Below are positions 1 through 64,000 of a DNA stretch of 64,000 bases, one piece after another; within the stretch, counting starts at the first letter, position 1, and every line of letters begins with the position of its first letter. The position numbers and the translations under genes were made by a program. A model generated the notes under the pieces. That model made no database searches, was not told the origin of the DNA, and saw only the letters and a program-made list of their open reading frames with translations. This DNA comes from Caecitellus pseudoparvulus (taxonomy: Eukaryota > Protista > Bigyra: Bicosoecida): the NCBI GenBank assembly GCA_965644315.1, contig CBFFRQ010000096.1:1-64000 (forward strand). The letters are read 5' to 3'.

Positions 1-3000
1 GTCTGCGATCTCCCGCTGCAGCGCTTGCACGGCTGCGATAGCACGCACGGAGAACCACAGCACGAACGAAGCACTGATGGCGAGGGTAAAGAATGAAAGC
101 AGTACCCATGGTACCCCAGTGTTCTGGCGCCCCGTGGAGACACAAGAGACACGCCCCCAGCGACACCCATGTAGTGCATCGTGGGAAGCCGGCGCTGCAT
201 AAGCCGCGCAGCCGCACCAGACTGACCGACCATGGGCATCACAGGTGCAGTGCAAGGTGCGCATCATGTCTGACATACTTGAAGAGGTCTTCTTGCCACG
301 GCTGGCATGGGCCACTGCTCGAATGGCGGATGCTTGAGCGAAGCGGGACCTGTCTTCACGAACTAGCCAGCAGGGAGCGAGGGTGCCCAGGCACACCCTG
401 CAGGCGGCCTGCCACCTGGATGCTCCTTCGTCTATGGATGCAGCGGACGTGTCGCGCCATGAACTCCGCGTGGAGAACGCCTGGGGGCGCAGCGGCAGCG
501 TTTCTGTGGGGCCCCGCCAAGCTTCAGGAACCTCATCCCCCGGCATGTCATCGTGGCATGCCGCTTCCACGTCAGTTGGAGAGCGCCCCCTCACTTGTCG
601 GCCGTCACTTGTGGTACCAAATAAGGGTACGCTGGGGCAGTGGCACAAGCTTATATTCGCACACAGTGTGTCACAACTCGGCTTGCCTCCCCCCGGCAGC
701 AGTCGCCCGCGCTCCCGGCGCGACAAGCCAGCCCACCACGGCGCGGAATTCCCACCAGGTCCTGAAGCGATTTTGTCCTCATCTCCCTCGTATCCCACGC
801 CTGGAGGCAGACTGAAGGCCCAGATGGTACCACACAGGCCGCGCACAAACACCAGTGATAGCAGCAGCCCGCCAAGGCACGCAAGCCGAAGCAGTTCCAG
901 GAGTGGGGAGTGCGGAGACTTGGGGCAGCCAAGGGCGGTAATCTCCACGCCGCCGTTTTGGCGAAGGACGGGCAAGTCATCGTCTGGCACGTCATCGGTG
1001 GCTGGAAGGGAGGTGCCATCCACTGCGAGCTGGTGCTGTTCAGCCAGATTCAGTCCAACAGCAAGCCGCCCTTGGTTGAACACAATGATGTCGATCAAGC
1101 TTGGGAGGAAAGACAGCTGCGGAGATGGTCCCGCTTGGAGACTGCGTCGGCTGCCAACAGGCGTCGAAGTGATGAAGTGCTGCCAGACCTGGTCGCCGTA
1201 CAGCACCGTGGCCGAGAGGACACCGAGAGCCAAAGTGGCCTGGTCCGAAGTTGGATGGCTCAAATTCAAGGGAACATAAGCTGCTAGAGGCACAAAGACT
1301 TGCCTGTCATCAGCAATGATGTGCCCCGACACACGCAGGCGCAGGGAGAGTGGCGTGCCGCCAAGCGAACCTTCTGGCAGGAGGGAGATGCCGTTCGGCG
1401 CACCAGCGTCGTACTTGGCCTGAACGCTGATGTTGAACCGCTGCCACATGATAGTGCCACTGCTATGACCGAGAGCTGCCAATCCAATGCTCTCCGCAGA
1501 GGGCTGGGATGTCGGGCGATGTAGCTCACGTTGCGCGAGCAAGATGGCTGAGGGATGCCACGCAGCAACCAAGGCTGGGACATCAAGCAGGCTCCGCTTA
1601 GCAGTCACATTGTGGACACGGTACTCCACCAGCGGGCTGCTCCACCACACTTCGCGACCTGTGGCGGCGTCCACCTTTAGGAGTCGAACTTGGAGCAGGG
1701 AGGCGGGGCGCCGTGATTCGGCTTGCGAAGCCTGGGACGCTGTGGGCGTCGAGGTGTGCGAAGACGTGGTGAAGTCATCATCTGTGTGAGAGGTAGTGCT
1801 GTCGCCAGACAGACCAGCAGAGGCGTTGACGAGGACTGGTATGTGGAGGTAGCCATCTTGGGACGCGACGCTATTCCCCAGCACTGCCACGACATCTGGC
1901 TGCCTCTCGGAGAGGCGCCACAGCACAGATTGTGAGGATGCACTCAGGGCCAGCACTTCAGCAGACTGCACATCAAGGTAGGTGCCTGCCAGGCCTGGAT
2001 TGAGGCGACCAGCACGTGCGGGGTACGAGGCTAGCAGCACACTCTGGTCCCCAAACGTGGACAGGTATGCCCAAGCGCCAAGACCCTCTGCCCAAAAGGA
2101 CAGCGGCGAGGTGTCCAGTGTGTACACTTGTGCGTCATCAATGGACACTTCAGGGCTCCCGACTCCTCCCCGAACGGCAGCGCCAGCCGCCACTATCCGC
2201 TGACTGCGCAGCTGCACCTGGCTGCCTTGCCGCCCGAGAACATACAAGAACTGGCCCCAGCGAGTACACTCACCATGTCCAAATTCACCCCTTTCAAAGC
2301 ATTGCAAGCCGGACGGAAGGAGGACTCGGCTGGGGAGGAACATGTGCTCCTCTGAGCCATACACACAACAAGTGCCGCAGCTGTGCCCTCGGGGCGAAGC
2401 GCGAGCTTGCCGCCTCTCGTAGTTCGCACTGTAGTCCAACTGCTGCAGCACTGTACCAGTGTTGATGCCATAAACACCGAGGCACGAGACAGTTGCGTAA
2501 GAGCCGTTTGCGGGTGCGCGGGCAGCTTGCGAAGCGAGCACAACATTCAGCAGATCATGGGTGGCCACATCTGCTTGCATGGGGCCGTCTGGAGAAGCCA
2601 CATGCCCCGGAAGCTGCCCTACGAGTTGATTCCGCAGCACTCGTTTTCCAGACTCGTCCATCTTGTTCAGCCTGGACGGCGGGGGTGGCGCGTGGCAAGT
2701 CAGGTCTGCCTGGCGTTTCACTGTGAAACCCTGCCCTGGCGCACACCCACCTAAACTCGACAGTGGTATCGATCCGTGTGTCAACGGTAAAGATATCTCC
2801 CTCTGGTGTTGAGGCTTGATTGACTTGGGTGCTCAGCACATTGTCAGGCTGCGTCCACGACCACAACGGCGGCCTGGCCAAGCACGCCCTGTGACATGAA
2901 GAATGCCGTGGTGAATCAGTGCCCACACGTGCTTGACGGGAAGGCGGACGCACCGACTGGGGCCAGATTCCCCGGTGAAGTATGACTGCTGGTCATTCCC

Positions 3001-3162
3001 CCCTCGGCTGTTCCATATCTGCTGCAGCAACTGTGGGCTGGAGTGGGGAGGGTGTGCGAGGCCAGCCAGCAGCCCAAACACGACCACACCCAGCGTCAAG
3101 CCCAGCGCCACCAGCGGCGGAGCCACATGCAAAACGTTGCATGTGGACACCTTCGCTGACAT
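1..3162 (-). CDS. Multi-exon membrane-associated protein of unknown function (3' end runs off the window)
   Basis: Chain of minus-strand coding fragments. Hydrophobic N-terminal segment PPLVALGLTLGVVVFGLLAGL (ORF 2833-3207) and further hydrophobic segments near 850-900 and 30-150. Long plus-strand ORFs here look like antisense shadows. Exon structure not resolved. Confidence 0.35.
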
Positions 3163-3298
3163 TTTGGTGCCGTGTGAAGCTGTATGGTGCCTGAAAGGCG
3201 GGTGCAAGCCACTGACGCAGCCACGAGCGCCATCATGGATTGTGCGCTACGGCGAGGAATGCAAGGCAGCGCAAGCATCGCGACTCCAAGCAAACCAC

Positions 3299-6200
3299 CT
3301 ACACGTACGACTTTGTGTGAGCTGCGACGACACCCAACTGCACAGACGGGCGCATGGAAGCCGCAGAGCCAGGGCTGGGTGGGGCCTCGGCAGCCCCAGA
3401 GCCGGAGGCAGCTGCTGCGGCAGGGGGTGGGACGACGCCGCCGGGAGGGGGGCTGCTTGACCCTGTGCTTGCAGCTGTGCCCATATCGACGAGCCTGAAA
3501 CCAGAGAGGAACTCCTCGTAGGACAGCTTGCCATCCCCGTTCTTATCCAGCACTCGCATGATTTCGTCAGCTTGGCTGTCTGTGAGTGGGGAGCCCACAG
3601 CGCCTGTCAGGGCCTGCAGGCCCACCCTGAACTCCTCCGAGGACACAAATCCAGAGTGATCCAGGTCAAACTTTTCAAATGCTGCTGCCAGCTCAATGCG
3701 GTACTCGTACAGCACGTGCACAACCTGCTCAATCACCGCCCGCTGCCAGTTGCTGCCATCCATGCCGGTGCTGCGGCCACCCGAGCCGGTGTCAGCCACC
3801 TTGAATGCGTTCAGGAATTCCAGGTAGTTGACACTGCCACTGGAGGTAGTGTCCATAGCGAGCAGCAGCTTGCGGGATTCCTCAGGCGTGAAGGGCGGGT
3901 CCAGCGCCATGCTGTCGAGGGCGTTGGCGAACTCCTCCGGGGATAGCTCCCCATCGTTGTTGGAGTCGATCTTGGCAAAGACACGTGCAGGGTTCGCTTT
4001 GCTCTTGAAGAACTCCGCGCCCACGCGCTGCAGCGCCGCCTTGGTCCAGGCATCCACTTCGATGCCGTCCGCGCCAGGGCCGGGGGCGAATCCCTCCACC
4101 TCTGCCTGAGCGCCCCCCTCCACCAGTTGCCCCGTGACAAAGGCTTTGTTGCCATCCTTGATGCGGGTGAACACCACCTGGAACCGGTCAGCAAACTCCT
4201 TGAAATCGATGTGGGCGTCTCGGTCCTTGTCGATGGACCGCATGAGCTCGTACAGCTGGCGCCGGGAGAGGCCGACGTCCAGCTTCTCCATCGCATCCAC
4301 GAACTCAGCGAACTCAACTTTGCCGTCAGCATTCACGTCGAACATCTTGTACGCCTCCTCCAACGAAGAGCACACCTCCCACAGCTTGCGGCAGACCCGC
4401 TCCACCATGCCCGTCTGCCACTCGGAGTCCTCCGGTCGCATCTCGATGCGGTACCTGTCCAAGAACGTGCTGTAGTTGATGCGCCCTTCCTCGTCCATCT
4501 CCACCAAATCCTTCGCCAGGGACATGTAGGGCAGGTCAAGTGGTGCCAGCACCGTGCGCATGCCCTCCGCCCACATGAGTTTGGAGACGAAGCCGGAGTT
4601 CTCCTTGTCAGCGTTGGAGAAGAACCAGAACAAGTCAGCCTTGTTCAGGCAGATGCGCTCAATGAGCATGCGTCTGTTGCTGTCCTCCTGGGCCGCCTCG
4701 TGGTGTCTGCCTGCCTCCGCCACTTCCTCCGGGGCCCGGCTGTCTTCGCCATCAGCGAGGGGCACTGGGTTCGTGCTCTCCAGCGTGCCTGCCATGAACT
4801 GCTGGATGCTGTTGGTGAGCTCGTGGTTGAAGGTGATGAACGCGCCACGGTTGGTGCCACGCCCACAGTACTTGGAGGCAGAGAAGATGGTCAGCAGGCG
4901 ATTGTTGTGCATGTATGCGTACCCCTCCTGCACCATCTCATGAGAGCGGATGACGAGAGAGATGCCGTTCGTGGCACAGAATTCTTCCGTGACGTCAGCG
5001 CCGAAGAACATGCCTGCCCCACGCGTGCTGGGCTCTGTTCCGAGGCGATTCTTCGGGTCGCTCCACAGGAGGTCCTCGAAAAGCTTGTCTTCGAAGGTTT
5101 GCCTGCCCCACGGGATCTCCCGCTTGCGGTTGATAGCGGCAATGTGCTCCAAGCGAATTCCGGGGCGGTCAGACAGCCCCCCGTGCAGCACAATCACCTT
5201 GCGGGGGCCCTTCTCAATCAGTGTTGCCAGGGGCAGCATGTCGAAGGTGCACTCGAAAGTGTCGTACACAAGCTGGGAGCGGCCTGGGTCACCCTCTGCT
5301 GACCCATTGTACTTGTCGAACACCTCCGACATGAAGCCTGCTGTTTCGTTTTGGGACCGTTCCTCGTGGTTGCCCCGGTTCAGCATGCATGCGTTGGGGT
5401 ACACCAGCTGCCAGGCCATGAGGGTCATGACCACCTCAGCGCCACACTCGCCGCGGTCCACGAAGTCTCCGTTGAAGATGTACCGGTTCGTGGGGCTGGG
5501 CGTGCCGTTGATGGTGAAGATGGAAAACAGGTCACTCAGCTGCCCGTGTGTGTCCCCACATACGGTCAGGCGCTCCCCCTCGTTCACAGTTGTCGCCACG
5601 AGCGTGGGCAAGGACGCATTCAAGTCCCGCGACGCGAACAGCAGCTGGATGACATACTTGTAGTGCAGGACGTGGCCTTGTTTGAACTTGTTCATCATCC
5701 CCAGCACTTGCCGCCCAGTCAGGGGGAACGTCAGGTGTGGCCCCTGGTATGACGGCTCAATAACAATGGCGTCCAGCTCCTTGGCAACTGCGACAAAGTG
5801 GGGGGCAGTGTACCACAAGCGGTGCTGGCACATGGGGGACGGCAGCCAGTCGCTCACCTCTTTGCCGGGCTGAGCTGGTTGGGCGGGATGCTGTGGATGG
5901 CTGCAGGCCTGCGGCAATCAGCTGGTTCCGGCGCTTCAGGTGCAGCTGCAGGAGGGACGCAGAGGAGGATACCGGTGCAGAGAAGGTCGCTGTGTGACCA
6001 GCACACACCGCCGCCATACGTTTTCGTCATGATTGTCCAGAGCGTTGAAGGCTGCAGCATGCACTTCACGTCGGAGCTGCTTCTTGGCTGTGAAAGCCCG
6101 CTGTTGTGCCTGAATCTTCGCAGCCGCCTCCTTTTCGGCGGTGTACGCCTCGCACTGTGAGGGACAGCCAGTGGCAGTGGGAAACGGCTAACATGGCGGT

Positions 6201-6654
6201 CAGCACAAGCATGAAGTGGTGCCACTGGCACGATTCAGTGAAACTAGACAGTGTGGAAGCAAGGCGCTTCCCCTGGGTGGGAAGGGCTGGCGGGCTTCGG
6301 CCAGCGCCGCTGAGGTTGCCAGGCACACACCTGCTTTGGCTGGACAAACGTGCCGTGCTTGTCCTCCGCCTTGAAGTACACCTTGCCTCGCACAGTGCCG
6401 TTGTGCTTGCCGATTGGGCGAGCCAGCTCTACGCCGATCCAGATGCGTCCTTGGGGGTCGAAATCCTGCAGGCAGCGCCAAAACCTCCAAGTGCTGTTGC
6501 TGCTCCCGGGCCCAAAAGCCGCAAGCACTGCACCTGCCGGGGCACGCACCGTAGTCCCAACGAAGAGCACTTTGCCTTTGTGGCGGCTTTGAATCAGGAC
6601 ATCACTGCCAACGCTCAAGGCGATGCCGTCGGCTCCAGCTACACCTGCCGCCAT
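3299..6654 (-). CDS. PPEF: PPEF/rdgC-type Ser/Thr protein phosphatase with multiple EF-hands, probably with an N-terminal CAP-Gly domain and IQ motif (spliced)
   Basis: PPP motifs GDTHG, GDFVDRG, RGNHE, HGG and RSHE. EF-hand loops include DVNADGKVEFAEF, DSNNDGELSPEEF, DLDHSGFVSSEEF and DKNGDGKLSYEEF. Upstream exons encode CAP-Gly WIGVELARPIGKHNGTVRGKVYF and IQ-like AAKIQAQQRAFTAKK. Confidence 0.9.
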
Positions 6655-7118
6655 CTCTCAGTGGCTGCCGAGAGAGCTGTGCCCAATCGAAAGCAGCTGC
6701 AATGCGCAGCTCTGTTGGCCAGGTGAGTGCAAGCGTCAAGTGCCGGGCGGAGGCCTGGAATGGCACACCTGCTGCACCAATGCTCTTGCTGTGTGGGCTC
6801 GGCACGGCGGTCTGAGAAGTGTTTTGGCCGGCTGGCTCTCACACGTGGGGGACTGCGCCACGCGCCCATCGCAGAGTTCGGGTGTAGGAGGGGCTCTCGG
6901 GGGAGCGCCTGGACGTCGGAAGCAACACGTAGGTGGAGTCCAAATGCATTCTGTGCTCCACCCGTGCGATGCTCGCCACCCAGCCTGGTCTCCCCCTGCT
7001 TTAATCACAGCAGCGCGCTGCAGCAGCTTTGCCTGGCGTTTCGTGCCGTTTCGCCTCGCTGGCGTGAATCTGCTCTGAGCACGTCTTCCTCCATTGAAGC
7101 CGCGGGACTGTGACAAAC

Positions 7119-8001
7119 ATGCCGCCCAAGCGATCATCAAAGAAAAAGAAGACTGGTATGACCTTGCTCAGTGGAGAAGCCGCGGCGAGCCATCGTTGCA
7201 TGCTCGGGGACTACCCTCTTGTGCGCAGCTCTCAGCGATGGTGGGGAACTGGACGTCGCACAAGTGGCCCGAGCCTATCAGCTCCGAAACTCAGCACTGA
7301 AGATGAAGTTAGGTGAGGGCCAGCTGGCGTATGCAGCTCTGCGACTGCTGCAACACGTCGGATGGTCCCCGTCTATCTGAGCGCAGCTGAAAAGGCGCAA
7401 TCTGCCAGCCTGGCCGTGAAAGCTAAGCGCGAACTGCAGCAGCGCGTGGCAGAGGTTGAACAAGATGTTAGTAAGACAGAGACACAACTACTTGCCGTGA
7501 CATCCGACATGACAAGGCAGCACAAGGTGCGTGGCGACAGGGCACAGTGGCAGGCGTCGCACTGCGGCATGGTCGCGGCGGCAGTTGGCACCCTTACCTT
7601 CCCAATGTACCGGACCGAGCAGGCAATGGAGGAGAAGTACCTGAACAAGATCAATAGGTTGGAGAATGAGATCACTTCCCTCAAGGACGAGCTTGGTGCG
7701 TCGTTCGCGCAAGTTGCAGCGCGCCGGGTGGTTGGCGCTGCACTGCTTCTCGCTGCTCTGCGCAGCCGACGCGCGCATCGCGTACGAGGACATGTGTGCT
7801 GAGAAGGACCAGACCATCGCCGAGAAAGACATGGAGCTGGAGAAGATGAAGGCGAAGATGGAGGACATGGCGGAGGAGTTCGGACACATGCTGGAGGAGA
7901 CGCTGCGGCGCATGAGCGAGAAAATCGAAGTGTCTGCCGCCAAGTGGGAGAGCGAAGCATCAGTCCCTGCCATCCAGCGGGAGGGGGGTGCGTCTGGGTG
8001 A
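7119..8001 (+). CDS. DRC12: Dynein regulatory complex protein 12 / CCDC153-like coiled-coil protein (spliced)
   Basis: MPPK-basic start, VTSDMTRQHK-AMEE and KMEDMAEEFGHMLEETLRRM match the CCDC153/DRC12 pattern across several short exons. Confidence 0.7.
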
Positions 8002-8141
8002 AAGCTTGGGTCGTCCTTGGTCTGAATGCATCGCAGCGAGCTTTGCGCCGCCGCCGCCGCAAACTTGACCCGCAGGCAATTTCGATACCACCCGTGCAGC
8101 CGCGCAGCACTTCGCCCCGAGTCATTTGCAGCCTTCACAGC

Positions 8142-10263
8142 ATGGCAGACAGCATGGCCTCCACAGACGTTGGCTCGGCCATCGCTCGAGCTGCAGCAGA
8201 GCTGCAGTCCATCGAGCGCAGCCTGGCCAGCTCCCGCAGCCACCTGCCTCGCCAGCAAGCAGGCGGTCACGATGTCTCCTTTGCGTCGACAGCGTGGCAA
8301 GACGCCACGACGCGAACGAGTCACTTTGGAGATGAGCAGACAGGAATCGATGTGACAACTTCGCCAGATGGGCGCCAGGTGCGCGTCTCTGTCCAGTCCA
8401 AGGGCGATGGAGTGCATTTGGACTCCGGCTCGCTCGGGCGCGACGTGGGCGTTTCAGTCGGCCAGCGGTCCAGCTCTCTGTCGGTGCTCAGGGCTCTGCA
8501 GATGCTGCAGGACAAGATCAAACGTCTGGAACGCAACAAGTCCGACCTTGAACGACAGATCCAGGGCCTGCAGGACTCCAACGAGCGGCAGAGGGCCGCT
8601 CACGCTGACGAGCTTGCGGAAATCGAAAAGGCGCGGGAGCTGGAGCGCGCAGAGTTTACGTCCACGATCACCCGTCTGGAGGCCCAGGTGGCATCCTTCA
8701 AGGCGAGCCTACACCAAAGCAAGGAAAGCAAGGATTCCCTCGAGCAACGAGTTTCTGTGAGTCGCTCCAACCAACGCAACGAGGTGCAAGTGCTGGGCAC
8801 GCTGGCTCCTTGCACATGCAGACATTGCAACAAGAGCTGCAGCAGGCTACATCTGATCAAGCGACGACCCAAGCCAGGCTGACCAAAGTTTCTGAAGGTG
8901 AGGTATTCCTGCGCCTGCTCTGCCCTGCCCGAACCCGCTCAGCCCACGCGGCACCCACCTCGCAGAGTTGGCCGGCGCACAAGAGCACTCAGGCACGCTG
9001 CACTCCACGGTGCAGCAGCTGACCACGGCCCTGAGGGCGTCACGGGACGTGCAAAGTGAACTGCAAGAGCATGCACAGGCGGCATCCACGCGCCTGCAGG
9101 CCATGGTGGACTTGAACCGGACCTTGACCAGGACGGTGCAAGGGCCGACTCCTTCCCTCGAGGGCGGCGGCTCCTCTCACGCCTCTGGGCACCCCCGAGG
9201 CAACAGTGGGGGTGGAAAGGCCCGTTCAAAGCGTGCGAAGCGAGGGAAGCGGTCTACGTCGACATCCCGCCGGACAGGCACCAGCTCATCCTCAAGCGCC
9301 ACGGGGTCTGCGAAGCAGGTGCCGTGGCTGTCGGCGCAACACCCTGGCGCATCTCACTCAGTCCTCGCAAATGCTCAACTTACGCTCAGCGATCCGGCGG
9401 CAGTTGGGGTGCGGCCACCTCGTCCCCCCCAACGAGCACGCAAGTCTCGCCTGCAACCTCGCGCAGAAGCACCAGAAGCACCATCCACGCCCGAGCTTCC
9501 TGCAGAGCTGTCTTCTTCCTTAGCTCGAGCAGCCCACGCCACCACCATGGCGAATGAGACCCTTTCTCGAGTGGAGGCCATGCTGGGGTCAGGTGACGAC
9601 GGCACGCACGACGGAGACCTCCGTGCGACAGCTGTCAGTGACGTGCAGGCTAGCGAGCCGCCCAGCGCGGCTAGCACGCTGGGCGCCGCTGTGGGCTTCC
9701 AATCCCCTGGCACGGCACGACAGGGCGACGCTTCCTGGCTTAGCTCAGGGAGCGAGGAAGCTGCAGGCTTGCAGAAGACGGCGGTAGGGTCGGTGCGGTG
9801 GTCAACGGCGGCCAAGTCCCCCCGCGCCCACGGCAAAGATGTCGACCCCACGTTCACTGCCAGTGGCCGCATGGTGCCCAGTCGTACGCTGCAGCCTGAA
9901 CGAGCGATGGGCAGCGTTGTTCACGCGCTGCAGGGTGAGGTAGGGGACTTGCAGTCTCGCTACGACCGCCTGCTGGCCCATGTGCAAGAGGTGGGGCACG
10001 TCGATGACGAAGTGCGTACCGCAATGGCTGACATTGCAGCTGTATTGCAGGACAAGCTTTCTCAGCTAGAGTTACTGCGGCAGGCACAAGAGGACATTAC
10101 AGACGCAAGGGAACGGTCGCCGGTGCGGAATCCGCAGGCAAGCAAGAGGAGGGCTGAGGCGCTTCGATCCCTTCAGCGCATGCGAGAGTTGGCGGCTGAA
10201 ACCAACCGCAGGGTTGGGGGCAGTGTGTCTACGTCAGGTGTGGATCCAAAGCTGCTCGGCTAA
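8142..10263 (+). CDS. CEP57: CEP57-like centrosomal coiled-coil protein (spliced)
   Basis: VLRALQMLQDKIKRLE resembles the Cep57 centrosome-localisation domain. C-terminal VVHALQGEVGDLQSRYDRLL resembles the Cep57 microtubule-binding domain. Confidence 0.65.
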
Positions 10264-10337
10264 GGACCGGCTGTCTCCTCTGTTCAATGCAACGCTCAGC
10301 TGCAGCGCCTTGCACTGAGGGCTGCTTCTCACGGGGC

Positions 10338-12939
10338 CTATGCAGGGTGCCCCTCCTCCCCATGAACATAGCCCTCGTCGTACTCTCCCTCCTCATACCC
10401 GCCCTCCTCGTACACGCCCTCATCGTAAACGCCCTCCTCGTACACGCCCTCCTCGTACCCGCCCTCCTCGTACACGCCCTCCTCGTACTTGCCAGCTGGG
10501 TAGTCGACTCCCCCATACCCCTCTTCATCGTACTCAGTTTGGCCCTCTTCGTAAAGGAAGCCGTCTTCATAGAAGACTTCCTCATCGTAGCCCCCGCCGT
10601 CCTCTCTTGAGTGGGCGTCCTGGTGGCTTGCTAGTGCGGTGTGTGCCTCCAGGGAATGCCCTGGCTGGCCACCTTGATCAGCATGTTGGGCAGAAGACGG
10701 TGCGTGCCGTGTACGCTGGCCGGTCTTGGCCTGAGTCTGTGACGATGCTTGAGGGCCTGCCTCCCGCCCTGGAGAACCAAGTACAGTGGGATCTGCACCA
10801 CCTAAAGTGAGGGCCGTGTGGGGCACCCTTTCAGCGGAATCCGGGCCCTGCACGTCGTCTGGGGAAGGGCTGCTGGCCTGCTCCCTGCCTTGGTCCTGGC
10901 ATGTGCTTGCTTGGAGCAGGCGCTGCAGAGCTCGCCCTGGTCGGCGGCGATGTTTGACAGCATCTGACTGCCGGGGTCCCAGCTGCCCTCTCGCCAAGAG
11001 GTCTGCTTGCTTGACCATGTTTTCGGAGTCAACCCCTCGGTGGTCAGTGCCGAAGGCAATGCGAGAGCCGGCATCAGTCCTGCCGACGTTAATGTGGCGC
11101 TGGTTGTCATACCTTGACTGCGCAAGGGTCTTTTTCTGGCGCTTTGCTTGGGCCCTGCGGGCAGCCTCATCCCGTCGTTTGCGGGCAGCTTCCCGTGCTT
11201 CCTGCCGTGGGCCAACCTTGCTCTCTGCGAGGCGGGCAACCTTGGCCAGCTGTTGCGAGCGTACAACGTCTTTCAGGTCCTTTATGCGCTGCTTCTCATC
11301 TGCTGGGTCAGGTGGGACGGTTTTCGGCGGCAGCTGGCTCACTTGCTTCTTGAACTGTTGCTGGACTGTGCGTGCCTTGTCCACGACGCCCACCACGTCA
11401 CGGGCTCGCTTCGCAGCAACAAGCATGACACAGGAGAGGAGCACACCAAGCACTCCAAGCACGATGAAGATGAAGGAGAAGTCCGTGGGGGGTGGTGGCG
11501 GTGGGGCGTTGCTGGGGCTTGGACTGGCAGTGTAGCTGGGGGTTGCAGACGCCGTCATTGACGCGGTGGCAGATGGTGTCACCGTTGGTGATACTGAAGG
11601 GCACAGGTACGGGGGGGCCTGCACAGCAGGGTCAAACTCTGAAACGAACTTTTGCAGCCAGAACTTCTGCGACAGGACTGTCGTCACCCGCACCATGAGA
11701 TCGTTGCAAAGATTGTGCCCATCCCCTTCGTCATTGGGGCTGCGCGTCGCAACCCCAGCGACAGCCCACCGTGGAGTAGTGGCTGGTCGCGGAAAGACGT
11801 CCATGCTCTGTGAGAAGGGCACAAACAGGGGGGCCCCACGCTCTCCAAAATTCAAGCAAAGGCCGAACCTGTTGACCTCGCCGCCGTCGCGGCCCCGGAT
11901 GTACTCTAGCACGTAGTCCCCCGGGGCGTACACGGGGCATCGAGGGTCGGGAGTGCGCACCATGTCAATTTCGGATACATCTGTTACCATGGCTGCAGCT
12001 GCTGCTTGGCGGTGCCATCGGACAATGTCATCAGAGGGCATATCCACCCGCCCAGCCGCGTCCTGCGACATGCTGGTCGGTCCGATGGCGGACACAAACC
12101 CGGTGAAGTTTGTTCCCTGTAAAGGGCGTGGGGGGGCAAGGTCAGGGTGCCCACCAGCAAGGCCCTTGTGGTGCAGTCAGCTTACCAAGTTGGATGTCAC
12201 GAGCGGATGCCACGCCACACTGCCAGCAATGGTGGCAGCCGCGGGCAGCAACGCCACGCGCATAAGACCCATGTTCCACCCGGCCACTGCACCATGGTAA
12301 TGAAAGGCGGAGTCCACCAACTTCCCTATCGTCACGTAAGTCCCATTGCTAAGTACCGACTGAATGGACAGCTGGGGCTGTGACTCTGGCTGCAGGCGAA
12401 TGCCGTCCACCTGGCTCGTGGAGAGGGCCGTGAGAATGCACTGGCCGGCGGTGAGGACAACTGCGGGTGCAACGAAGACGCCTGTGCACTTGTACACTCC
12501 AAAGTCGTCGTCAAATATCCGCACAAGTCCAGGAAACAGCTGCGCACGATACCGGGATAGTGCAGGGTGCGGAGCGTTTCCACTCTGCCGTTGCGTGCAC
12601 TGGGTGCACACTCCACGCACGGCCATCGACTGGGAGGCATTAAAATCACTGTCCAGCATGCACAGTGTCAGTACAATCTTGCATAGTAGGAGGAGCACCC
12701 ACGCCTGCAAGGTTGTCGATTTCCACATCCTCGGCCTCAAACTTGGCACCCCTGTGGACTAGAGGAGGAAACGGCACACCTGCACGGAAATCACACGGTA
12801 GACAGCCGACACGCAGTTGGATGTTCTTAGTTTCGAATGTTTGCAGACTTGGAAGCTGCTCCTCGTGAACACCTGGAGCCGAAGCGCGGAGTGAGTGTGC
12901 ACAGAGAAATGCGAATGCGGCGACGCAGCTTCCAAGCAT
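10338..12939 (-). CDS. Type I membrane protein with a catalytically dead trypsin-like domain, Ser/Thr/Pro stalk, TM helix and acidic repeat tail (spliced)
   Basis: Signal peptide MLGSCVAAFAFLCAHSLRA. Trypsin-like motifs CTGVFVAPAVVLTAGQC, WNMGLMRV and FGERGAPLF. TM segment FIFIVLGVLGVLLSCVMLVAA. YEEG repeat tail. Confidence 0.65.
10367..10590 (-). repeat. Coding 15-bp tandem repeat (YEEGV/YEEGG/YDEGV units)
   Basis: Repeated CCCTCCTCGTACACG-like units on the + strand; translate on - as YEEGV/G pentapeptides. Confidence 0.85.
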
Positions 12940-13266
12940 GGCAGGATCCCGTTTATCTGCCAGTAGCATGCTATCAATTCCTTCTCCTGTGAGGCACGGG
13001 CCAGTGTCTGAAGGATGTCGACGTTGCCTTGCCAGGCAGCGTGCCGCTCAGCTAAAGCCAAGGCCATTGTGCTTGGAGCGCAAACCACACGCCAGCTTTG
13101 GCAAAATGTCTGCTGCCCGCGGCTTGAATGCAAGGTTTGAGCATCTTGCCTGCAAGAAGTGGGCATATGAGTGCGATGCTGCTTGATCTGTTCCACAGCA
13201 AGGCAAGACTCCTTGGCGTGAGCTTGAGGTGGTCGGCACAACTTCCGCACCTCCGCGGCGCCGGCC

Positions 13267-13967
13267 ATGACCACTAGGCACTCAGTGTGGGGCACGGTGG
13301 CAACGGAAGCCACGATGCTGCTACTTGCCATGCTGGTGCAGTGTGCCGTGTTCTTCCCCCTTCACTTTGACTTCCAGGAGTGCCTTCCACACATCGCCAC
13401 GAGCCTTGCCCTGTACGCTGGCCTTCGAGCGGCCCTAGGCATCTCCTCCGGCTCAGTCGCCTGGCTTGATCGACGCGGCGCCTCTGATGCATTGTCAGTA
13501 GCGGCAGCCCTGGCAGGAGTTGCGCTGTATCAGTACCCACTGTGTGCGTAGCGCCTCGAGCTTGCCCTCACACCTGCACCCCACTTTGTCCTGTCCGGCC
13601 CACAGCACGAAAGACGGCCGCAATCTTTTTGAAGCGACACTTGGGCAGTTCAGCTGCCATTCTGTTCTCCCGCATGTGGAAGGCCATAGCCAAGCAGGAG
13701 CTTGCGATTGTCATGCAGTTGGGCGTTCGGCTGTTGCTCGCTGTCCTGGTAGGTCGCGCAGTGTTCGTGCTGTGGAGCCTGCTGCGCTGCCGCCTTCGAC
13801 CGTCTTCCTTTTACACTTGGAGGGGGGTACACACACGGCCAACTGACAAGCCTGGGGGCAGCACGGAGGCCGATGAAACAAGTGGCCAGGCGGATGTGTC
13901 TGGTCCAACCGCCCAGCACGGCCCAGTCCACGACGAAAAGCTGGGCTCTCACAACCCCGCGAGCTGA
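13267..13967 (+). CDS. Small multi-pass membrane protein of unknown function (spliced)
   Basis: Two adjacent ORFs (13267-13551, 13542-13967) with several hydrophobic helices, joinable by a short intron. Confidence 0.45.
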
Positions 13968-13983
13968 ATGCATTGAACAAGCT

Positions 13984-15624
13984 TTACATGAGCCGATCTG
14001 CCTCGCTCCGGCTGCGCAGGCGATGGCGGCCGAAGCCCGAGCCTGCGCTGCCTGGGCGCCGTGCCGCTGATGTGCTGGAAGACATCATGGCCGCTGCCGC
14101 TGCGAGGTTCCGGGATGCCCGGTCTTCCGCATGAGCTGGCGTGTGGCCGCCTGAGAGGGCGTGCAGTGCCTCGCAAGCCTCCATGTCTTCGTCCCCTGGC
14201 GTCAGCACTGGCCGCTTGCGGTCGCGGGGCGTGTACCCGATGACGGTGTCCCCCCCCCCTAACGTGGGCGGTCCGACCGACGCACCGCCATCCAGCCTCG
14301 GCGCGTGTAGACGAATGCCCGTCGCATCTTCGGCACTGGCTGCGGCTGCCTCGCTGGCGCGCATGGCAGCCTGGGCAGCTGCTGCGTCTGCCTGCAGGCC
14401 ATCAAAGTCGACACTGCCACGGCGACCCCCAGCACCCGAGTAGTCCAAGCCACCAGCAGTGCCTGTAGCAGAGGCAGCTCCCGGGGTGGCGCCCCCCATC
14501 AGCATCAAGGCTGCAGCTTCGTGCGTAGTCATGCCCTCGGAGCTGACCATGCCTCCGTGGCCGGCACCTTGTGGAGACATCAAGCCAGGCATCATGGCGC
14601 CGTGGACACTGCCTCCACCAGCAGTGGGCGGGCCTGGGGGGATGTTTCCCTGAGGCCCTTGTAGCCTCCCCCCGCAAGCAACAGCTCCGGACAGTGACGA
14701 GGAGTCGGCGATGGAATTTCCCCGCGGCCGGGCGTAGCCGTCGCCACGGGCGCCCGCCAGTCCAGACGAGCCGTCTGGCAAGCTGGCCTCCATGTGGGCT
14801 GCCCGCTGTCTCAGCGTGCCGTTCTCCTGTTGCAGGCGCACGACGGCGTCCCGCAAGCGCACTTCGCGCATCTCAGCGTCGCGCAGGCGCACCTGCAACT
14901 GCACAACCAACTGGGTCAGGGCCTCTTTACTCAGGCTCTGCAGCGAACCCAAGCTGTTCAACACGTTTGCCTTGTGTTGGGCTGCGTTTCGGGCAGCGAG
15001 GGCCTGGGACAGCGCCTCCTGGTGCATGCGGGCGGTCTGGGACGTCATCATGGCTGCTGAGACTGCAGGGCCCGACCCTTGGGCCGCTGAAATACGGGAG
15101 GACTGAATCTTGCCGGCCTTCCCCGCCGCCACCAGGGCGGCTGCTGCGTGCAGAGTCGTGTCTGACTCGGAACGCTTCATGCCGGCGGGGCGCTTAGCCT
15201 TCTCGGCCCCGGCGTCTTCATCGCTCGCGCGCTTGGTGCGGCGGCGTTTCTTGCGATCTGACTTGAAGATGGCGTCAAGGTCCACGTCGGCCCAGCTCTT
15301 GCCAAGAGGCACGAATGCCTCGCCGGACTTGCGGATGAAGGCACCCTCAACTGAGTGTCGCGAGGCGGGCACGAAGCACACGCCGCGGTTGTACAGCGCC
15401 CGCAGCAAGTTCGGCCAAATGATGTCCGTGCGGGACGTGCCATTGGCCCCCCTTGTTGCACTGGGATGAGCGCGTTTGGAAGCGACTGTGTTCAGGGCTG
15501 TCAGCACCTCGCGTCGGTCCTTGCACAACAGGCGTTTGTTGTCTGGGGACAGCGCCAGCAGCTCCCGCTTGACGCCTGGGTGCTTGTTTTGAGCAAGTTC
15601 CACGAGGGCCATGCACCAATTCAT
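13984..15624 (-). CDS. Hypothetical nuclear protein (NLS-like basic stretch, coiled coil, low-complexity tail); upstream exons probably reach about 16010
   Basis: 546-aa ORF with host-like composition, RKKRRRTKR and a heptad coiled coil. Confidence 0.6.
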   Translation of the reverse strand: MNWCMALVELAQNKHPGVKRELLALSPDNKRLLCKDRREVLTALNTVASKRAHPSATRGANGTSRTDIIWPNLLRALYNRGVCFVPASRHSVEGAFIRKSGEAFVPLGKSWADVDLDAIFKSDRKKRRRTKRASDEDAGAEKAKRPAGMKRSESDTTLHAAAALVAAGKAGKIQSSRISAAQGSGPAVSAAMMTSQTARMHQEALSQALAARNAAQHKANVLNSLGSLQSLSKEALTQLVVQLQVRLRDAEMREVRLRDAVVRLQQENGTLRQRAAHMEASLPDGSSGLAGARGDGYARPRGNSIADSSSLSGAVACGGRLQGPQGNIPPGPPTAGGGSVHGAMMPGLMSPQGAGHGGMVSSEGMTTHEAAALMLMGGATPGAASATGTAGGLDYSGAGGRRGSVDFDGLQADAAAAQAAMRASEAAAASAEDATGIRLHAPRLDGGASVGPPTLGGGDTVIGYTPRDRKRPVLTPGDEDMEACEALHALSGGHTPAHAEDRASRNLAAAAAMMSSSTSAARRPGSAGSGFGRHRLRSRSEADRLM

Positions 15625-16437
15625 GGTTTCCTATTCTGAGCATGGCGAGTTGGAGTCGTGGCGTGCGGGGCGGCTTCGGCAGGATGGAAAACCGCAGGGT
15701 CGGTGTGACAGCAGCGTTTCACCTGGGACACAGGGCAGGCCAGCGCCAGCCTGTTGCACGTGGCGCAGCGCGTCCCACAGGGCCGAAAATATCGAGCACA
15801 GCCTGTTTGGTGCGCTGGTTCCCAGGCATATCTACGATCAAGCGCCTTGCGCTCAGCCTGGCTGCCCCAGCACTCTGCGGAAGTACCGCCTCACCTTTGG
15901 AGGGGATGCAAGAGCAGCACCTTTCCGAGCCCTGACTTGCAAAGAGGGCCAGGTGCTAAGTGTTGAGCTGGTGCTCGCAAACTTCAAGGGTGGTGTCTGG
16001 GTGCACGTGCTTCCAGCGAACCGAGACCGATGCCGCCTGCCTTGACTTGCCTCGCTTGACAACGCTGCCCCTTCGCTCCCTTCGTGCGGCACTCAAACAG
16101 CCACCTTGAGGCCCAAGAACCTGCAGCTGGCACTCTGGAGGATGTCGCAGGCTGATTGTTTTGTCCCCCAGCTGGCGGTGGGGCCTCCCGAATCCCCCCG
16201 TGGCCGCGGCGCTGGCCAGATGGCATGGCAGTGGAGCAGCGTTTCGTGTCGCCGTCGGCCCCCCAAACACCCCTCTAGAGCGCCGGAGCACCCTTTACCG
16301 CCGAGGCACCAACAGACAGTCACGTCAATCTCACGAGTTGAACAAACTTCGACCGCACTCCATGCCCCACATCCTGCACCCCGGAGAGAGCCGCTGCACT
16401 GCCAGGCGGAACAAGGCGCGAAACTCCACGGCACACC

Positions 16438-17932
16438 ATGCCTCCCAAGCGCAAGGGTGGCGCGGCATCTGGCGGCAGTGATGCCGCCAAGCACATGATG
16501 CTGCTGGGCCGCCCCGGCAACAACGTCAAAATGGGCATTGTCGGCTTGCCCAACGTTGGCAAGAGCACCATGTTCAACTGCCTGAACCAAGCTGCTGCTG
16601 CCGCCGCCGAGAACTACCCCTTCTGCACACTGGACCCAAACGTGGCCAAGGTTCCCGTTCCAGACGAGCGCTTCGACCACCTCGTGGAGGTTTTCAAGCC
16701 CAAGAGCACGTGCGTGTCGCCGGCAGCGGCTGCGGAAAATGCCTGCTGACTGACTGCCGCGGCAGCCACTTCACCACGCCGAGCCTGCCCCGCCCCTCCC
16801 CTCCTCAGTGTGCCTGCTGTGCTGACAGTCACGGACATTGCTGGCTTGATCCGCGGAGCGTCCACTGGTGCAGGGTTGGGCAACGCCTTCCTGTCCCACA
16901 TTGCGGCCGTGGATGGTATCTTCCACGTCGTGCGTGCCTTCCCCAACAAGAACGTCGTGCACGTGGATGGAGATGTGGACCCAGTGCGAGACCTGGAGAC
17001 TATCCATGGCGAGCTGCGCCTTAAGGACCTGGCCGCCGTCAACGGCTGGCTCGAGAAGAACGAGCGCCCGTACAAGGCTGGCGTGAAGGAGATCAAGGGC
17101 AAGTACGAATTTTTCTTGCGCGTGAAGGAGTTCCTGGAGGGGGGCGAGGACATCCGGTACGGCACGTGGACTGGCCTGGAAGTGGAAATGTTGAACGAGC
17201 AGCAGCTCTTGACCGCCAAGCCCGTCATCTACCTGGCCAACATGTCCGAGAAGGCGTACATTGCCAAGGGGAACAAGTGGCTGCCTAAGCTCGCCGAGTG
17301 GCTCAAGGCAAAGGGCAGCGAGGAGAAGATGATCCCCTTCTCTTGTGAATTCGAAGAGAAGCTGCAGGAAATGGGCGGCTGGCAGAGTGCCGAAGCACAG
17401 GCGTACCAGGAAGAGGTACGTTGCAGTCGTGTTGTGCTGCCGCCATTGCCAATGACGAGAATTACTACGGTACTGACACCCGATTAGACCCGGGTGGAGT
17501 GAGGTCACGATTAGTCTTTCCGAGGCATGAGCACTTGCCTGCTTCACGTGCCCGCGGTCGTATGCCCACGCGTCACCGCCCTCCCTTGCCGCCGCTCCAC
17601 AGAAGAAGACCAAGAGCATGATGCCGCGCATCATCCGCACTGGCTTCCGCACATTGAAGCTGTCAAACTTCTTCACCGCGGGTGCTGACGAAGTGCGCGC
17701 CTGGACAGTGCGGGCTGGCTCCACTGCGCCACAGTGTGCCGGCGTCATCCACACTGACTTCGAGAAGGGCTTCATTGCTGCAGACACGATGTCGTACACA
17801 GACTTCGTGGAGCATGGGGACAGCGAGACGCAGGTCAAGCTCGCGGGTAAGCTTCGATCGGAAGGCCGAAAGTACATTATGAACGACGGAGACATCTTCC
17901 ACTTCAAGTTCAACGTGGGGAAGGGCAAGTGA
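16438..17932 (+). CDS. OLA1: Obg-like ATPase 1 (YchF/OLA1); exons 16438-16709, 16809-17415, 17603-17932
   Basis: [47 protein letters not shown] and [15 protein letters not shown] introns join in frame. Confidence 0.97.
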
Positions 17933-17959
17933 TGTTGCACTGCTCCACCCCTATCAGCC

Positions 17960-20900
17960 TCACAATGCAGCGTCTTGTCCATCCTCCTCTGCGACCTCTG
18001 GGCCCCCTTGACTGGCGCCCTCCCCATCAGTGGAGCTGTCGCTGCTGCTGCCGCTCGACGTGCCTGAGGTTTCGGAAGCTGAGTCATGAAAGTGCTCTGC
18101 ACCCATGTCAGCCTCGCGGGCAGACCTGACGCGCTTCGCCCCAATGCTTGTGGGGGTGGGTGCAAAGGTGGCCTGAGTTGAGCCTTCACCAGGCCCAGCC
18201 TGTACCCCCGCCTCGCTTTCGCCGCCCTCGAGCCAAGCTTGAACCTCTTGAGCCTCGCGCTCTGGAAGCATGCCAGAGGCACTGTAGGTGGCCAGGAAAG
18301 CCTGCACTTCGCCGATGGCGACCTCAGCTACGTCGTCACTGGCTGCAGTGACCACGAGGGGCACCGCTCGTGACACAACTTCATCCACCGCTCCTCCACG
18401 GGCTGAGCCTTCCAACGCGGCCACTCGGCGCCGCACCTGCTGCACCGCTTGCTGCACCGTGTCCAGCTCCACCACCAGCCGAGCTTGGGCCGCTTGGGAG
18501 TGCGCAGTCGCTGGCATGGCAGAGGGAGCCGAGTCCACAGAGCTATCGACTGCAAAAGCCTTCAAAGCTGCCACACCCGCCTCCAGCTCTTCCACCCGCC
18601 GCAGCACACCATCCCGAACGCCGGCGCCGCTCGGGGCGGCGCCCTCTTGCCCTGACCCACTTGGCGTCACCCGGCGAACACCCCCCCCTTCCACGTGCGC
18701 CGAGCGAAGCTGCATCAGAGCAGCCACACATGACACCAGCAACGGCAACAGCCCACGGCCTGCCAGGCGATGGGCAGGCACGCCCAGCCAGCGAGCCACG
18801 GCTCCCCTGGCATGCAAGGCTTCACGCTCGCCTGCGCCGATGACTAGCCGCGGTGGGGCCAGGGCGTTCGCCGCCTGCCTGACTGCAGAGCGAATGGCAG
18901 TCTGGGCGACCGCTTGGGCGATGCCAGGCACAGCGGTGGGGCGAGCGGGCCACAGCCCGATGGCTTCTTGCATGTCCTCTTCTGACGCCCGCTCTTCACT
19001 GTGCATGCCAGGCAGCAAGCGCCACAGGGGGGTCGCCGATTCTTCACTGGAAGCTGGCAGTCCATCCTGCGGAGAGCTGCCTGCGCTGACAGGGGTGCAG
19101 AGCCCTGAAGGCTCACTTTCAGCGGCTGCACGCATGGACAGAGTCCGCTTCAGCGCTCGTGCGTGCAGGGCGCTTTGGTCTGCAGTCAGAGGCTGCCTGT
19201 TTTTGCGTAAGGGTGGCCCAACGCCGATGATATCGCTGAGGTCTTCATCTTCCTCCCCATGTGCCATTGGAGTCGGCGCCTGCTGCCTGCTTGGGCCTTG
19301 CATGGAGCCCTCAGCCTGAAGGGAGGAAGCAGCTGGCGCAACTTGGCTCACTCCGAGAAGGCTGAAAATCTCCGCTGCTGAGTCGGGCGGTGCCGCTGCC
19401 GATGCAGCATGTGGAGGGGCCTGTGTTCTCCCGGCCACCTCCTCCAAACGAGCTTCCAGCTTGACCAAAGCCTGCCGTACGTCGGGCGCTGCAGGAGCGG
19501 ATGTGGGGCCCGTCGCTGCCACGCCGGGCGAGGCAGACAGTCGTTTCTCAAGCGCCCTCCAGCTGCGAACTCGGGCGCCTATCTCCCGCTCAAGGGCTGC
19601 TCTCACCTCTTCCACGGCGCTCTGCGGCGCAGCCTGGTCCACCCCGCTGCCTTGCAGCTCCCGCTTCAGATCTGCAGACAGGGTGCGGGCGAGGCGTGCC
19701 TCCAGGCTGCCCAGGGATGCCTGCACGGAGGCGATGGATGCAGCGCAAGCTGCCACAGCGCGTGAGGACCCTGACGCAACAGACTGCAGTCGGCTGTGGA
19801 CGTCCTCTTGCAGCGCGTGGACGCTGCTGGAGGTGTCCTGCGCCGCAGCCTGTACTGCCGTGGAAAGGCGCTGCATGGCCCGGGCAGCTTGCGCGCGCTC
19901 GCGGGCGGCATCGCCAGCCAGAGAGCGGACGCCCAGTGCTGCTGAGTGCACTTCGGCGCTGAGGGCAGTCATTTCACCCTGCATGTTGAGGAAGTCCGCC
20001 GTGAGGCCTTCTACAGCCGCGGACACCGCCATGACCGTGCGCAAGACGGCGTGTGCCTGGGTACGCGCCGCATACTCTGCACTGCTGCCACCCCCGGGGT
20101 GTGGAGAGAGAGGCCCTAACACGGGCTTGCGTCCGATGCCGCCCAGAGCCTGCAGAGTGGAAGTGCTGACGAGAGCCTGCTCCTGACGCGCGCTGCCGCG
20201 TGGGGTGTGACTGCCGCCCCGACCGCCTTGCGATGCAAGCTGAGACAGCTGCTCTCCCAGCACCGCCACTTCTGCCTGCAGGGCTTGCAGGGAAGAAAAG
20301 ACAGCTTGCGGAGGTACGGGTCCAAGCCTGGCTGTCACCTTCGCATCCACAGCTGCGTCCACGCCGGCGCCCAGCATGCCCGCCAAGCCCTGCATCTGGG
20401 ATGCGTTCTCGTGACAGGCCACCTGCACTTCGCCCACAGTGGAGGTCAGGCGGGCAACCTCCTCCGCGAGACCTGCCGTGGCTGTTGCTAGGCCTGCCAG
20501 AGAAAGGGGTTCGCCGGCTGATCCAACCATGCCTTTCTGCACACTCTTGGAGCGGCCTGGCAGCTCTGCCTCTGTGGGCTCGGGAGTCCGGAAGCGAGGA
20601 TCCACCGCAGATGAAGATCGGGGCCCCCCGCGGGGGGGAGACCCCAGCTCGCTCCCTGCTCGGAGGTCGGCCTGCAAGGCAGCCAGCCCGCCGCCCCGTT
20701 TGTGCGGGGAGGCACTGGCTGTCGGGGTGGCGGGCTGGCCACCCATCGCTCCTGCCTTCCTCTCTGGTGTGGTGGGTGACACAGGGGTCTGTCGGGGGGC
20801 TTGCGCGGCGCGGCCGACTTTGGCGCTGCTGTCCAGCGCCCGGCGTAGGCCGGCCGTCTCCGAGGCAGCCTCGTCGGCTGCCGCACGCGCCACGGCAGCA

Positions 20901-21331
20901 GCTGCAGAGGCCCGGGATGCAGCACTTTCGGCAGTGGCAAGCCTGCCTTGTGCCGCCTTGAGCTGCTCTTGTGTGCTGAGCAGCTGCTTGCGAAGGTCCA
21001 CAACGCTGGCTTCAAGAGAGCCGGTTGCTGCCGCCACAGCTGCGGCAACTTCAGCCTGCACCAACGCCTGAAGTTGCCCTGCTGGCATGCCAGCGCCGCC
21101 CATAGTTGCACTTGGCCGTGTTGCTCCTTGGGACGTGGAGGTTGTCCCGATGGGTGAGGCAACGGCCATGAGCGGCGAGGGTTGCGCAGGCAGCGCGGGC
21201 ACGGCGCTGGTGGTGGGGTTGCTGCTGCTCTGAGCATGCACCTGCAGGGCCTTCACAGCCACCCTGGCCCCGCCACTTGCTGTGGATCCTTCGCCAGACG
21301 ACATGAGCTTGACAGACAGGGAGCCCTGCAC
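17960..21331 (-). CDS. Large Ala-rich coiled-coil protein of unknown function (5' exons probably extend to about 21850)
   Basis: 1123-aa open frame with several heptad coiled-coil segments. Confidence 0.6.
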   Translation of the reverse strand: MQGSLSVKLMSSGEGSTASGGARVAVKALQVHAQSSSNPTTSAVPALPAQPSPLMAVASPIGTTSTSQGATRPSATMGGAGMPAGQLQALVQAEVAAAVAAATGSLEASVVDLRKQLLSTQEQLKAAQGRLATAESAASRASAAAAVARAAADEAASETAGLRRALDSSAKVGRAAQAPRQTPVSPTTPERKAGAMGGQPATPTASASPHKRGGGLAALQADLRAGSELGSPPRGGPRSSSAVDPRFRTPEPTEAELPGRSKSVQKGMVGSAGEPLSLAGLATATAGLAEEVARLTSTVGEVQVACHENASQMQGLAGMLGAGVDAAVDAKVTARLGPVPPQAVFSSLQALQAEVAVLGEQLSQLASQGGRGGSHTPRGSARQEQALVSTSTLQALGGIGRKPVLGPLSPHPGGGSSAEYAARTQAHAVLRTVMAVSAAVEGLTADFLNMQGEMTALSAEVHSAALGVRSLAGDAARERAQAARAMQRLSTAVQAAAQDTSSSVHALQEDVHSRLQSVASGSSRAVAACAASIASVQASLGSLEARLARTLSADLKRELQGSGVDQAAPQSAVEEVRAALEREIGARVRSWRALEKRLSASPGVAATGPTSAPAAPDVRQALVKLEARLEEVAGRTQAPPHAASAAAPPDSAAEIFSLLGVSQVAPAASSLQAEGSMQGPSRQQAPTPMAHGEEDEDLSDIIGVGPPLRKNRQPLTADQSALHARALKRTLSMRAAAESEPSGLCTPVSAGSSPQDGLPASSEESATPLWRLLPGMHSEERASEEDMQEAIGLWPARPTAVPGIAQAVAQTAIRSAVRQAANALAPPRLVIGAGEREALHARGAVARWLGVPAHRLAGRGLLPLLVSCVAALMQLRSAHVEGGGVRRVTPSGSGQEGAAPSGAGVRDGVLRRVEELEAGVAALKAFAVDSSVDSAPSAMPATAHSQAAQARLVVELDTVQQAVQQVRRRVAALEGSARGGAVDEVVSRAVPLVVTAASDDVAEVAIGEVQAFLATYSASGMLPEREAQEVQAWLEGGESEAGVQAGPGEGSTQATFAPTPTSIGAKRVRSAREADMGAEHFHDSASETSGTSSGSSSDSSTDGEGASQGGPEVAEEDGQDAAL

Positions 21332-21987
21332 GCGCTGCAGCCAGCCAGAGGCCAGCAGGGCGTGCTCACAAGGTGTAGGCTACCAATTTCCGCACAGGAA
21401 ACGCTGGCGGCAACTCCGCTGCGCGTCTCCACGACGACTCCCCGCGGGCAAGGACCCGGTGCAATGCTGTGTAGCACCAAGGGGGGGGTCTGAGTGCCTG
21501 CGATATGCGCGCCAAGCCCAACTGCCTGCGAAGTGAGAGATGGCAGCAACAGTTGCCAAGAGGCGAGTCTTGGCAGGATTTGCGTCGGCAGGCAGCGCAG
21601 AGACATTCCGGGAGAGCTTGCTGTGGGAGCGCAGGGTCAGGGCCGCTTGTCCCCTGTGAACATTCTAAGGCATGCTGCCTGGAAGTAGCGCTGGACCAGG
21701 CGGTTGGGCGTTGGCTACAGCCCACCATCGCCCGTAGAAGGACTCGGGACGCAGACTCCCCAACAAGGCCGCTCCAAGCAGTCCAGAGCCCGAGTTCAAA
21801 ACAAGACACCCTTCCACTGCGCTCAGAGTGTCCCGAACATTCCCATAATCTGCAATACCCAGCAGAACACCTGAAGCCGTAGCACTCAGCAGGCATAGAA
21901 AGTTGGTGTGTAGCAGCAGCGCTTTCCGCAAGTGGGAGCGTTTCTCACGCTCTTACCCCTTCCAATTGCGCAGCTCAGCAGCCCGCC

Positions 21988-24900
21988 GTGTGGTTTGTGT
22001 CGCTGCAATCTGCAGGAGATTCAAGGTTGCTTGGCGTGCACTCCTTCCTCCTTCTGAAGCCGCCCTTCGCCCTCTGTATTCGGACGCCGGAGACGTGCTC
22101 CAGCTCCAGGAAGGCCTGGTCCTTTCTTGCCTCAACAATGGCCTTCAGCCCAACTTCCTCGCTGCACGGCGAGGAATCTTGGACGGGCAGCTACTGCGAC
22201 CCTGTAACGGTCCACTATGATAGGTGGGGATTTTCTCTGGGGTTCAACTCTCCAGGCAGCGCAACGTCACCGTCGGTCGACGGTGATGCGACATCACCCC
22301 AGGCTGACGAACGTCGCGAGCCATCGCGCTGTGCAGCCACACAGCTTGGTCAGCTCGGGGGGGAGTGTGCAAGCTCCAACATCGCCCCCACCGCCGATGC
22401 CCCGTGCAGCCTGGCTCTGCCTTCTGCCGGGCCAGCTGCTCGCAGCGGTGGCCATCATGGGCTGAGTGGCAGCTGCAGCACGCTCTCGCTTGCCCCAGGG
22501 CAGCAGCCATTGCCCCTCCAGGTGCACCGCGCAGTGGAACTAGCACCGCCTACACCTTCCAAGTGTCCCTTGATTGCACCTTTGCCTACTGGTCCCCTTC
22601 GGAGCTCAACGCCTGCGGCTGTAGAGACCCGGCATACGGAGGAGGGAAAACACCGCCAAGGCGGCTTCAAGCGTGTGCGAGCGCATGGCGTCTCCGGCGT
22701 ACACGTGGGGAGGCAAGGGGGGGGGGGCGCTGAAAGTCAACATCACACACCAGTCATGGCAGGTGCTGCTGCTGAGACCCCCTTCTTCTCCCTCACACCA
22801 ACTCCACAAGCAAAACACCGACGCCAAGGAGATGCCACGCTTGCAGCATCAGACAAAGCTGTGTGGCCCCACCCCGAAGCAAGTGGGGGCGCGGAGAAGC
22901 AATCCCCCAGCATGAGCGTGTATGAGCAGCGTAGGGATGCCCTTGAGGGGCCGCACCCGATTTCCACAGTGCTGCCGTCGCGCATGAGCACGGGACACGA
23001 GCAAGAGAGGTTGAGCCCGTCATCCCGGTGCGCTGTGGCTTCAGCGAAAACCGATGCAGGCATGCCAAATGGTGCGCAAAGCACTGAGGGTGGTGCTGCA
23101 TCGAAGGAGGGCGAGGAGGAGAGAGAGCGAACCTCGAGGGAAGGCTGCATGCGATTTGAGGGCGCTGCAAGCGCGGCTGAAACGCAGGGCCAAGTGTTGG
23201 CGATGCCTGAACTCACGTGCAGCCGGGAACAAGCCCTCTCTGCAGCATTCGCTGAGGATGTGTTGAGCAAGCCCATCGTTCTCTTGCGGGGGTTCTTGGC
23301 TCCAGCCTGTTGTGGCGTGCCGGAGGAGCCCTTCACGTTGCAGGCGCTGCAGGCGCAACACGGTGACGTCGTCGTTGACGTGCTGCAACAAGACACGGCT
23401 GCGCTGCGCGGCTGGAACCTGCCCATGCAAGAGTCTTACAAGATGCCTCTCAAGGACTACATTAAGTACACCCTGGCATGCGCGAAGGGCAAGGGCCCGG
23501 CGCTGAGTGTGGACGACGAAGCCCAGACTGACCCCAGCACACCGCCGCCACCCGTCACTTTTGTGACCAACCCCAACACTTTCCAGCTATATCCTGGTCT
23601 GCGTGCCAAAGCTGATGCCATGAAGCTCCGAAAGGAGTACTCTCGCCGCTACAAGCGTGCCATGAGGGTCCCGGCACACCCTTCAGGCTTCAAAGATCGC
23701 ATCACCTCAGCAGCTGCTCAGGAGCTGGGGCTCCTGGACGGCCCCAAGCCCACGGTGCAGTACGCAGTGAACTGTGACATGGTCGGGGACGAGTGGGCTG
23801 CCGAGTGCACAGCGCTGTTCCAGGGCCTGCCTGAGTGGATGCACGCCTGTGGCCCAGCTGACACCTTCGCGTTAACCCCTCAGCGAGTCGCTGGCATGAA
23901 CGCCCCTCAGATGTACATCAAAGTGGCTGGCAGCTCCACTGCCGCGCATGAGGAGAACAATCGCTTCTACAGCGTGAACCACAACCATGGCCCGGGAGAG
24001 TCGGAGTGGGGCGCCATTGCACCGCAGCACGTAGCGCGCCTGCGCGCTGTCGTGCTGCAGCAGGCGGGCATCGACATTTACGCTGCAGAAGGCAGGTACA
24101 TTCCAGACGAAGCCCTCTGCGCCGCTCACGGGATCCCCATCATGAGGGGCAGGCAGCGAGCGGGTGACACGGTGGTGCTGGCAGGCGGCACCATTCACTG
24201 GGTGAAGGCGCTGGGGCCAGCAGTGCACACGTCGTGGAACTACGCCCCCTTCAGACCAGCAACCTTCGCTGCAGCCATCGCGCGCCGCAACATCAACGCC
24301 AGCATGCGCCCCGTGTACCCCTCCTATGTGCCCATGACATCCTTGTGCAGGGCTGTGGCACAGCACCTCATCTGCAGCAAGCCCCTGCTCGGGCTGACGT
24401 CACGCTCCATTGATCGACTCCTGCTACATGCAGCAGGTGCCACCCAAGGGACGGAGGCGCGCACAAGTCGCGACGAGGAGCAGGTGATGGACGTGCTGTC
24501 CACCCCTGGCGCATGCGCCACGCTGCCTGACTTGCTCCGCTTGCTGCGCATCTTGCACGAGGAGTTGTGCTCTGCCCACCGCCACAGTGAAGCCGAGATG
24601 GGTGCATTGCTGGGAGCAGGGCTGACTCTTGAAAAGGAGCCCAGCGGCTCCGCCGTCTTCCGCTGCCAGCAGCCGGGGTGTAGCGCGGAGATCTACAACG
24701 CATACGTTGTGTGCGAGACCTGCCTCGGCATCGGTTCCTCCTCCATCGCTAGTGCCTGTCCGAAGGCCCCCTGTGGGAAGAAGCAAAAGGAGGCAGCTGC
24801 CTTCTTCGTCACCCCCCCGCCGGGACGCACAGACGTGCAGGAGGAGCTGCAGGCGAAGATCTGCGTGCCCTCCCTGCTCTCCCTGGAGGTTGCCAAGCAT

Positions 24901-25194
24901 CTGGCCTGCAGGCGCAGTGAAGCTGGGATACCGCGGTTGGCAGTGAGCGTCTCCCGCCTGGAGAGGCGCCGCCGCCGCAGGCGTGCGTGGCGAGACGGAG
25001 TGCTGTCCGAGACGGGCCAGCTGACTTGCGCCCCCATAATGTGCACCTCCTGCGGCCTGGCTCACCGAATCGCCACAGGGGGGAGCCACCGCCAGTTGTC
25101 TGGGCTGTACAAATTCTCTGCGAGCTCCCAGGCAGCCTTGTTGAAGCGGCTGGACACTCTCATCTCCCTCCTCTCCACCGCGCTTGAATCGTAA
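21988..25194 (+). CDS. KDM6: JmjC histone demethylase, KDM6 (UTX/JMJD3)-like, with C-terminal Cys-rich zinc-binding domain; first ATG at 22138
   Basis: [39 protein letters not shown] parallels UTX [39 protein letters not shown]. Distal Fe ligand in GTIHWVKA. Cys cluster CQQPGC...CETC. Confidence 0.85.
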   Translation: [1068 protein letters not shown]

Positions 25195-25216
25195 TGCACC
25201 ATGCCGCGCTAACATT

Positions 25217-25491
25217 CATTGCTGCAGCTCGCCCAGAGCCTGCACCATCAAGTGCAGCTGGTGAGCAGTGTCTGTGCTAATGCGCACGCCTGCTCCCTGT
25301 GTAGTGTGGGGGAGGGGTCGGGCACGCTTGTTCAGGTTGCGCGGTGCATGCATCAATTTCCGCATGCTCCCACCTGTGTCCCGGCCGCGGCGCCAGTGGA
25401 TGCCTTGAGGAAGGCATCCAGGTGCTTCTTTGCAAACTCTGCTGACACGGGCTTGCTTCGGGTCACAGAGGCTGCCTGGTTTGCGTCCATG
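25217..25491 (-). CDS. Small two-exon hypothetical protein
   Basis: MDANQAASVTRSKPVSAEFAKKHLDAFLKASTGAAAGTQ, then a GT donor, then a downstream exon ...AHQLHLMVQALGELQQ-stop. Confidence 0.35.
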
Positions 25492-25630
25492 ATCGTGACT
25501 GATATGTGGCGTCTGTCAACAAGCAGCGGTGCATTCAGCTTTCCACCAATACACAATGCAACAAGCAGGGGGCTGAGTTGAGGGAGCAGAGCAGCTCAGG
25601 ACGAAAGAGCATGCAAAGAGGTATTTTGGC

Positions 25631-25743
25631 CAGGGATCTCAGGGGTGTCCGGCTTTGCACCCTCCGAGTGTCCGGCTGAAGGGGGCCTTCGGCCCCTCCA
25701 GCCGGACACCCGGTGTCCGGGAACTGGCCTTCGGCCAGTCCCC
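25631..25743. repeat. hAT left TIR plus subterminal GTGTCCGG repeats and GGCC-TTC-GGCC hairpins
   Basis: GTGTCCGG/CCGGACAC occurs four times here and twice at the right end (about 50866, 50896). Two stem-loops: GGGGCC-TTC-GGCCCC and ACTGGCC-TTC-GGCCAGT. Confidence 0.8.
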
Positions 25744-26589
25744 GTACCCCCCTCTTCAAAGACCTCAATAAACGATATCCTGTACTCCATAGCAACGCTT
25801 CATGGGTAGAATATTTCTTCCTGCGCCATCCTCTGTGAATCTGTGTGCCTCTGAAAGTGCTTTACGATGAAAACCGAATCTACGGCAGAGCGTACAATCA
25901 ACTTTATGATCTTGACAACTATTCGATTAGATATTGCTGCAGTTTTGCATCTGGGCAGGCAATCTTGTCCTACTCAACACGGTACCAAGCCCAAATAGTG
26001 CAAAATGTGTGCGATACTGCTTGTACGGCACTGTTTCGGTTGGCGTGGTGATCTGTGGTCTGTGTGGCGTCGCTTGCCTGGATGCCCAGAGCTCCGCGTA
26101 GACAATCCTGCACAAGGAGCAAAAGCACTGCGGGGTGAAAAAGAATGCAGACACCCTTTGCGGTGAATCCTTGCCGAAATCGCGCAACAGGGAAGGAGTA
26201 TCACGCAGGAGGGGCGCCCTCATTGAGCTCCCGGATCCACTCCCTTGGACCAGCCTTGAAACTTGTCTCTGCAAGCAGTGACTTTGGCCTGAAAGCATAG
26301 CCCGCAAAGAACAGTGCCTCAAAATGGCCTCTGCATTGGAAATTTTGCTTCAACACCTGATCAGCTCCCCCACACCACGAAGCGTTCCCTGCTTCCCTCC
26401 ACCGGACCTCAGCGCCTGCTTGGGACCGCTTGGTGGCGCTCCTCCTGCACGAACCCTCTTCTTGCCACGAACAGCTCGGCGAAAAGGGGCAGCTGAAGCC
26501 CCAGCAAGTGAGCATGCACGCGCAGCAGGAGCAACTCGAGAGAAAACAAGCTGGACAGCTAGCCCATCCGGGCTCTTGACGAGTGCCCG

Positions 26590-27271
26590 GGGGGGATGGC
26601 ACACGCACGGCGGTGCAATCCAGCAATAATGCCTACAAGTAGGCATTATTGCCTTAGATATATCAACAAATATATTATATAAAATTTCTTTTAATATGTG
26701 CTTATCTATATCATTAAATATATATAATTAAATATCAACGAAGTTAAAATATTATTAAAACTATTTAATAAACAACTAAGAAAAAGAAAAAGATAAATTA
26801 TATAATACTATCTTAATAATATCTGCGAAGCTATGATTTATACGCTTTAGCGTGTAAATCTCTAATATGATAATTTTAATTATCCTATCATTCATAACTA
26901 TGATATATCTAAACTATATTTAAATATAATGTTCTTAAAAATGTTCTAAATAAAGTTCAAAAAAATCAATACAAAATTTATAAAAATGAAAGAGTATAAG
27001 ATAAAATTTAAAAAAGTTCAAAAAGTTCAAAAGTTCAAAGGGATTTCTAAGATTTCAAAAAAAAATATTTCAAAAAAACCAAAATGCTTGAATTCTTGAA
27101 CTTTTTGAACAGCAATATAATAAAAATGAAGGAGTTAAAATTTCCAAAAAAATAATAAAAAAATATATCTCAATAAAAATAATGAGGATTTTTTGAACTT
27201 TCTGAACAAAACCAAAAATGAACGAGCCATAAATTATATATATACAAACATTTATAAAAAAAATAGGTTTA
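26590..27271 (+). repeat. Left terminal inverted repeat of the virus (682 bp)
   Basis: Reverse complement of 48734-49415 at every segment compared by eye, from GGGGGGATGGCACAC to AAATAGGTTTA. Confidence 0.95.
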
Positions 27272-27290
27272 TTTGTCAGTTTAAAAATTA

Positions 27291-27294
27291 TCTA
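27291..27294 (+). promoter_or_regulatory. TCTA giant-virus late-type promoter motif (one of 12 copies in the element)
   Basis: AT-flanked TCTA 10 nt upstream of ATG 27305. Confidence 0.7.
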
Positions 27295-27304
27295 AGTTAT
27301 ATTA

Positions 27305-27604
27305 ATGAGCTATATTAAAAGCAGTAATAAGAAATCTCAACAGAAAAAGAAAGAACCAGTCTATAGCACTGATGATGTTGATAGATTTGAATCTATGGAA
27401 CTTGAAACATTAGCCACAGAAATTGATAAGAAAGGAAGTAAGATAAAAGATATTAAAGCACTTCTCAAATCTCACAATAAAGAATATAAAGCAATGTATG
27501 AATTATTAAATGAAAAAATGATATCTCAGAATATAAATGAAATTCATGTTGGAGATAATATATATAGTCTCCGTAAGATTAAACAATTGGTGGTTGAAAA
27601 ATAA
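27305..27604 (+). CDS. Small viral coiled-coil protein resembling small NCLDV proteins (DUF5760-like)
   Basis: 99-aa ORF with TCTA promoter; helix followed by MISQNINEIHVGDNIYSL. Family call is tentative. Confidence 0.6.
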   Translation: MSYIKSSNKKSQQKKKEPVYSTDDVDRFESMELETLATEIDKKGSKIKDIKALLKSHNKEYKAMYELLNEKMISQNINEIHVGDNIYSLRKIKQLVVEK

Positions 27605-27621
27605 TTTTATAAATATATATA

Positions 27622-27894
27622 ATGATTGTTGAAATTAAAAAAAGCAATAGAAAAAATAAAAGATATGTTGCTATATTTGATGATGAAACAAAAACACATT
27701 TTGGATATGATGGAGGTCAAACATATTTAGACCATCACGATAAAACTAAAAGAGAAAATTATAGAAAACGTCATAAGAATGATTTGAAAACTAATGACCC
27801 TAAAAGAGCAGGGTATTTATCATACTATATTTTATGGGGTGAAGAAAAGGATTTAGACAGTGCAAAAAAAGCGTATAACAAGAAATTTTTTTAA
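27622..27894 (+). CDS. Tlr6F-like (DUF5754-like) protein typical of PLVs, virophages and NCLDVs
   Basis: KKSNRKNKRYVAIF...THFG...YLDHHDKTKRENYRKRH...AGYLSYYILW pattern. Confidence 0.75.
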   Translation: MIVEIKKSNRKNKRYVAIFDDETKTHFGYDGGQTYLDHHDKTKRENYRKRHKNDLKTNDPKRAGYLSYYILWGEEKDLDSAKKAYNKKFF

Positions 27895-27906
27895 TATGTT
27901 ATAATA

Positions 27907-28800
27907 ATGATAAATAATATATTAAAAAAAATGGGTATATTCAAAGGTCTTGATAAGGATGAATTAAAAGAAATAACCGATACACCAATAAAAGATAAGA
28001 AATATCAAACACCACATAGAAAAGCATTTAAAAAAGATGCTGTTCATTATACAGATTTACTAATGCTACCAAATGATAATGGTTACAGATACGCTCTAAC
28101 GGTTGTTGATTCTAGAACACGTTATGTAGATGCTGAACCATTAAAAACAAAAAAAGCAGCTGATGTATTAGAAGCATTACAAAAAATTTATAATAGAAGT
28201 TATTTAAATGATGTTGAGTATATTTTACATGTTGATAATGGAAGCGAATTCAAAGGTCAGTTTGCGAAATACTTCAAAGAAGAAGGTGTTATTTTAAGAG
28301 TTGCCAGAACGTCAAGACACCGACAACAAAGCGTTGTGGAACATTTAAATAATGTTCTTGGAAGAATGATAATGATTACACAACAAAGACAAGAATTAGA
28401 AACAGGAACTGAAAATAAAGAATGGGTTGAATTATTACCAGAATTTATTAAACAATACAATAATGAAATGAAAAAGAAACAAATAAAAGATAAAGTATTT
28501 TTTGAAATGGAACCAAAATTAAAAGGTGTCAAAGATATTTTAAAGAAAGGAACAAAAGTTAGATTACAATTAGATAGACCAGAAGACGTCAGAGGTAAAA
28601 GATTAAAAGGAAATTTCAGAGCAGGTGATATAAGATTTAGTATTAAAATATATACGATAGATGGTTTTTTAATAACACCAGGACAACCAATTATATATTT
28701 AGTAAAAGAAATACCATTTACAGGATTTACAAGAAATCAGGTAAAAGTTGTTGATGACAATGAAGCAAAAATAGATAAAATCACATTAGATTTTGATTAA
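27907..28800 (+). CDS. Retroviral-type (rve) DDE integrase
   Basis: Catalytic motifs YTDLL, HVDNGSEFKG and SVVEHLN, plus GYRYALTVVD and WVELLPEFIKQYN. ORF intact. Confidence 0.95.
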   Translation: MINNILKKMGIFKGLDKDELKEITDTPIKDKKYQTPHRKAFKKDAVHYTDLLMLPNDNGYRYALTVVDSRTRYVDAEPLKTKKAADVLEALQKIYNRSYLNDVEYILHVDNGSEFKGQFAKYFKEEGVILRVARTSRHRQQSVVEHLNNVLGRMIMITQQRQELETGTENKEWVELLPEFIKQYNNEMKKKQIKDKVFFEMEPKLKGVKDILKKGTKVRLQLDRPEDVRGKRLKGNFRAGDIRFSIKIYTIDGFLITPGQPIIYLVKEIPFTGFTRNQVKVVDDNEAKIDKITLDFD

Positions 28801-28834
28801 ATTAAATATAATATACTTTACTATATTTAATTTA
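28798..28834. terminator. AT-rich 13-bp hairpin at the integrase stop (giant-virus-type 3'-end hairpin)
   Basis: TAAATTAAATATA (28798-28810) and TATATTTAATTTA (28822-28834) form a perfect inverted repeat between convergent transcription units. Confidence 0.6.
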
Positions 28835-28946
28835 TATATATATATCAGCTACGAATCAATGGTGAGTATAAGAGTTTAAGCTGGTGACTATATCTTATAC
28901 CACAATATACTAGATATTATTTTTTTAAGTATGTTTTAAACCTATA

Positions 28947-29585
28947 TTATAAATTCTTTTGAAATGTTCTTAATTCATCTAATACATGCTTATATTTTAT
29001 TTTATGTTTATCTTTATAGTTTTGAATTTCTATATATTCTTTAAGAATTTTAGAAGACCATTTTAATTTTGGAAATAATGTTATGAAATCATAACAGAAA
29101 CAATCTTTTTTTTCTAGTAATCCCATATCCCATTTTTTATTAGGAAATTTATATAACCAATTAGTATTAAAATTATCAGATTCAGTAATAACTCCAAAAT
29201 GCCAATACATAAATGGGCAATCCCATCTCATATCAGGACATTCTATAACCCAAATAATATCAAAATTTTTACTAAGTGTCAATTCTACCATATCCCATTT
29301 CCTATCTGAAAATTGTTTTAAAAATTCAATATCGACAAAATCGTAAAAAAAGCTGCAAAAGTCCCATTTTTTATTAGGATATTTTTTAACAAATTCTAAA
29401 TCATCTTTTGTTTTAATAAAATGTGAAAGATAATAATAATCCCAATCTTTATGAGGATATTTTTTAACAAATTCAAAATCCAAATTATTTAACCACGATA
29501 TTTTTTGATAATCCCATTCTTTGTGTGGGTGTTCCATTATGTATTCCAAATCGCATTCATAATATTTAAATTCATTATTATTCAT
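28947..29585 (-). CDS. Viral repeat protein with about seven (K)YPxKxWD units
   Basis: EHPHKEWDY, KYPHKDWDY, KYPNKKWDF, QFSDRKWDM, ECPDMRWDC, KFPNKKWDM, LFPKLKWS. Confidence 0.8.
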   Translation of the reverse strand: MNNNEFKYYECDLEYIMEHPHKEWDYQKISWLNNLDFEFVKKYPHKDWDYYYLSHFIKTKDDLEFVKKYPNKKWDFCSFFYDFVDIEFLKQFSDRKWDMVELTLSKNFDIIWVIECPDMRWDCPFMYWHFGVITESDNFNTNWLYKFPNKKWDMGLLEKKDCFCYDFITLFPKLKWSSKILKEYIEIQNYKDKHKIKYKHVLDELRTFQKNL

Positions 29586-29622
29586 ATATATATACCTAGA
29601 TAAAATATATTTTTTAAACCGT
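29583..29622 (-). promoter_or_regulatory. Duplicated promoter block ACGGTTTAAAAAATATATTTTATCTAGGTATATATAT-ATG
   Basis: Near-identical copy at 29902-29938 and a partial copy at 46544-46568. Confidence 0.75.
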
Positions 29623-29625
29623 TTT

Positions 29626-29904
29626 TTAATTAAATCTGTTTCTTCTTTGTTCTTGTTTTTTCAAAGTTATATTAGAATTCTTTTTTATTATTTTTTTCAT
29701 TTTATTATATTCAATTCTTTTCATTTTCGGAGTTAGTGCTTTGAATGACTTTAAAAATTTTGGTTTCAATTTCTTAAATATTTTAATATTTTCTCTTATC
29801 AGTTCATTGGAATCTGTATAATTATCTGTTTCATCAAAGTAAAAATCATATACATTTATGAAATTATTAATATCGTTTATATTATTAATATCATACTTTT
29901 TCAT
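29626..29904 (-). CDS. Small basic viral hypothetical protein
   Basis: 92-aa ORF preceded by the TCTA promoter block. Confidence 0.65.
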   Translation of the reverse strand: MKKYDINNINDINNFINVYDFYFDETDNYTDSNELIRENIKIFKKLKPKFLKSFKALTPKMKRIEYNKMKKIIKKNSNITLKKQEQRRNRFN

Positions 29905-29940
29905 ATATATACCTAGATAAAATATATTTTTAAACCGTAT

Positions 29941-30504
29941 TTAGAATTTTTGTTTTAGTTTGAAAACACTTTTAATTAAAGCATACAAGGATTCGTAAGA
30001 ATCGAAAATATTTAGAACATCCTCGCCACATGCACTAATTAATTCCATACGTTTCCTCGACATTTGCTCAACATTTTCAGGATTTCTGCCTTCACAAATA
30101 GTATTAAATAATTTATTAGAAGGAGTAACCACAGCAATATTATTAACATCTACACCTAAATATTTTGCTTCATTTATACTAGAACAAACTAGAATTAATT
30201 TAAATTCTTTCATTTCGTTTTTAATTTTATCAACGTATTCTTTTGCCTTCATTAAGTAATTAACATCAGCATTAGTATCACCATCAACCGCAACACTTTG
30301 AGAGACATCAATTAAATATACACCACTTTCAGCCCTTAATTGTTTGCATAAAGTGCTTTTACCGGTCATACATGACATCACAATAGCACCAAAGCGAATT
30401 TTAGACCATTTCTTTTTTTTGCTTTTACCAAAACAATTGTAAGCAGTTTTAGCACCGATAGATACAAGACCTGCACCGAGCATTATTCCCGTTTCCATAT
30501 CCAT
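29941..30504 (-). CDS. Small P-loop kinase-like protein with an N-terminal hydrophobic/basic anchor
   Basis: FGAIVMSCMTGKSTLCK Walker-A-like motif followed by YLIDV. N-terminal GIMLGAGLVSIGA then KSKKKKW. Confidence 0.7.
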   Translation of the reverse strand: MDMETGIMLGAGLVSIGAKTAYNCFGKSKKKKWSKIRFGAIVMSCMTGKSTLCKQLRAESGVYLIDVSQSVAVDGDTNADVNYLMKAKEYVDKIKNEMKEFKLILVCSSINEAKYLGVDVNNIAVVTPSNKLFNTICEGRNPENVEQMSRKRMELISACGEDVLNIFDSYESLYALIKSVFKLKQKF

Positions 30505-30539
30505 ATATATATAATCTTAGATAATATTTTTTATATATT

Positions 30540-33110
30540 CTAATTTAATCTTGTAAAAGTAAATTCCATACGCATATTATAATAGAGATTTCTATTAATT
30601 GTTACGCCTGTGTGTATTTGTGATTCTTTAACATATAAGACAATTAATTCAAGGTCTGTTAATGCACCTTTATTAATTTCTGTTTCAATAGTTTGATTTG
30701 TATAACATCTAATATAATCAACACCAACAGTTTCATTAGGATATGATGGATATACACTAGTATCAAGAAGAACTTCATCAACACCATCAATAATATCACT
30801 TTTTTGTCGTGAATAATTTCTTGAATCTGTAATAGGTGTTGGATTTAAAAATAATCTTACTGGTTGGGGGTCAAGTGTTGTATTTGTATGATATTCAAGG
30901 ACTCTTATTTTTACTTTATAATTTCCGTTTGGTAAAAAGTTTAAATCATTTGATGAATAATATTGTTGTATTTCAAGATTTGAACTTCCAGAAGGGATAT
31001 TTCCAACTTTGGTGACATTTAAAATATAAGGGCGTATTGGTGCGATTCCTGTTAAATCAAATCCATTCATATTAATATTACCATAAACTTGAACCTGACC
31101 TTTATTATTTAGTTCTAGTACTTTTTTAGAATCATCTCCGCTAAAATCACCATTTAAATAAAAACTTGCGACGGAATCAGCTTGAACGCCTGTATTTCCT
31201 GCTTGATTATTTGTTGATAATGCTATATCTAGAACAGCCTCATTAATTACCCCTCCTTGTCCGCTCCTTTGTAATGATAAAACAGTTGATGGAGGGCTTG
31301 GATTTGCTCCTGTGCTTGTTTTTGTGGGTGAAGTATTAAAAATGTTTAAAACCCCACGGCTATCTAATCCTGCACCTGATAATGGAAGAGTCCCAACTTT
31401 ACCAACGTTTCTCATTTCGTTATTTCCTGTAAATGTATTATTAGCTCCAAGTGCTACAGATGAACCAACTAAACCATCCACATATCCTTTCGTCGCTGCG
31501 TCATCAGCATCAACAGGGGTAGCAAGACCATAAATAATATTATTTGACATATTAAAAGGTATTAATGATTGAACATTATTATGATTAATATTAAAAGTAT
31601 TTACAATTGTTCCACCACTGTTATTAAAAAATGAATGTTTATTATCCCCACTACCATTAACATATCTCATATTATTTGTTGCAGTTTGTGTTTCAATATA
31701 ATTGTTTGTTCCATCATCACTTCTTAATAATGTCATTTTTCTTGATTGAACGTCAGCACAACTCAAAATTTGTCCATTTGTATTCATATCAATATTTCCT
31801 GCCATCATGTGAAGCGTTCTATATCCTCTAATTTCATTATTTAAAATTGATAAAGATAATGAGGGATTCCCAATAACATTATTATAAAAGTTATGCTGAC
31901 TGGATGTCCCCCCACTCATATTATAATAGTTTAATGCACTGTTTGTTAATTCAAAGTATCCAGCACTCGTGTTACCATCAGGGCGAATAAGCGTTAATTT
32001 ATCTGTTTGAACGTCATTAGCATCTTTAATACTGCTATTTAGTGCCATTGTTATATCTCGTCTGGCTGTAATTGAATCAGGACCAATAAATAAAATTCCA
32101 CTATTTAAACCAGAATCACGGACATAAAACCGATGTTCTTTATCAACTACACTATTAGTATATATAATATTATTAAGTCCATCAGCGTTGATGCTTCCTG
32201 CTTTATTTCCATTACTTTGTAGTAGTGTTATTTCTTTTATTTCCACTTCATCTGTTGTCATTTTATCAGTGAAAGTTTTTTGACCTCCTATAGTTTGATT
32301 TGTTATTAAATTTACAGCATTATCATCTACATATTTTTTTGTTGCTGCTTCATCGTCATCTACAGGCTCAGCAAGACCATAAAGAATATTATTTGACATA
32401 TTAAAAGGTAGTAATGATTGAACGCTATTATAATTTATATTAAATGTATTTATTACAGTTCCAGAATTATTATTAAAAAATGAGTGTGTGCCATTTCCAC
32501 TTCCAACAACATATTTAAATATATGTGTTGATGGTTCGCTTTCTATAAAATTTGATGGGACACCATCACTTCGCATTAATATCATTTTATTAGTTTGTAT
32601 ATCTTGTTCAGTAATGAGGGTATTTGTGAAAGTTTTTTCACCCCCAACATTTTGATTACCTGATAATTTAACCGTATTATTATCAAATTGTTGTTTTGTA
32701 ATTGGTTCATTTTGGCTGTTTGCATCTCTCACCCTTACTGTGCCTAAATCATAAGGTTGTTCTAATGTTGTTAATGGTTCAGTTGAGGCATTATTATAAA
32801 CAATACCTACATCTTGACCGCTTTTAAATATTAACCCTTTATAACGTGTATTTCCTGCTATATTTTCTTTTGCAGTAAAACCAGTATCAGCATTGACAGC
32901 AGGTGTAGCATTATTAAATTCAACAATTGCATCTTTTACTTTGAATGTTTCAAGTTCATTAATGATTTCTTCTCCATCTACTTCTAAATTACCCGTAACA
33001 GTAATATTATTAAATGTAATATTTGGCTTTTCTTGAATAATTTCTAACATATCATCAGCAAGGCTTGACCCATCCATATTAAGGGAGAATGATTGTCGTG
33101 AATCGTCCAT
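30540..33110 (-). CDS. Modular virion fibre / receptor-binding protein
   Basis: Located after the penton. Asn/Gly/Thr-rich. Fibre-type motifs EAATKKYVD, DAATKGYVD, LSGNQNVGGEKTF and NQTIGGQKTF. Internal duplication of about 90 aa. Confidence 0.75.
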   Translation of the reverse strand: MDDSRQSFSLNMDGSSLADDMLEIIQEKPNITFNNITVTGNLEVDGEEIINELETFKVKDAIVEFNNATPAVNADTGFTAKENIAGNTRYKGLIFKSGQDVGIVYNNASTEPLTTLEQPYDLGTVRVRDANSQNEPITKQQFDNNTVKLSGNQNVGGEKTFTNTLITEQDIQTNKMILMRSDGVPSNFIESEPSTHIFKYVVGSGNGTHSFFNNNSGTVINTFNINYNSVQSLLPFNMSNNILYGLAEPVDDDEAATKKYVDDNAVNLITNQTIGGQKTFTDKMTTDEVEIKEITLLQSNGNKAGSINADGLNNIIYTNSVVDKEHRFYVRDSGLNSGILFIGPDSITARRDITMALNSSIKDANDVQTDKLTLIRPDGNTSAGYFELTNSALNYYNMSGGTSSQHNFYNNVIGNPSLSLSILNNEIRGYRTLHMMAGNIDMNTNGQILSCADVQSRKMTLLRSDDGTNNYIETQTATNNMRYVNGSGDNKHSFFNNSGGTIVNTFNINHNNVQSLIPFNMSNNIIYGLATPVDADDAATKGYVDGLVGSSVALGANNTFTGNNEMRNVGKVGTLPLSGAGLDSRGVLNIFNTSPTKTSTGANPSPPSTVLSLQRSGQGGVINEAVLDIALSTNNQAGNTGVQADSVASFYLNGDFSGDDSKKVLELNNKGQVQVYGNINMNGFDLTGIAPIRPYILNVTKVGNIPSGSSNLEIQQYYSSNDLNFLPNGNYKVKIRVLEYHTNTTLDPQPVRLFLNPTPITDSRNYSRQKSDIIDGVDEVLLDTSVYPSYPNETVGVDYIRCYTNQTIETEINKGALTDLELIVLYVKESQIHTGVTINRNLYYNMRMEFTFTRLN

Positions 33111-33157
33111 ATTATATATACATTATATAAAAATTTTTAGAGTTTATATAATATAAT

Positions 33158-33997
33158 TTAATAATGTTCTTTTTCTTTTCTAAACTGTTTAATTATTAGA
33201 GATAACTTAACACCACCACCCATAATTTTTAATGGTTCGTAATGGTCGTCTAATATAATAAAATCTAAATCAGTAATTTGAGAACTTAATAATAAATCAT
33301 GATTCCAAAATGTTTCATCATCACTAATAAAAGTTGAATATGTACCGGTTCCTGATTCAATATCAAAAGATACTAAAACAGGGAATTTGAGCCTATTATT
33401 ACCAGAACCAAAATATGAGTTGTTTAAAATTCCGTTCTTCATGCAAATATAAACTTTAGAAGTAGCAATAAGATTTGCATAATTTAGCCCAGACATATTA
33501 TTTGAGGGGTCAATTTTTAATGCATCACCGTCATTATCTTGAGATTGTGCGAATCCAATTTTACGCCAAAATTTACCATAATTACCAACAGTAGAAAATT
33601 TAATATAATTTGTATCATTATTTTCAATCTTTAATCTTAATGTTGCGGGGTCTTGTGTAATAACAACTGTTCCACCTAAACCATTAATAACACCTTGTAA
33701 ATAAGTTGCAAAATTTGCTGTAGATGAAAAAACTAAAGAATCAGGTATAGTATGTGTAGAAGTTGCCCCATTTTCAATCTCTACTTCAAATGTGTTTCTA
33801 TCTGTGTTAAATTGTGGAAATGTATTCGGGATGGATGCCGATTGAACTATTAAACGATTGATAACATTACCGCCACTTAAAACTAAAGGTGTAGTATTAA
33901 AATTGGTAGTCCACTCATAAGAAGTGTCTTCTTTTTGTTTATCAATCTCACTATTAATATAAATTTCTAATGTATTATTTATATCAATCAATGCCAT
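33158..33997 (-). CDS. Minor capsid protein (penton, single jelly roll)
   Basis: Directly downstream of the MCP. PLV/virophage penton-like motifs IYINS, SASIPNTF and ITDLDFIILDD...LSLII. 279 aa. Confidence 0.8.
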   Translation of the reverse strand: MALIDINNTLEIYINSEIDKQKEDTSYEWTTNFNTTPLVLSGGNVINRLIVQSASIPNTFPQFNTDRNTFEVEIENGATSTHTIPDSLVFSSTANFATYLQGVINGLGGTVVITQDPATLRLKIENNDTNYIKFSTVGNYGKFWRKIGFAQSQDNDGDALKIDPSNNMSGLNYANLIATSKVYICMKNGILNNSYFGSGNNRLKFPVLVSFDIESGTGTYSTFISDDETFWNHDLLLSSQITDLDFIILDDHYEPLKIMGGGVKLSLIIKQFRKEKEHY

Positions 33998-35276
33998 ATA
34001 TAAGACTATAGAAAATAATAAAATAAAACTAAACTTTATTATTTTATATATATAACAATTATATTTATTCTACAACTTGTGCGGAACCTTTACCTAATTC
34101 TAACTGTCTTTTAAATCTGTATAAGCATACAAGTTGTTTTGATGCTGAGTCAGTAATTGCTTCGGGAGTATTAAATTCAGTAACTAATACACTAGTACCA
34201 ACGAGAGAATTAAAGCCATTAGATACAGCATTTTGAGAATCTTCCGGAGTTTTTAAGAATAAACCGCCTAAATATTGACATGTATTAGTTGATTGAACCA
34301 TTTGTTTAGAGTATTCAGAAGCATAAGAACGAGAATAGAAATCAGGTTTAGCACATCTAACGACACCTTCAAAATGGTCTACGTAATTAGATTCACTTTG
34401 TGCACCATTTACATTAACGTAATCTTGACCGGTAAACTGTAAGCGATAATCAGAAACATAATTTAAATTACCATTAACAAAAGAGTAATCACGAACTGGG
34501 TCAAAAGTTGCAGCAGAAATGTTTTTAAGTTTATTAGCACCTGGTACAGTTTTATATACAGGGAAAATTAAAGAACTAATAATATCACGTTTTTTAATAT
34601 TGAATTGATGAGCATGTGTAGTTCCTAACGCAATAGTTTGAAACTGGCAATCATAACCGTGGAAACGATTTACAATACCTTTAGTATTTGTACCCATAGG
34701 AGAGACTTTTTTTAACATTACTTGAGAGCCCAAATCAGTGAGGTGATATGCTTCAAAAGTAAATTTAAGATTAGACAAAGTATAAGAAATATCAGTAGCA
34801 CCAGTTGGTGGTGTAGAACCAGCTTTAAATAATAAAGGCAAATTATCTTTGAATACTATTTGAATATCAATAGGTGTAGATGATGTAGGTAGTAATTTTT
34901 TTAAGTCTAATCCAAAATCTCTTAATGGAATTGAGAATGAATAACTTTTAGTACCATCCGCAACTAATTCAACGTCTCTTAAGGTGCGTCACGGATTGGT
35001 GGATCAAGGCGAGATACCAACGGCTTGTGTCAATCCTGTGAGATCAACACATCGACTTAGAATCTTTCTATGTTTGCGCTAGTTGACTGTCGGGAAAAAG
35101 AGAATGTACCATGCCTGAGGAACTGTTTTAGCCATTTTGGCGAGATCAACGAGCCGAACCTTGATTTTTTGCCCCAGGCGTTAGTGAGAAAGGGGTCGCA
35201 CGCTGTCGAGACAGGAAATCAACCCTGAGAGAGTCAGCACTGCAAGAGCGGCGATTAGGACTCTGGAAATCAAGCA

Positions 35277-37118
35277 TTGGTACAATTATTCGGGTGTTGT
35301 GGCATTTTCGAGGCAATGGAGTCCACCCAATCACGCTTGGTGCAGCCGAGCGTTTCTGTCACCCCGACAACGGCAGCATCCGTTGAGCGACGGGCCTCTG
35401 CGCCACATTCTGCATGTTGCGTGATTCAACATGTCGGTCACAAGTTGATCAAAAGGGTATACCATAAAACACAAAAGCTGCGGGGCACGAAACGTCGCAA
35501 CATCGACCGCAACGACTCGATGGAGGGGGCCAGGCTGCACCCCAAAATCCGCAAGGGGACACCCACCTACGAATTCCTCACATCGGGCGAGTGCCTCACC
35601 TTCATGCGCATGAGAGCAAGAAATTTAGCCAAAGCCCTCTCTGGCTTGATATCGGACAGCTTCTTGAGGTGGAACGCCCTCAGGGACATCCAGAATGGGC
35701 GTGAAGCCGACCTCTTGCTCGGGGTGATGATGGTGTGTGCCGGGCGCAACCGCCAAGAGATCACGTCTAGGCTGAGCATTGCCGCTACTACTCTCCAAGA
35801 CAGCATTCCTCGGTTGATTCCAGTGCTGAAGACCTTCTTTTACAAAGCGCTGCCCTGGGCAGTGCTTCCAGAGCACCGCAGAGAGGCGCTTTCCTTCCAT
35901 GGTGGACTGGCTCCAGGGCTGGTAGGGTTCGTAGACGGCCTGACATGGGAGACGAAAGCAACTTCTTCAGACAAAGAGAACCGCATCTGGTACAGCAACC
36001 ACCAATCGATGTACGGGTACAACTTTCTGTTGTTCTGCAGTGTTTCGGGGAGGGTTATATGGATCGAACCCATGGGCAAGGGCAACACAGTGTCTGAGAT
36101 TGCAGCCGCGCGACGAGCAACCGAGCGCATGCTGCGCTCAGGCGCCATCAAGCAAGGCGAGTACTTTGTCGGTGACGGTGTATTCCAGGGAGTCAGGCCT
36201 GCTGTGCGGCACCTTCCGGGCAACAAGGCGTTGGAGAAGATGGCGGCCCGAGTTCAGTCTCTGTGGGTCTCCTCGCCAGCCCCTGGCTCTCTGCATTCTC
36301 CACGGGACTTGGCAAGAGCAACGGCTTCCGCCCTGGCACACAAAACTGTGCAGCGTGAGATCTTCGTGTCAGGTCGCCAGGTTGTCGAGAACTGTGTGAA
36401 GGAGTTCAAGACGGTGTGTGGTCTCGTCCGATCGTCCAGTGTCAGACCATTGCAAGCGCAAACCAAGGAAAAAGAGATCAGAGACATGGGGTACATTACT
36501 GCTGGGATGCTCGCTTTCCAACAAGCAGAGGGGCACCGGGTTCCTCGGTCAGAGCAGTGGCTCCACATCCGCGGTTCGCGTCAGCCAGCACTCGTCCTGT
36601 TTGAGCTGTTTGCATCCTTGGCTGGAGATTGTCCTGCTTCTAATCGCCGTGACAGTGAACTTGACGCAAGCCTTCCGAGCGGCATCGCGAAACGAAGGAG
36701 CGTATCTTTTCTTCATGACGTCTTACGGCTGCTTCGCGGGGCCGAGTTGGGTACGGCCGGGAGGCCTTCACTGGAACGAAGCGATATTGAGGCTGCTACT
36801 CAGCTGCAGCAAGTGCTCGCCTGGTCGGAACAAGGGAACTTGTCTCCTCTTGTAAGTGGCATTTTGTGCGGTGGTCTCACAGAACTTGGCAGGCTGAAAA
36901 AGCAGCGCAGGCAGGTAGCTGTCTCGCCACGCTCTGGTGTCGCATCCCCTGGGGGGCCTCCTCTCCTGGCATCATGGCATCGCCACACTCTCCACCTGGA
37001 TACTGCCGCCCCGCCAAGACTGACGACGACAAGGTACGCCCACAGGAAGTCATGGATCTTGAAAAGCTGTGGGGTGCTGCAGCAGACAAGGCTGCTCTTG
37101 CCGGCAAGCCAGTTGTAG
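35277..37118 (+). CDS. Harbinger/ISL2EU-like DDE transposase (first ATG 35317; may splice or shift into 36866-37459)
   Basis: DDE_Tnp_4-like triad LVGFVDG, YFVGDGVF and RQVVENCVKEFK, plus WYSNHQSMYGYNFLLFCSVSGRVIWI. Confidence 0.85.
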   Translation: MVQLFGCCGIFEAMESTQSRLVQPSVSVTPTTAASVERRASAPHSACCVIQHVGHKLIKRVYHKTQKLRGTKRRNIDRNDSMEGARLHPKIRKGTPTYEFLTSGECLTFMRMRARNLAKALSGLISDSFLRWNALRDIQNGREADLLLGVMMVCAGRNRQEITSRLSIAATTLQDSIPRLIPVLKTFFYKALPWAVLPEHRREALSFHGGLAPGLVGFVDGLTWETKATSSDKENRIWYSNHQSMYGYNFLLFCSVSGRVIWIEPMGKGNTVSEIAAARRATERMLRSGAIKQGEYFVGDGVFQGVRPAVRHLPGNKALEKMAARVQSLWVSSPAPGSLHSPRDLARATASALAHKTVQREIFVSGRQVVENCVKEFKTVCGLVRSSSVRPLQAQTKEKEIRDMGYITAGMLAFQQAEGHRVPRSEQWLHIRGSRQPALVLFELFASLAGDCPASNRRDSELDASLPSGIAKRRSVSFLHDVLRLLRGAELGTAGRPSLERSDIEAATQLQQVLAWSEQGNLSPLVSGILCGGLTELGRLKKQRRQVAVSPRSGVASPGGPPLLASWHRHTLHLDTAAPPRLTTTRYAHRKSWILKSCGVLQQTRLLLPASQL

Positions 37119-37459
37119 TCGGCAAGTACAATCATGATCCTGAGCTGTCCTACCCTCGTGGGATCGTCTACGCTCTTATTGAACCCACTCGAGACACCGC
37201 CACTTTTGAGGAGTCAGAAGAGGCGTATGATGTGTGGTACTATGACAAGTACGGAGATGAACTCCTCGAGACCCTCCCTGATGGGCAGACCGGAGGGCAC
37301 TTGCTCACATCCCTCCTTGAAGCAGAGACCCGCGACGTGGCAAAGAAAGACTACACGTGGCTCCCACCAGAGCACTTCAAGGAGGACTTTGACGGGAGTC
37401 AGCTTGTCGCGTACATGATGGATTGTCAGTCCTACAACTACGGCTACGTGAACGAGTGA
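36866..37459 (+). CDS. Acidic ORF overlapping the transposase 3' end (probable last exon or third gene)
   Basis: The C-terminal ~140 aa (QEVMDLEKLW...YNYGYVNE) has protein-like composition, unlike the end of the 613-aa frame. Its stop abuts the stop of the convergent ORF. Confidence 0.5.
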   Translation: MRWSHRTWQAEKAAQAGSCLATLWCRIPWGASSPGIMASPHSPPGYCRPAKTDDDKVRPQEVMDLEKLWGAAADKAALAGKPVVVGKYNHDPELSYPRGIVYALIEPTRDTATFEESEEAYDVWYYDKYGDELLETLPDGQTGGHLLTSLLEAETRDVAKKDYTWLPPEHFKEDFDGSQLVAYMMDCQSYNYGYVNE

Positions 37460-37464
37460 AACAA

Positions 37465-38898
37465 TCACGGGGAGTCAGAGTGCCCTCGGCGGCGTCTGTT
37501 GTATCTCGCTACGTCTTGGAGAAATGCATCTCCTGTGCTTGGCACGTTGTCAGTGAAGTTTGGGCGAGTTCTCTTGTGACCGCCAATGGTGGGGCGGTCC
37601 GAAGCCTCGGGTGAAGGAGTTGGGGCGGGACCACCTAATCCTTCTTGCCGCATCGCACCAGAAGAGCTCGGTGGGGCACGAGAAGAAGATGGTGACCTCG
37701 AAGCACTTGCAGTGTCAGCGGGAATGTGCCCAGTTTGTGAAGAAGCTATGACACTGAGGAGCTCCACAGCTCTCCTCTGATCTGCCCGGCCCTGGTCCAC
37801 TTTGTCCACGAGCAGCACGAGCATCTCTGCCATTTTCTCGAATGGTGCAAGAAGGGCAATCGCATCACGAGCAAAAGCATTTACTGCCGAAGAAATGCCC
37901 ATCCCCACCAGCGCCGATTGACGCGCAGCTTCTGCTCGGGCAGCACGTTGCGCATCGGGCTCCACGGGCTCTTCCCCAGGCTGTGACTGTCCGGCCAGAT
38001 CGTGCGAGTCATGAGGCAGATGAGGATTCTCGAGCAACGCGCTGTGGCTTTGGGTGCTACTCGCAAAAGACGAATCCAAGGAGCTCTCTCCGCTGCCCTC
38101 AACTGGACCCAGCCCTCCGGTGGGCGGCGTGGGTTGGGGGGCGGGTGCTTGCCCCAGAGATATCCCGAGGGAGGGGACAGTAGGAACGTTGCTGGCACTT
38201 CCTTGCGATTCTTGACTTACAGCTGACCCTTGGATTCCGGGTGGCCCCAGTGAACCCTGCTGGGTGTGGAGTGTTTGCATCGGCAAGCCAACAGCGTGGC
38301 TCTGGACCTGCGTGAAGGTTGCCAGGCTCGCACGAGGGGCGTTGTGGAGGTCCAAGAGTCTGCGGACCAACCACATGTCAATGAGAGCATGAAAGGAAAT
38401 AGGTACGATGTCCTCGTAAACACGGAACATGGTCTGCACCATGTCCGCGACGGTTGGGTAAACAGTCCGGCTGGTGCTCGGTAGGCCTCGCATGGCACAT
38501 GCCTTGTCCCACAGCTCAGTGAACACGTCTTGGAACTCAGCGTGTGCCTTGTTCAGGTTCTTCCTTGTTGCATGGTAAAACATGCAGTGGGTAGCATGAA
38601 ACACGGCTGATGCATGTGCCTTGCACTTCGGCCGGGAGCACAGTCCATGACTGTCCAGCTTCTGGAAGGAGAATTCGGGGATGAGAGCGGGGTCCAATAC
38701 AAAGACGGGGGCATTTCTGTTCGAAAGGCGCAGGATTGCGTCGCCCAGGATGTGTCCATCCACGGGGATGCCCAATTCAGAGAGCATGGTAGCTGGACTT
38801 TGTAGGTTGTTTGCACCACTCGGGTCAAAGGGGCGCTCCCGAGACAGACAAGAGAAGGAAAGTGAGCCAGGAGTTGTGCCCAACATGCCCCCCGTCAC
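37465..38898 (-). CDS. Second (accessory) gene of the Harbinger-like element; Cys/His cluster; probably has upstream exons
   Basis: 477-aa frame, open back to an AG acceptor near 38930. Contains CSRPKCKAH...HATHCMFYH, a disordered middle region and a basic C-terminus. Harbinger elements typically carry a second DNA-binding gene. Confidence 0.65.
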   Translation of the reverse strand: MTGGMLGTTPGSLSFSCLSRERPFDPSGANNLQSPATMLSELGIPVDGHILGDAILRLSNRNAPVFVLDPALIPEFSFQKLDSHGLCSRPKCKAHASAVFHATHCMFYHATRKNLNKAHAEFQDVFTELWDKACAMRGLPSTSRTVYPTVADMVQTMFRVYEDIVPISFHALIDMWLVRRLLDLHNAPRASLATFTQVQSHAVGLPMQTLHTQQGSLGPPGIQGSAVSQESQGSASNVPTVPSLGISLGQAPAPQPTPPTGGLGPVEGSGESSLDSSFASSTQSHSALLENPHLPHDSHDLAGQSQPGEEPVEPDAQRAARAEAARQSALVGMGISSAVNAFARDAIALLAPFEKMAEMLVLLVDKVDQGRADQRRAVELLSVIASSQTGHIPADTASASRSPSSSRAPPSSSGAMRQEGLGGPAPTPSPEASDRPTIGGHKRTRPNFTDNVPSTGDAFLQDVARYNRRRRGHSDSP

Positions 38899-40020
38899 CG
38901 GGGCGTCCTTTGTGTTGTAGAGAATCGCCTATTTGGCAAAGGAGGGGGGGAAGTGTGACGGTATGCGTAGCGATTTCCGCACACCGTTTCAAACCCTCAC
39001 AGCTGCAAGAATGGTGTGCTCCGGTGGACTCAATGCAGTCCCCCTTTGTGACTTCGCACGCCGATCTAGCCTCCCTTGGGCTTGAAGTCCCGCCTGCTTT
39101 CACGGTAGGGGAGACCTTGACCTGTGAGCAACGCTCAAAATCTTGCCGTTATGCTCACCATTCAAACTGTGCTCGAGACTTGCTGAGGAAAGTACCAAGA
39201 CCAAGGCACTGAGTGGCAATTCAGTGCAAAGCGGAGAAACAGATGAGTATCCGTTTTAGGCGAACGAGCGGGCCTACGTTGCGCTGGGGCAGGGCTGCCG
39301 ATCGAGACACGAGCACAAACGGCTACAAACACCCGCGTACTGCCGCACCCTCAGTTGCACGAAAAAAAGAACACCCAACAAGGCATACATGAGTGGATGG
39401 GAGGCGCTGGTAAATTCATATTGCACAACACCTCCTCACTGTGGAAATCGACTCCGCTGGTGACAAATCACAGGGGCCCCTGGAGTTCAAACCAACCCTG
39501 ATCCACCAATCCGTGACGCACCTTAAGGTTTTAACATTGTTAATAGCCATTTCTTCACCAGATAAATATAATTTTTTGTAAGCTTCAGCAACTAACCAAG
39601 CATTACGATTTAATTTCACAACCGGAGCACCACCAACATAAATAATAAGCTGTTCTATCATTGCACTTGCATCACCGCAAAATTTTACATTTTCTTTAGG
39701 GTCCTGTCCTGCAGCTACTTGTGCACCTTCAACTTTAATATTACCATCTAAAGTACCAGTAGATAAATCTAATACATTAGCACCGGTTTGAATAGTTGTA
39801 TTAAAATCTTTATTAGCATTACCAAAACCATTTCTAGTTCCTTGAGGGTCATATTCCATTCTTTGTCTAGAGTGAGTTAATCTGTTAATTTTTGTTTTTG
39901 CTCCTTCAAGCACACCACCTAAGAAGTAAATTTCTTGTTCTTGAGATGTCATTATATAATTATACTTAGAAAATATTTTTAAAAATTACCTAGACTAGAT
40001 ATTTTTTAAAAGTATTTCAT

Positions 40021-40758
40021 TTATTCAGGAAATCCATTAAATATTTCTTCCATTTTTTTATTATATACTTTACCAGTTTTTTTGTTAATTAAAATGAAAC
40101 TATATTTTTCAGATAAATGATTAAATACTAAATCCTTAAATTCATCTTCATTCATGAACTGACTAAAGTTTTCATCGTATACTTTCCAACATTCTTTATC
40201 GTTAGCATTCCAATATAATGAAATCAAATTACTGTTTAACATTCTTACGTCCTGCCCTAGATAATAATATTTTTGAGTTGCTATAATACATCCACAGCGT
40301 TTATGCCGTCCTGATGCAAAGAGCTCACTTAGTAAATTTGTGCCGTGATTTGTATTCATTGCTTTATTATATGCCATATCATCAAAAATAAACAAATTCG
40401 GAACTTTTGCGTCCATACTTCTATATTCTCCATCTAATTCTTCCCAGTCTAGAGTTTTATATATACTCAATTGGTCTTCACTAATATCAAACTTTTGAGC
40501 CATTTTAATAATATTATTTATTGTGGTTTGAGTTCCTGATACAACAATAATTTTAGATGAATCATTTTTAAAATAAAAATCTTTACACCATTGCCATAAT
40601 ACATTATGAATAAATTGTGTTTTACCTGCCTCAGATGGTCCCACTAAAACAGCCCTAGGAAGAGCTCCGACACGCTTATCAATTAAGTCTTTGTATTTTT
40701 TGTCTTTTGTTATATCATCCTCTTCAAATTCAAAAACTTTAAATTCACTATTAGCCAT
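40021..40758 (-). CDS. A32/FtsK-HerA genome-packaging ATPase
   Basis: Walker A VLVGPSEAGKT, Walker B LFIFDD, and ELFASGRHKRCGCIIATQKY (GRH and TQ motifs). Confidence 0.95.
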   Translation of the reverse strand: MANSEFKVFEFEEDDITKDKKYKDLIDKRVGALPRAVLVGPSEAGKTQFIHNVLWQWCKDFYFKNDSSKIIVVSGTQTTINNIIKMAQKFDISEDQLSIYKTLDWEELDGEYRSMDAKVPNLFIFDDMAYNKAMNTNHGTNLLSELFASGRHKRCGCIIATQKYYYLGQDVRMLNSNLISLYWNANDKECWKVYDENFSQFMNEDEFKDLVFNHLSEKYSFILINKKTGKVYNKKMEEIFNGFPE

Positions 40759-40779
40759 TATTATATATTAGATATTTTT

Positions 40780-42915
40780 TTATCTTTTTAAAACCCGCCC
40801 TCTAGTTCTTCTTCTTCCTTGTGTGGGTGCTACAAAATCTGCCTCTTGTAATGGTTCTGCTTCTTTTGCTTCTCCATCTGCCTCTAATGTTTTATTGTTA
40901 TTTATTAATGTTATTATTTTTCTTGTTAATCTTGGTTTTCCTAATTTCATTAAATCTTCGTTTGCGTCTGGTTCAACTTTATATAATGCTTTCATAAATA
41001 TCAATGTTGCGTCTTCAAAAGAGACATCCGCCAACCCTATAATTTCAGTAAATATTTCTGATGGTTCCCCTTCAATTACTGCCTGATAAATATCATCTGA
41101 TACTTCTCTTTTTGCTGCTTCTGATACTCCACCTTCACCTATTACTTCAGCTATAAATTTATCTAACATTGAGTTTAATTTTACTTTCTCAACTTCGGTT
41201 AAATCTTTTTTATATGATTCGTCTTTTTCCGGTTGTGCTTCGGCAGGTGCTGCTGCTCCACCTTCAGTTTCTGGTATTGGTTTTCGTGGTAATCTTACAC
41301 TAACACTTTCAGAAATATCTTCAAAAGTACGTTTTGCATACTCCTTTTTATTTTCTCCAGCTATTTCAACAGGTAAATTTGCTTTTAATAATTCAATTAC
41401 ATTTCTTACAATTTGACCTAATTTTTCATTATTTTGTGATATTGGTAATTGTCCTATTCTTTCTGCTTCATTCATGATAGCATCAAATAAATATATTTTA
41501 TATTTTACCATACCAGTCTTTTTCGCATTATAAATATCTTTTCCAATATTTTTATTGTTTTTATTTGTAAGATTTGACAAATTTTTCAATTGATTTGTTT
41601 CTTCTTTATCTACCATAACTTTAGCATATGCTTTTAGAATGGTGTTATAATTTCCCTGATTAAAATTAATAAATGTTTGTTTTCCTTCTTTTTCCAACTT
41701 TTCTTCTAATGCTTTTCTAACATCTAAATTTGAAATAACAATAATTTTTTGAGGGTCAGTTAAATCCATATATCTTGGATGTTGTTGGATAGCTGCCCTC
41801 ATTGTTGTTGAGGTTGTGGTCCCACTTCTGATATCTTCACCGTATAATAGATTTAAATCAGTGTCTGTGAATTTGTTTTTATCCATATCATCTTCAAGAG
41901 CAGATTTTGCATGTTTTGTTAATTCTTCAAATCTTTGAATAACTTGTGGTCTACCACGACCTAAAGAATTTATTACATTTGCAATTGAAGCTGACATAGA
42001 TTCACCAAGTCTTTTATATGATTCAAGTTGTTGTGTTTCTCTCGCTGTTTTCATTTCTGCTTCTATTCTATCTAAAAACGCTTGATTAATTCTTTCGCCT
42101 TCTGTTCCTGCTCCAGTTGCTGCTGGTGCTGGTGCTGGTTGTGGTGCTTCAGGTTGTAATACTTGTCCTTCTCCTTCTGGTTGTGGTCTTCTTTCCTTTG
42201 TTGCATCAGTTTCTTTAGATTCGGCAGCTCCACCGTCTCCAACTTGTCCTGTTTCTGTATGAATTCCACCATCTGTATCTATCATTGTTTTAGCTTGTAA
42301 ATCTCCCTCATCTCTCTTATCTTTATCATCATCTCCTCCATCTCCTGTTGCTGGAGGTTTTGTGTCTCCATCTGTTGAAGGTTTATTTAAAATAGATTGA
42401 ACTTTTTGTTCCATTTCTTGTTTCTTAGCATTCAAATCTAAACCAACTGGGTTAAAACGTTTCTTTAATACTGATTCAACGGCACGTGCTCTTAATAATT
42501 GAATTTCTGTATCTGATAAATTATTTCTTTTACCAAATGCATCAATATAATTTAAGATTCGTTTCATTTCCTCTTCATCTTCATCTAATTCTTCAACATC
42601 TGTTTCTAATCCTAATTGTCTAAATACACGTTTTGTGTCTTGTTCGTATTCATTCATTTGTTTCATGAAAGCTTGTTCTAAAGATTCTGTATCACTCCAT
42701 CCATAATCATAAAAAGAACTTTCTTCTAATCTCTTATCTGCATTTGTATATACCTCATCCATATCTAAAAAATCGGGTTTCTCTGCTGGTGCTGGTATTA
42801 AGTCTTCAGCATTGTAATTATACAATTTTAAATTTACTGTATCAGTGTTGTTTTCCAAATTCAATTTAGATAAGCGAACATAATATTCTTCATCTGTTAT
42901 ATCAAATGGGTTCAT
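40780..42915 (-). CDS. Large acidic viral protein of unknown function (candidate core/structural polyprotein)
   Basis: 711-aa ORF with TCTA promoter, upstream of the ATPase. Disordered linkers with repeated (D/E)GG. Basic C-terminus. Confidence 0.75.
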   Translation of the reverse strand: MNPFDITDEEYYVRLSKLNLENNTDTVNLKLYNYNAEDLIPAPAEKPDFLDMDEVYTNADKRLEESSFYDYGWSDTESLEQAFMKQMNEYEQDTKRVFRQLGLETDVEELDEDEEEMKRILNYIDAFGKRNNLSDTEIQLLRARAVESVLKKRFNPVGLDLNAKKQEMEQKVQSILNKPSTDGDTKPPATGDGGDDDKDKRDEGDLQAKTMIDTDGGIHTETGQVGDGGAAESKETDATKERRPQPEGEGQVLQPEAPQPAPAPAATGAGTEGERINQAFLDRIEAEMKTARETQQLESYKRLGESMSASIANVINSLGRGRPQVIQRFEELTKHAKSALEDDMDKNKFTDTDLNLLYGEDIRSGTTTSTTMRAAIQQHPRYMDLTDPQKIIVISNLDVRKALEEKLEKEGKQTFINFNQGNYNTILKAYAKVMVDKEETNQLKNLSNLTNKNNKNIGKDIYNAKKTGMVKYKIYLFDAIMNEAERIGQLPISQNNEKLGQIVRNVIELLKANLPVEIAGENKKEYAKRTFEDISESVSVRLPRKPIPETEGGAAAPAEAQPEKDESYKKDLTEVEKVKLNSMLDKFIAEVIGEGGVSEAAKREVSDDIYQAVIEGEPSEIFTEIIGLADVSFEDATLIFMKALYKVEPDANEDLMKLGKPRLTRKIITLINNNKTLEADGEAKEAEPLQEADFVAPTQGRRRTRGRVLKR

Positions 42916-42961
42916 ATATATAATAGTAGATAAAAAAAATTATATATCTAAACATTTTAAT

Positions 42962-43459
42962 TTAATTATGTTCTTTCTCCATTGCCGCCAAGATATCATC
43001 AATATTGTATTTTTCTATGCTATTATTAATAGGTTGTTTTTCCGGAATTATTTGAACTCTTTTTATTTCGTGTTGTTTCTTCTTTTTATTTATTTTTTCC
43101 AAGTATTCCTCAAATTTCTTTTCTTCTGCTTCTTGTTTCTTCTTCTCCCTTCTTTTTCTATATGTTTCTCTTGATTTCTCTCTTGCTTTCCTTAATGCTT
43201 CTAGTTTCTTTTCCGATAATTGCTTTTTCTTCTTCTTTTTCTTTCCGGATTCTTTTATTATAATTGGTTTTTCTTCTATAGGGTCTTCAGTCTCTATAAT
43301 TTTTTCAGTCTTTTTTTCAGTATTTTTCAGATATTTTTTAGTATATATAGTCTCTGAATTCTCTATACTTTTTTTTAGAGGTTCTTTAAACTCATCAAAT
43401 GGCTGACCGAATATGTTAGAAAAAAAGGTTTTCACACTTTGAAAGATTTTAGGTTCCAT
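42962..43459 (-). CDS. Lys/Glu-rich viral coiled-coil protein
   Basis: 165-aa ORF containing LSEKKLEALRKAREK. Confidence 0.7.
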   Translation of the reverse strand: MEPKIFQSVKTFFSNIFGQPFDEFKEPLKKSIENSETIYTKKYLKNTEKKTEKIIETEDPIEEKPIIIKESGKKKKKKKQLSEKKLEALRKAREKSRETYRKRREKKKQEAEEKKFEEYLEKINKKKKQHEIKRVQIIPEKQPINNSIEKYNIDDILAAMEKEHN

Positions 43460-43479
43460 TATAATAAAACATAAAATAT

Positions 43480-43740
43480 TTATTCCGATTCTTCTTTTTC
43501 CTGTTTTTTGTTTCTCTCTTTCTCCATTTCCACAAATTCTTTATATGTCAAATATTCACATGTAAAATCTAAATGGCTTACTAAATGATAATCATCAGCA
43601 TTTTTAATTATTTTCATTTTCTCTTCATGAATATATTTTAAAGTGTCAATATATTTATTATATTCTTCTTCAGTTGGTATTTTTCCATCAAAAGGGTCTT
43701 CAAAATTATACTCTTTATATCTACAGAAATTATTAGACAT
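43480..43740 (-). CDS. Small viral hypothetical protein
   Basis: 86-aa ORF with TCTA 10 nt upstream. Confidence 0.65.
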   Translation of the reverse strand: MSNNFCRYKEYNFEDPFDGKIPTEEEYNKYIDTLKYIHEEKMKIIKNADDYHLVSHLDFTCEYLTYKEFVEMEKERNKKQEKEESE

Positions 43741-43744
43741 TATT

Positions 43745-44596
43745 TTAAACTAGATTATTTTTTTTTTTAAAACCTATTGATGGTTCAAATATACTACCAC
43801 CTCTTGAAGGCGTCACGTTATTTATTAAATAATCTATTGAATGTGCTTCAACTAAATTACTTGGTCCTGGTCTTGGTTTTAATACTATAGTTTCTGGTAT
43901 TAATGCAATTGATGATTCAGCTATGATATCACCCTCCATAACATAAGAACGAATAATATTTGAATCAAATATTTTTTTTAGATTGTTTTTAATACCTTCT
44001 AATTTTTCACCGATTTCATCTGCCCCTTTTCTTACTGCTTGTGTAGGTGATGAACCTATATTAAAAACTATTGCTGGAATACCTGTTTCTGATGATGCTA
44101 AAACTGCAATAAATCCACCTAATGAATGACCTGTAAAAATAAATTCTTGAACGTTCATGCTACTCAATACACTCATTATTTTTGTTAATCTTTCAACACT
44201 TGCTATTTTAATAATTGACTTATCAGAACCTAGAATAATTGCTAAATCATCCATAAAATCTACTGGGTTTAATTGTGTTCCTCTAAATCCTATAATTGCT
44301 TTTACTTTATCGCCTTCTAAATCTAAATATACGGCTATTCTATTACTTGATAATGTTTCATTATATATTAAGTTCTCTAAGATTGGTTTTCTTTCGGTTT
44401 TTGTTTTATATGCTTCACGTGATACTTTAGCACATTGATAAGCTTCATATGGTATAATTGGTTTATATGTTCCACGGTTTGAATTGTTCTTATTTGTATT
44501 TCTACTTACGGTTGAGACCTGTAATGGCTGTTCGTCAGCAGGATTTCCAAGAAAAAAATCATTAAAACCATCAACTAATAATTTGATACCTTCCAT
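43745..44596 (-). CDS. Class 3 lipase-like alpha/beta hydrolase
   Basis: IIGFRGT, FTGHSLGG nucleophile elbow, GDII (Asp) and AHSI (His). Confidence 0.92.
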   Translation of the reverse strand: MEGIKLLVDGFNDFFLGNPADEQPLQVSTVSRNTNKNNSNRGTYKPIIPYEAYQCAKVSREAYKTKTERKPILENLIYNETLSSNRIAVYLDLEGDKVKAIIGFRGTQLNPVDFMDDLAIILGSDKSIIKIASVERLTKIMSVLSSMNVQEFIFTGHSLGGFIAVLASSETGIPAIVFNIGSSPTQAVRKGADEIGEKLEGIKNNLKKIFDSNIIRSYVMEGDIIAESSIALIPETIVLKPRPGPSNLVEAHSIDYLINNVTPSRGGSIFEPSIGFKKKNNLV

Positions 44597-44647
44597 TATA
44601 TTAATAAAGAAAATAAATATAACTTATTTTATTAAAACAAATTATAT

Positions 44648-46546
44648 TTAATATTTGATTTTATTTTCAATATCCATTCCATTCACACTTCTAATAGATA
44701 TTTTATCTGCTGTATATTCAATCTTTAATCCACCCATATCAACTTTTGATAATTCTTTATCATTTCCTATACCTTTAATTTTTGTTATATTTATATCTCC
44801 ATCACATATAAAACCATCTGTATGACATCTATATATTTTATCATGTTCTAAATTTTCCATTATTCTTGAAATATACACACGCCCCATACCTGTTAAAAAT
44901 GGAGCAATTCTTGCCATAGGTGTTTTATAATATTGTTTTTGCTTTGCATTAAATAAGTGTGTATCATTATAAGGATGTATTCCTTCAATATCATTTGAAC
45001 CACCTTTATATTTTTCATATGTTTCAATATAAACATTTCTCTGAGATAATAACCCCCATAATTTATTTAATAACATTTTTGATACTTTGTTTTTTGGATT
45101 CTTCTTTTTTAGGTCGTAATGGTCATTAATATATTTTCCGAATAATTGTTTGCCTGATATTAAATCTTTTCGGTCATACATTATAGCATTACAGCCTACA
45201 TCATCTCTCATATGAATTGTGTATCCTAATTCACGAGCACGATTTAATTCATAATGTGTATAAAAATCATTGTTTTTGGTGTTGAAAAGTAATTTATTTA
45301 CATTTCCTAAAATTTCTGCTCTATAGATTCCATATTTAAAATATTCTGGTAATTGTTTATTTTCAATTGTTGTATATTGACCTTCTCTTAATGGAAACAT
45401 TACTTTGGCAGATTGCATTATATAAGGATACATTGAATTGACATCATAACATTTGACATTTTCATAAACTCCCTCTTTGAAATGTAATAAACCACCTGTT
45501 AAACAATATTTAATAAAGTTTGATTCTTTTTCTGATATATTCTCCATTCTAACTTTTTGAAAATTATAAAACATTTGTTGTAAAATATAACCTGTTATAC
45601 TTTTATAGTTGAGTAAATCTAAATTTAATTCTTTGACATATTGTTTATATTTTTTATATTCTTCTATTAAATCTTTATCAGGTTTTACATTGTGAAAATG
45701 ACGTTTTTCATATTTCAATATGTTTTGTTGAAAATCTACATAATCATATGTTTTAATTTGTAATCCATCATAAGCATCAACAACATTTTTTGATATTTTA
45801 TATACTAGTAATGGATATTCATTTTTATTTTTTCTTATTACTTTGAAACCTTCTTGTTGTTTATAAATGTTTGTATAATGTCCGTTCTCTAATTTTAAAT
45901 CAACATTTATATTTGAATCATAAGACGAAATATAAGTTGAACGTTCAGAAGAACCAAATACATTTATTCTTATATTTAGTTTCTCTTCTAATTTAGGTAT
46001 TAGAATTACAGGAACTTTAGCTTCTCTATCTAATTTTAAATAATTCTTTAATCTCTTAGGGTATTTCATATTTGGAATATCTCCAATAACTCGTTTAATA
46101 CAATTATATAAACAATCATTATGTTTATCGCTTCCTCCTTCTGTGCTTGTATCTTTATAAGTAATTGATATCATATGTGTCCCTAAATCATCTAATAAAT
46201 TCATATCTTCACCATCTGTATATTCATCAGCAAATTTCTTGATACTTAGTTTTTTAGGGTCAGATGAAAAACCTTTGTTAATTGATTTCCAACCAATATC
46301 TAATAATACTGCAACATGAAATTCTTTATTCTTCTTTTTCATTTCTTTTGTTATTGTTTTAATGAATTTATCTGAATCATCAACTGAACTTTTTTGATTT
46401 TTCTTAGATGAAATATAATTCATAACTTTTAATTTTTCACCATTTTTTAGTTTTAGTTCTCTTCCTTTGAACTGTCTGAACTTTTTAAAAATCTTTTTTT
46501 GAGATTTCTTGGATTTCTTGGAATTGTTATTTTTGGTTCGTGGCAT
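44648..46546 (-). CDS. polB: Protein-primed family B DNA polymerase with N-terminal terminal-protein region and OTU-like protease domain
   Basis: YDVNSMYP, KMLLNKLWG and HTDG polymerase motifs. OTU-like HNDCLYNC ... ENGHY. Confidence 0.95.
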   Translation of the reverse strand: MPRTKNNNSKKSKKSQKKIFKKFRQFKGRELKLKNGEKLKVMNYISSKKNQKSSVDDSDKFIKTITKEMKKKNKEFHVAVLLDIGWKSINKGFSSDPKKLSIKKFADEYTDGEDMNLLDDLGTHMISITYKDTSTEGGSDKHNDCLYNCIKRVIGDIPNMKYPKRLKNYLKLDREAKVPVILIPKLEEKLNIRINVFGSSERSTYISSYDSNINVDLKLENGHYTNIYKQQEGFKVIRKNKNEYPLLVYKISKNVVDAYDGLQIKTYDYVDFQQNILKYEKRHFHNVKPDKDLIEEYKKYKQYVKELNLDLLNYKSITGYILQQMFYNFQKVRMENISEKESNFIKYCLTGGLLHFKEGVYENVKCYDVNSMYPYIMQSAKVMFPLREGQYTTIENKQLPEYFKYGIYRAEILGNVNKLLFNTKNNDFYTHYELNRARELGYTIHMRDDVGCNAIMYDRKDLISGKQLFGKYINDHYDLKKKNPKNKVSKMLLNKLWGLLSQRNVYIETYEKYKGGSNDIEGIHPYNDTHLFNAKQKQYYKTPMARIAPFLTGMGRVYISRIMENLEHDKIYRCHTDGFICDGDINITKIKGIGNDKELSKVDMGGLKIEYTADKISIRSVNGMDIENKIKY

Positions 46547-46576
46547 ATATATATACCTAGATAAAATAATTTTTTT

Positions 46577-46777
46577 TTAAACCCCTTTTTTAAGATTGTT
46601 TTCCATATTCCTTATATGTTTTTTGGTTCTACAATGTTTAGGAAACTTATATTTTGGCACATATTTATCACAACATTCACAATATATTTTGCGTTTCATT
46701 TTTTCTAGTATACGCTCCTTATTTTCTGCATAGTATTCTTTTTGATATTTTTTCATATCCGTGATTTTCTTTTTCAT
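46577..46777 (-). CDS. C2H2-type zinc-finger protein
   Basis: YCECCDKYV...KHCRTKKH. TCTA upstream. Confidence 0.8.
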   Translation of the reverse strand: MKKKITDMKKYQKEYYAENKERILEKMKRKIYCECCDKYVPKYKFPKHCRTKKHIRNMENNLKKGV

Positions 46778-46830
46778 TACACTTATATAGATTATTTATT
46801 TTTTAAACCTAAAATAAATAATATATATTT

Positions 46831-48705
46831 TTAAAATTCTAGAATTATTTTACCAACTGTTAATCCATCAAATTTTTTTAATGCTTTCTTTGATGTATCG
46901 TCTTTTGGTTCAAATTTATCTTCTTCGTCGTATTCGTCGTCGCTTTCTTCATCTTCACTATCACTCTCTTCTTCACTATCGCTCTCAACTTCCACTGGTT
47001 TAGTTTCACTTTCAATATCAACTGGTTTATTTTTAAGTTGTTCTTGTAATTCTTTTAGTTGTTTTTGTAATTCTTCAATAATTTTATTACTAGTTTCATT
47101 CTTTTTGGTTAATACATTATTTTTACTAATTAATATTTTAATTTCATCTCTTAACGTATCATCATCTTCACCATCAAATATATCTTCGTCTTTTTCTTCT
47201 TTATCAATTTTTACTTTAATATGTGTAAATAAACCTTTCTTTCTTTTTATTCCATATAAATTTTGTTGTTCTTTATTGCAGTATTTTTCACTAACATAAT
47301 TAATATCATGTGCTTTCATATCATTTACAAATGATTTCATGCCTAATTTTTCATATTCTGAATTGAAACTTTTAAACATTTCCAATAATGCTTCTTTTGG
47401 TATTGTGTCTGTTTCGTCTGTGGTAAGTTCTAAACATGTTTCAATAAATTCATCATACGGGTCATTAGTATTTAAAAACTCTTTAGTTGATAATTGAATT
47501 TTCTCGGGTGTCTCTGGTAAATTTGTATTAATACTTTTTACGGTATATTCTATTAAAATTTTAATCAGAGCACATTTTAATTGTGTATTATCAAATTTAT
47601 CAATTAATTTATTATCCTTTCTAAAATACTTAATATTATCAACTTTTCTTTTATCATTTTCTTCTAAAAATATATTTTCCATTGATATAACTTCAGTTCT
47701 CCTTGATACACCACCATCAATATCAATTTTTAATGTTGCCTCGTTGGTTAAAATAAATATAAAACCGTTGAGAATTGTGTTAAATTGTCCATCAGTAAAT
47801 AATCTTGAAACTGTAATATTTCCATTTGCTAATTGTTTGAAAATAGATTTCTTCATTTTCTTTTTACCTTGTTCGTCAATAATTAAAAATTTATGATATG
47901 GTTGAATTGAGTTAATAATTTTAGATGGTTTGTTTCCGTCAGTATCAGCAGTTAGTAATGCATTCTCTAATTCTTGGACCATATAAGGAAATACTTTTTG
48001 GATTAATTCAAATAATGTATTTTTACCATTTGACCCTTTACCGGTTAAGATAAAGTTCTTTTGCATTTTTGTTATTGATTTGCCTAAAATTACACGACTT
48101 AACATATCATACATATAACCCATATCATCCTTATTAAAAAATGAGGTTAAAACATTATCAACATATTTTACTGATTCTTGAGATGGTTCAACATAATTAT
48201 AGTTTAATAATGTCGCTTGTGTAATAATAGTATTCTTTGGACGTGTTGTTGAAAATTCACCTGTTGTCAAATCTAAACGACCATTTAAAAAATTCAATCC
48301 TGTATTATCACTATCAAAAATTATTGAATCATTCTTAAATATGTTGTGAAGACCAGAACATAAATTATTAAGTTTATTTAAATTAATCAATGATGAGATT
48401 TTTAATTGTATTAAATTTGCATATGATTCTTTATCGGTTTCGTATATCTTGTTTAATGATGCTGTCATACAATTATACAAATAATTATAAAAGATTTTTT
48501 CTGCTGATAATTTTTCATCATGTAATTTTCTGTATGTTCCATTATCACATTTTACATATACATTGTTTTGATTAATAATAACATATTCTTTAAATAAATC
48601 TATCAATACATTTTGTCTATCAATGAATTCCTTTTTAAAATTTAGAAAATCATTAAAAGTAAAGAGTTTGTTAAATTCGTTTGTGGTTTGATTTATAGCT
48701 GTCAT
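46831..48705 (-). CDS. Superfamily 3 (D5-like) helicase
   Basis: LNFLNGRLDLTTGEF (D5_N-like), Walker A GKGSNGKNT, Walker B IIDE, motif C ILTN and IDGGVSRR. Coiled-coil and acidic tail. Confidence 0.93.
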   Translation of the reverse strand: MTAINQTTNEFNKLFTFNDFLNFKKEFIDRQNVLIDLFKEYVIINQNNVYVKCDNGTYRKLHDEKLSAEKIFYNYLYNCMTASLNKIYETDKESYANLIQLKISSLINLNKLNNLCSGLHNIFKNDSIIFDSDNTGLNFLNGRLDLTTGEFSTTRPKNTIITQATLLNYNYVEPSQESVKYVDNVLTSFFNKDDMGYMYDMLSRVILGKSITKMQKNFILTGKGSNGKNTLFELIQKVFPYMVQELENALLTADTDGNKPSKIINSIQPYHKFLIIDEQGKKKMKKSIFKQLANGNITVSRLFTDGQFNTILNGFIFILTNEATLKIDIDGGVSRRTEVISMENIFLEENDKRKVDNIKYFRKDNKLIDKFDNTQLKCALIKILIEYTVKSINTNLPETPEKIQLSTKEFLNTNDPYDEFIETCLELTTDETDTIPKEALLEMFKSFNSEYEKLGMKSFVNDMKAHDINYVSEKYCNKEQQNLYGIKRKKGLFTHIKVKIDKEEKDEDIFDGEDDDTLRDEIKILISKNNVLTKKNETSNKIIEELQKQLKELQEQLKNKPVDIESETKPVEVESDSEEESDSEDEESDDEYDEEDKFEPKDDTSKKALKKFDGLTVGKIILEF

Positions 48706-48733
48706 ATATATATTACTAGAGATTTTTTTTTTT

Positions 48734-49415
48734 TAAACCTATTTTTTTTATAAATGTTTGTATATATATAATTTATGGCTCGTTCATTTTTGGTTTTGTT
48801 CAGAAAGTTCAAAAAATCCTCATTATTTTTATTGAGATATATTTTTTTATTATTTTTTTGGAAATTTTAACTCCTTCATTTTTATTATATTGCTGTTCAA
48901 AAAGTTCAAGAATTCAAGCATTTTGGTTTTTTTGAAATATTTTTTTTTGAAATCTTAGAAATCCCTTTGAACTTTTGAACTTTTTGAACTTTTTTAAATT
49001 TTATCTTATACTCTTTCATTTTTATAAATTTTGTATTGATTTTTTTGAACTTTATTTAGAACATTTTTAAGAACATTATATTTAAATATAGTTTAGATAT
49101 ATCATAGTTATGAATGATAGGATAATTAAAATTATCATATTAGAGATTTACACGCTAAAGCGTATAAATCATAGCTTCGCAGATATTATTAAGATAGTAT
49201 TATATAATTTATCTTTTTCTTTTTCTTAGTTGTTTATTAAATAGTTTTAATAATATTTTAACTTCGTTGATATTTAATTATATATATTTAATGATATAGA
49301 TAAGCACATATTAAAAGAAATTTTATATAATATATTTGTTGATATATCTAAGGCAATAATGCCTACTTGTAGGCATTATTGCTGGATTGCACCGCCGTGC
49401 GTGTGCCATCCCCCC
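48734..49415 (-). repeat. Right terminal inverted repeat of the virus (682 bp)
   Basis: Mirror of 26590-27271, ending GTGTGCCATCCCCCC. Confidence 0.95.
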
Positions 49416-49420
49416 CCCGG

Positions 49421-50580
49421 CCCTGCTCCTGGCGCTCAGGGCGGACTGGAGAGTTGCACACTTTGAAGCGTGGGGCCAGCCATTCCTTGCTGCACTGAGC
49501 CACCAGCTGCTGGTGGGAAAGCATCAAGAGATCGCTGCCAAGCAGTAGTGCATGTGCCCTGGTCCTCTTACCACAGGCATCCCAAGGTCAGCACGGAGAA
49601 GAAGCGCTCAGCGCTTGCACTTGTGGCCGGGGGCCCAACAGCTCGTTACCCCCTCCTCCATGCCTCCAGATGCGTGCAGAACGCGGCTAGGTTTGTGCTG
49701 TCGCTGCTAACCGCACCGGATGCAAGCACTCGTTGACTCCCACAGATCGCAACGAAATCACGCCAGTCACCCACAAGGCTCCTCTGCCAGTTTCATGCGC
49801 AAATCAGCAGCAATGTGGCCAGCTGCTCGCCGAATGTGGCAGTGCGTCGTGTTTGAAGTGGTTTCTGAGCCCCACCAGGTCATCAGCTGGTGGTGCTCAG
49901 GGGACATGACCTTCGCAATCTGTTGCGGCGACAGCCCAATCGAAGCGAAGCTCTGCACCAAAAGCATGTGAGCTATTCGACAGAAAGACCTGCTGTCACA
50001 TGCGATCGTCTCTGCCGAGACAGGCACTGTCTGCAGAAGCACCTGTGCCTCATGTACGAGGTTCCGTGCATCACCAAGCAGGGCTCTGTGCGCCTCACTG
50101 CCAGGCTGAGCTTTCATGGGCTTCTCAACACTGAACGTCTTGGCCAGTGCAAGAACTTCTTGCTTGGTCATGCTATGCATGGCCGGCAGGTGCTTTCTAA
50201 GAAGTGTTTCCTTACGTGCTTCAGCAAAGCACTTCAGGGTCTCGGACCACAGGATTGGTTTTCCAGTGCGCGAATATGACCGCTGGAAATCCGCGAGACC
50301 CGTTCCTTTTTGCCTTCCACCCCTTCAGCCCAAGAATTTCAAGCAGGGGGAAGTCGCTAATGCGTAGATCTGGGCAGAAAGCCCTCCAAGTCTGAACTAC
50401 AGCCTTCCCCTGGTTCATGGTCTTGGTATCGCAGAAGTGACGGCATGCCTCCTGGCTGCAAAGCACTCGCAAGAGGTAGCCATAGTGGGCAGGACCTTGC
50501 ACCCAGGTGAGAAATGAAGAACTGGAGGGAGCTTAGTGACAGTCATAGCTTTTTCAGACACTGCCGCGCCCTCCGCCATC
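49421..50580 (-). pseudogene. hAT transposase pseudogene; the C-terminal tail continues at 26590-26350 on the other side of the virus
   Basis: Fragmented frames with stops and frameshifts. NLAAFCTHLEAWRRG*RAVGPPATSASAERFFSVL matches the hAT C-terminal dimerisation domain. After a frameshift, KRTRAHALLLGSDLLML...QEQG-RALVKSPDG reads open across the reconstructed empty site. Confidence 0.7.
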
Positions 50581-50975
50581 ATGCAGCGAAGGTGAAACGT
50601 GACCGAAACCCCTCATGACAGCACCTCCGTTGCGGACGAATCTGGTTGAGTTTCGGAGCCTAGAGGCGTAAATATCAAGACCAGTGTACAAAGCATTGAT
50701 GTGATTTGGTGCATTGATGGCAAAGTGGCACTTGACCTTGCTCGGGAACCAGCGCTGGCAGGCAGGTGGAGGAGGATGAGCGTCTCCCAGCGCCTTGGAC
50801 ACGGGCGACGAGGGGGGGGGTCACAAGGGGGGGGGGCAACCCCCCTACGGTTGGGGTGTCCGGCATCTCAGCAAAAAAGGTGCGGAAATAGCTTCCCGGA
50901 CACCCCTGAGATCCCTGATTTTGGCATGACTTTGCTTCTCCCCAGCCCCGCCACCACACACACACGCAGCACCTC

Positions 50976-52277
50976 TCAGCGACGGCTTCCGGAGCGCGGA
51001 GACGCCGACCCAGCAGAGCCCTGCCGCGCTGCAGCAGCCGCAGCCAGCATGTCAGCTTTCGAAGATGTCTTGTGCATGGTAAGCTTTTGCTCTGCGATCC
51101 TCGCAGCAATGGCGTCTTTGCAGCCACGCAAGTCGACGTCGGCGTCGTCGAAGAACTGGTGACCCTTGAACCTGTGTGGGAAGCAACGCCTGAGCGATCA
51201 TGAACTGCAGCGCCCGGGCGCGCAACGCAAGCACGCACTGTCTCAGGAAGTTCTCCACCATGACCTTTCGGTTCTTGCTGGTGTACACGAGGAAGACGAC
51301 GCCACCGTGCGTCAGCAGCAGGCTGCTCAGCACCACCGCAATGACCAGCGTTGTGTGCGTTGCCCGCAAGCCAAACGCGCCAGTGAGGGAACTACTCACA
51401 CCAGCACCCTGCTCGATGGCAGCAAAAAGCAACTGCACTAAGACCCCGGCTGCAGTCACGATGACTGTGCGCATGTGGCCCAGGCGAGGGTCCCGGATCT
51501 TGCTCACACACACGATCCGGTACACAAAGTGAGACGCCATCAAGCACAGGGCGAAAAGGAAGAGGGCCACAGGGTAGCCGCAGTCTGACCCGCGCTCCTC
51601 TGCCAGCCTGCAGAGGGATTGCGGGAGCGGGGTGGTCTCGACGCTGCTCGCAGCCTGCACGGCGCCTTGGCTCACGTGTTCAAGGTGCTGGCGTCTGCTG
51701 TGATGTAGAACAGCTCGCCCAGAACGCTGAAAAGGAACCAGTACAGGACGTAGTCGAGCATGACAGAGCTCCAGAACGGGTACTCTGCCCCCCTCCGCTT
51801 GTTATACACGCCATGCACCCGGTCCAGTCTGTGCAACGCCAGTGACAGGCAACATGCATGCCCACAGACGCTGGGCCAGTGCTCCTGCCCGGAAAGCAAC
51901 ACACCTGACGAGGTGGGACGCAAACCATACGCTAAATCCAAAGGTGTAAGTCATCCAGTCTGACGTAGCGCGGCGGGAGGCGAAGTTGGTGACGGTGCGC
52001 TGCACTGCGGCGTCCCACTGCGACCCTTACACCTCCAGAAGAAGCATGTGGGAAGGCTGACCTCCCGGGGGTTGTAAGCTGAAAAGTGGCCATTGAATAT
52101 TATGGTGCTCATGACCCACACACTGCCCCCCAGTGCTTGCAGCATGGCATAGCTGGGGCCAGAGGCGACAACCACTGGGCTGCGCCGACGCAGAAGCACG
52201 AGAGAGGCGATGGCTGCCAAGACCAGGACGGTTCCCAGGCCAGCCAGCAAGAAGGCCAGGCCCTCCAGCTGCACCAT
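50976..52277 (-). CDS. Seven-transmembrane GPCR-like protein (class C / 7tm_3-like, no large ectodomain), spliced
   Basis: TM1 followed by RRRSPVVVASGPSY (class C intracellular-loop-1 pattern), a Cys before TM3, and about seven hydrophobic helices over five exons. Confidence 0.6.
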
Positions 52278-52480
52278 TGTGGACGGACTGAGACGTCTGT
52301 GCTTCAAGGGCTTCCGTGATCCTCAGGAGGGAGACGACGGGAGACTCAAGTTTGAGAGGGCGGGCGCAGGATGGCATCTGCGACAACTCCAAGCACACGT
52401 GAATTCGCAAAGAGCAACGCAGCAGGCCGGGTGCACCAGCTCAAATGATGTGGGGGGCCTCTCGGCAACGCGCAGCACCC

Positions 52481-54414
52481 TCAGCAGCTGGCCGGCAGGC
52501 GTTCGTAGGCGGGGGGCAGAGCGGCGCAGCGCTGGTTCATGCCAGCATACGGCTGAATGGAGTTGAAGCCGTCCAGAGTGATCGTGTAGTTTCCCATGAG
52601 CTGGCAGGTGTCAGTCGTGGGAGAGTTGTCGCGGCAAGCTGGCACGTGCTCCCAGTACGTGGCGTTGAAGAGCGCCAGGGAGTACAAGTCCTTATTGTTG
52701 AACTCAGTGCACTGAATATCCTGCGCGAGCGGACCAAAGACGCCCCCTGCCTTGAAGATCTCGCACGCGTACACGTCACACACCATGGATGGCCCATCGG
52801 GGTACACCCAGTCATCCTGTTCAGGCACCGCCATGACTTCCCCCATGGTCATGCCCAACTGCTTCCAGGCATGCAGGGCTACCTGGGGCGTGTTCAGTCC
52901 CTGCGTCCCGATATGGAAGTTAAACGCATACTCCCACATCTTCTTTGCAATGGCGGAGTCGAACCCTGACACCACGCCGAAGACAACCTCCAGAAGCTCC
53001 CAAGTCGCCGGGTAGGGCAGGTTCCCGGAGGGCGTGTCCACAAAGCCCCACAGGAAGTTATGGTAGCCGTACGGCAGCCCAGTGGACTTCTCAATGAAGG
53101 CTTGGGCAGCTTGAGAGTCAAAGGCGGCCTGCGTCGCCTCTGACGGTGCGAGCAACATGATGTTGAAGTCAGCAGCGAGAGCCAGTGGCACCCACTCCTC
53201 CCATGTGTGCATCTGGATGTTGGGGCGAGTCCAGTAGCTGGTGGTGTCGGTTGACTCAACCACCATGAGTGTGCCGTTGTCCCAGCGGAATGCCATCGCA
53301 ATGTGGTCTGTGTGTGCTCCTGTGCCCCAGTCTTCCAACGCCGCCAGCCCGTCAAGGCGCAAAATAGCCAAAATGGTGCCGCTGGGGATGTCATCGGGGT
53401 GCACGTCGGTGACTGACTTCAGTCCAGAAGGTGGCAGGGGGTTCATGGCGTACTCACGCATGAAGGCCAGAGTGCGGGGAATGGAGGCAGGGGGCACTGC
53501 AGGGCCTTCAGTTTCAGATGGAATGAACAGCTCCACCGTGCTGACCAGGTCCACGATGGCGGTGATGGCGTCTTGGTTGAAGGCAAACACCCGCACGCCA
53601 AATGTTTCAACCCACTCTGCAGAGCCCTCAGGCCAGTTGTTGACAGGCACGCTCACGTTGTGTGTGCCAGCAGAGGACACACTGTGGAAGGCCAGCTGGC
53701 TGACCGTTCCCAACAAGTACAAGTCCTCACTGCGAGACATTCAACAGGGCGTGAGTCGTGCGGCTTCACGCAAAGCCATGCAGCCTCGCAGCGTTGGCAA
53801 CGCTGGAGCGAGCCCAGGTTTCGAGCCCGCACAGCACGCTGGCGAGGTGATGCACGAAGCTGCAAGGGGCACGCACCACAGGAGGGCTTTGCTGCTTCCA
53901 ACAAAGAACTTCAGCTCAACGCTGCCTTGCTTTGGAATGCCCTGCAGGGTGAGGAGGTACGGCTCAGTGCGCTCAGAGCAACTTCTGCTGCACTGCACTT
54001 GTTGCCACACCACGCCGAGCGCACCATCACTGTCGTTGTGCGATTGCACCTGCTGTTGAACTTGAGAGTTGAACCATTTACCACACTGCCAACGAATGGG
54101 GGGAGCATGGCGAAGGCAGAGGGTGGCACTGGGGACCAGGGCTTTGGGCCGACCGTGCCAACCTCGCCAGCGCTTAGGCGAGCGCGGTCTGCCACGGGCT
54201 TCAGCGCTCCGTGCAGGGCACCAGCCCACGCCAGGAGCTTGTCGCGGGGCGACCCTGCTGCTTGGGCACCGGCTTGAAGGGAAGACGTCACAGCATCGCC
54301 CAGAGCTCTGGAATAGTCGAGGCTCTGCTCTGCAGACGCCTGGCCCAAGCTGTACAGCAGGCAAGAGGCGATGACCGCGCACTGAACACCAACAGCGAGG
54401 CGAAAGGGATTCAT
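52481..54414 (-). CDS. Secreted protein with a permuted papain-like (NlpC/P60) fold, plant/protist conserved family, spliced
   Basis: Signal peptide MNPFRLAVGVQCAVIASCLL. IPSGTILAILRLDG, HTDHIAM (His), GLPYGYHN and downstream MVCDVY (Cys). Confidence 0.65.
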
Positions 54415-54746
54415 GGCAAATGGGTCTATAGCGAGGAGGCCTCGCGAGGCGATACACTTCAAGTCAGCTGCTTCATCTACTGCGCGATTTTGGGACGGCG
54501 GTGTGGTGGGCACCAGTATGGGGCGGGCGGCATGCATCAGCCCCTCAGGATCCACAAAACAAGAAACATCACGCAAGCTCAAACGGTAGCACCGTTCATC
54601 CCTTGCACGCCCCCAACAGGCCCTCAGTCTCAGTCAGGGCACCTGCAGCACGGGAAGGTCCGCCGCACGAAACGCCACTCCACCACGCCGAAGCCTGACC
54701 TTACGCCAGGCCCCCACAAGCAGGCGCAGCAGACAGGACCGACAGC

Positions 54747-57700
54747 ATGCCCACAGTCTTGCGTGTTTCGGGTCGTGGAGGGGAGACAAAGAGGTGAGAT
54801 CGCCCCCCCAAGCCTGCTGTGGGCAGCGAGCGCCAGCGCAACCGCCTGCGCTGAGTGGCTTTCGCAGGATAAAGGTGGACCTCGACGTCGACACGCTCAC
54901 CAGCGTCAAGCCACTCATCGCCGAGGCATTCGAGCTCGCAGTGGCCCCGGAATCGTTGGCAGTTTGCAGTGAAAACAGCGCCATCATCACCAGCGCCTTC
55001 TCCGAGCTGCGGGCCGGTGACATTCGCAGTGACCAGACCGTGCCTCTCAGCCAACTCGGCCTCAAGCGCGGCAGCTTCATCTACGCAGCTTGGCCGGAGA
55101 GCAGCGACGAGGCGCCCGCCGTTGCCGCGCCGGCACCCGAGACTGCGGGGGTGGGAGCATCTGCCGCAGCAGCCGCAGCACCAGGCTTGCGAGATGCCCA
55201 GCCCGTAAAGGGGGCGACGTGCGTGAACTGCACATGCAGCCCTGGCCCCGTGCCCTCGCCCGCATTGACCATGATGCGCCCTTCACAGGACGTTTGATGC
55301 TGTGTCGGCCGCCTTGGCTGCGAGGGGTGTTGTGTTGCTGCATGTGCACCTTCCCAGCGGCCGCCAGCTGAAGGACCAGGAGGCGCCAGAGTCCATGACT
55401 GTGCAGCAGCTGAAGGAAGCGTGAGTCGCACGTGGAGCTGAAGCCAGTCGCGTGAGTCTAACCCTGTCTCGTGGGTGCCCCTTCCTGCGCAGGATCGTGG
55501 CACGCTTCGGCGACGAGCTGCGCGTGTCAGCTGACAGCGTCGTTGGGGACGTTGCCGGGCACCACCTGTTGGACAAGTTAGTGTTGTTGGATGATGGCGA
55601 GCAAGCAGTTGTGCAGAACCAACTTGCCTCCGCTCGTGGTGCCGCTGAGGTAAGGCGTGCGATCATGTCCAACGCGGTGCGCTTTGGTGCAGGCGATGCG
55701 GCACTGGCCGTCGATGCTCGTGGCCCGGCCCTGGAACAGCAGCGCCACGCCAGCAAGCGAGTGCACGTCATGCTTGCCCCTGGACCCGAGACAGAAAGTG
55801 GGGGTGCTGGCAGCGCCCACGAAGGCAAGGAGGCAGCTGCGGGGAGCGGCGGCGCAGCGATCGAGGGCGGCACGGTGGTGCGGGGCGGCACTGGCCCCCT
55901 CATCCAAGAGTGGAAAGGCGAAGCCTTCGACAAGAACAAAGACGTCCTGAAGCCCTTTTCTGTTAAGGACACGACGACCAAAAGCATCGCCGTCAACACG
56001 GACCCTTTCTTCAACCAGAGCCTGGCAGTGCGCCGTGTCGCATGGCTGTTCGGGACTGTGGGGGAGGACCACGCCATCACCGTGCAGGCGTGGTACGAAC
56101 CGCCCCAGTACGGGTTCGTAAACCGATTCCTTCTCCTAGAGGATGCCCACCGGGGAGCTGTCGATGCCATCGCTGCAGAGCTGGGGTATGAGCTGGTTGG
56201 GTGGTGCTTCACCTGCCCCTTCCGCGCGCCGGAGGAGCCCTTGACGGGGCCAGAAGTCATGAAAATCGCCCAGCTGCAGGCACGCATCCCCCACTTTACC
56301 ACCCTTGTCTTTCAGTCAGAGCGCCTGCCTGCAGAACTCGTGCAGCAGCTGGGCGACGCGGCGGGCGCCGGCGTGGCCGCAGCAGGCGCTGGAGCTGGTG
56401 CCGGGGAGTCCAAGGTGTCCGGCACCACCCACGCTGGGCGGACGGTGACAGTGCAGAGCATGCAGGCGTACCAGTTGCAGAAGCAGATCGTGGAGTTGGC
56501 CCGGCAAGGCAAGCTGCACTACGATGCAGACCGCCCCGAGCGCACGAACGGCAGCGCCCACATCCTGTGGAGCGACGAGACGAAGATGGGTGTGAACCCT
56601 GACACGGACGACTACGGCCCCACCAACAAAATCATGGTGTCGTATGCCGCCGCTCCTGTTCCCATCATCGGCCTGAACCCCTTTCAAACTGACCTGCGGC
56701 CTCCGTGGTTCCCCGCAGGCAACAGGTACGACCAGCACGGCAGTCAAATCGCCATCACACCAGCGCTGTACCAAGACCGGGCACTGCAGGAGTTCCTCGC
56801 CGCCCACGGCAACATTGACGTGCTGCAGGTCTTTGCCGACTTCAACTTCCTTGTCCATGCCGCTCGGCTGAGCATCGCGGCATATGGGGCAGCTGCCTGG
56901 GAGTCCACCGTCACCGCGTTTCGGAAAGTGTACGCGGAAGGAGCCAGTCCCCCCACTGGCGAGGCTCTTGCGCATGACGTTGAAGACGTGCTTGGTCAGC
57001 GGTACAGCTTCCGCAAGGATGCGGGTGTGCCAGAGGCGTGGTTCACTCCTGAGGAGGTGCTGAGCATGGCCCGGCATGTGCGTCGCTTCATTCGCGCTGA
57101 GGCGGCAGGGGATGTCGATAGCGCCGACCGCACGCTGTCCGAAGCAGAGAGCTTCGCACCGAAAGTTTGGCGCCTCATGAACCTTGGTTGGAGGTGCCCC
57201 CACTGCCACATGAACGGCCAGCTGAACAAATTCGACGCGCCAGCCATGCTGGTGGCGCACCTCCGCCGCGTGCACCAAGCCGATGATGAAGTGCAGCCTG
57301 TGCTGAACCCGCTGTCTGCTGCTTTCGCCAACTGCGCCGTGGACCGCAACAAGCTGACGCTGAACCTCGAACGAGACCTGCGTCAGCACCACCTTGCCAG
57401 GCGGCTGGGCATCACAGCCTCCTCCACCAGCGACGATGAAGGGGAGTTCGACAGCATCCACGGCTTCAGGCAGGCACTGCCCCGCATCGCCCGAGGTGGC
57501 TTCATGCGAGGCCCCACCCGGGCGGAGCGTGAGCGGCAGCAGATGCGGCAGGCCATGGAGGCCAGCATGCGAGAAGCAGGCATGGATGAGGCCGGCATCG
57601 CTGCGGCGCTGGCTGAGGACACGCTGAGTCCCACTGGTTCCCCCGGCACCTGGGAGCCACCAGTGGCGGCATCCACTCAAGGTGCAGGAGGGGGCACTGG

Positions 57701-58364
57701 TACTGGGGACAGCCCTGTTGCCGAGGAACGGACTGGTGCAGGAGGTGGTGGCCCTGGTGAAGACGGTGGCATGTTGGGCGGGTTGTTGGCCGGTTCAGGT
57801 GCACTCATGAGCTCCGCCTCGAGGACAGGAGAGGACCTCCTGAGCACGTTCCACTCCATGATGGCCTCAACTGGCCAGCAGTTCCTCTCGCAGCAGCCCA
57901 CACCACCCACGCAGAGCCGGGCACGCACACACAAAAAGCTCACTCGTTCCCAACGCAAGCCCAAACGGACCGGCACCGACCGCGCATCAAGGGCTTACAA
58001 CAAGCACGTAAGCATTACGCGGCAAGCGCGCGGTGAAGGCTCTGAGCAGCCACAAGTTCCCTCTCTGCGGGTCCATGGCAGGGGATCTACAGCGTCGGCA
58101 GCCCAAGCAACGGCATCGCCAACTCCAGTTGCAGATCAAAGTGGGCCGAGTCACTCCCCCATAGCGACAAGCCAGCCCCCGTCTGGCCTGCCGACAAGGC
58201 CTGACGGCCTGACAGATGCTGAGTGGCACGAGGCCCTCATCGCTGCAGGGCACTTTTCCCCACCTGCGGCGGCAGTAGCAGGAGCTACTGGTGGGGGGGC
58301 GCCTTCCACCGACGACGAGGAAGAGGACTTTGTACTCGTCGGCAGGACCGCTTCCAAGAAATGA
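54747..58364 (+). CDS. NPL4: NPL4-family p97/CDC48 cofactor with extra C2H2 finger and UIM-like helix, spliced
   Basis: N-terminal ubiquitin-like region ending LSQLGLKRGSFIY. RVAWLFG, AWYEPPQ, LVGWCFT, FPAGNR and ADFNFL. WRCPHCH...HLRRVH. QMRQAMEASM. Confidence 0.8.
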
Positions 58365-58524
58365 CAAGACTGGTGACGGAAAAATTCAGCCGCCCAACAC
58401 TGCGACATTGCACTCTCTCTCTCTCTTCGTTGGCAACGGGCTGGCCTTTCTTGGGTGTTCAGTGCCCGGGAACGAAGAGTTTCATTGGCGTTTCATGTAC
58501 AGCGACTGATCACTCGAAAGCAGC

Positions 58525-60198
58525 ATGCACAAGGCACGGGTGCCAGTGCAGGTCGCAAGACTTGGACTTCAACGAGTCTTTGCCCCAGTGCAGTGCATGC
58601 TGCCGCCCCCCATGCTTAGCACGCTACAAGCCTCCCACGGCTTTGCCTCCGCTGCCAGCTCGCCCCTGAAAGCTGTGCGGCTCACTCGATCTGCTGAGCA
58701 CCTACTGAATCAGCATCGGGAACGGCGGCGCCAGGCAGAAGAGACTGATGCCTTCAATTCTCATAGTGCGGTGACAGCGCGCAAGAAGGCGTCATCGTCC
58801 CGCACCCGTCGCCTGAAGGCAGCAACCTCAGCAACTGAGCTGCTGGCGCTGTACTCCCAGGACGCGGACCAGATGGACGTCTTCAACACCGCTGCAGCCC
58901 TTCGCAGCACAGCGAGGCTCTTGAAATCGTCTCGCTATGCAGCTCGGAAGGCCATTTTGCGCTCCCCCACCTTCGCCACCCTGCTTCGGGGCACGCGCGC
59001 AGCACTGCGGCAAGCACATGCCGCCTCCGACCCTGCCCCCTTGCCCCCCCACGTCACGTGCATGCTGCTGCACTCACTGCTGACGCTAGGTGTGGTGCAG
59101 CATGGAGAGCTTGCACAGGGCGTGGCTTTGCTGGATCAGGAGCACTGGCAGGCGCTGCCAGCAGTGAAGGTGCCAAACCTTACCCAAACCACTGGCCTCT
59201 TCACCGCTGTTGTGCCATGGCTGGACCGGGCTGAAGCCAGGGAGGCAAAGGCAGTGCGCCAGCACTTGCGCACATTCCTGCAGCTGACGTTGAAGGCGAC
59301 AGACACGGCGAGTGGCGCGGGCTCGCACGCCTGCGGCACGCTGTGGGCCGCCTGCAAGCTGGGCGTTGCAGGGGCGAACGAGGCTTGGAGCCTGGCGGCG
59401 TTGGCGCTGGCGGACACAGCAGCCTTGACGCCGGGTGCTGTCGTCATGGCCCTCAATGCTGCTGTGGCGCTGAGGGAGGGCGGCATGGACGAGGCAGTGG
59501 GGGACTGCACAGCCCCTGCCCACCTGCCGCCCTGGGCGGTCGTCGGAGCCTCATCCCCTGCGCATGAGCCGCTGTCCCAGCACCTTGCGAAGTGCTTTGC
59601 CCACGCTGCCGCTGCACACATGGGCAGCATGTCCATCAGTGAGGCATCAGGGGCCCTGTGGGCACTGCTGCGGCTGCAGGTGACTCACGAAGGCCACCTC
59701 CCGGCGCCAGGCACGGACAGCCGGCAAGGGTCGGTTGTGATGGAAGCACTTGCTGGGCACTTGCTCCGGTGTATTGGGGACGCCCCAGAGCTGCCGACAC
59801 CAGGGCAGCTCCGCGATCGGCCCCGTGGCGTGTCTGCGCTCGAGCAGGACTGCATTCATGCCGCGTGGGCTGTCGCGGCTCTGCTGCACCAGATGAGGGC
59901 GCTACAGCCCCCCTCGAGCCAGCCAGAGCATGCCCTGCTAGCCCCCACGCGGTCCATGCTGGCTGCAGTGAGAGGTGTTGCAGAGGCTGCTTCTATGGAC
60001 GGCCAGGCAGCAGGTGGCTCCGCCAGCCACAGAGCCGCGCGCCTTGCCACGCGTGCGAGGCAGGTGCTGCAGTTCGCGCGGCAAGCTGGTGTGCAGGAAG
60101 GCTTCGGAGCTGGCCTTGACGGCTCAGCTCGTGCAGAGCAGCAGGCTCGTCATGAAGCACTGCCAGCGTTTGCCGCAGCTCTCGGAGCCCGAGCGTGA
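58525..60198 (+). CDS. Helical-repeat protein, possibly an organellar RNA-binding (FASTK/RAP/OPR-like) protein
   Basis: Transit-peptide-like N-terminus, MDVFNTAAALRSTAR and repeated xxLWAxxKL helices. Confidence 0.5.
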   Translation: MHKARVPVQVARLGLQRVFAPVQCMLPPPMLSTLQASHGFASAASSPLKAVRLTRSAEHLLNQHRERRRQAEETDAFNSHSAVTARKKASSSRTRRLKAATSATELLALYSQDADQMDVFNTAAALRSTARLLKSSRYAARKAILRSPTFATLLRGTRAALRQAHAASDPAPLPPHVTCMLLHSLLTLGVVQHGELAQGVALLDQEHWQALPAVKVPNLTQTTGLFTAVVPWLDRAEAREAKAVRQHLRTFLQLTLKATDTASGAGSHACGTLWAACKLGVAGANEAWSLAALALADTAALTPGAVVMALNAAVALREGGMDEAVGDCTAPAHLPPWAVVGASSPAHEPLSQHLAKCFAHAAAAHMGSMSISEASGALWALLRLQVTHEGHLPAPGTDSRQGSVVMEALAGHLLRCIGDAPELPTPGQLRDRPRGVSALEQDCIHAAWAVAALLHQMRALQPPSSQPEHALLAPTRSMLAAVRGVAEAASMDGQAAGGSASHRAARLATRARQVLQFARQAGVQEGFGAGLDGSARAEQQARHEALPAFAAALGARA

Positions 60199-60215
60199 GC
60201 GGGGTTGCCATGGAT

Positions 60216-61388
60216 TCAGCCCTGTGCAAGCGCAGCGGCACGCTCTTCCCGCAACTCAGCCACGGAAGCATCCAGGGCGCCCTGGAGCCAGTCATCCACC
60301 GCCACGGTGTCATCCACCGCGTACGCCCAGCCCCCCGTGCACTTGACGGGGAAGGAGCACACCAGCCCCTCCTCCACGCCATAGCTGCCGTCGGTCGGCA
60401 CCGCCATGCTGACAGGCCCAGGGCAGCCCAGAAACCAGTCCCGTAAGTGGTCGCAAATGGCGCTCGCGGCAGACCCAGCGGAGGATGCACCGCGCTTGTC
60501 GATGACTGCCTTCCCGCGCTGCTGCGTGGCGTGCACCAAGTCGCCCAGCAACCAGCCCTCATCACCCACCTCTGCCCGCACGCCTTTCACAAGGGTTGCT
60601 CCTGGCGCTGCTAGCGTGGCAAAGCGGGCGTCAGGCACCTGCTTCGCACTGTGATTTCCCCAGATGAACGCCCCGCTAACATGGGCTGGCGGCACGCCCA
60701 ACTTCGCGGCAATCGCACTGACACACCGATTCTGGTCCAGGCGAGTCAAGGCCGTGATGTTGGTCTTGGGGATACTGGGGGCAAAGTGCGAAGTGATCAG
60801 CGCATTGGTGCAGCAGGGATTGCCCACCACCAGCACGTGCACGTCAGCTGAGGCGTGCTCGGCCAAAGCCTTGCCCTGTCCTTCAAAGATGGAGGCATTG
60901 GCTGCCAGCAAGTCACTGCGCAGCATTCCAGGTCCACGAGGCTTTGCTCCCACGAGCACAGCCACGTCACAGTCTTTGAACCCGTCGGCATAGCTTGTCG
61001 CTGTCACCACTGAGCTCTGCGAAACGGAAGAGAAACGCAATCCAAGTGCAAAGCCGAGACTGTGCTCACAGGCTCGATTACGCACCACAAGCTCGTACGC
61101 GCAGTCATCTAGTTCCATTTTCAGGGCCTCCAGCTTGTCTTCCATGCCTGGCAAATCCTGGCACGGTGACAAGGGGCGCGCGATGCGGAAAGGTTGTGCT
61201 GGACAATACGCCGCACTTCACCTCACAAGCAAATTCAGCTGCAATGTTTGCGCGCTCCCCAGTGCCCGCCCTTGAGCCAGCATGAAAGCCAAAGCATACC
61301 CGATGTTTCCAGCTGCACCAGTGATGGTCACGACCAGCGGGGCGGAAGGCTTCCCGCTGCTCCCGCCGGGAACTGGCACCGCCGCCAT
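60216..61388 (-). CDS. MDH1: Malate dehydrogenase, cytosolic MDH1 type, spliced
   Basis: [43 protein letters not shown] and [10 protein letters not shown]. Confidence 0.95.
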
Positions 61389-61601
61389 GACAGGCCTGAC
61401 CAAGAGGGTCTCTGCTCACGAAGGCGAGGGGCTGGCGAGAAGTGCCTTTTAGGGTGGTTGGGACGGTAAAGGGTACGTTTAAGTTTCACGTGGCTGCGAA
61501 AAGTGTTGTATTGGCTGCTCGAACAGGACAGTAGTGTCAGAATTTTGTCCTACGCACTCCTTACTTTGGAGAACGTAAATTCTGACAGCTCATAAAGCAC
61601 C

Positions 61602-64000
61602 CTAGACATCAGGTTTGTGCCTGATGGCGGGGAGATTATCTTGCCCAGGCTGCACCGGGGGACGTGGCAACGTTGACGACTTCAGCCTCCGCGGAGGTGG
61701 TGGGGCTGGCTTGCGTCTCTTCTTGCGGGAGCGTCGCTTTGATGACTCTGGCCTGGTAGACTCGCCTGCCGGCGGCACGAAGGCTTGCAAAGTTTTCGAG
61801 CCAAGGATAGTGCCCGCCATGTCTGCGAGCGTTTCTTGTTGAGCTTGTAGAGCTCGGCGCAGATCGCCCTGCTCAGGGATGGCTGGGCGGTTCGGGGGCG
61901 GCGCGAAGAGACGTGCTCGCTGAGAAGCCAGGGCATGGACCTGCGCTGCATGGGGCTTCTTGGGGACCAGCGAAGGCAAGCTCGGCGTCGATGGAGGTGG
62001 TTGCCCCCCTGAGCAGCGAGCAGCAAACTTTAGCACGGTGGACAGCCGTGTCAGGGCGTCGACTTGAGAGGCATGCAAGTCTTTTGTGCTCGCTCCACTC
62101 TGCAGTCCATGCTGGGCGTGCACCCCCGCAACTTGAATGCGTTTGTTGTCTACTCTTTCACGCAGTTCAGCAGTGCCGCGCTCGACTTGGATGTGGCTGG
62201 TTTGCGAGCTACGCCTGCTGCTCGACGCGGTGCTGGCTTGGGACACCTCCCGCCCATCCGCCCATCGAGAATCCGGAAGTTGTTCCTGCATGGAGGCAAG
62301 AAGGTCTTTGCCGGCCGTTGTGAATGTGCGCTGCACGGATGGCCGCCGTGCAGGAGGAGTCGCATGTGGACTGCTGTCCGCAATGCCCGTGTGGTCCACG
62401 AGGGCTGTGATTTCTCCACGTTTCATGAAGACACCACTCTCAGCTCGGGGAATGGACAAGCGCCGCGGCACTTGCTGCGACCGACGACGCTTTAAGTGCT
62501 CTGTCCGCACGCGCATTGCGGCGTTGATCGCGTTGCGGATGATGGGGGGGAGCTCTCGTCGAGCCTGTGACAGTATGAGGAGGGGGGGTGCACTCATGTG
62601 TGCGGTGGCAAAGGCAGTTTTGAAGTGATGCTCCATGGCCCGCTTGACCACTGCTTTGGGGTGCTGCAAAACGAATCTTGCATCGTGCACATTGAGGCTC
62701 AGAGCATGCCGCCGAGTGTACTCAGCGTTGGCTTCCCGTAGAGTCCGCAAGCGCCGTGCATGCTCCCGGCGCTTCTCCGTCAAGTAGCGGCGAAGGAGAG
62801 TCTGCTTCATGCCAGAGGGAACTGCCATCCTTGTGAAGCCGCAAGCGACAAGCTTCCCCCGGCGTGAGTCGTCCACCGTGTACACAACCTGCCTTGATGT
62901 CAGCCATGTCGGCAGCTGTAGCTTGGTTCTCACCGCCCGCTGCTCTGCTGAGTCTGGTATAAGCCCAGCTTCCTTTGCTGGGTGCCGTAAGAGCTGGGTG
63001 GGCTCCATGTCGCCGGGAGCGTGCCGCCCTTCAACTGCGGACCCGGTCTTCGCAGCTATCACGCCATGCTGCGTGCCGTACAGAGCACAGCCTTTGAGCA
63101 GCTCCCAAGCAGACGTGGGTCGGGAAGGCTTGAGTTGAGAAGTTTGTGGGCGACGTTGTGGACTCTCTGCACGTCTGGCTCTTGCTTGTGCTGTCCGCGG
63201 TCGCTGGGGATGATGTGTCGGTGTGTCGCCCCGCCTATGTTCTTGCAAGTGCAGGCTTAAACGCTTGCTCCTATCTGCCAGGGCAGACCTTGGTCGGGCT
63301 ATGCGCGCCGAGGGAGGCCTGTGCGAGTGGTACTGGTCTTTGTTGCCGCCGCTCCTGCCCGGCGCTTGCGCTGCTGACGAGGCCTGCGCCTGTGCGAGCA
63401 CTCGTCGGGCCCTTGCAATGCCAGGTTGCTTCTCATTTCGAGCAGATGCAGAGAGCACATGGCGAAGGTACACAGCCCGGGAGCTGTCATTCAGCTTGAG
63501 CTCACGCGCTTCAAGGTCGTCCCATACTTTCGTCAGGAGGAGCATGCGAGTCGTGGTGCTGAGCTTGTACGCGCGCCACATTCGCTGCCACGTGTGCACC
63601 CCGCGCTGCATGGAGCGGATGAGACCCAGCCACCGTGCGATGGGATGCCTGGATGCTTGGAGAGCACCACGGATGATGTTCGCAGCGCGCTGCTTGGCCG
63701 CTCTGCCTGCTTGCAGGCGAGCAATGAAGCGTACAACATGGCCCAGCTTGAGGAACAGCCGTCGCAGAGGAGAGAGGGCTTGCCGCCGCTCACGCCACTT
63801 CCATACTCGCCACCTCCGTTGTAGTTCCATGGCCGCCTCTGCAACTCTGCGGTCGGCGCGGTGGAAGTGTAGCGCGTCGCGCCATCGCTGCGTTGCTGCT
63901 GTTTGGGCCAGGAGGGCTGCCCACAACTGTTGTCGTTGGGCATGGCGATACTCGTCCGCCCTCCTTGCCACAAAGGCTCGACCAAAGAGCGTTTGGGTCT
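61602..64000 (-). CDS. Basic IQ-motif-like hypothetical protein (5' end outside the window)
   Basis: Frame of at least 789 aa with IQ-like LQRRWRVWKWR and WQRMWRAYK. Confidence 0.55.
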   Translation of the reverse strand, partial: TQTLFGRAFVARRADEYRHAQRQQLWAALLAQTAATQRWRDALHFHRADRRVAEAAMELQRRWRVWKWRERRQALSPLRRLFLKLGHVVRFIARLQAGRAAKQRAANIIRGALQASRHPIARWLGLIRSMQRGVHTWQRMWRAYKLSTTTRMLLLTKVWDDLEARELKLNDSSRAVYLRHVLSASARNEKQPGIARARRVLAQAQASSAAQAPGRSGGNKDQYHSHRPPSARIARPRSALADRSKRLSLHLQEHRRGDTPTHHPQRPRTAQARARRAESPQRRPQTSQLKPSRPTSAWELLKGCALYGTQHGVIAAKTGSAVEGRHAPGDMEPTQLLRHPAKEAGLIPDSAEQRAVRTKLQLPTWLTSRQVVYTVDDSRRGKLVACGFTRMAVPSGMKQTLLRRYLTEKRREHARRLRTLREANAEYTRRHALSLNVHDARFVLQHPKAVVKRAMEHHFKTAFATAHMSAPPLLILSQARRELPPIIRNAINAAMRVRTEHLKRRRSQQVPRRLSIPRAESGVFMKRGEITALVDHTGIADSSPHATPPARRPSVQRTFTTAGKDLLASMQEQLPDSRWADGREVSQASTASSSRRSSQTSHIQVERGTAELRERVDNKRIQVAGVHAQHGLQSGASTKDLHASQVDALTRLSTVLKFAARCSGGQPPPSTPSLPSLVPKKPHAAQVHALASQRARLFAPPPNRPAIPEQGDLRRALQAQQETLADMAGTILGSKTLQAFVPPAGESTRPESSKRRSRKKRRKPAPPPPRRLKSSTLPRPPVQPGQDNLPAIRHKPDV

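Follow-up and report, generated by a model that had tools for sequence, protein, structure and literature searches.

A DDE transposon inside a Polinton-like virus inside a non-autonomous inverted-repeat element of a protist

Transposons residing within endogenous virophages and Polinton-like viruses (PLVs) have already been published. According to the available text of PMC8547959, about one of four EMALEs carries a Ngaro and 18 of 29 EMALE sites lie near repeats, and the TCTA motif marks the EMALEs that can be induced by CroV (PMC10945749, available text). Teratorn, as described in the accessible part of PMC10175614, carries its own active piggyBac transposase and is present in 30-40 copies.

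In the window (the whole stretch of 64,000 nucleotides that was analysed), an outer element with TIRs harbors a PLV, which in turn harbors an inner transposon (Table 1). All six ends and all three junction duplications are present. This bears out the three-level nesting with six intact ends reported in the first-pass annotation: the TIRs are perfect and each layer has its junction duplication. The geometry is confirmed, and the names "hAT" and "Harbinger" attached to it are interpretation. For host DNA, the probability that an 8-mer matches by chance is roughly 2-6e-5; for perfect inverted pairs of 22 nt, the number expected in 64 kb is about 0.001. The GC content of the virus is 0.27, against 0.62 for the host, 0.56-0.57 for the arms of the outer element and 0.56 for the inner transposon. 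An Rfam search of positions 22000-41500 returned no matches.

With high probability, the locus is a pile-up of three independent insertions, in which each element is delimited by inverted ends and a junction duplication of its own; it is likely confined to a single allele and a dead end. It is likely a one-off rather than a new transposon-virus hybrid moving as one unit. The nest cleanly illustrates a known process and gives relative dates for the three insertions. Two side findings, a PHIS-like family with a 4-bp TSD and the TCTA motif in a PLV, could matter more than the nest.

Table 1. Features of the nested locus (positions in the window)
Feature	Positions	Strand	Remarks
Left 8-bp TSD, outer element	25623..25630		ATTTTGGC; host contigs of X1, X5 and X7 end match at 25630
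Left 22-bp TIR, outer element	25631..25652	+	Perfect inverted repeat with 50896-50917
Left arm, outer non-autonomous TIR element	25631..26589		hAT-like by ends; multi-copy, diverged; GTGTCCGG subterminal repeats
Left TSD, virus	26586..26589		CCCG; single CCTG/TCTG site here in virus-free copies
Left 682-bp TIR, virus	26590..27271	+	Perfect inverted repeat
rve integrase	27907..28800	+	297 aa; PF00665, E 2e-8; D50-D110-E145 triad in place (DD35E)
Repeat-rich protein, likely fibre-like	30540..33110	-	856 aa; internal 274-nt repeat; weak BppL_N match
Candidate minor capsid protein	33158..33997	-	279 aa; adjoins capsid gene; proposed solely because of its size and position
Split major capsid protein gene, 3' part	34065..34978	-	93% identical to P0008
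Left TSD, inner element	34979..34982		TTAA; 4544-nt skip = 4540 + 4 in X5, X7
Inner PHIS-like DNA transposon	34983..39522	+	4540 bp; perfect 24-bp TIRs 34983-35006 / 39499-39522
DDE_Tnp_4 transposase, inner element	35277..37459	+	PF13359; homologs 727 aa long; frame interrupted near 36950
ORF2, inner element	37465..38886	-	473 aa; no Pfam match
Right TSD, inner element	39523..39526		TTAA, same as left
Split major capsid protein gene, 5' part	39523..39952	-	143 codons; 94% identical to P0008 N-terminus
A32-like packaging ATPase	40021..40758	-	PF04665, E 1e-4; 22.3 bits, cutoff 22.8
Class-3 lipase / alpha-beta hydrolase	43745..44596	-	PF01764
Viral ORF	44648..46546	-	PF03175, E 4e-11
D5-like primase-helicase	46831..48705	-	PF08706
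Right 682-bp TIR, virus	48734..49415	-	100% complementary to left TIR
Right TSD, virus	49416..49419		CCCG, same as left
Right arm, outer element	49416..50917		Ends in 22-bp TIR 50896-50917; virus-free copies continue into it
Right 8-bp TSD, outer element	50918..50925		ATTTTGGC, same letters as left

The outer inverted-repeat element

Without the virus, the outer element is 2457 bp long, in agreement with the earlier estimate of about 2.46 kb, and virus-free copies occur in two public sequencing runs, X1 and X5. In X1, the summed depth of its left arm exceeds 1200 versus 77 for the host, with many shared differences. The motif GTGTCCGG is found at positions 25645, 25668, 25713 and 50856, and in reverse at 25702 and 50896. 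The element had been described as invisible in the ORF track; indeed, it appears non-coding, as codon scores of the arm frames are near or below zero and no transposase family was detected either in the 17 arm frames scanned (of 56 listed) or in three frames subjected to a separate Pfam scan.

The "hAT" label is upheld by an 8-bp TSD (ATTTTGGC on both sides, at one site only) and by a short TIR of 22 bp accompanied by subterminal GTGTCCGG copies, but not by any transposase match in those frames, which a non-autonomous copy would not need to have. Because the outer element bears no trace of a transposase, it is only the ends that speak for the label, and we regard the element as a non-autonomous TIR element that is probably a hAT. 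It is rather unlikely that it belongs instead to another superfamily with 8-bp TSDs (Zisupton, Merlin or P), likewise as a non-autonomous member, and this would be a question of the label only. In favor of such a reassignment, no hAT domain was found in the scanned frames; against it, the CAG start of the element also fits hAT. Judging by the available parts of the respective papers, Zisupton likewise produces 8-bp TSDs (PMC12730594) and the TSD of Merlin is 8-9 bp (PMC4482050); however, the combination of a short TIR, an 8-bp TSD and short GC-rich subterminal repeats fits hAT (PMC3355664).

The virus and the transposon in its capsid gene

Once the insert is removed, the virus is 18,282 bp long. 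The perfect inverted repeat at its ends measures 683 nt as found; we read it as a 682-bp TIR with the TSD CCCG. A 5-bp TSD, CCCGG, is also conceivable and would need unequal G/C runs. Both values fit PLVs, for which the available text of PMC12220804 gives a length of 14-40 kb and TIRs that measure several hundred bp. The hallmark A32 ATPase, pPolB and rve integrase are all present according to Pfam, the ATPase just below the curated cutoff. No chromodomain was found in the integrase or as a remnant downstream; PF00385 is present in 15 of 29 homologs of this integrase. The candidate minor capsid protein has no Pfam match, and its single-sequence fold (pLDDT 32) is uninformative.

Both halves of the major capsid gene align end to end and in register on uninterrupted homologs, among them P0008 (445 aa). 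A model of P0008 (pLDDT 83) matches the double-jelly-roll capsids of iridovirus and PBCV-1 (Foldseek E 2e-14), with the Sputnik capsid at rank 37 in PDB and virophage capsids at ranks 20 and 25 in BFVD. As P0008 is 93-94% identical to the two halves, its model suggests that the capsid of the virus is also of the double-jelly-roll type. By sequence, the capsid profile gave nothing meaningful against PDB. There are 17 capsid relatives of 362-443 aa; none of the eight looked up has an informative name. We conclude that the middle layer is a PLV with its own integrase, TIRs, TSD and double-jelly-roll capsid gene. The nest copy itself would be unable to produce full-length capsid, which would have to be supplied in trans or after excision.

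The possibility that the virus is an EMALE was rejected, because its capsid sequence appears unrelated and no cysteine protease was found: none of the viral ORFs scanned for a maturation protease gave a match above noise, a level at which a divergent one could escape. In IMG/VR, no relatives of the capsid, integrase, ATPase or inner transposase were found.

The TCTA motif of the mavirus/CroV type precedes 12 of the 17 viral ORFs, in positions -13 to -18, against a background of 0.11-0.13 (P ~1e-7). The virus family is probably still independently active, and this motif suggests that it probably uses a giant-virus late promoter. More tentatively, the presence of the motif in a PLV with a divergent capsid may predict that the virus lives like a virophage on a giant virus resembling CroV. 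Apart from the EMALE paper, a literature search, with most subscription papers outside its scope, found no report of TCTA in PLVs.

Turning to the inner transposon, its transposase has DDE_Tnp_4 clusters as Atlas neighbors. Near position 36950, where its frame is broken, all of the X1 and X5 depth differs from the letters of the window, and an indel that arose in a G run during assembly is the likely cause. A near-identical copy at a second site (X5) is flanked by CAAG on both sides. At these two sites, the 4-bp TSDs TTAA and CAAG both lie within TC-NNNN-GG, and the 3-bp TWA TSD of PIF/Harbinger is absent. The "Harbinger" label therefore holds for the PHIS-like DDE_Tnp_4 transposase, but neither for the TSD nor for ORF2, in which Pfam detected no Myb/SANT domain. 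Because of its non-fixed 4-bp TSD and such an ORF2, the element falls outside PIF/Harbinger as defined in the available text of PMC4482050. PiggyBac was rejected despite TTAA, since the element has a DDE_Tnp_4 transposase and is flanked by CAAG at its second site; a 2-bp TSD was rejected because the terminal base would have to vary.

The element resembles the PHIS superfamily (PIF/Harbinger, Pangu, Nuwa, PHISTA) in its DDE_Tnp_4 domain, two ORFs, short TIR starting with GG and length of about 4.5 kb. In the available parts of PMC4482050 and PMC12730594, however, PHIS groups are defined by TSDs of 0, 2 or 3 bp, in contrast to 4 bp here, and ORF2 here has no Myb/SANT match. On the strength of two sites, it seems reasonably likely that the 4-bp TSD would set this PHIS-like transposon apart as a further group of the superfamily. 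We found no literature on 4-bp Harbinger TSDs in a search that had Repbase and most subscription papers outside its scope.

Order of the insertions and alternative forms

The comparison with public data covered four runs (X1, X3, X5 and X7) and positions 22000-41500, which take in the left-hand junctions of the outer element and the virus and both junctions of the inner element. X1 or X3 may be the sample from which the window derives. Loose ends at 26585-26587 (X1, X5) continue into right-arm sequence and represent virus-free outer copies. Together with the TSD of the virus, they support the order proposed in the first-pass annotation, with the outer element preceding the virus. In X5 and X7, a join between 34977 and 39522, which leaves out precisely 4544 nt, represents a related virus that lacks the inner element. 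In three of the four runs (X1, X5, X7), host contigs end their match at 25630 and then continue for 2.3-4.5 kb; judging by the end point of the match, they likely represent the empty allele.

Taken together, these forms are consistent with three steps. First, the non-autonomous element of 2457 bp, probably a hAT, moved in trans between two host genes, as its TSD and TIRs show; the insertion is presumably polymorphic. Next, the 18.3-kb PLV entered it, probably by means of its own rve integrase, duplicating 4 bp, as its TSD and the virus-free copies show. Finally, a young PHIS-like cut-and-paste transposon entered the viral major capsid gene, again duplicating 4 bp, as relatives lacking it show; this may have taken place here or in a progenitor copy.

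The last step could also have preceded integration at this locus, the virus being a vector of the transposon. We consider this improbable. Among the X1 and X3 records listed there is no form of the nest virus free of the inner element, and the latter is patchy across samples, having no cover in X7, as a vector would have it. Yet the insertion splits the capsid gene, and virophages reactivated in Cafeteria were without their Ngaros (PMC10945749, available text). Moreover, the depth of the inner element is about 7.7 times (X1) and 4.1 times (X5) that of the host and nearly invariant; with many near-identical copies in the same runs, local insertion would therefore be easy.

The first-pass annotation had proposed that an autonomous hAT could mobilize the 25.3-kb unit in trans, as a composite reminiscent of Teratorn; on this reading, such a transposase is moving, or has moved, the whole unit as an early composite. 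If true, a PLV with a broken capsid gene would be spreading as non-autonomous transposon cargo by means of a host-encoded transposase, a Teratorn-like fusion at its start in a protist. The outer TIRs, subterminal repeats and TSD are indeed all perfect, and the family is multi-copy and probably polymorphic, so that a transposase probably acted on it recently. Nevertheless, we find such co-mobilization highly improbable. The arm frames scanned revealed no transposase that the outer element could supply, and the loose ends listed at the boundary between outer element and virus are virus-free forms. Having an integrase and a TSD of its own, the virus does not need the outer element. Searches of viral contigs found neither the outer nor the inner TIR, and all four metagenome contigs matching the outer TIR were unrelated and GC-rich, without a partner TIR and without a blastn match to the window.

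Instead of many fused copies with different TSDs, depth suggests a single allele in X1 and X3, contig depth being a rough guide rather than a copy number. The depth of the exact virus copy amounts to about 0.3-0.5 of that of the host: 0.32-0.36 in X1 and, in X3, about 29 versus 34-36 per host contig, values consistent with one heterozygous locus. The Teratorn comparison is thus not sustained, and the pile-up of independent insertions remains our preferred reading. That the nest is an assembly artefact joining repeats of different loci is extremely unlikely: all three layers are repeats, no listed record of the four runs (22000-41500) bridges a junction with at least 31 nt to either side, and at least one position of the window (near 36950) probably carries an indel error, but three matching TSDs 4.5-25 kb apart are not expected from a chimeric join, the capsid halves are in register, and virus records in X1 and X3 match without a differing letter and enter the inner TIRs by 18-28 nt from both sides.

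Comparison with known systems

The locus shares with Teratorn a DNA virus genome lying between the TIRs of a cut-and-paste element. However, going by the accessible part of PMC10175614, Teratorn has an active piggyBac transposase and 30-40 copies, whereas here the outer element is non-coding and the virus is probably self-integrating and seemingly single-copy. Dinoflagellate polinton-like elements with introners are likewise integrated dsDNA viruses that contain transposons, mostly gained after integration; introners, though, generate introns (PMC12166617, available sections), whereas here a 4.5-kb transposon with two ORFs splits the capsid gene. PLVs of cryptophytes are interrupted by GC-rich mobile elements of 4-9.5 kb, sometimes in essential genes. 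Their inserts encode reverse transcriptase (PMC12220804, available text), in contrast to the DNA transposon found here.

The EMALEs of Cafeteria burkhardae are similar in several respects, as far as the available text of PMC8547959 and PMC10945749 describes them. These too are AT-rich endogenous viruses with TIRs, residing in a protist genome that is GC-rich; they encode rve integrase, pPolB, primase-helicase and ATPase, have a TSD of 3-5 bp, are interrupted by a mobile element of high GC content and often lie close to repeats; type 4 EMALEs also share the upstream TCTA motif. On the other hand, the virus described here has a PLV-type capsid protein of 445 aa without a named relative among those looked up, and no cysteine protease was found. 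In addition, the element nested in it is a cut-and-paste DDE transposon rather than a YR retrotransposon (Ngaro), and the TIR element that surrounds the virus has resolved ends.

Three nested elements and their junctions

GC content in the window is 0.62 in the host part, 0.27 in an AT-rich island and 0.56 in a block interrupting that island. A repeat finder returned three inverted repeats, one inside another, each flanked by a direct repeat that was detected with a script. The nest described in the first-pass annotation, with three pairs of terminal inverted repeats (TIRs) as well as target site duplications (TSDs), was thus borne out, over 22000-41500 also by comparison with public sequencing runs. 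An 8-mer match has a chance of ~2-6e-5, and the expected number of perfect 22-nt inverted pairs is ~0.001. Since a 4-mer match by itself carries little weight (chance 0.005), outside evidence was needed for the two inner layers.

Features of the nest and its surroundings (window positions)
Feature	Position	TIR	TSD
Host gene, presumably PPP phosphatase with EF hands (by motifs)	3299-5833		
15-nt tandem repeat encoding a host ORF's tail of GxYEE pentapeptides	10341-10535		
Host gene for JmjC protein (left neighbour of outer element)	22138-25194		
Outer element	25631-25652 / 50896-50917	22 bp	ATTTTGGC
Virus	26590-27271 / 48734-49415	682 bp	CCCG (possibly CCCGG, given unequal G/C runs)
Inner element	34983-39522	24 bp	TTAA
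Viral ORF, 212 aa, of ~24-residue repeats (K.WD/W motif; DNA family D11), no Pfam match	28947-29585		
Small ORFs of the virus with a DUF5754 match (E 1e-14) and a zinc-finger-like one	27622-27894 and 46577-46777		
Unnamed ORF (right neighbour of outer element)	ending 51052		
Host gene, presumably malate dehydrogenase (by motifs)	60216-61145		

Four of 23 listed runs (X1, X3, X5 and X7, all of them contigs) were compared with 22000-41500, and the results hold among the records listed; the window may itself come from the sample of X1 or X3. The left outer TSD ends at 25630, where host contigs of X1, X5 and X7 cease to match; they run on for a further 2692, 2331 and 4492 letters, respectively. 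The simplest reading is an empty allele; X3 contigs are too fragmented there to show one. In X1 and X5, loose ends at 26585-26587 go on into right-arm sequence with the 4-bp site present once. Therefore, virus-free outer copies exist, as had been anticipated (~2.46 kb; computed length 2457 bp). In X1, the summed depth on its left arm is >1200 where the host has 77, and many differences are shared, which marks the outer element as an older multi-copy family. X5 and X7 each have a joint between 34977 and 39522 that leaves out 4544 nt, and thus related viruses without the inner element exist; no such joint is listed in X1 or X3. Over the corresponding region of X7 (26557-41500), such copies have a summed depth of 200-270 versus 37 for the host, which suggests a multi-copy family of Polinton-like viruses (PLVs).

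Sequential insertion very probably accounts for every junction. The outer element was in place first and the virus inserted into it, because the virus TSD lies in outer sequence and virus-free copies exist; the proposal that the outer element predates the virus agrees with this. The inner element followed once the virus existed, at this locus or earlier. It is improbable that the outer ends co-mobilised the whole unit: this requires several virus-bearing copies, but depth points to one allele. In X1, exact virus records reach 0.32-0.36 of the host's depth; in X3 they have a depth of about 29 versus 34-36 per host contig, although contig depth is not copy number. Misassembly is still less probable: no junction is bridged by 31 nt among the records listed (four runs, 22000-41500; records extend 18-28 nt into the inner TIRs), but an artefact would not yield three TSDs that match and a capsid gene whose parts are in phase.

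The virus

Without its insert, the virus is 18,282 bp long and has Pfam matches to an rve integrase, an A32-like ATPase, a lipase, pPolB and a D5-like primase-helicase. The integrase retains D50, D110 and E145 and has no chromodomain, a domain present in 15 of 29 homologs. The inner element interrupts the capsid ORF, whose two parts are in the same phase with no stop and align end to end with uninterrupted homologs of 443-445 aa at 93-94% identity. A structural model of one of these (P0008; 18 sequences, pLDDT 83) matches iridovirus and PBCV-1 double-jelly-roll capsids (E 2e-14 to 1e-13), as well as viral capsids in BFVD. The family is small (17 representatives), and none of the eight looked up has an informative name. 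Since a Pfam scan found no protease above noise among the viral ORFs it covered, we regard the virus as a PLV and dropped its identification as an endogenous mavirus-like element (EMALE).

TCTA lies 13-18 nt before ATG in 12 of 17 viral ORFs (26590-49415; background 0.11-0.13), often as TTATCTAGGTATATATATATG. These 17 ORFs, taken from 50 listed, are AT-rich and do not overlap one another; inner-element and arm ORFs were set aside, as were short frames overlapping others and the start that lies inside the split capsid gene. The motif was first spotted by eye; its core is the same as the independently defined mavirus/CroV late promoter (PMC8547959). Among EMALEs, a response to CroV was confined to those with the motif (PMC10945749). 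The TCTA-bearing PLV is a lead worth pursuing.

The host genes of the window are compact, intron-poor and GC-rich and do not resemble those of dinoflagellates; the host may be a heterotrophic protist from a co-culture, for instance a bicosoecid. Marine metagenomes are among the samples that match the window best. Of ten window proteins, two were present in the protein collection, and one of these clusters with an NCBI protein that carries the label Symbiodinium sp. KB8 (100% identity over 391 aa). Mavirus-like capsid genes were reported in the assembly with that label (PMC10120064).

Classification of the inner and outer elements

The inner transposase matches DDE_Tnp_4, and the clusters next to it in the Atlas are eukaryotic and likewise DDE_Tnp_4. 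Its homologs have 727 aa; the window frame is broken near 36950 by a single base in a run of G, a place at which X1 and X5 differ from the window in all of their depth, likely an assembly error. The element hardly varies (0-1 other letters across 4 kb of run contigs), with depth ~7.7x host in X1, ~4.1x in X5 and no cover in X7, contig depth again not being copy number. In X5 record 21 it occupies a different site, flanked by CAAG on either side; both TSDs seen (n=2) are 4 bp, each within TC-NNNN-GG. Bacterial IS5-subgroup elements produce 4-bp duplications. PIF/Harbinger elements are defined by TWA and a Myb/SANT ORF, with 2-3 bp TSDs in other PHIS groups (PMC4482050), and PHIS TSDs of 0, 2 or 3 bp are reported (PMC12730594); the available part of PMC3627910 contains no 4-bp Harbinger TSD. 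In contrast to PIF/Harbinger, the TSD here is 4 bp rather than TWA, and ORF2 (473 aa) has no Pfam match. Of the original 'Harbinger' label the PHIS-type transposase stands: judged by sequence, the element works like a PHIS transposon and is not PIF/Harbinger by TWA and Myb/SANT. A PHIS-like family with a 4-bp TSD is likewise worth pursuing. Separately, contigs of X1, X3 and X7 join the left TIR, 13 letters and the right TIR (34983-35007, 39497-39522) into a 64-bp hairpin mini-element of the inner family; X7, which contains it, shows no cover of the full element.

The 'hAT' label of the outer element is probably right: its 8-bp TSD, short TIR and subterminal repeats are compatible with hAT (PMC3355664), but Zisupton (PMC12730594) and Merlin (PMC4482050) also give 8-bp TSDs, and no transposase match appeared in 17 arm frames (of 56 listed) or three ATG ORFs. 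Across 48 frame windows, codon-likeness did not exceed 0.06, versus 0.10-0.12 for the two inner-element ORFs. Scans of metagenome and viral contigs gave no further copies of the outer TIR. A TIR variant (25631-25643) with a different flank in X1, X5 and X7 points to a possible sister subfamily at other loci.

Comparison with known composites

A likeness to Teratorn, the piggyBac-herpesvirus fusion, had been proposed. Teratorn encodes an active transposase and is present in 30-40 copies (PMC10175614), whereas neither is apparent in this nest: no transposase was detected in the outer element, and the depth of the virus points to about one allele. Within titles and abstract openings, with subscription journals and Repbase thinly covered, we found no published description of a PLV that lies in a TIR element and carries a DNA transposon in the capsid gene. 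Elements related to mavirus, PLVs among them, are widespread (PMC13215967), and insertions into such viruses have precedents: Ngaros inside EMALEs (PMC8547959), retrotransposons inside cryptophyte PLVs (PMC12220804) and introners inside dinoflagellate viruses (PMC12166617). Mobile elements within endogenous virophages and PLVs are thus already known, and the present nest is a well-resolved variant.

Follow-up and report, generated by a model that had tools for sequence, protein, structure and literature searches.

An integrated protease-less Polinton-like virus with mavirus-type replication and integration genes in Caecitellus pseudoparvulus, and its probable link to TCTA-type giant viruses

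Mavirus and the type 4 EMALEs of Cafeteria burkhardae are elements of about 18-20 kb with terminal inverted repeats (TIRs) and low GC content in a GC-rich host. They encode an rve integrase, an exonuclease-less protein-primed DNA polymerase (pPolB) and an SF3 helicase, carry TCTA motifs, and have received nested transposon insertions (PMC8547959, PMC10945749). All mavirus genes carry the TCTA motif according to a review (PMC6723459), and the late motif of the giant virus CroV is TCTA flanked by A/T (PMC5294985, PMC8547959). Among EMALEs, reactivation upon CroV infection occurred only in those bearing TCTA (PMC10945749).

Polinton-like viruses (PLVs) acting as virophages, including inducible endogenous ones, have already been demonstrated (bioRxiv 2022.07.28.501842, 2025.10.09.676808; these and the other preprints, as well as PMC7805220, PMC10120064, PMC11161782, PMC12945077 and PMC13215967, are cited for the portions covered here). 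Gezel-14T/PgVV (bioRxiv 2022.07.28.501842) and the Tetraselmis elements Tsv-S2a/S3b, which are inducible endogenous copies (bioRxiv 2025.10.09.676808), combine a PLV capsid with a virophage lifestyle in algal hosts. Among PLV virophages a promoter has been described only for PgVV, and it is the early AAAATTGA motif and not TCTA (bioRxiv 2022.07.28.501842); TsV-N1 is a PLV described as autonomous (bioRxiv 2026.07.28.741278). The endogenous PLVs of Halocafeteria seosinensis are protease-less, have TIRs, are inserted in repeats, are invaded by DNA transposons, and have rve and pPolB in common with the virophages residing alongside them; in the part of the preprint covered, a CroV-like promoter is reported only for a virophage subclade and not for the PLVs, and the host GC content is 47% (bioRxiv 2026.07.28.741278).

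Examination of the window, the 64-kb stretch of C. pseudoparvulus DNA analyzed here, confirmed an integrated virus of about 18 kb with 17 genes (Table 1). Without a nested insert the element measures 18,282 bp at 27.1% GC; GC content runs at 22-33% inside versus about 57-68% in the flanks, the host DNA being about 62% GC. The TIRs are 100% identical, the left one with a G6 end, and all ORFs other than the capsid gene are open. The flanking CCCG represents a 4-bp duplication, or one of 5 bp (CCCGG) should the G/C runs be unequal by one. The virus sits within a hAT-like host element, virus-free copies of which read through the insertion site in sequencing-run contigs. An element that encodes rve and has perfect TIRs has inserted at this locus.

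Table 1. Coordinates of the integrated virus, its genes and associated features within the 64-kb window
Feature	Position	Strand	Remarks
hAT-like host element	25631..50917	.	virus sits within; 22-bp TIRs, 8-bp duplication ATTTTGGC, 2,461 bp without virus
Integrated virus	26590-49415		
CCCG flanks	26586-26589; 49416-49419		before left TIR; after right TIR
Terminal inverted repeats	26589-27271; 48734-49416	+; -	683 nt each, 100% complementary
Palindrome in left TIR	26623-26652		30 nt
99-aa ORF	27305..27604	+	TCTA at -14
DUF5754 protein	27622..27894	+	Pfam E 1.2e-14; presumably Tlr6F-like
rve integrase, 297 aa	27907..28800	+	PF00665 E 2e-8; D-D-E motifs present
212-aa protein	28947..29585	-	seven PxKxWD-type repeats
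92-aa ORF	29626..29904	-	
187-aa P-loop-like protein	29941..30504	-	common to closest relative L004, 30% identity, E 5e-26
856-aa fibre-like protein	30540..33110	-	internal repeats; weak PHROG tail-fibre matches only
Likely penton/minor capsid protein, 279 aa	33158..33997	-	size, position, weak profile match
Major capsid protein, C-terminal 305 codons	34065..34982	-	
Nested DNA transposon, 4,540 bp	34983..39522	.	DDE_Tnp_4
Transposase in nested transposon	35316-37118	+	DDE_Tnp_4
Opposite-strand ORF in nested transposon	37465-38886	-	
Major capsid protein, N-terminal 142 codons	39527..39952	-	TCTA at -18
A32-family packaging ATPase	40021..40758	-	Pox_A32 E 1e-4
711-aa acidic ORF	40780..42915	-	no Cys
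165-aa basic ORF	42962..43459	-	no Cys
86-aa ORF	43480..43740	-	
Class 3 lipase	43745..44596	-	Lipase_3 E 1e-4; GHSLGG
Mavirus-type pPolB, 632 aa	44648..46546	-	DNA_pol_B_2 E 4e-11
66-aa zinc-finger-like protein	46577..46777	-	Cys/His
D5-like SF3 helicase, 624 aa	46831..48705	-	D5_N E 1.5e-4; PHROG primase-helicase E 9e-26

An earlier sequence-only reading had listed an rve integrase, pPolB, SF3 helicase, zinc finger and lipase, and this set was recovered by Pfam and PHROG matches, the small Cys/His protein being zinc-finger-like. Its description of the replication genes as mavirus-like also held for the polymerase, whose structure model found mavirus pPolB as its best BFVD match over the full length (E 2.5e-43, TM 0.64), with runners-up at 8e-21 (partial) and, for an adintovirus, 3e-8. 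The palm motifs are intact, and the invariant pair C145/H223 was read as a vOTU domain. The predicted protein agrees with a TP-vOTU-palm arrangement, which the part of the source covered describes as exclusive to mavirus-like pPolB (PMC11161782), and the modeling supports a specifically mavirus-type polymerase. A search of a phage collection gave one weak match for pPolB and none for rve, and a PDB sequence search gave none for the helicase.

The morphogenesis genes were confirmed in part: the ATPase and the major capsid protein (MCP) stood, and the fibre was recovered through weak matches. The 279-aa protein is likely the penton: its size and position fit, and it matches the profile weakly (hhalign probability 3%). 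It had no match to the virophage penton PF21507, a model that may miss divergent pentons, under conditions in which control L002 matched at E 4e-8. For the MCP we modeled an intact relative of 93% identity with AlphaFold (pLDDT 83). The model is a double jelly roll with Z scores of 23-28 to the MCPs of PBCV-1, faustovirus and iridovirus, versus 18.1 for Sputnik and 17.5 for mavirus. None of the 18 capsid family members matched the virophage MCP family PF21915, for which the MCP of L002 served as a control (E 1.7e-20), and the Sputnik-type MCP profile reached an hhalign probability of 0.1%. The Pfam DJR-like family matched by the Polinton-type control L007 had no match in the element, and the MCP found none in a PDB sequence search. 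By the model and these searches, the capsid is a compact double jelly roll and not of the virophage type, as had been proposed.

The MCPs of L001 and L039, considered as kin, had no detectable relationship to this family, and single-protein scans of viral contigs with the MCP, ATPase and pPolB and of metagenome contigs with the MCP gave no confirmed relatives. The 469-aa representative of MCP cluster 10 (PMC10120064 Table S3) resembles the family at its N-terminus by eye rather than by computation, while two short MCP motifs were absent from the portion of that supplement searched. Clusters 15 and 16 from Symbiodinium sp. KB8, also considered, were dropped as dinoflagellate-group clusters in the part of that study covered (PMC10120064).

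A maturation cysteine protease had been reported as unrecognizable, and the present analysis bears this out. Pfam found no adenain-like protease in the element. The unassigned ORFs lack Cys or His, lack a His..Cys pair at protease spacing, or are repeat proteins, and the intergenic gaps, at most 146 bp with the insert set aside, are too small for a protease gene. The sole protease-type Cys-His pair belongs to the vOTU-like domain of pPolB. Judged by Cys/His content, no unassigned ORF could encode an adenain protease, and a hidden one was therefore ruled out.

These results bear on whether the element might be a highly diverged lavidavirus, a mavirus relative whose capsid shrank and whose protease was lost. 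The joint presence of mavirus-type pPolB, rve, SF3 helicase, lipase and TCTA would agree with such a descent. However, the capsid structure lies nearer to non-virophage double-jelly-roll proteins, the Sputnik-type profile comparison described above was negative, as was the virophage penton search in which the control L002 matched, the protease is missing, and polymerases of this family occur with more than one capsid type. We regard this origin as largely refuted and very improbable. Measured against virophages sensu stricto (Lavidaviridae/Maveriviricetes) as delimited in PMC9952930, Pfam, hhalign and structure comparison found neither their MCP version, nor an adenain-like protease, nor a virophage-type penton. 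For the FtsK-HerA ATPase, which likewise has a virophage-specific version, the observation is an A32 ATPase in the element. The element shares pPolB, rve, MCP and ATPase between TIRs with Mavericks/Polintons, but in place of their full-length polymerase with exonuclease it has the short mavirus-type one, and it has no adenain protease. Its A32 packaging ATPase, absent protease, TIRs and size within 15-30 kb are those of PLVs, which usually lack a protease, as is the divergent double-jelly-roll MCP indicated by the model.

The sequence-only reading had taken this combination for a special hybrid lineage. We found the mavirus-type pPolB family in public contigs together with Sputnik-type, Polinton-type and PLV-type capsids, a pattern also published between 2021 and 2026 (PMC13215967, PMC7805220, bioRxiv 2026.07.28.741278); because this polymerase travels with several capsid types, the element does not constitute a distinct hybrid lineage. 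The pMVRE group 1 elements likewise have a truncated mavirus-related pPolB, SF3 helicase, rve and varied MCPs (PMC13215967). The palm-retaining truncated pPolB and SF3 helicase place the element beside them by structure and gene content rather than by phylogeny, the group itself being defined by a pPolB tree (PMC13215967). Trees of pPolB and rve (FastTree, midpoint root; 64 and 26 sequences, with ORFs below 420 and 250 aa excluded) showed intermixing only, and are silent on the direction of transfer because mavirus itself is absent from them and deep nodes are weak.

The MCP had been presented as a 447-aa protein. The total length is correct, yet the gene forms no intact ORF here: an insertion of 4,544 bp, unmentioned in the sequence-only reading, separates 142 of its codons from the other 305. 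The insert is a transposon of 56% GC with TIRs of about 27 nt and TTAA at both sides; mavirus and the type 4 EMALEs instead received Ngaro elements. The copy in the window thus probably cannot build capsids alone, judging from its sequence, and with this disruption reactivation into a particle would be beyond it unaided. Contigs in runs X6, X8 and X12 and one in X7 join across the transposon with exactly 4,544 bases skipped; therefore intact capsid genes exist in other samples. In runs X1 and X3, the closest to the window, all contigs listed enter the transposon at the capsid gene, and no joint spanning it is among those listed. In runs X5 and X6 the transposon also occurs with different flanks. 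Differences in depth among virus, transposon and flanks do not give copy numbers and played no part in the analysis.

The interrupted gene, together with the missing joints among those listed for X1 and X3, could mean that the element, as a Polinton-like transposon or a relic in decay, moves within the genome without particles, its promoters being inherited leftovers. Against this, the TIRs are identical and the other ORFs all open, and capsid relatives are intact at 90-93% identity, with uninterrupted capsid genes in four other runs. We judge such a relic quite improbable. In the aquaculture metagenomes X7 and X8, viral contigs were present with little or no cover of the host flanks. Free virus would fit this, but missing cover proves nothing and it was not counted.

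TCTA was found at -13 to -18 before 12 of the 17 gene starts, whereas the remaining ATGs of the element have it there at 37 of 629 (Fisher p 4e-11). With no preset window the count was 12, while 1000 shuffles averaged 3.4 and never exceeded 7, and TCTA ranked top of all 256 4-mers before starts (family-wise 0/1000), with 0/17 on the antisense strand. Without position constraint the signal is weak (13/17; shuffle mean 7.6, maximum 13), so the evidence is positional. The TCTA motif of the earlier reading is thereby upheld as real and positioned. Among 29 related loci of at least 5 kb, TCTA preceded most genes only in L004 (6/9), which is the nearest pPolB relative (support 0.97) with a matching promoter layout, and in L017 (7/11). 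The motif is not a composition effect, because the equally AT-rich L013, L014 and L019 have it at 0/5, 0/8 and 0/8 genes. The early mimivirus motif AAAATTGA was absent upstream of genes, its four sites in the element all lying inside ORFs. PgVV shares lipase, fibre and Tlr6F-type genes with the element, but differs in that early motif, a tyrosine recombinase and TVpol (bioRxiv 2022.07.28.501842).

The five genes without TCTA at this position (DUF5754, rve, fibre, 165-aa ORF and lipase) leave room for an autonomous PLV replicating in the nucleus like TsV-N1. In that case TCTA and the upstream GGTTTAAAA would form a promoter of the virus itself that host RNA polymerase reads, and the resemblance to CroV would be convergence or a relic. 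The element does encode its own polymerase and helicase; TATA is the second-most enriched 4-mer before starts, and a 4-mer in such AT-rich DNA could serve host RNA polymerase II. A second upstream element, GGTTT+AAAA, precedes seven genes and was not found among giant-virus promoter motifs in the portions of the literature compared. However, Pfam identified no RNA polymerase or transcription factor among the 17 genes, the host at about 62% GC is unlike these AT-rich promoters, and the motif agrees in sequence, A/T flanks and position with that predicting EMALE reactivation (PMC10945749). Autonomy therefore appears unlikely to us.

A PLV capsid, a mavirus-type polymerase and TCTA before most genes together make activation by a giant virus likely. 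We consider it fairly probable that the locus is an integrated protease-less PLV with a mavirus-type replication and integration set, living as a virophage of a TCTA-type (CroV/ChlorV) giant virus; the dependence itself we infer. A CroV-like partner had been suggested; TCTA points to viruses of the CroV/ChlorV type generally rather than to CroV itself (PMC13196603). During infection the giant virus's machinery for late transcription would read TCTA, and the element would excise, undergo protein-primed replication starting at its TIRs via pPolB and SF3 helicase, be packaged through the A32 ATPase and re-integrate via rve. The copy in the window would depend on an intact sibling for its capsid protein. 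That the element protects the host population is a further step, conceivable but somewhat doubtful.

Unlike mavirus and the type 4 EMALEs, the element combines TCTA at 12/17 rather than all genes with a non-virophage capsid and no protease. No published PLV with a CroV-type late promoter was found in the literature covered; no promoter analysis was found in the covered part of PMC13215967, nor anything on promoters, pPolB, integrase or protease in that of PMC12945077. PLVs as virophages, swapped replication modules and inducible defence are concepts already in print, which limits the surprise. How most PLVs replicate is, to our knowledge, unknown. If the dependence holds, a CroV-type late promoter would serve two unrelated capsid lineages, and the giant-virus partners of PLVs could be predicted from promoter motifs, as is the case for EMALEs; the element yields a direct prediction testable in a culturable host. 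More speculatively, an undescribed marine PLV capsid lineage may have converged on the whole mavirus strategy (polymerase, rve and CroV-type late promoter), sharing host and giant virus with true mavirus-type virophages and forming in a Cafeteria-like flagellate a second layer of inducible defence, one without a protease. Its two-part promoter, in which GGTTTAAAA lies about 20 nt before TCTA in replication genes and in certain others, would then control timing within the giant-virus programme. As a minor lead, weak and below the recognition threshold, the 212-aa repeat protein has nearest Atlas clusters that are mostly Nucleocytoviricota.

The DNA flanking the Polinton-like virus (PLV) is GC-rich and eukaryotic (about 57-68% GC), and 683-nt terminal inverted repeats (TIRs) whose arms are 100% complementary enclose two blocks rich in AT (about 26.6-35.0 and 39.5-49.4 kb). 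The virus ends in G6/C6, with a 4-bp CCCG duplication that becomes 5 bp, CCCGG, should the two homopolymer runs be unequal by one, and minus its central insert measures 18,282 bp at 27% GC, with 17 genes in a tight array. It forms the middle of a three-layer nest, inside a hAT-like element and around a DDE_Tnp_4 transposon. In contigs of public sequencing runs, virus-free copies of the outer element run straight across the insertion site, and the inner transposon is also present between different flanks. The net duplication at the latter is 4 bp (4,544 bases skipped versus a 4,540-bp element); the usual target duplication of PIF/Harbinger elements is 3 bp. A tiny transposon derivative, its two TIRs joined across 13 bases, was seen in runs X1, X3, and X12. 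Contigs of X1 and X3 also hold variants of the virus TIR with several substitutions, indicating that these runs contain related elements whose ends are similar.

Features of the nested insertion and its surroundings, in window coordinates
Feature	Position	Details
Outer hAT-like element, 2.46 kb	25631-50917	22-bp TIRs; 8-bp duplication ATTTTGGC; extent of the nest
Virus	26590-49415	
Palindrome in each virus TIR	26623-26652; 49353-49382	30 nt, near-perfect, 33 nt from end
Substitutions in TIR variants	26681-26798	
Eighth GGTTTAAAA site	28934-28942	within 28800-28945 (minus strand)
Repeat-protein ORF	28947-29585	seven PxKxWD-type repeats
Duplication at inner transposon	34979-34982; 39523-39526	TTAA
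Inner DDE_Tnp_4 transposon, 4,540 bp	34983-39522	
Host protein	52484-53740	

The inner transposon cuts the major capsid protein (MCP) gene into 142 and 305 codons. Together the halves align end to end with two intact relatives, 445 and 443 aa long, to which the C-terminal half is 93% and 90% identical, and uninterrupted joints were found in contigs of X6, X8, and X12 that omit exactly 4,544 bases at the transposon position; one contig of X7, an aquaculture metagenome, likewise spans the site without the insert. The window copy, with its split gene, would need capsid supplied in trans. The MCP family is small and distant, having 17 representatives among 1.84 billion sequences (save for the nearest, 362-443 aa and 24-31% identity), and no representative had a curated Pfam match. 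The predicted structure of an intact relative (pLDDT 83) is a double jelly roll (DJR), with Z scores of 28.5 (a PBCV-1 capsid chain), 26 (faustovirus), and 23 (iridovirus), versus 18.1 (Sputnik) and 17.5 (mavirus), and Foldseek results were consistent with these comparisons. A control Sputnik-type MCP matched PF21915, and profile comparison of this control with the element's family gave no match. The non-lavidavirus capsid proposed in the sequence-only reading is thus upheld by both structure and profiles.

The same reading had noted no maturation protease, and this too stands: the unassigned ORFs, most without Cys or His altogether, include no adenain candidate, and intergenic gaps are at most 146 bp. 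The sole unassigned ORF having both residues is the seven-repeat protein, whose nearest Atlas clusters are mostly Nucleocytoviricota, a weak lead; it could be a repeat gene shared with giant viruses, much as mavirus and CroV have FNIP repeats in common. The packaging ATPase is A32-type, and the penton assignment of a candidate gene is plausible but weak. By the four-gene criteria of the ICTV study group, as outlined in PMC9952930, the element falls outside the virophages as a taxon; it is a PLV.

The protein-primed polymerase (pPolB; 632 aa) retains C145/H223 and palm motifs that are invariant in 15 aligned sequences, and its model matched mavirus pPolB best over the whole length (E 2.5e-43), with adintovirus, adenovirus, and phage polymerases far behind. 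Polymerase and helicase also fit the arrangement described for maviruses, a TP-vOTU-palm layout and a separate SF3 helicase (PMC11161782), so the label "mavirus-like" for the replication genes is both correct and specific, though not unique, since other capsid types share the polymerase family. We fetched 82 loci with this family, keeping 80 of 170 metagenome matches, and seven long ones have a capsid gene or capsid-sized candidate: a Sputnik-type MCP and penton in L002, a Polinton-type DJR and C5 protease in L007, an MCP related to the element's in L037 (hhalign 95.7%), and unrelated candidates of 408-457 aa, judged from size and position, in L001, L039, L048, and L049. Loci with different capsid types are interleaved in the pPolB tree, in agreement with reports that pPolB and MCP histories disagree with extensive intermixing (PMC13215967), that pPolB and rve integrase occur together in 28 viruses of at least 8 clusters (PMC7805220), and that bicosoecid PLVs without protease share rve and pPolB with virophages and are invaded by DNA transposons (bioRxiv 2026.07.28.741278).

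TCTA starts 13-18 nt 5' of the ATG in 12 of the 17 genes versus 37 of 629 other ATGs in the element. Because that interval was picked after viewing the data, the motif was retested with a free 7-nt window, all 4-mers, and 1000 shuffles; TCTA again scored 12 (shuffle mean 3.4, maximum 7), ranking first among 4-mers (family-wise 0/1000). Enrichment anywhere within 50 nt was weak (13 genes; shuffle mean 7.6, maximum 13). The promoter-like motif is therefore real and position-specific. It precedes most genes in 2 of 29 related loci, L004 and L017, both contigs from marine or aquatic metagenomes that encode a mavirus-type pPolB, and some AT-rich relatives have none. L004, the nearest pPolB relative, shares a 187-aa gene and the TCTA layout with the element, but its helicase is of a different type (DEAD/AAA-like matches) from the D5-like helicase here. 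Of the element's 8 copies of a second motif, GGTTT+AAAA, 7 lie 32-37 nt upstream of a start, those of pPolB, helicase, zinc finger, and ATPase among them. The eighth is followed by TATCTAG with no ORF behind it, and would be either the leftover promoter of a lost gene or that of a short non-coding RNA.

The late motif of CroV is TCTA flanked by A/T (PMC5294985, PMC8547959); it is common to ChlorV of chlorarachniophytes (PMC13196603) and marks the sole type of endogenous mavirus-like element described as reactivated by CroV (PMC10945749). The motif accordingly suggests a CroV/ChlorV-type partner in general and names none; it does not point to CroV itself. The element would lie silent in the host genome, be transcribed through TCTA by a giant virus's late machinery, replicate through protein priming, package, and then re-integrate, a cycle that as a whole we regard as rather probable. 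PLV virophages are already established, namely PgVV (bioRxiv 2022.07.28.501842), a C. parva PLV (PMC12945077), and PLVs of Tetraselmis that were reactivated from genomic copies (bioRxiv 2025.10.09.676808). PgVV has an early promoter, whereas the motif here is late-type; no published report of a TCTA late motif in a PLV was found in the literature covered, outside which lie most subscription papers and preprint supplements.

A neighboring host protein matches, at 100% identity over 391 aa, an NCBI protein from a 7.6-kb contig that carries the label Symbiodinium sp. KB8, a hint of a non-dinoflagellate passenger in the KB8 assembly. The host genes of the window are long ORFs without interruption, whereas dinoflagellate genes are intron-rich. 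As a guess, on which no paper was found, the host may be a small heterotrophic flagellate, perhaps Cafeteria-like, living in the KB8 culture. Four mavirus-type MCPs are reported from the KB8 assembly (PMC10120064).
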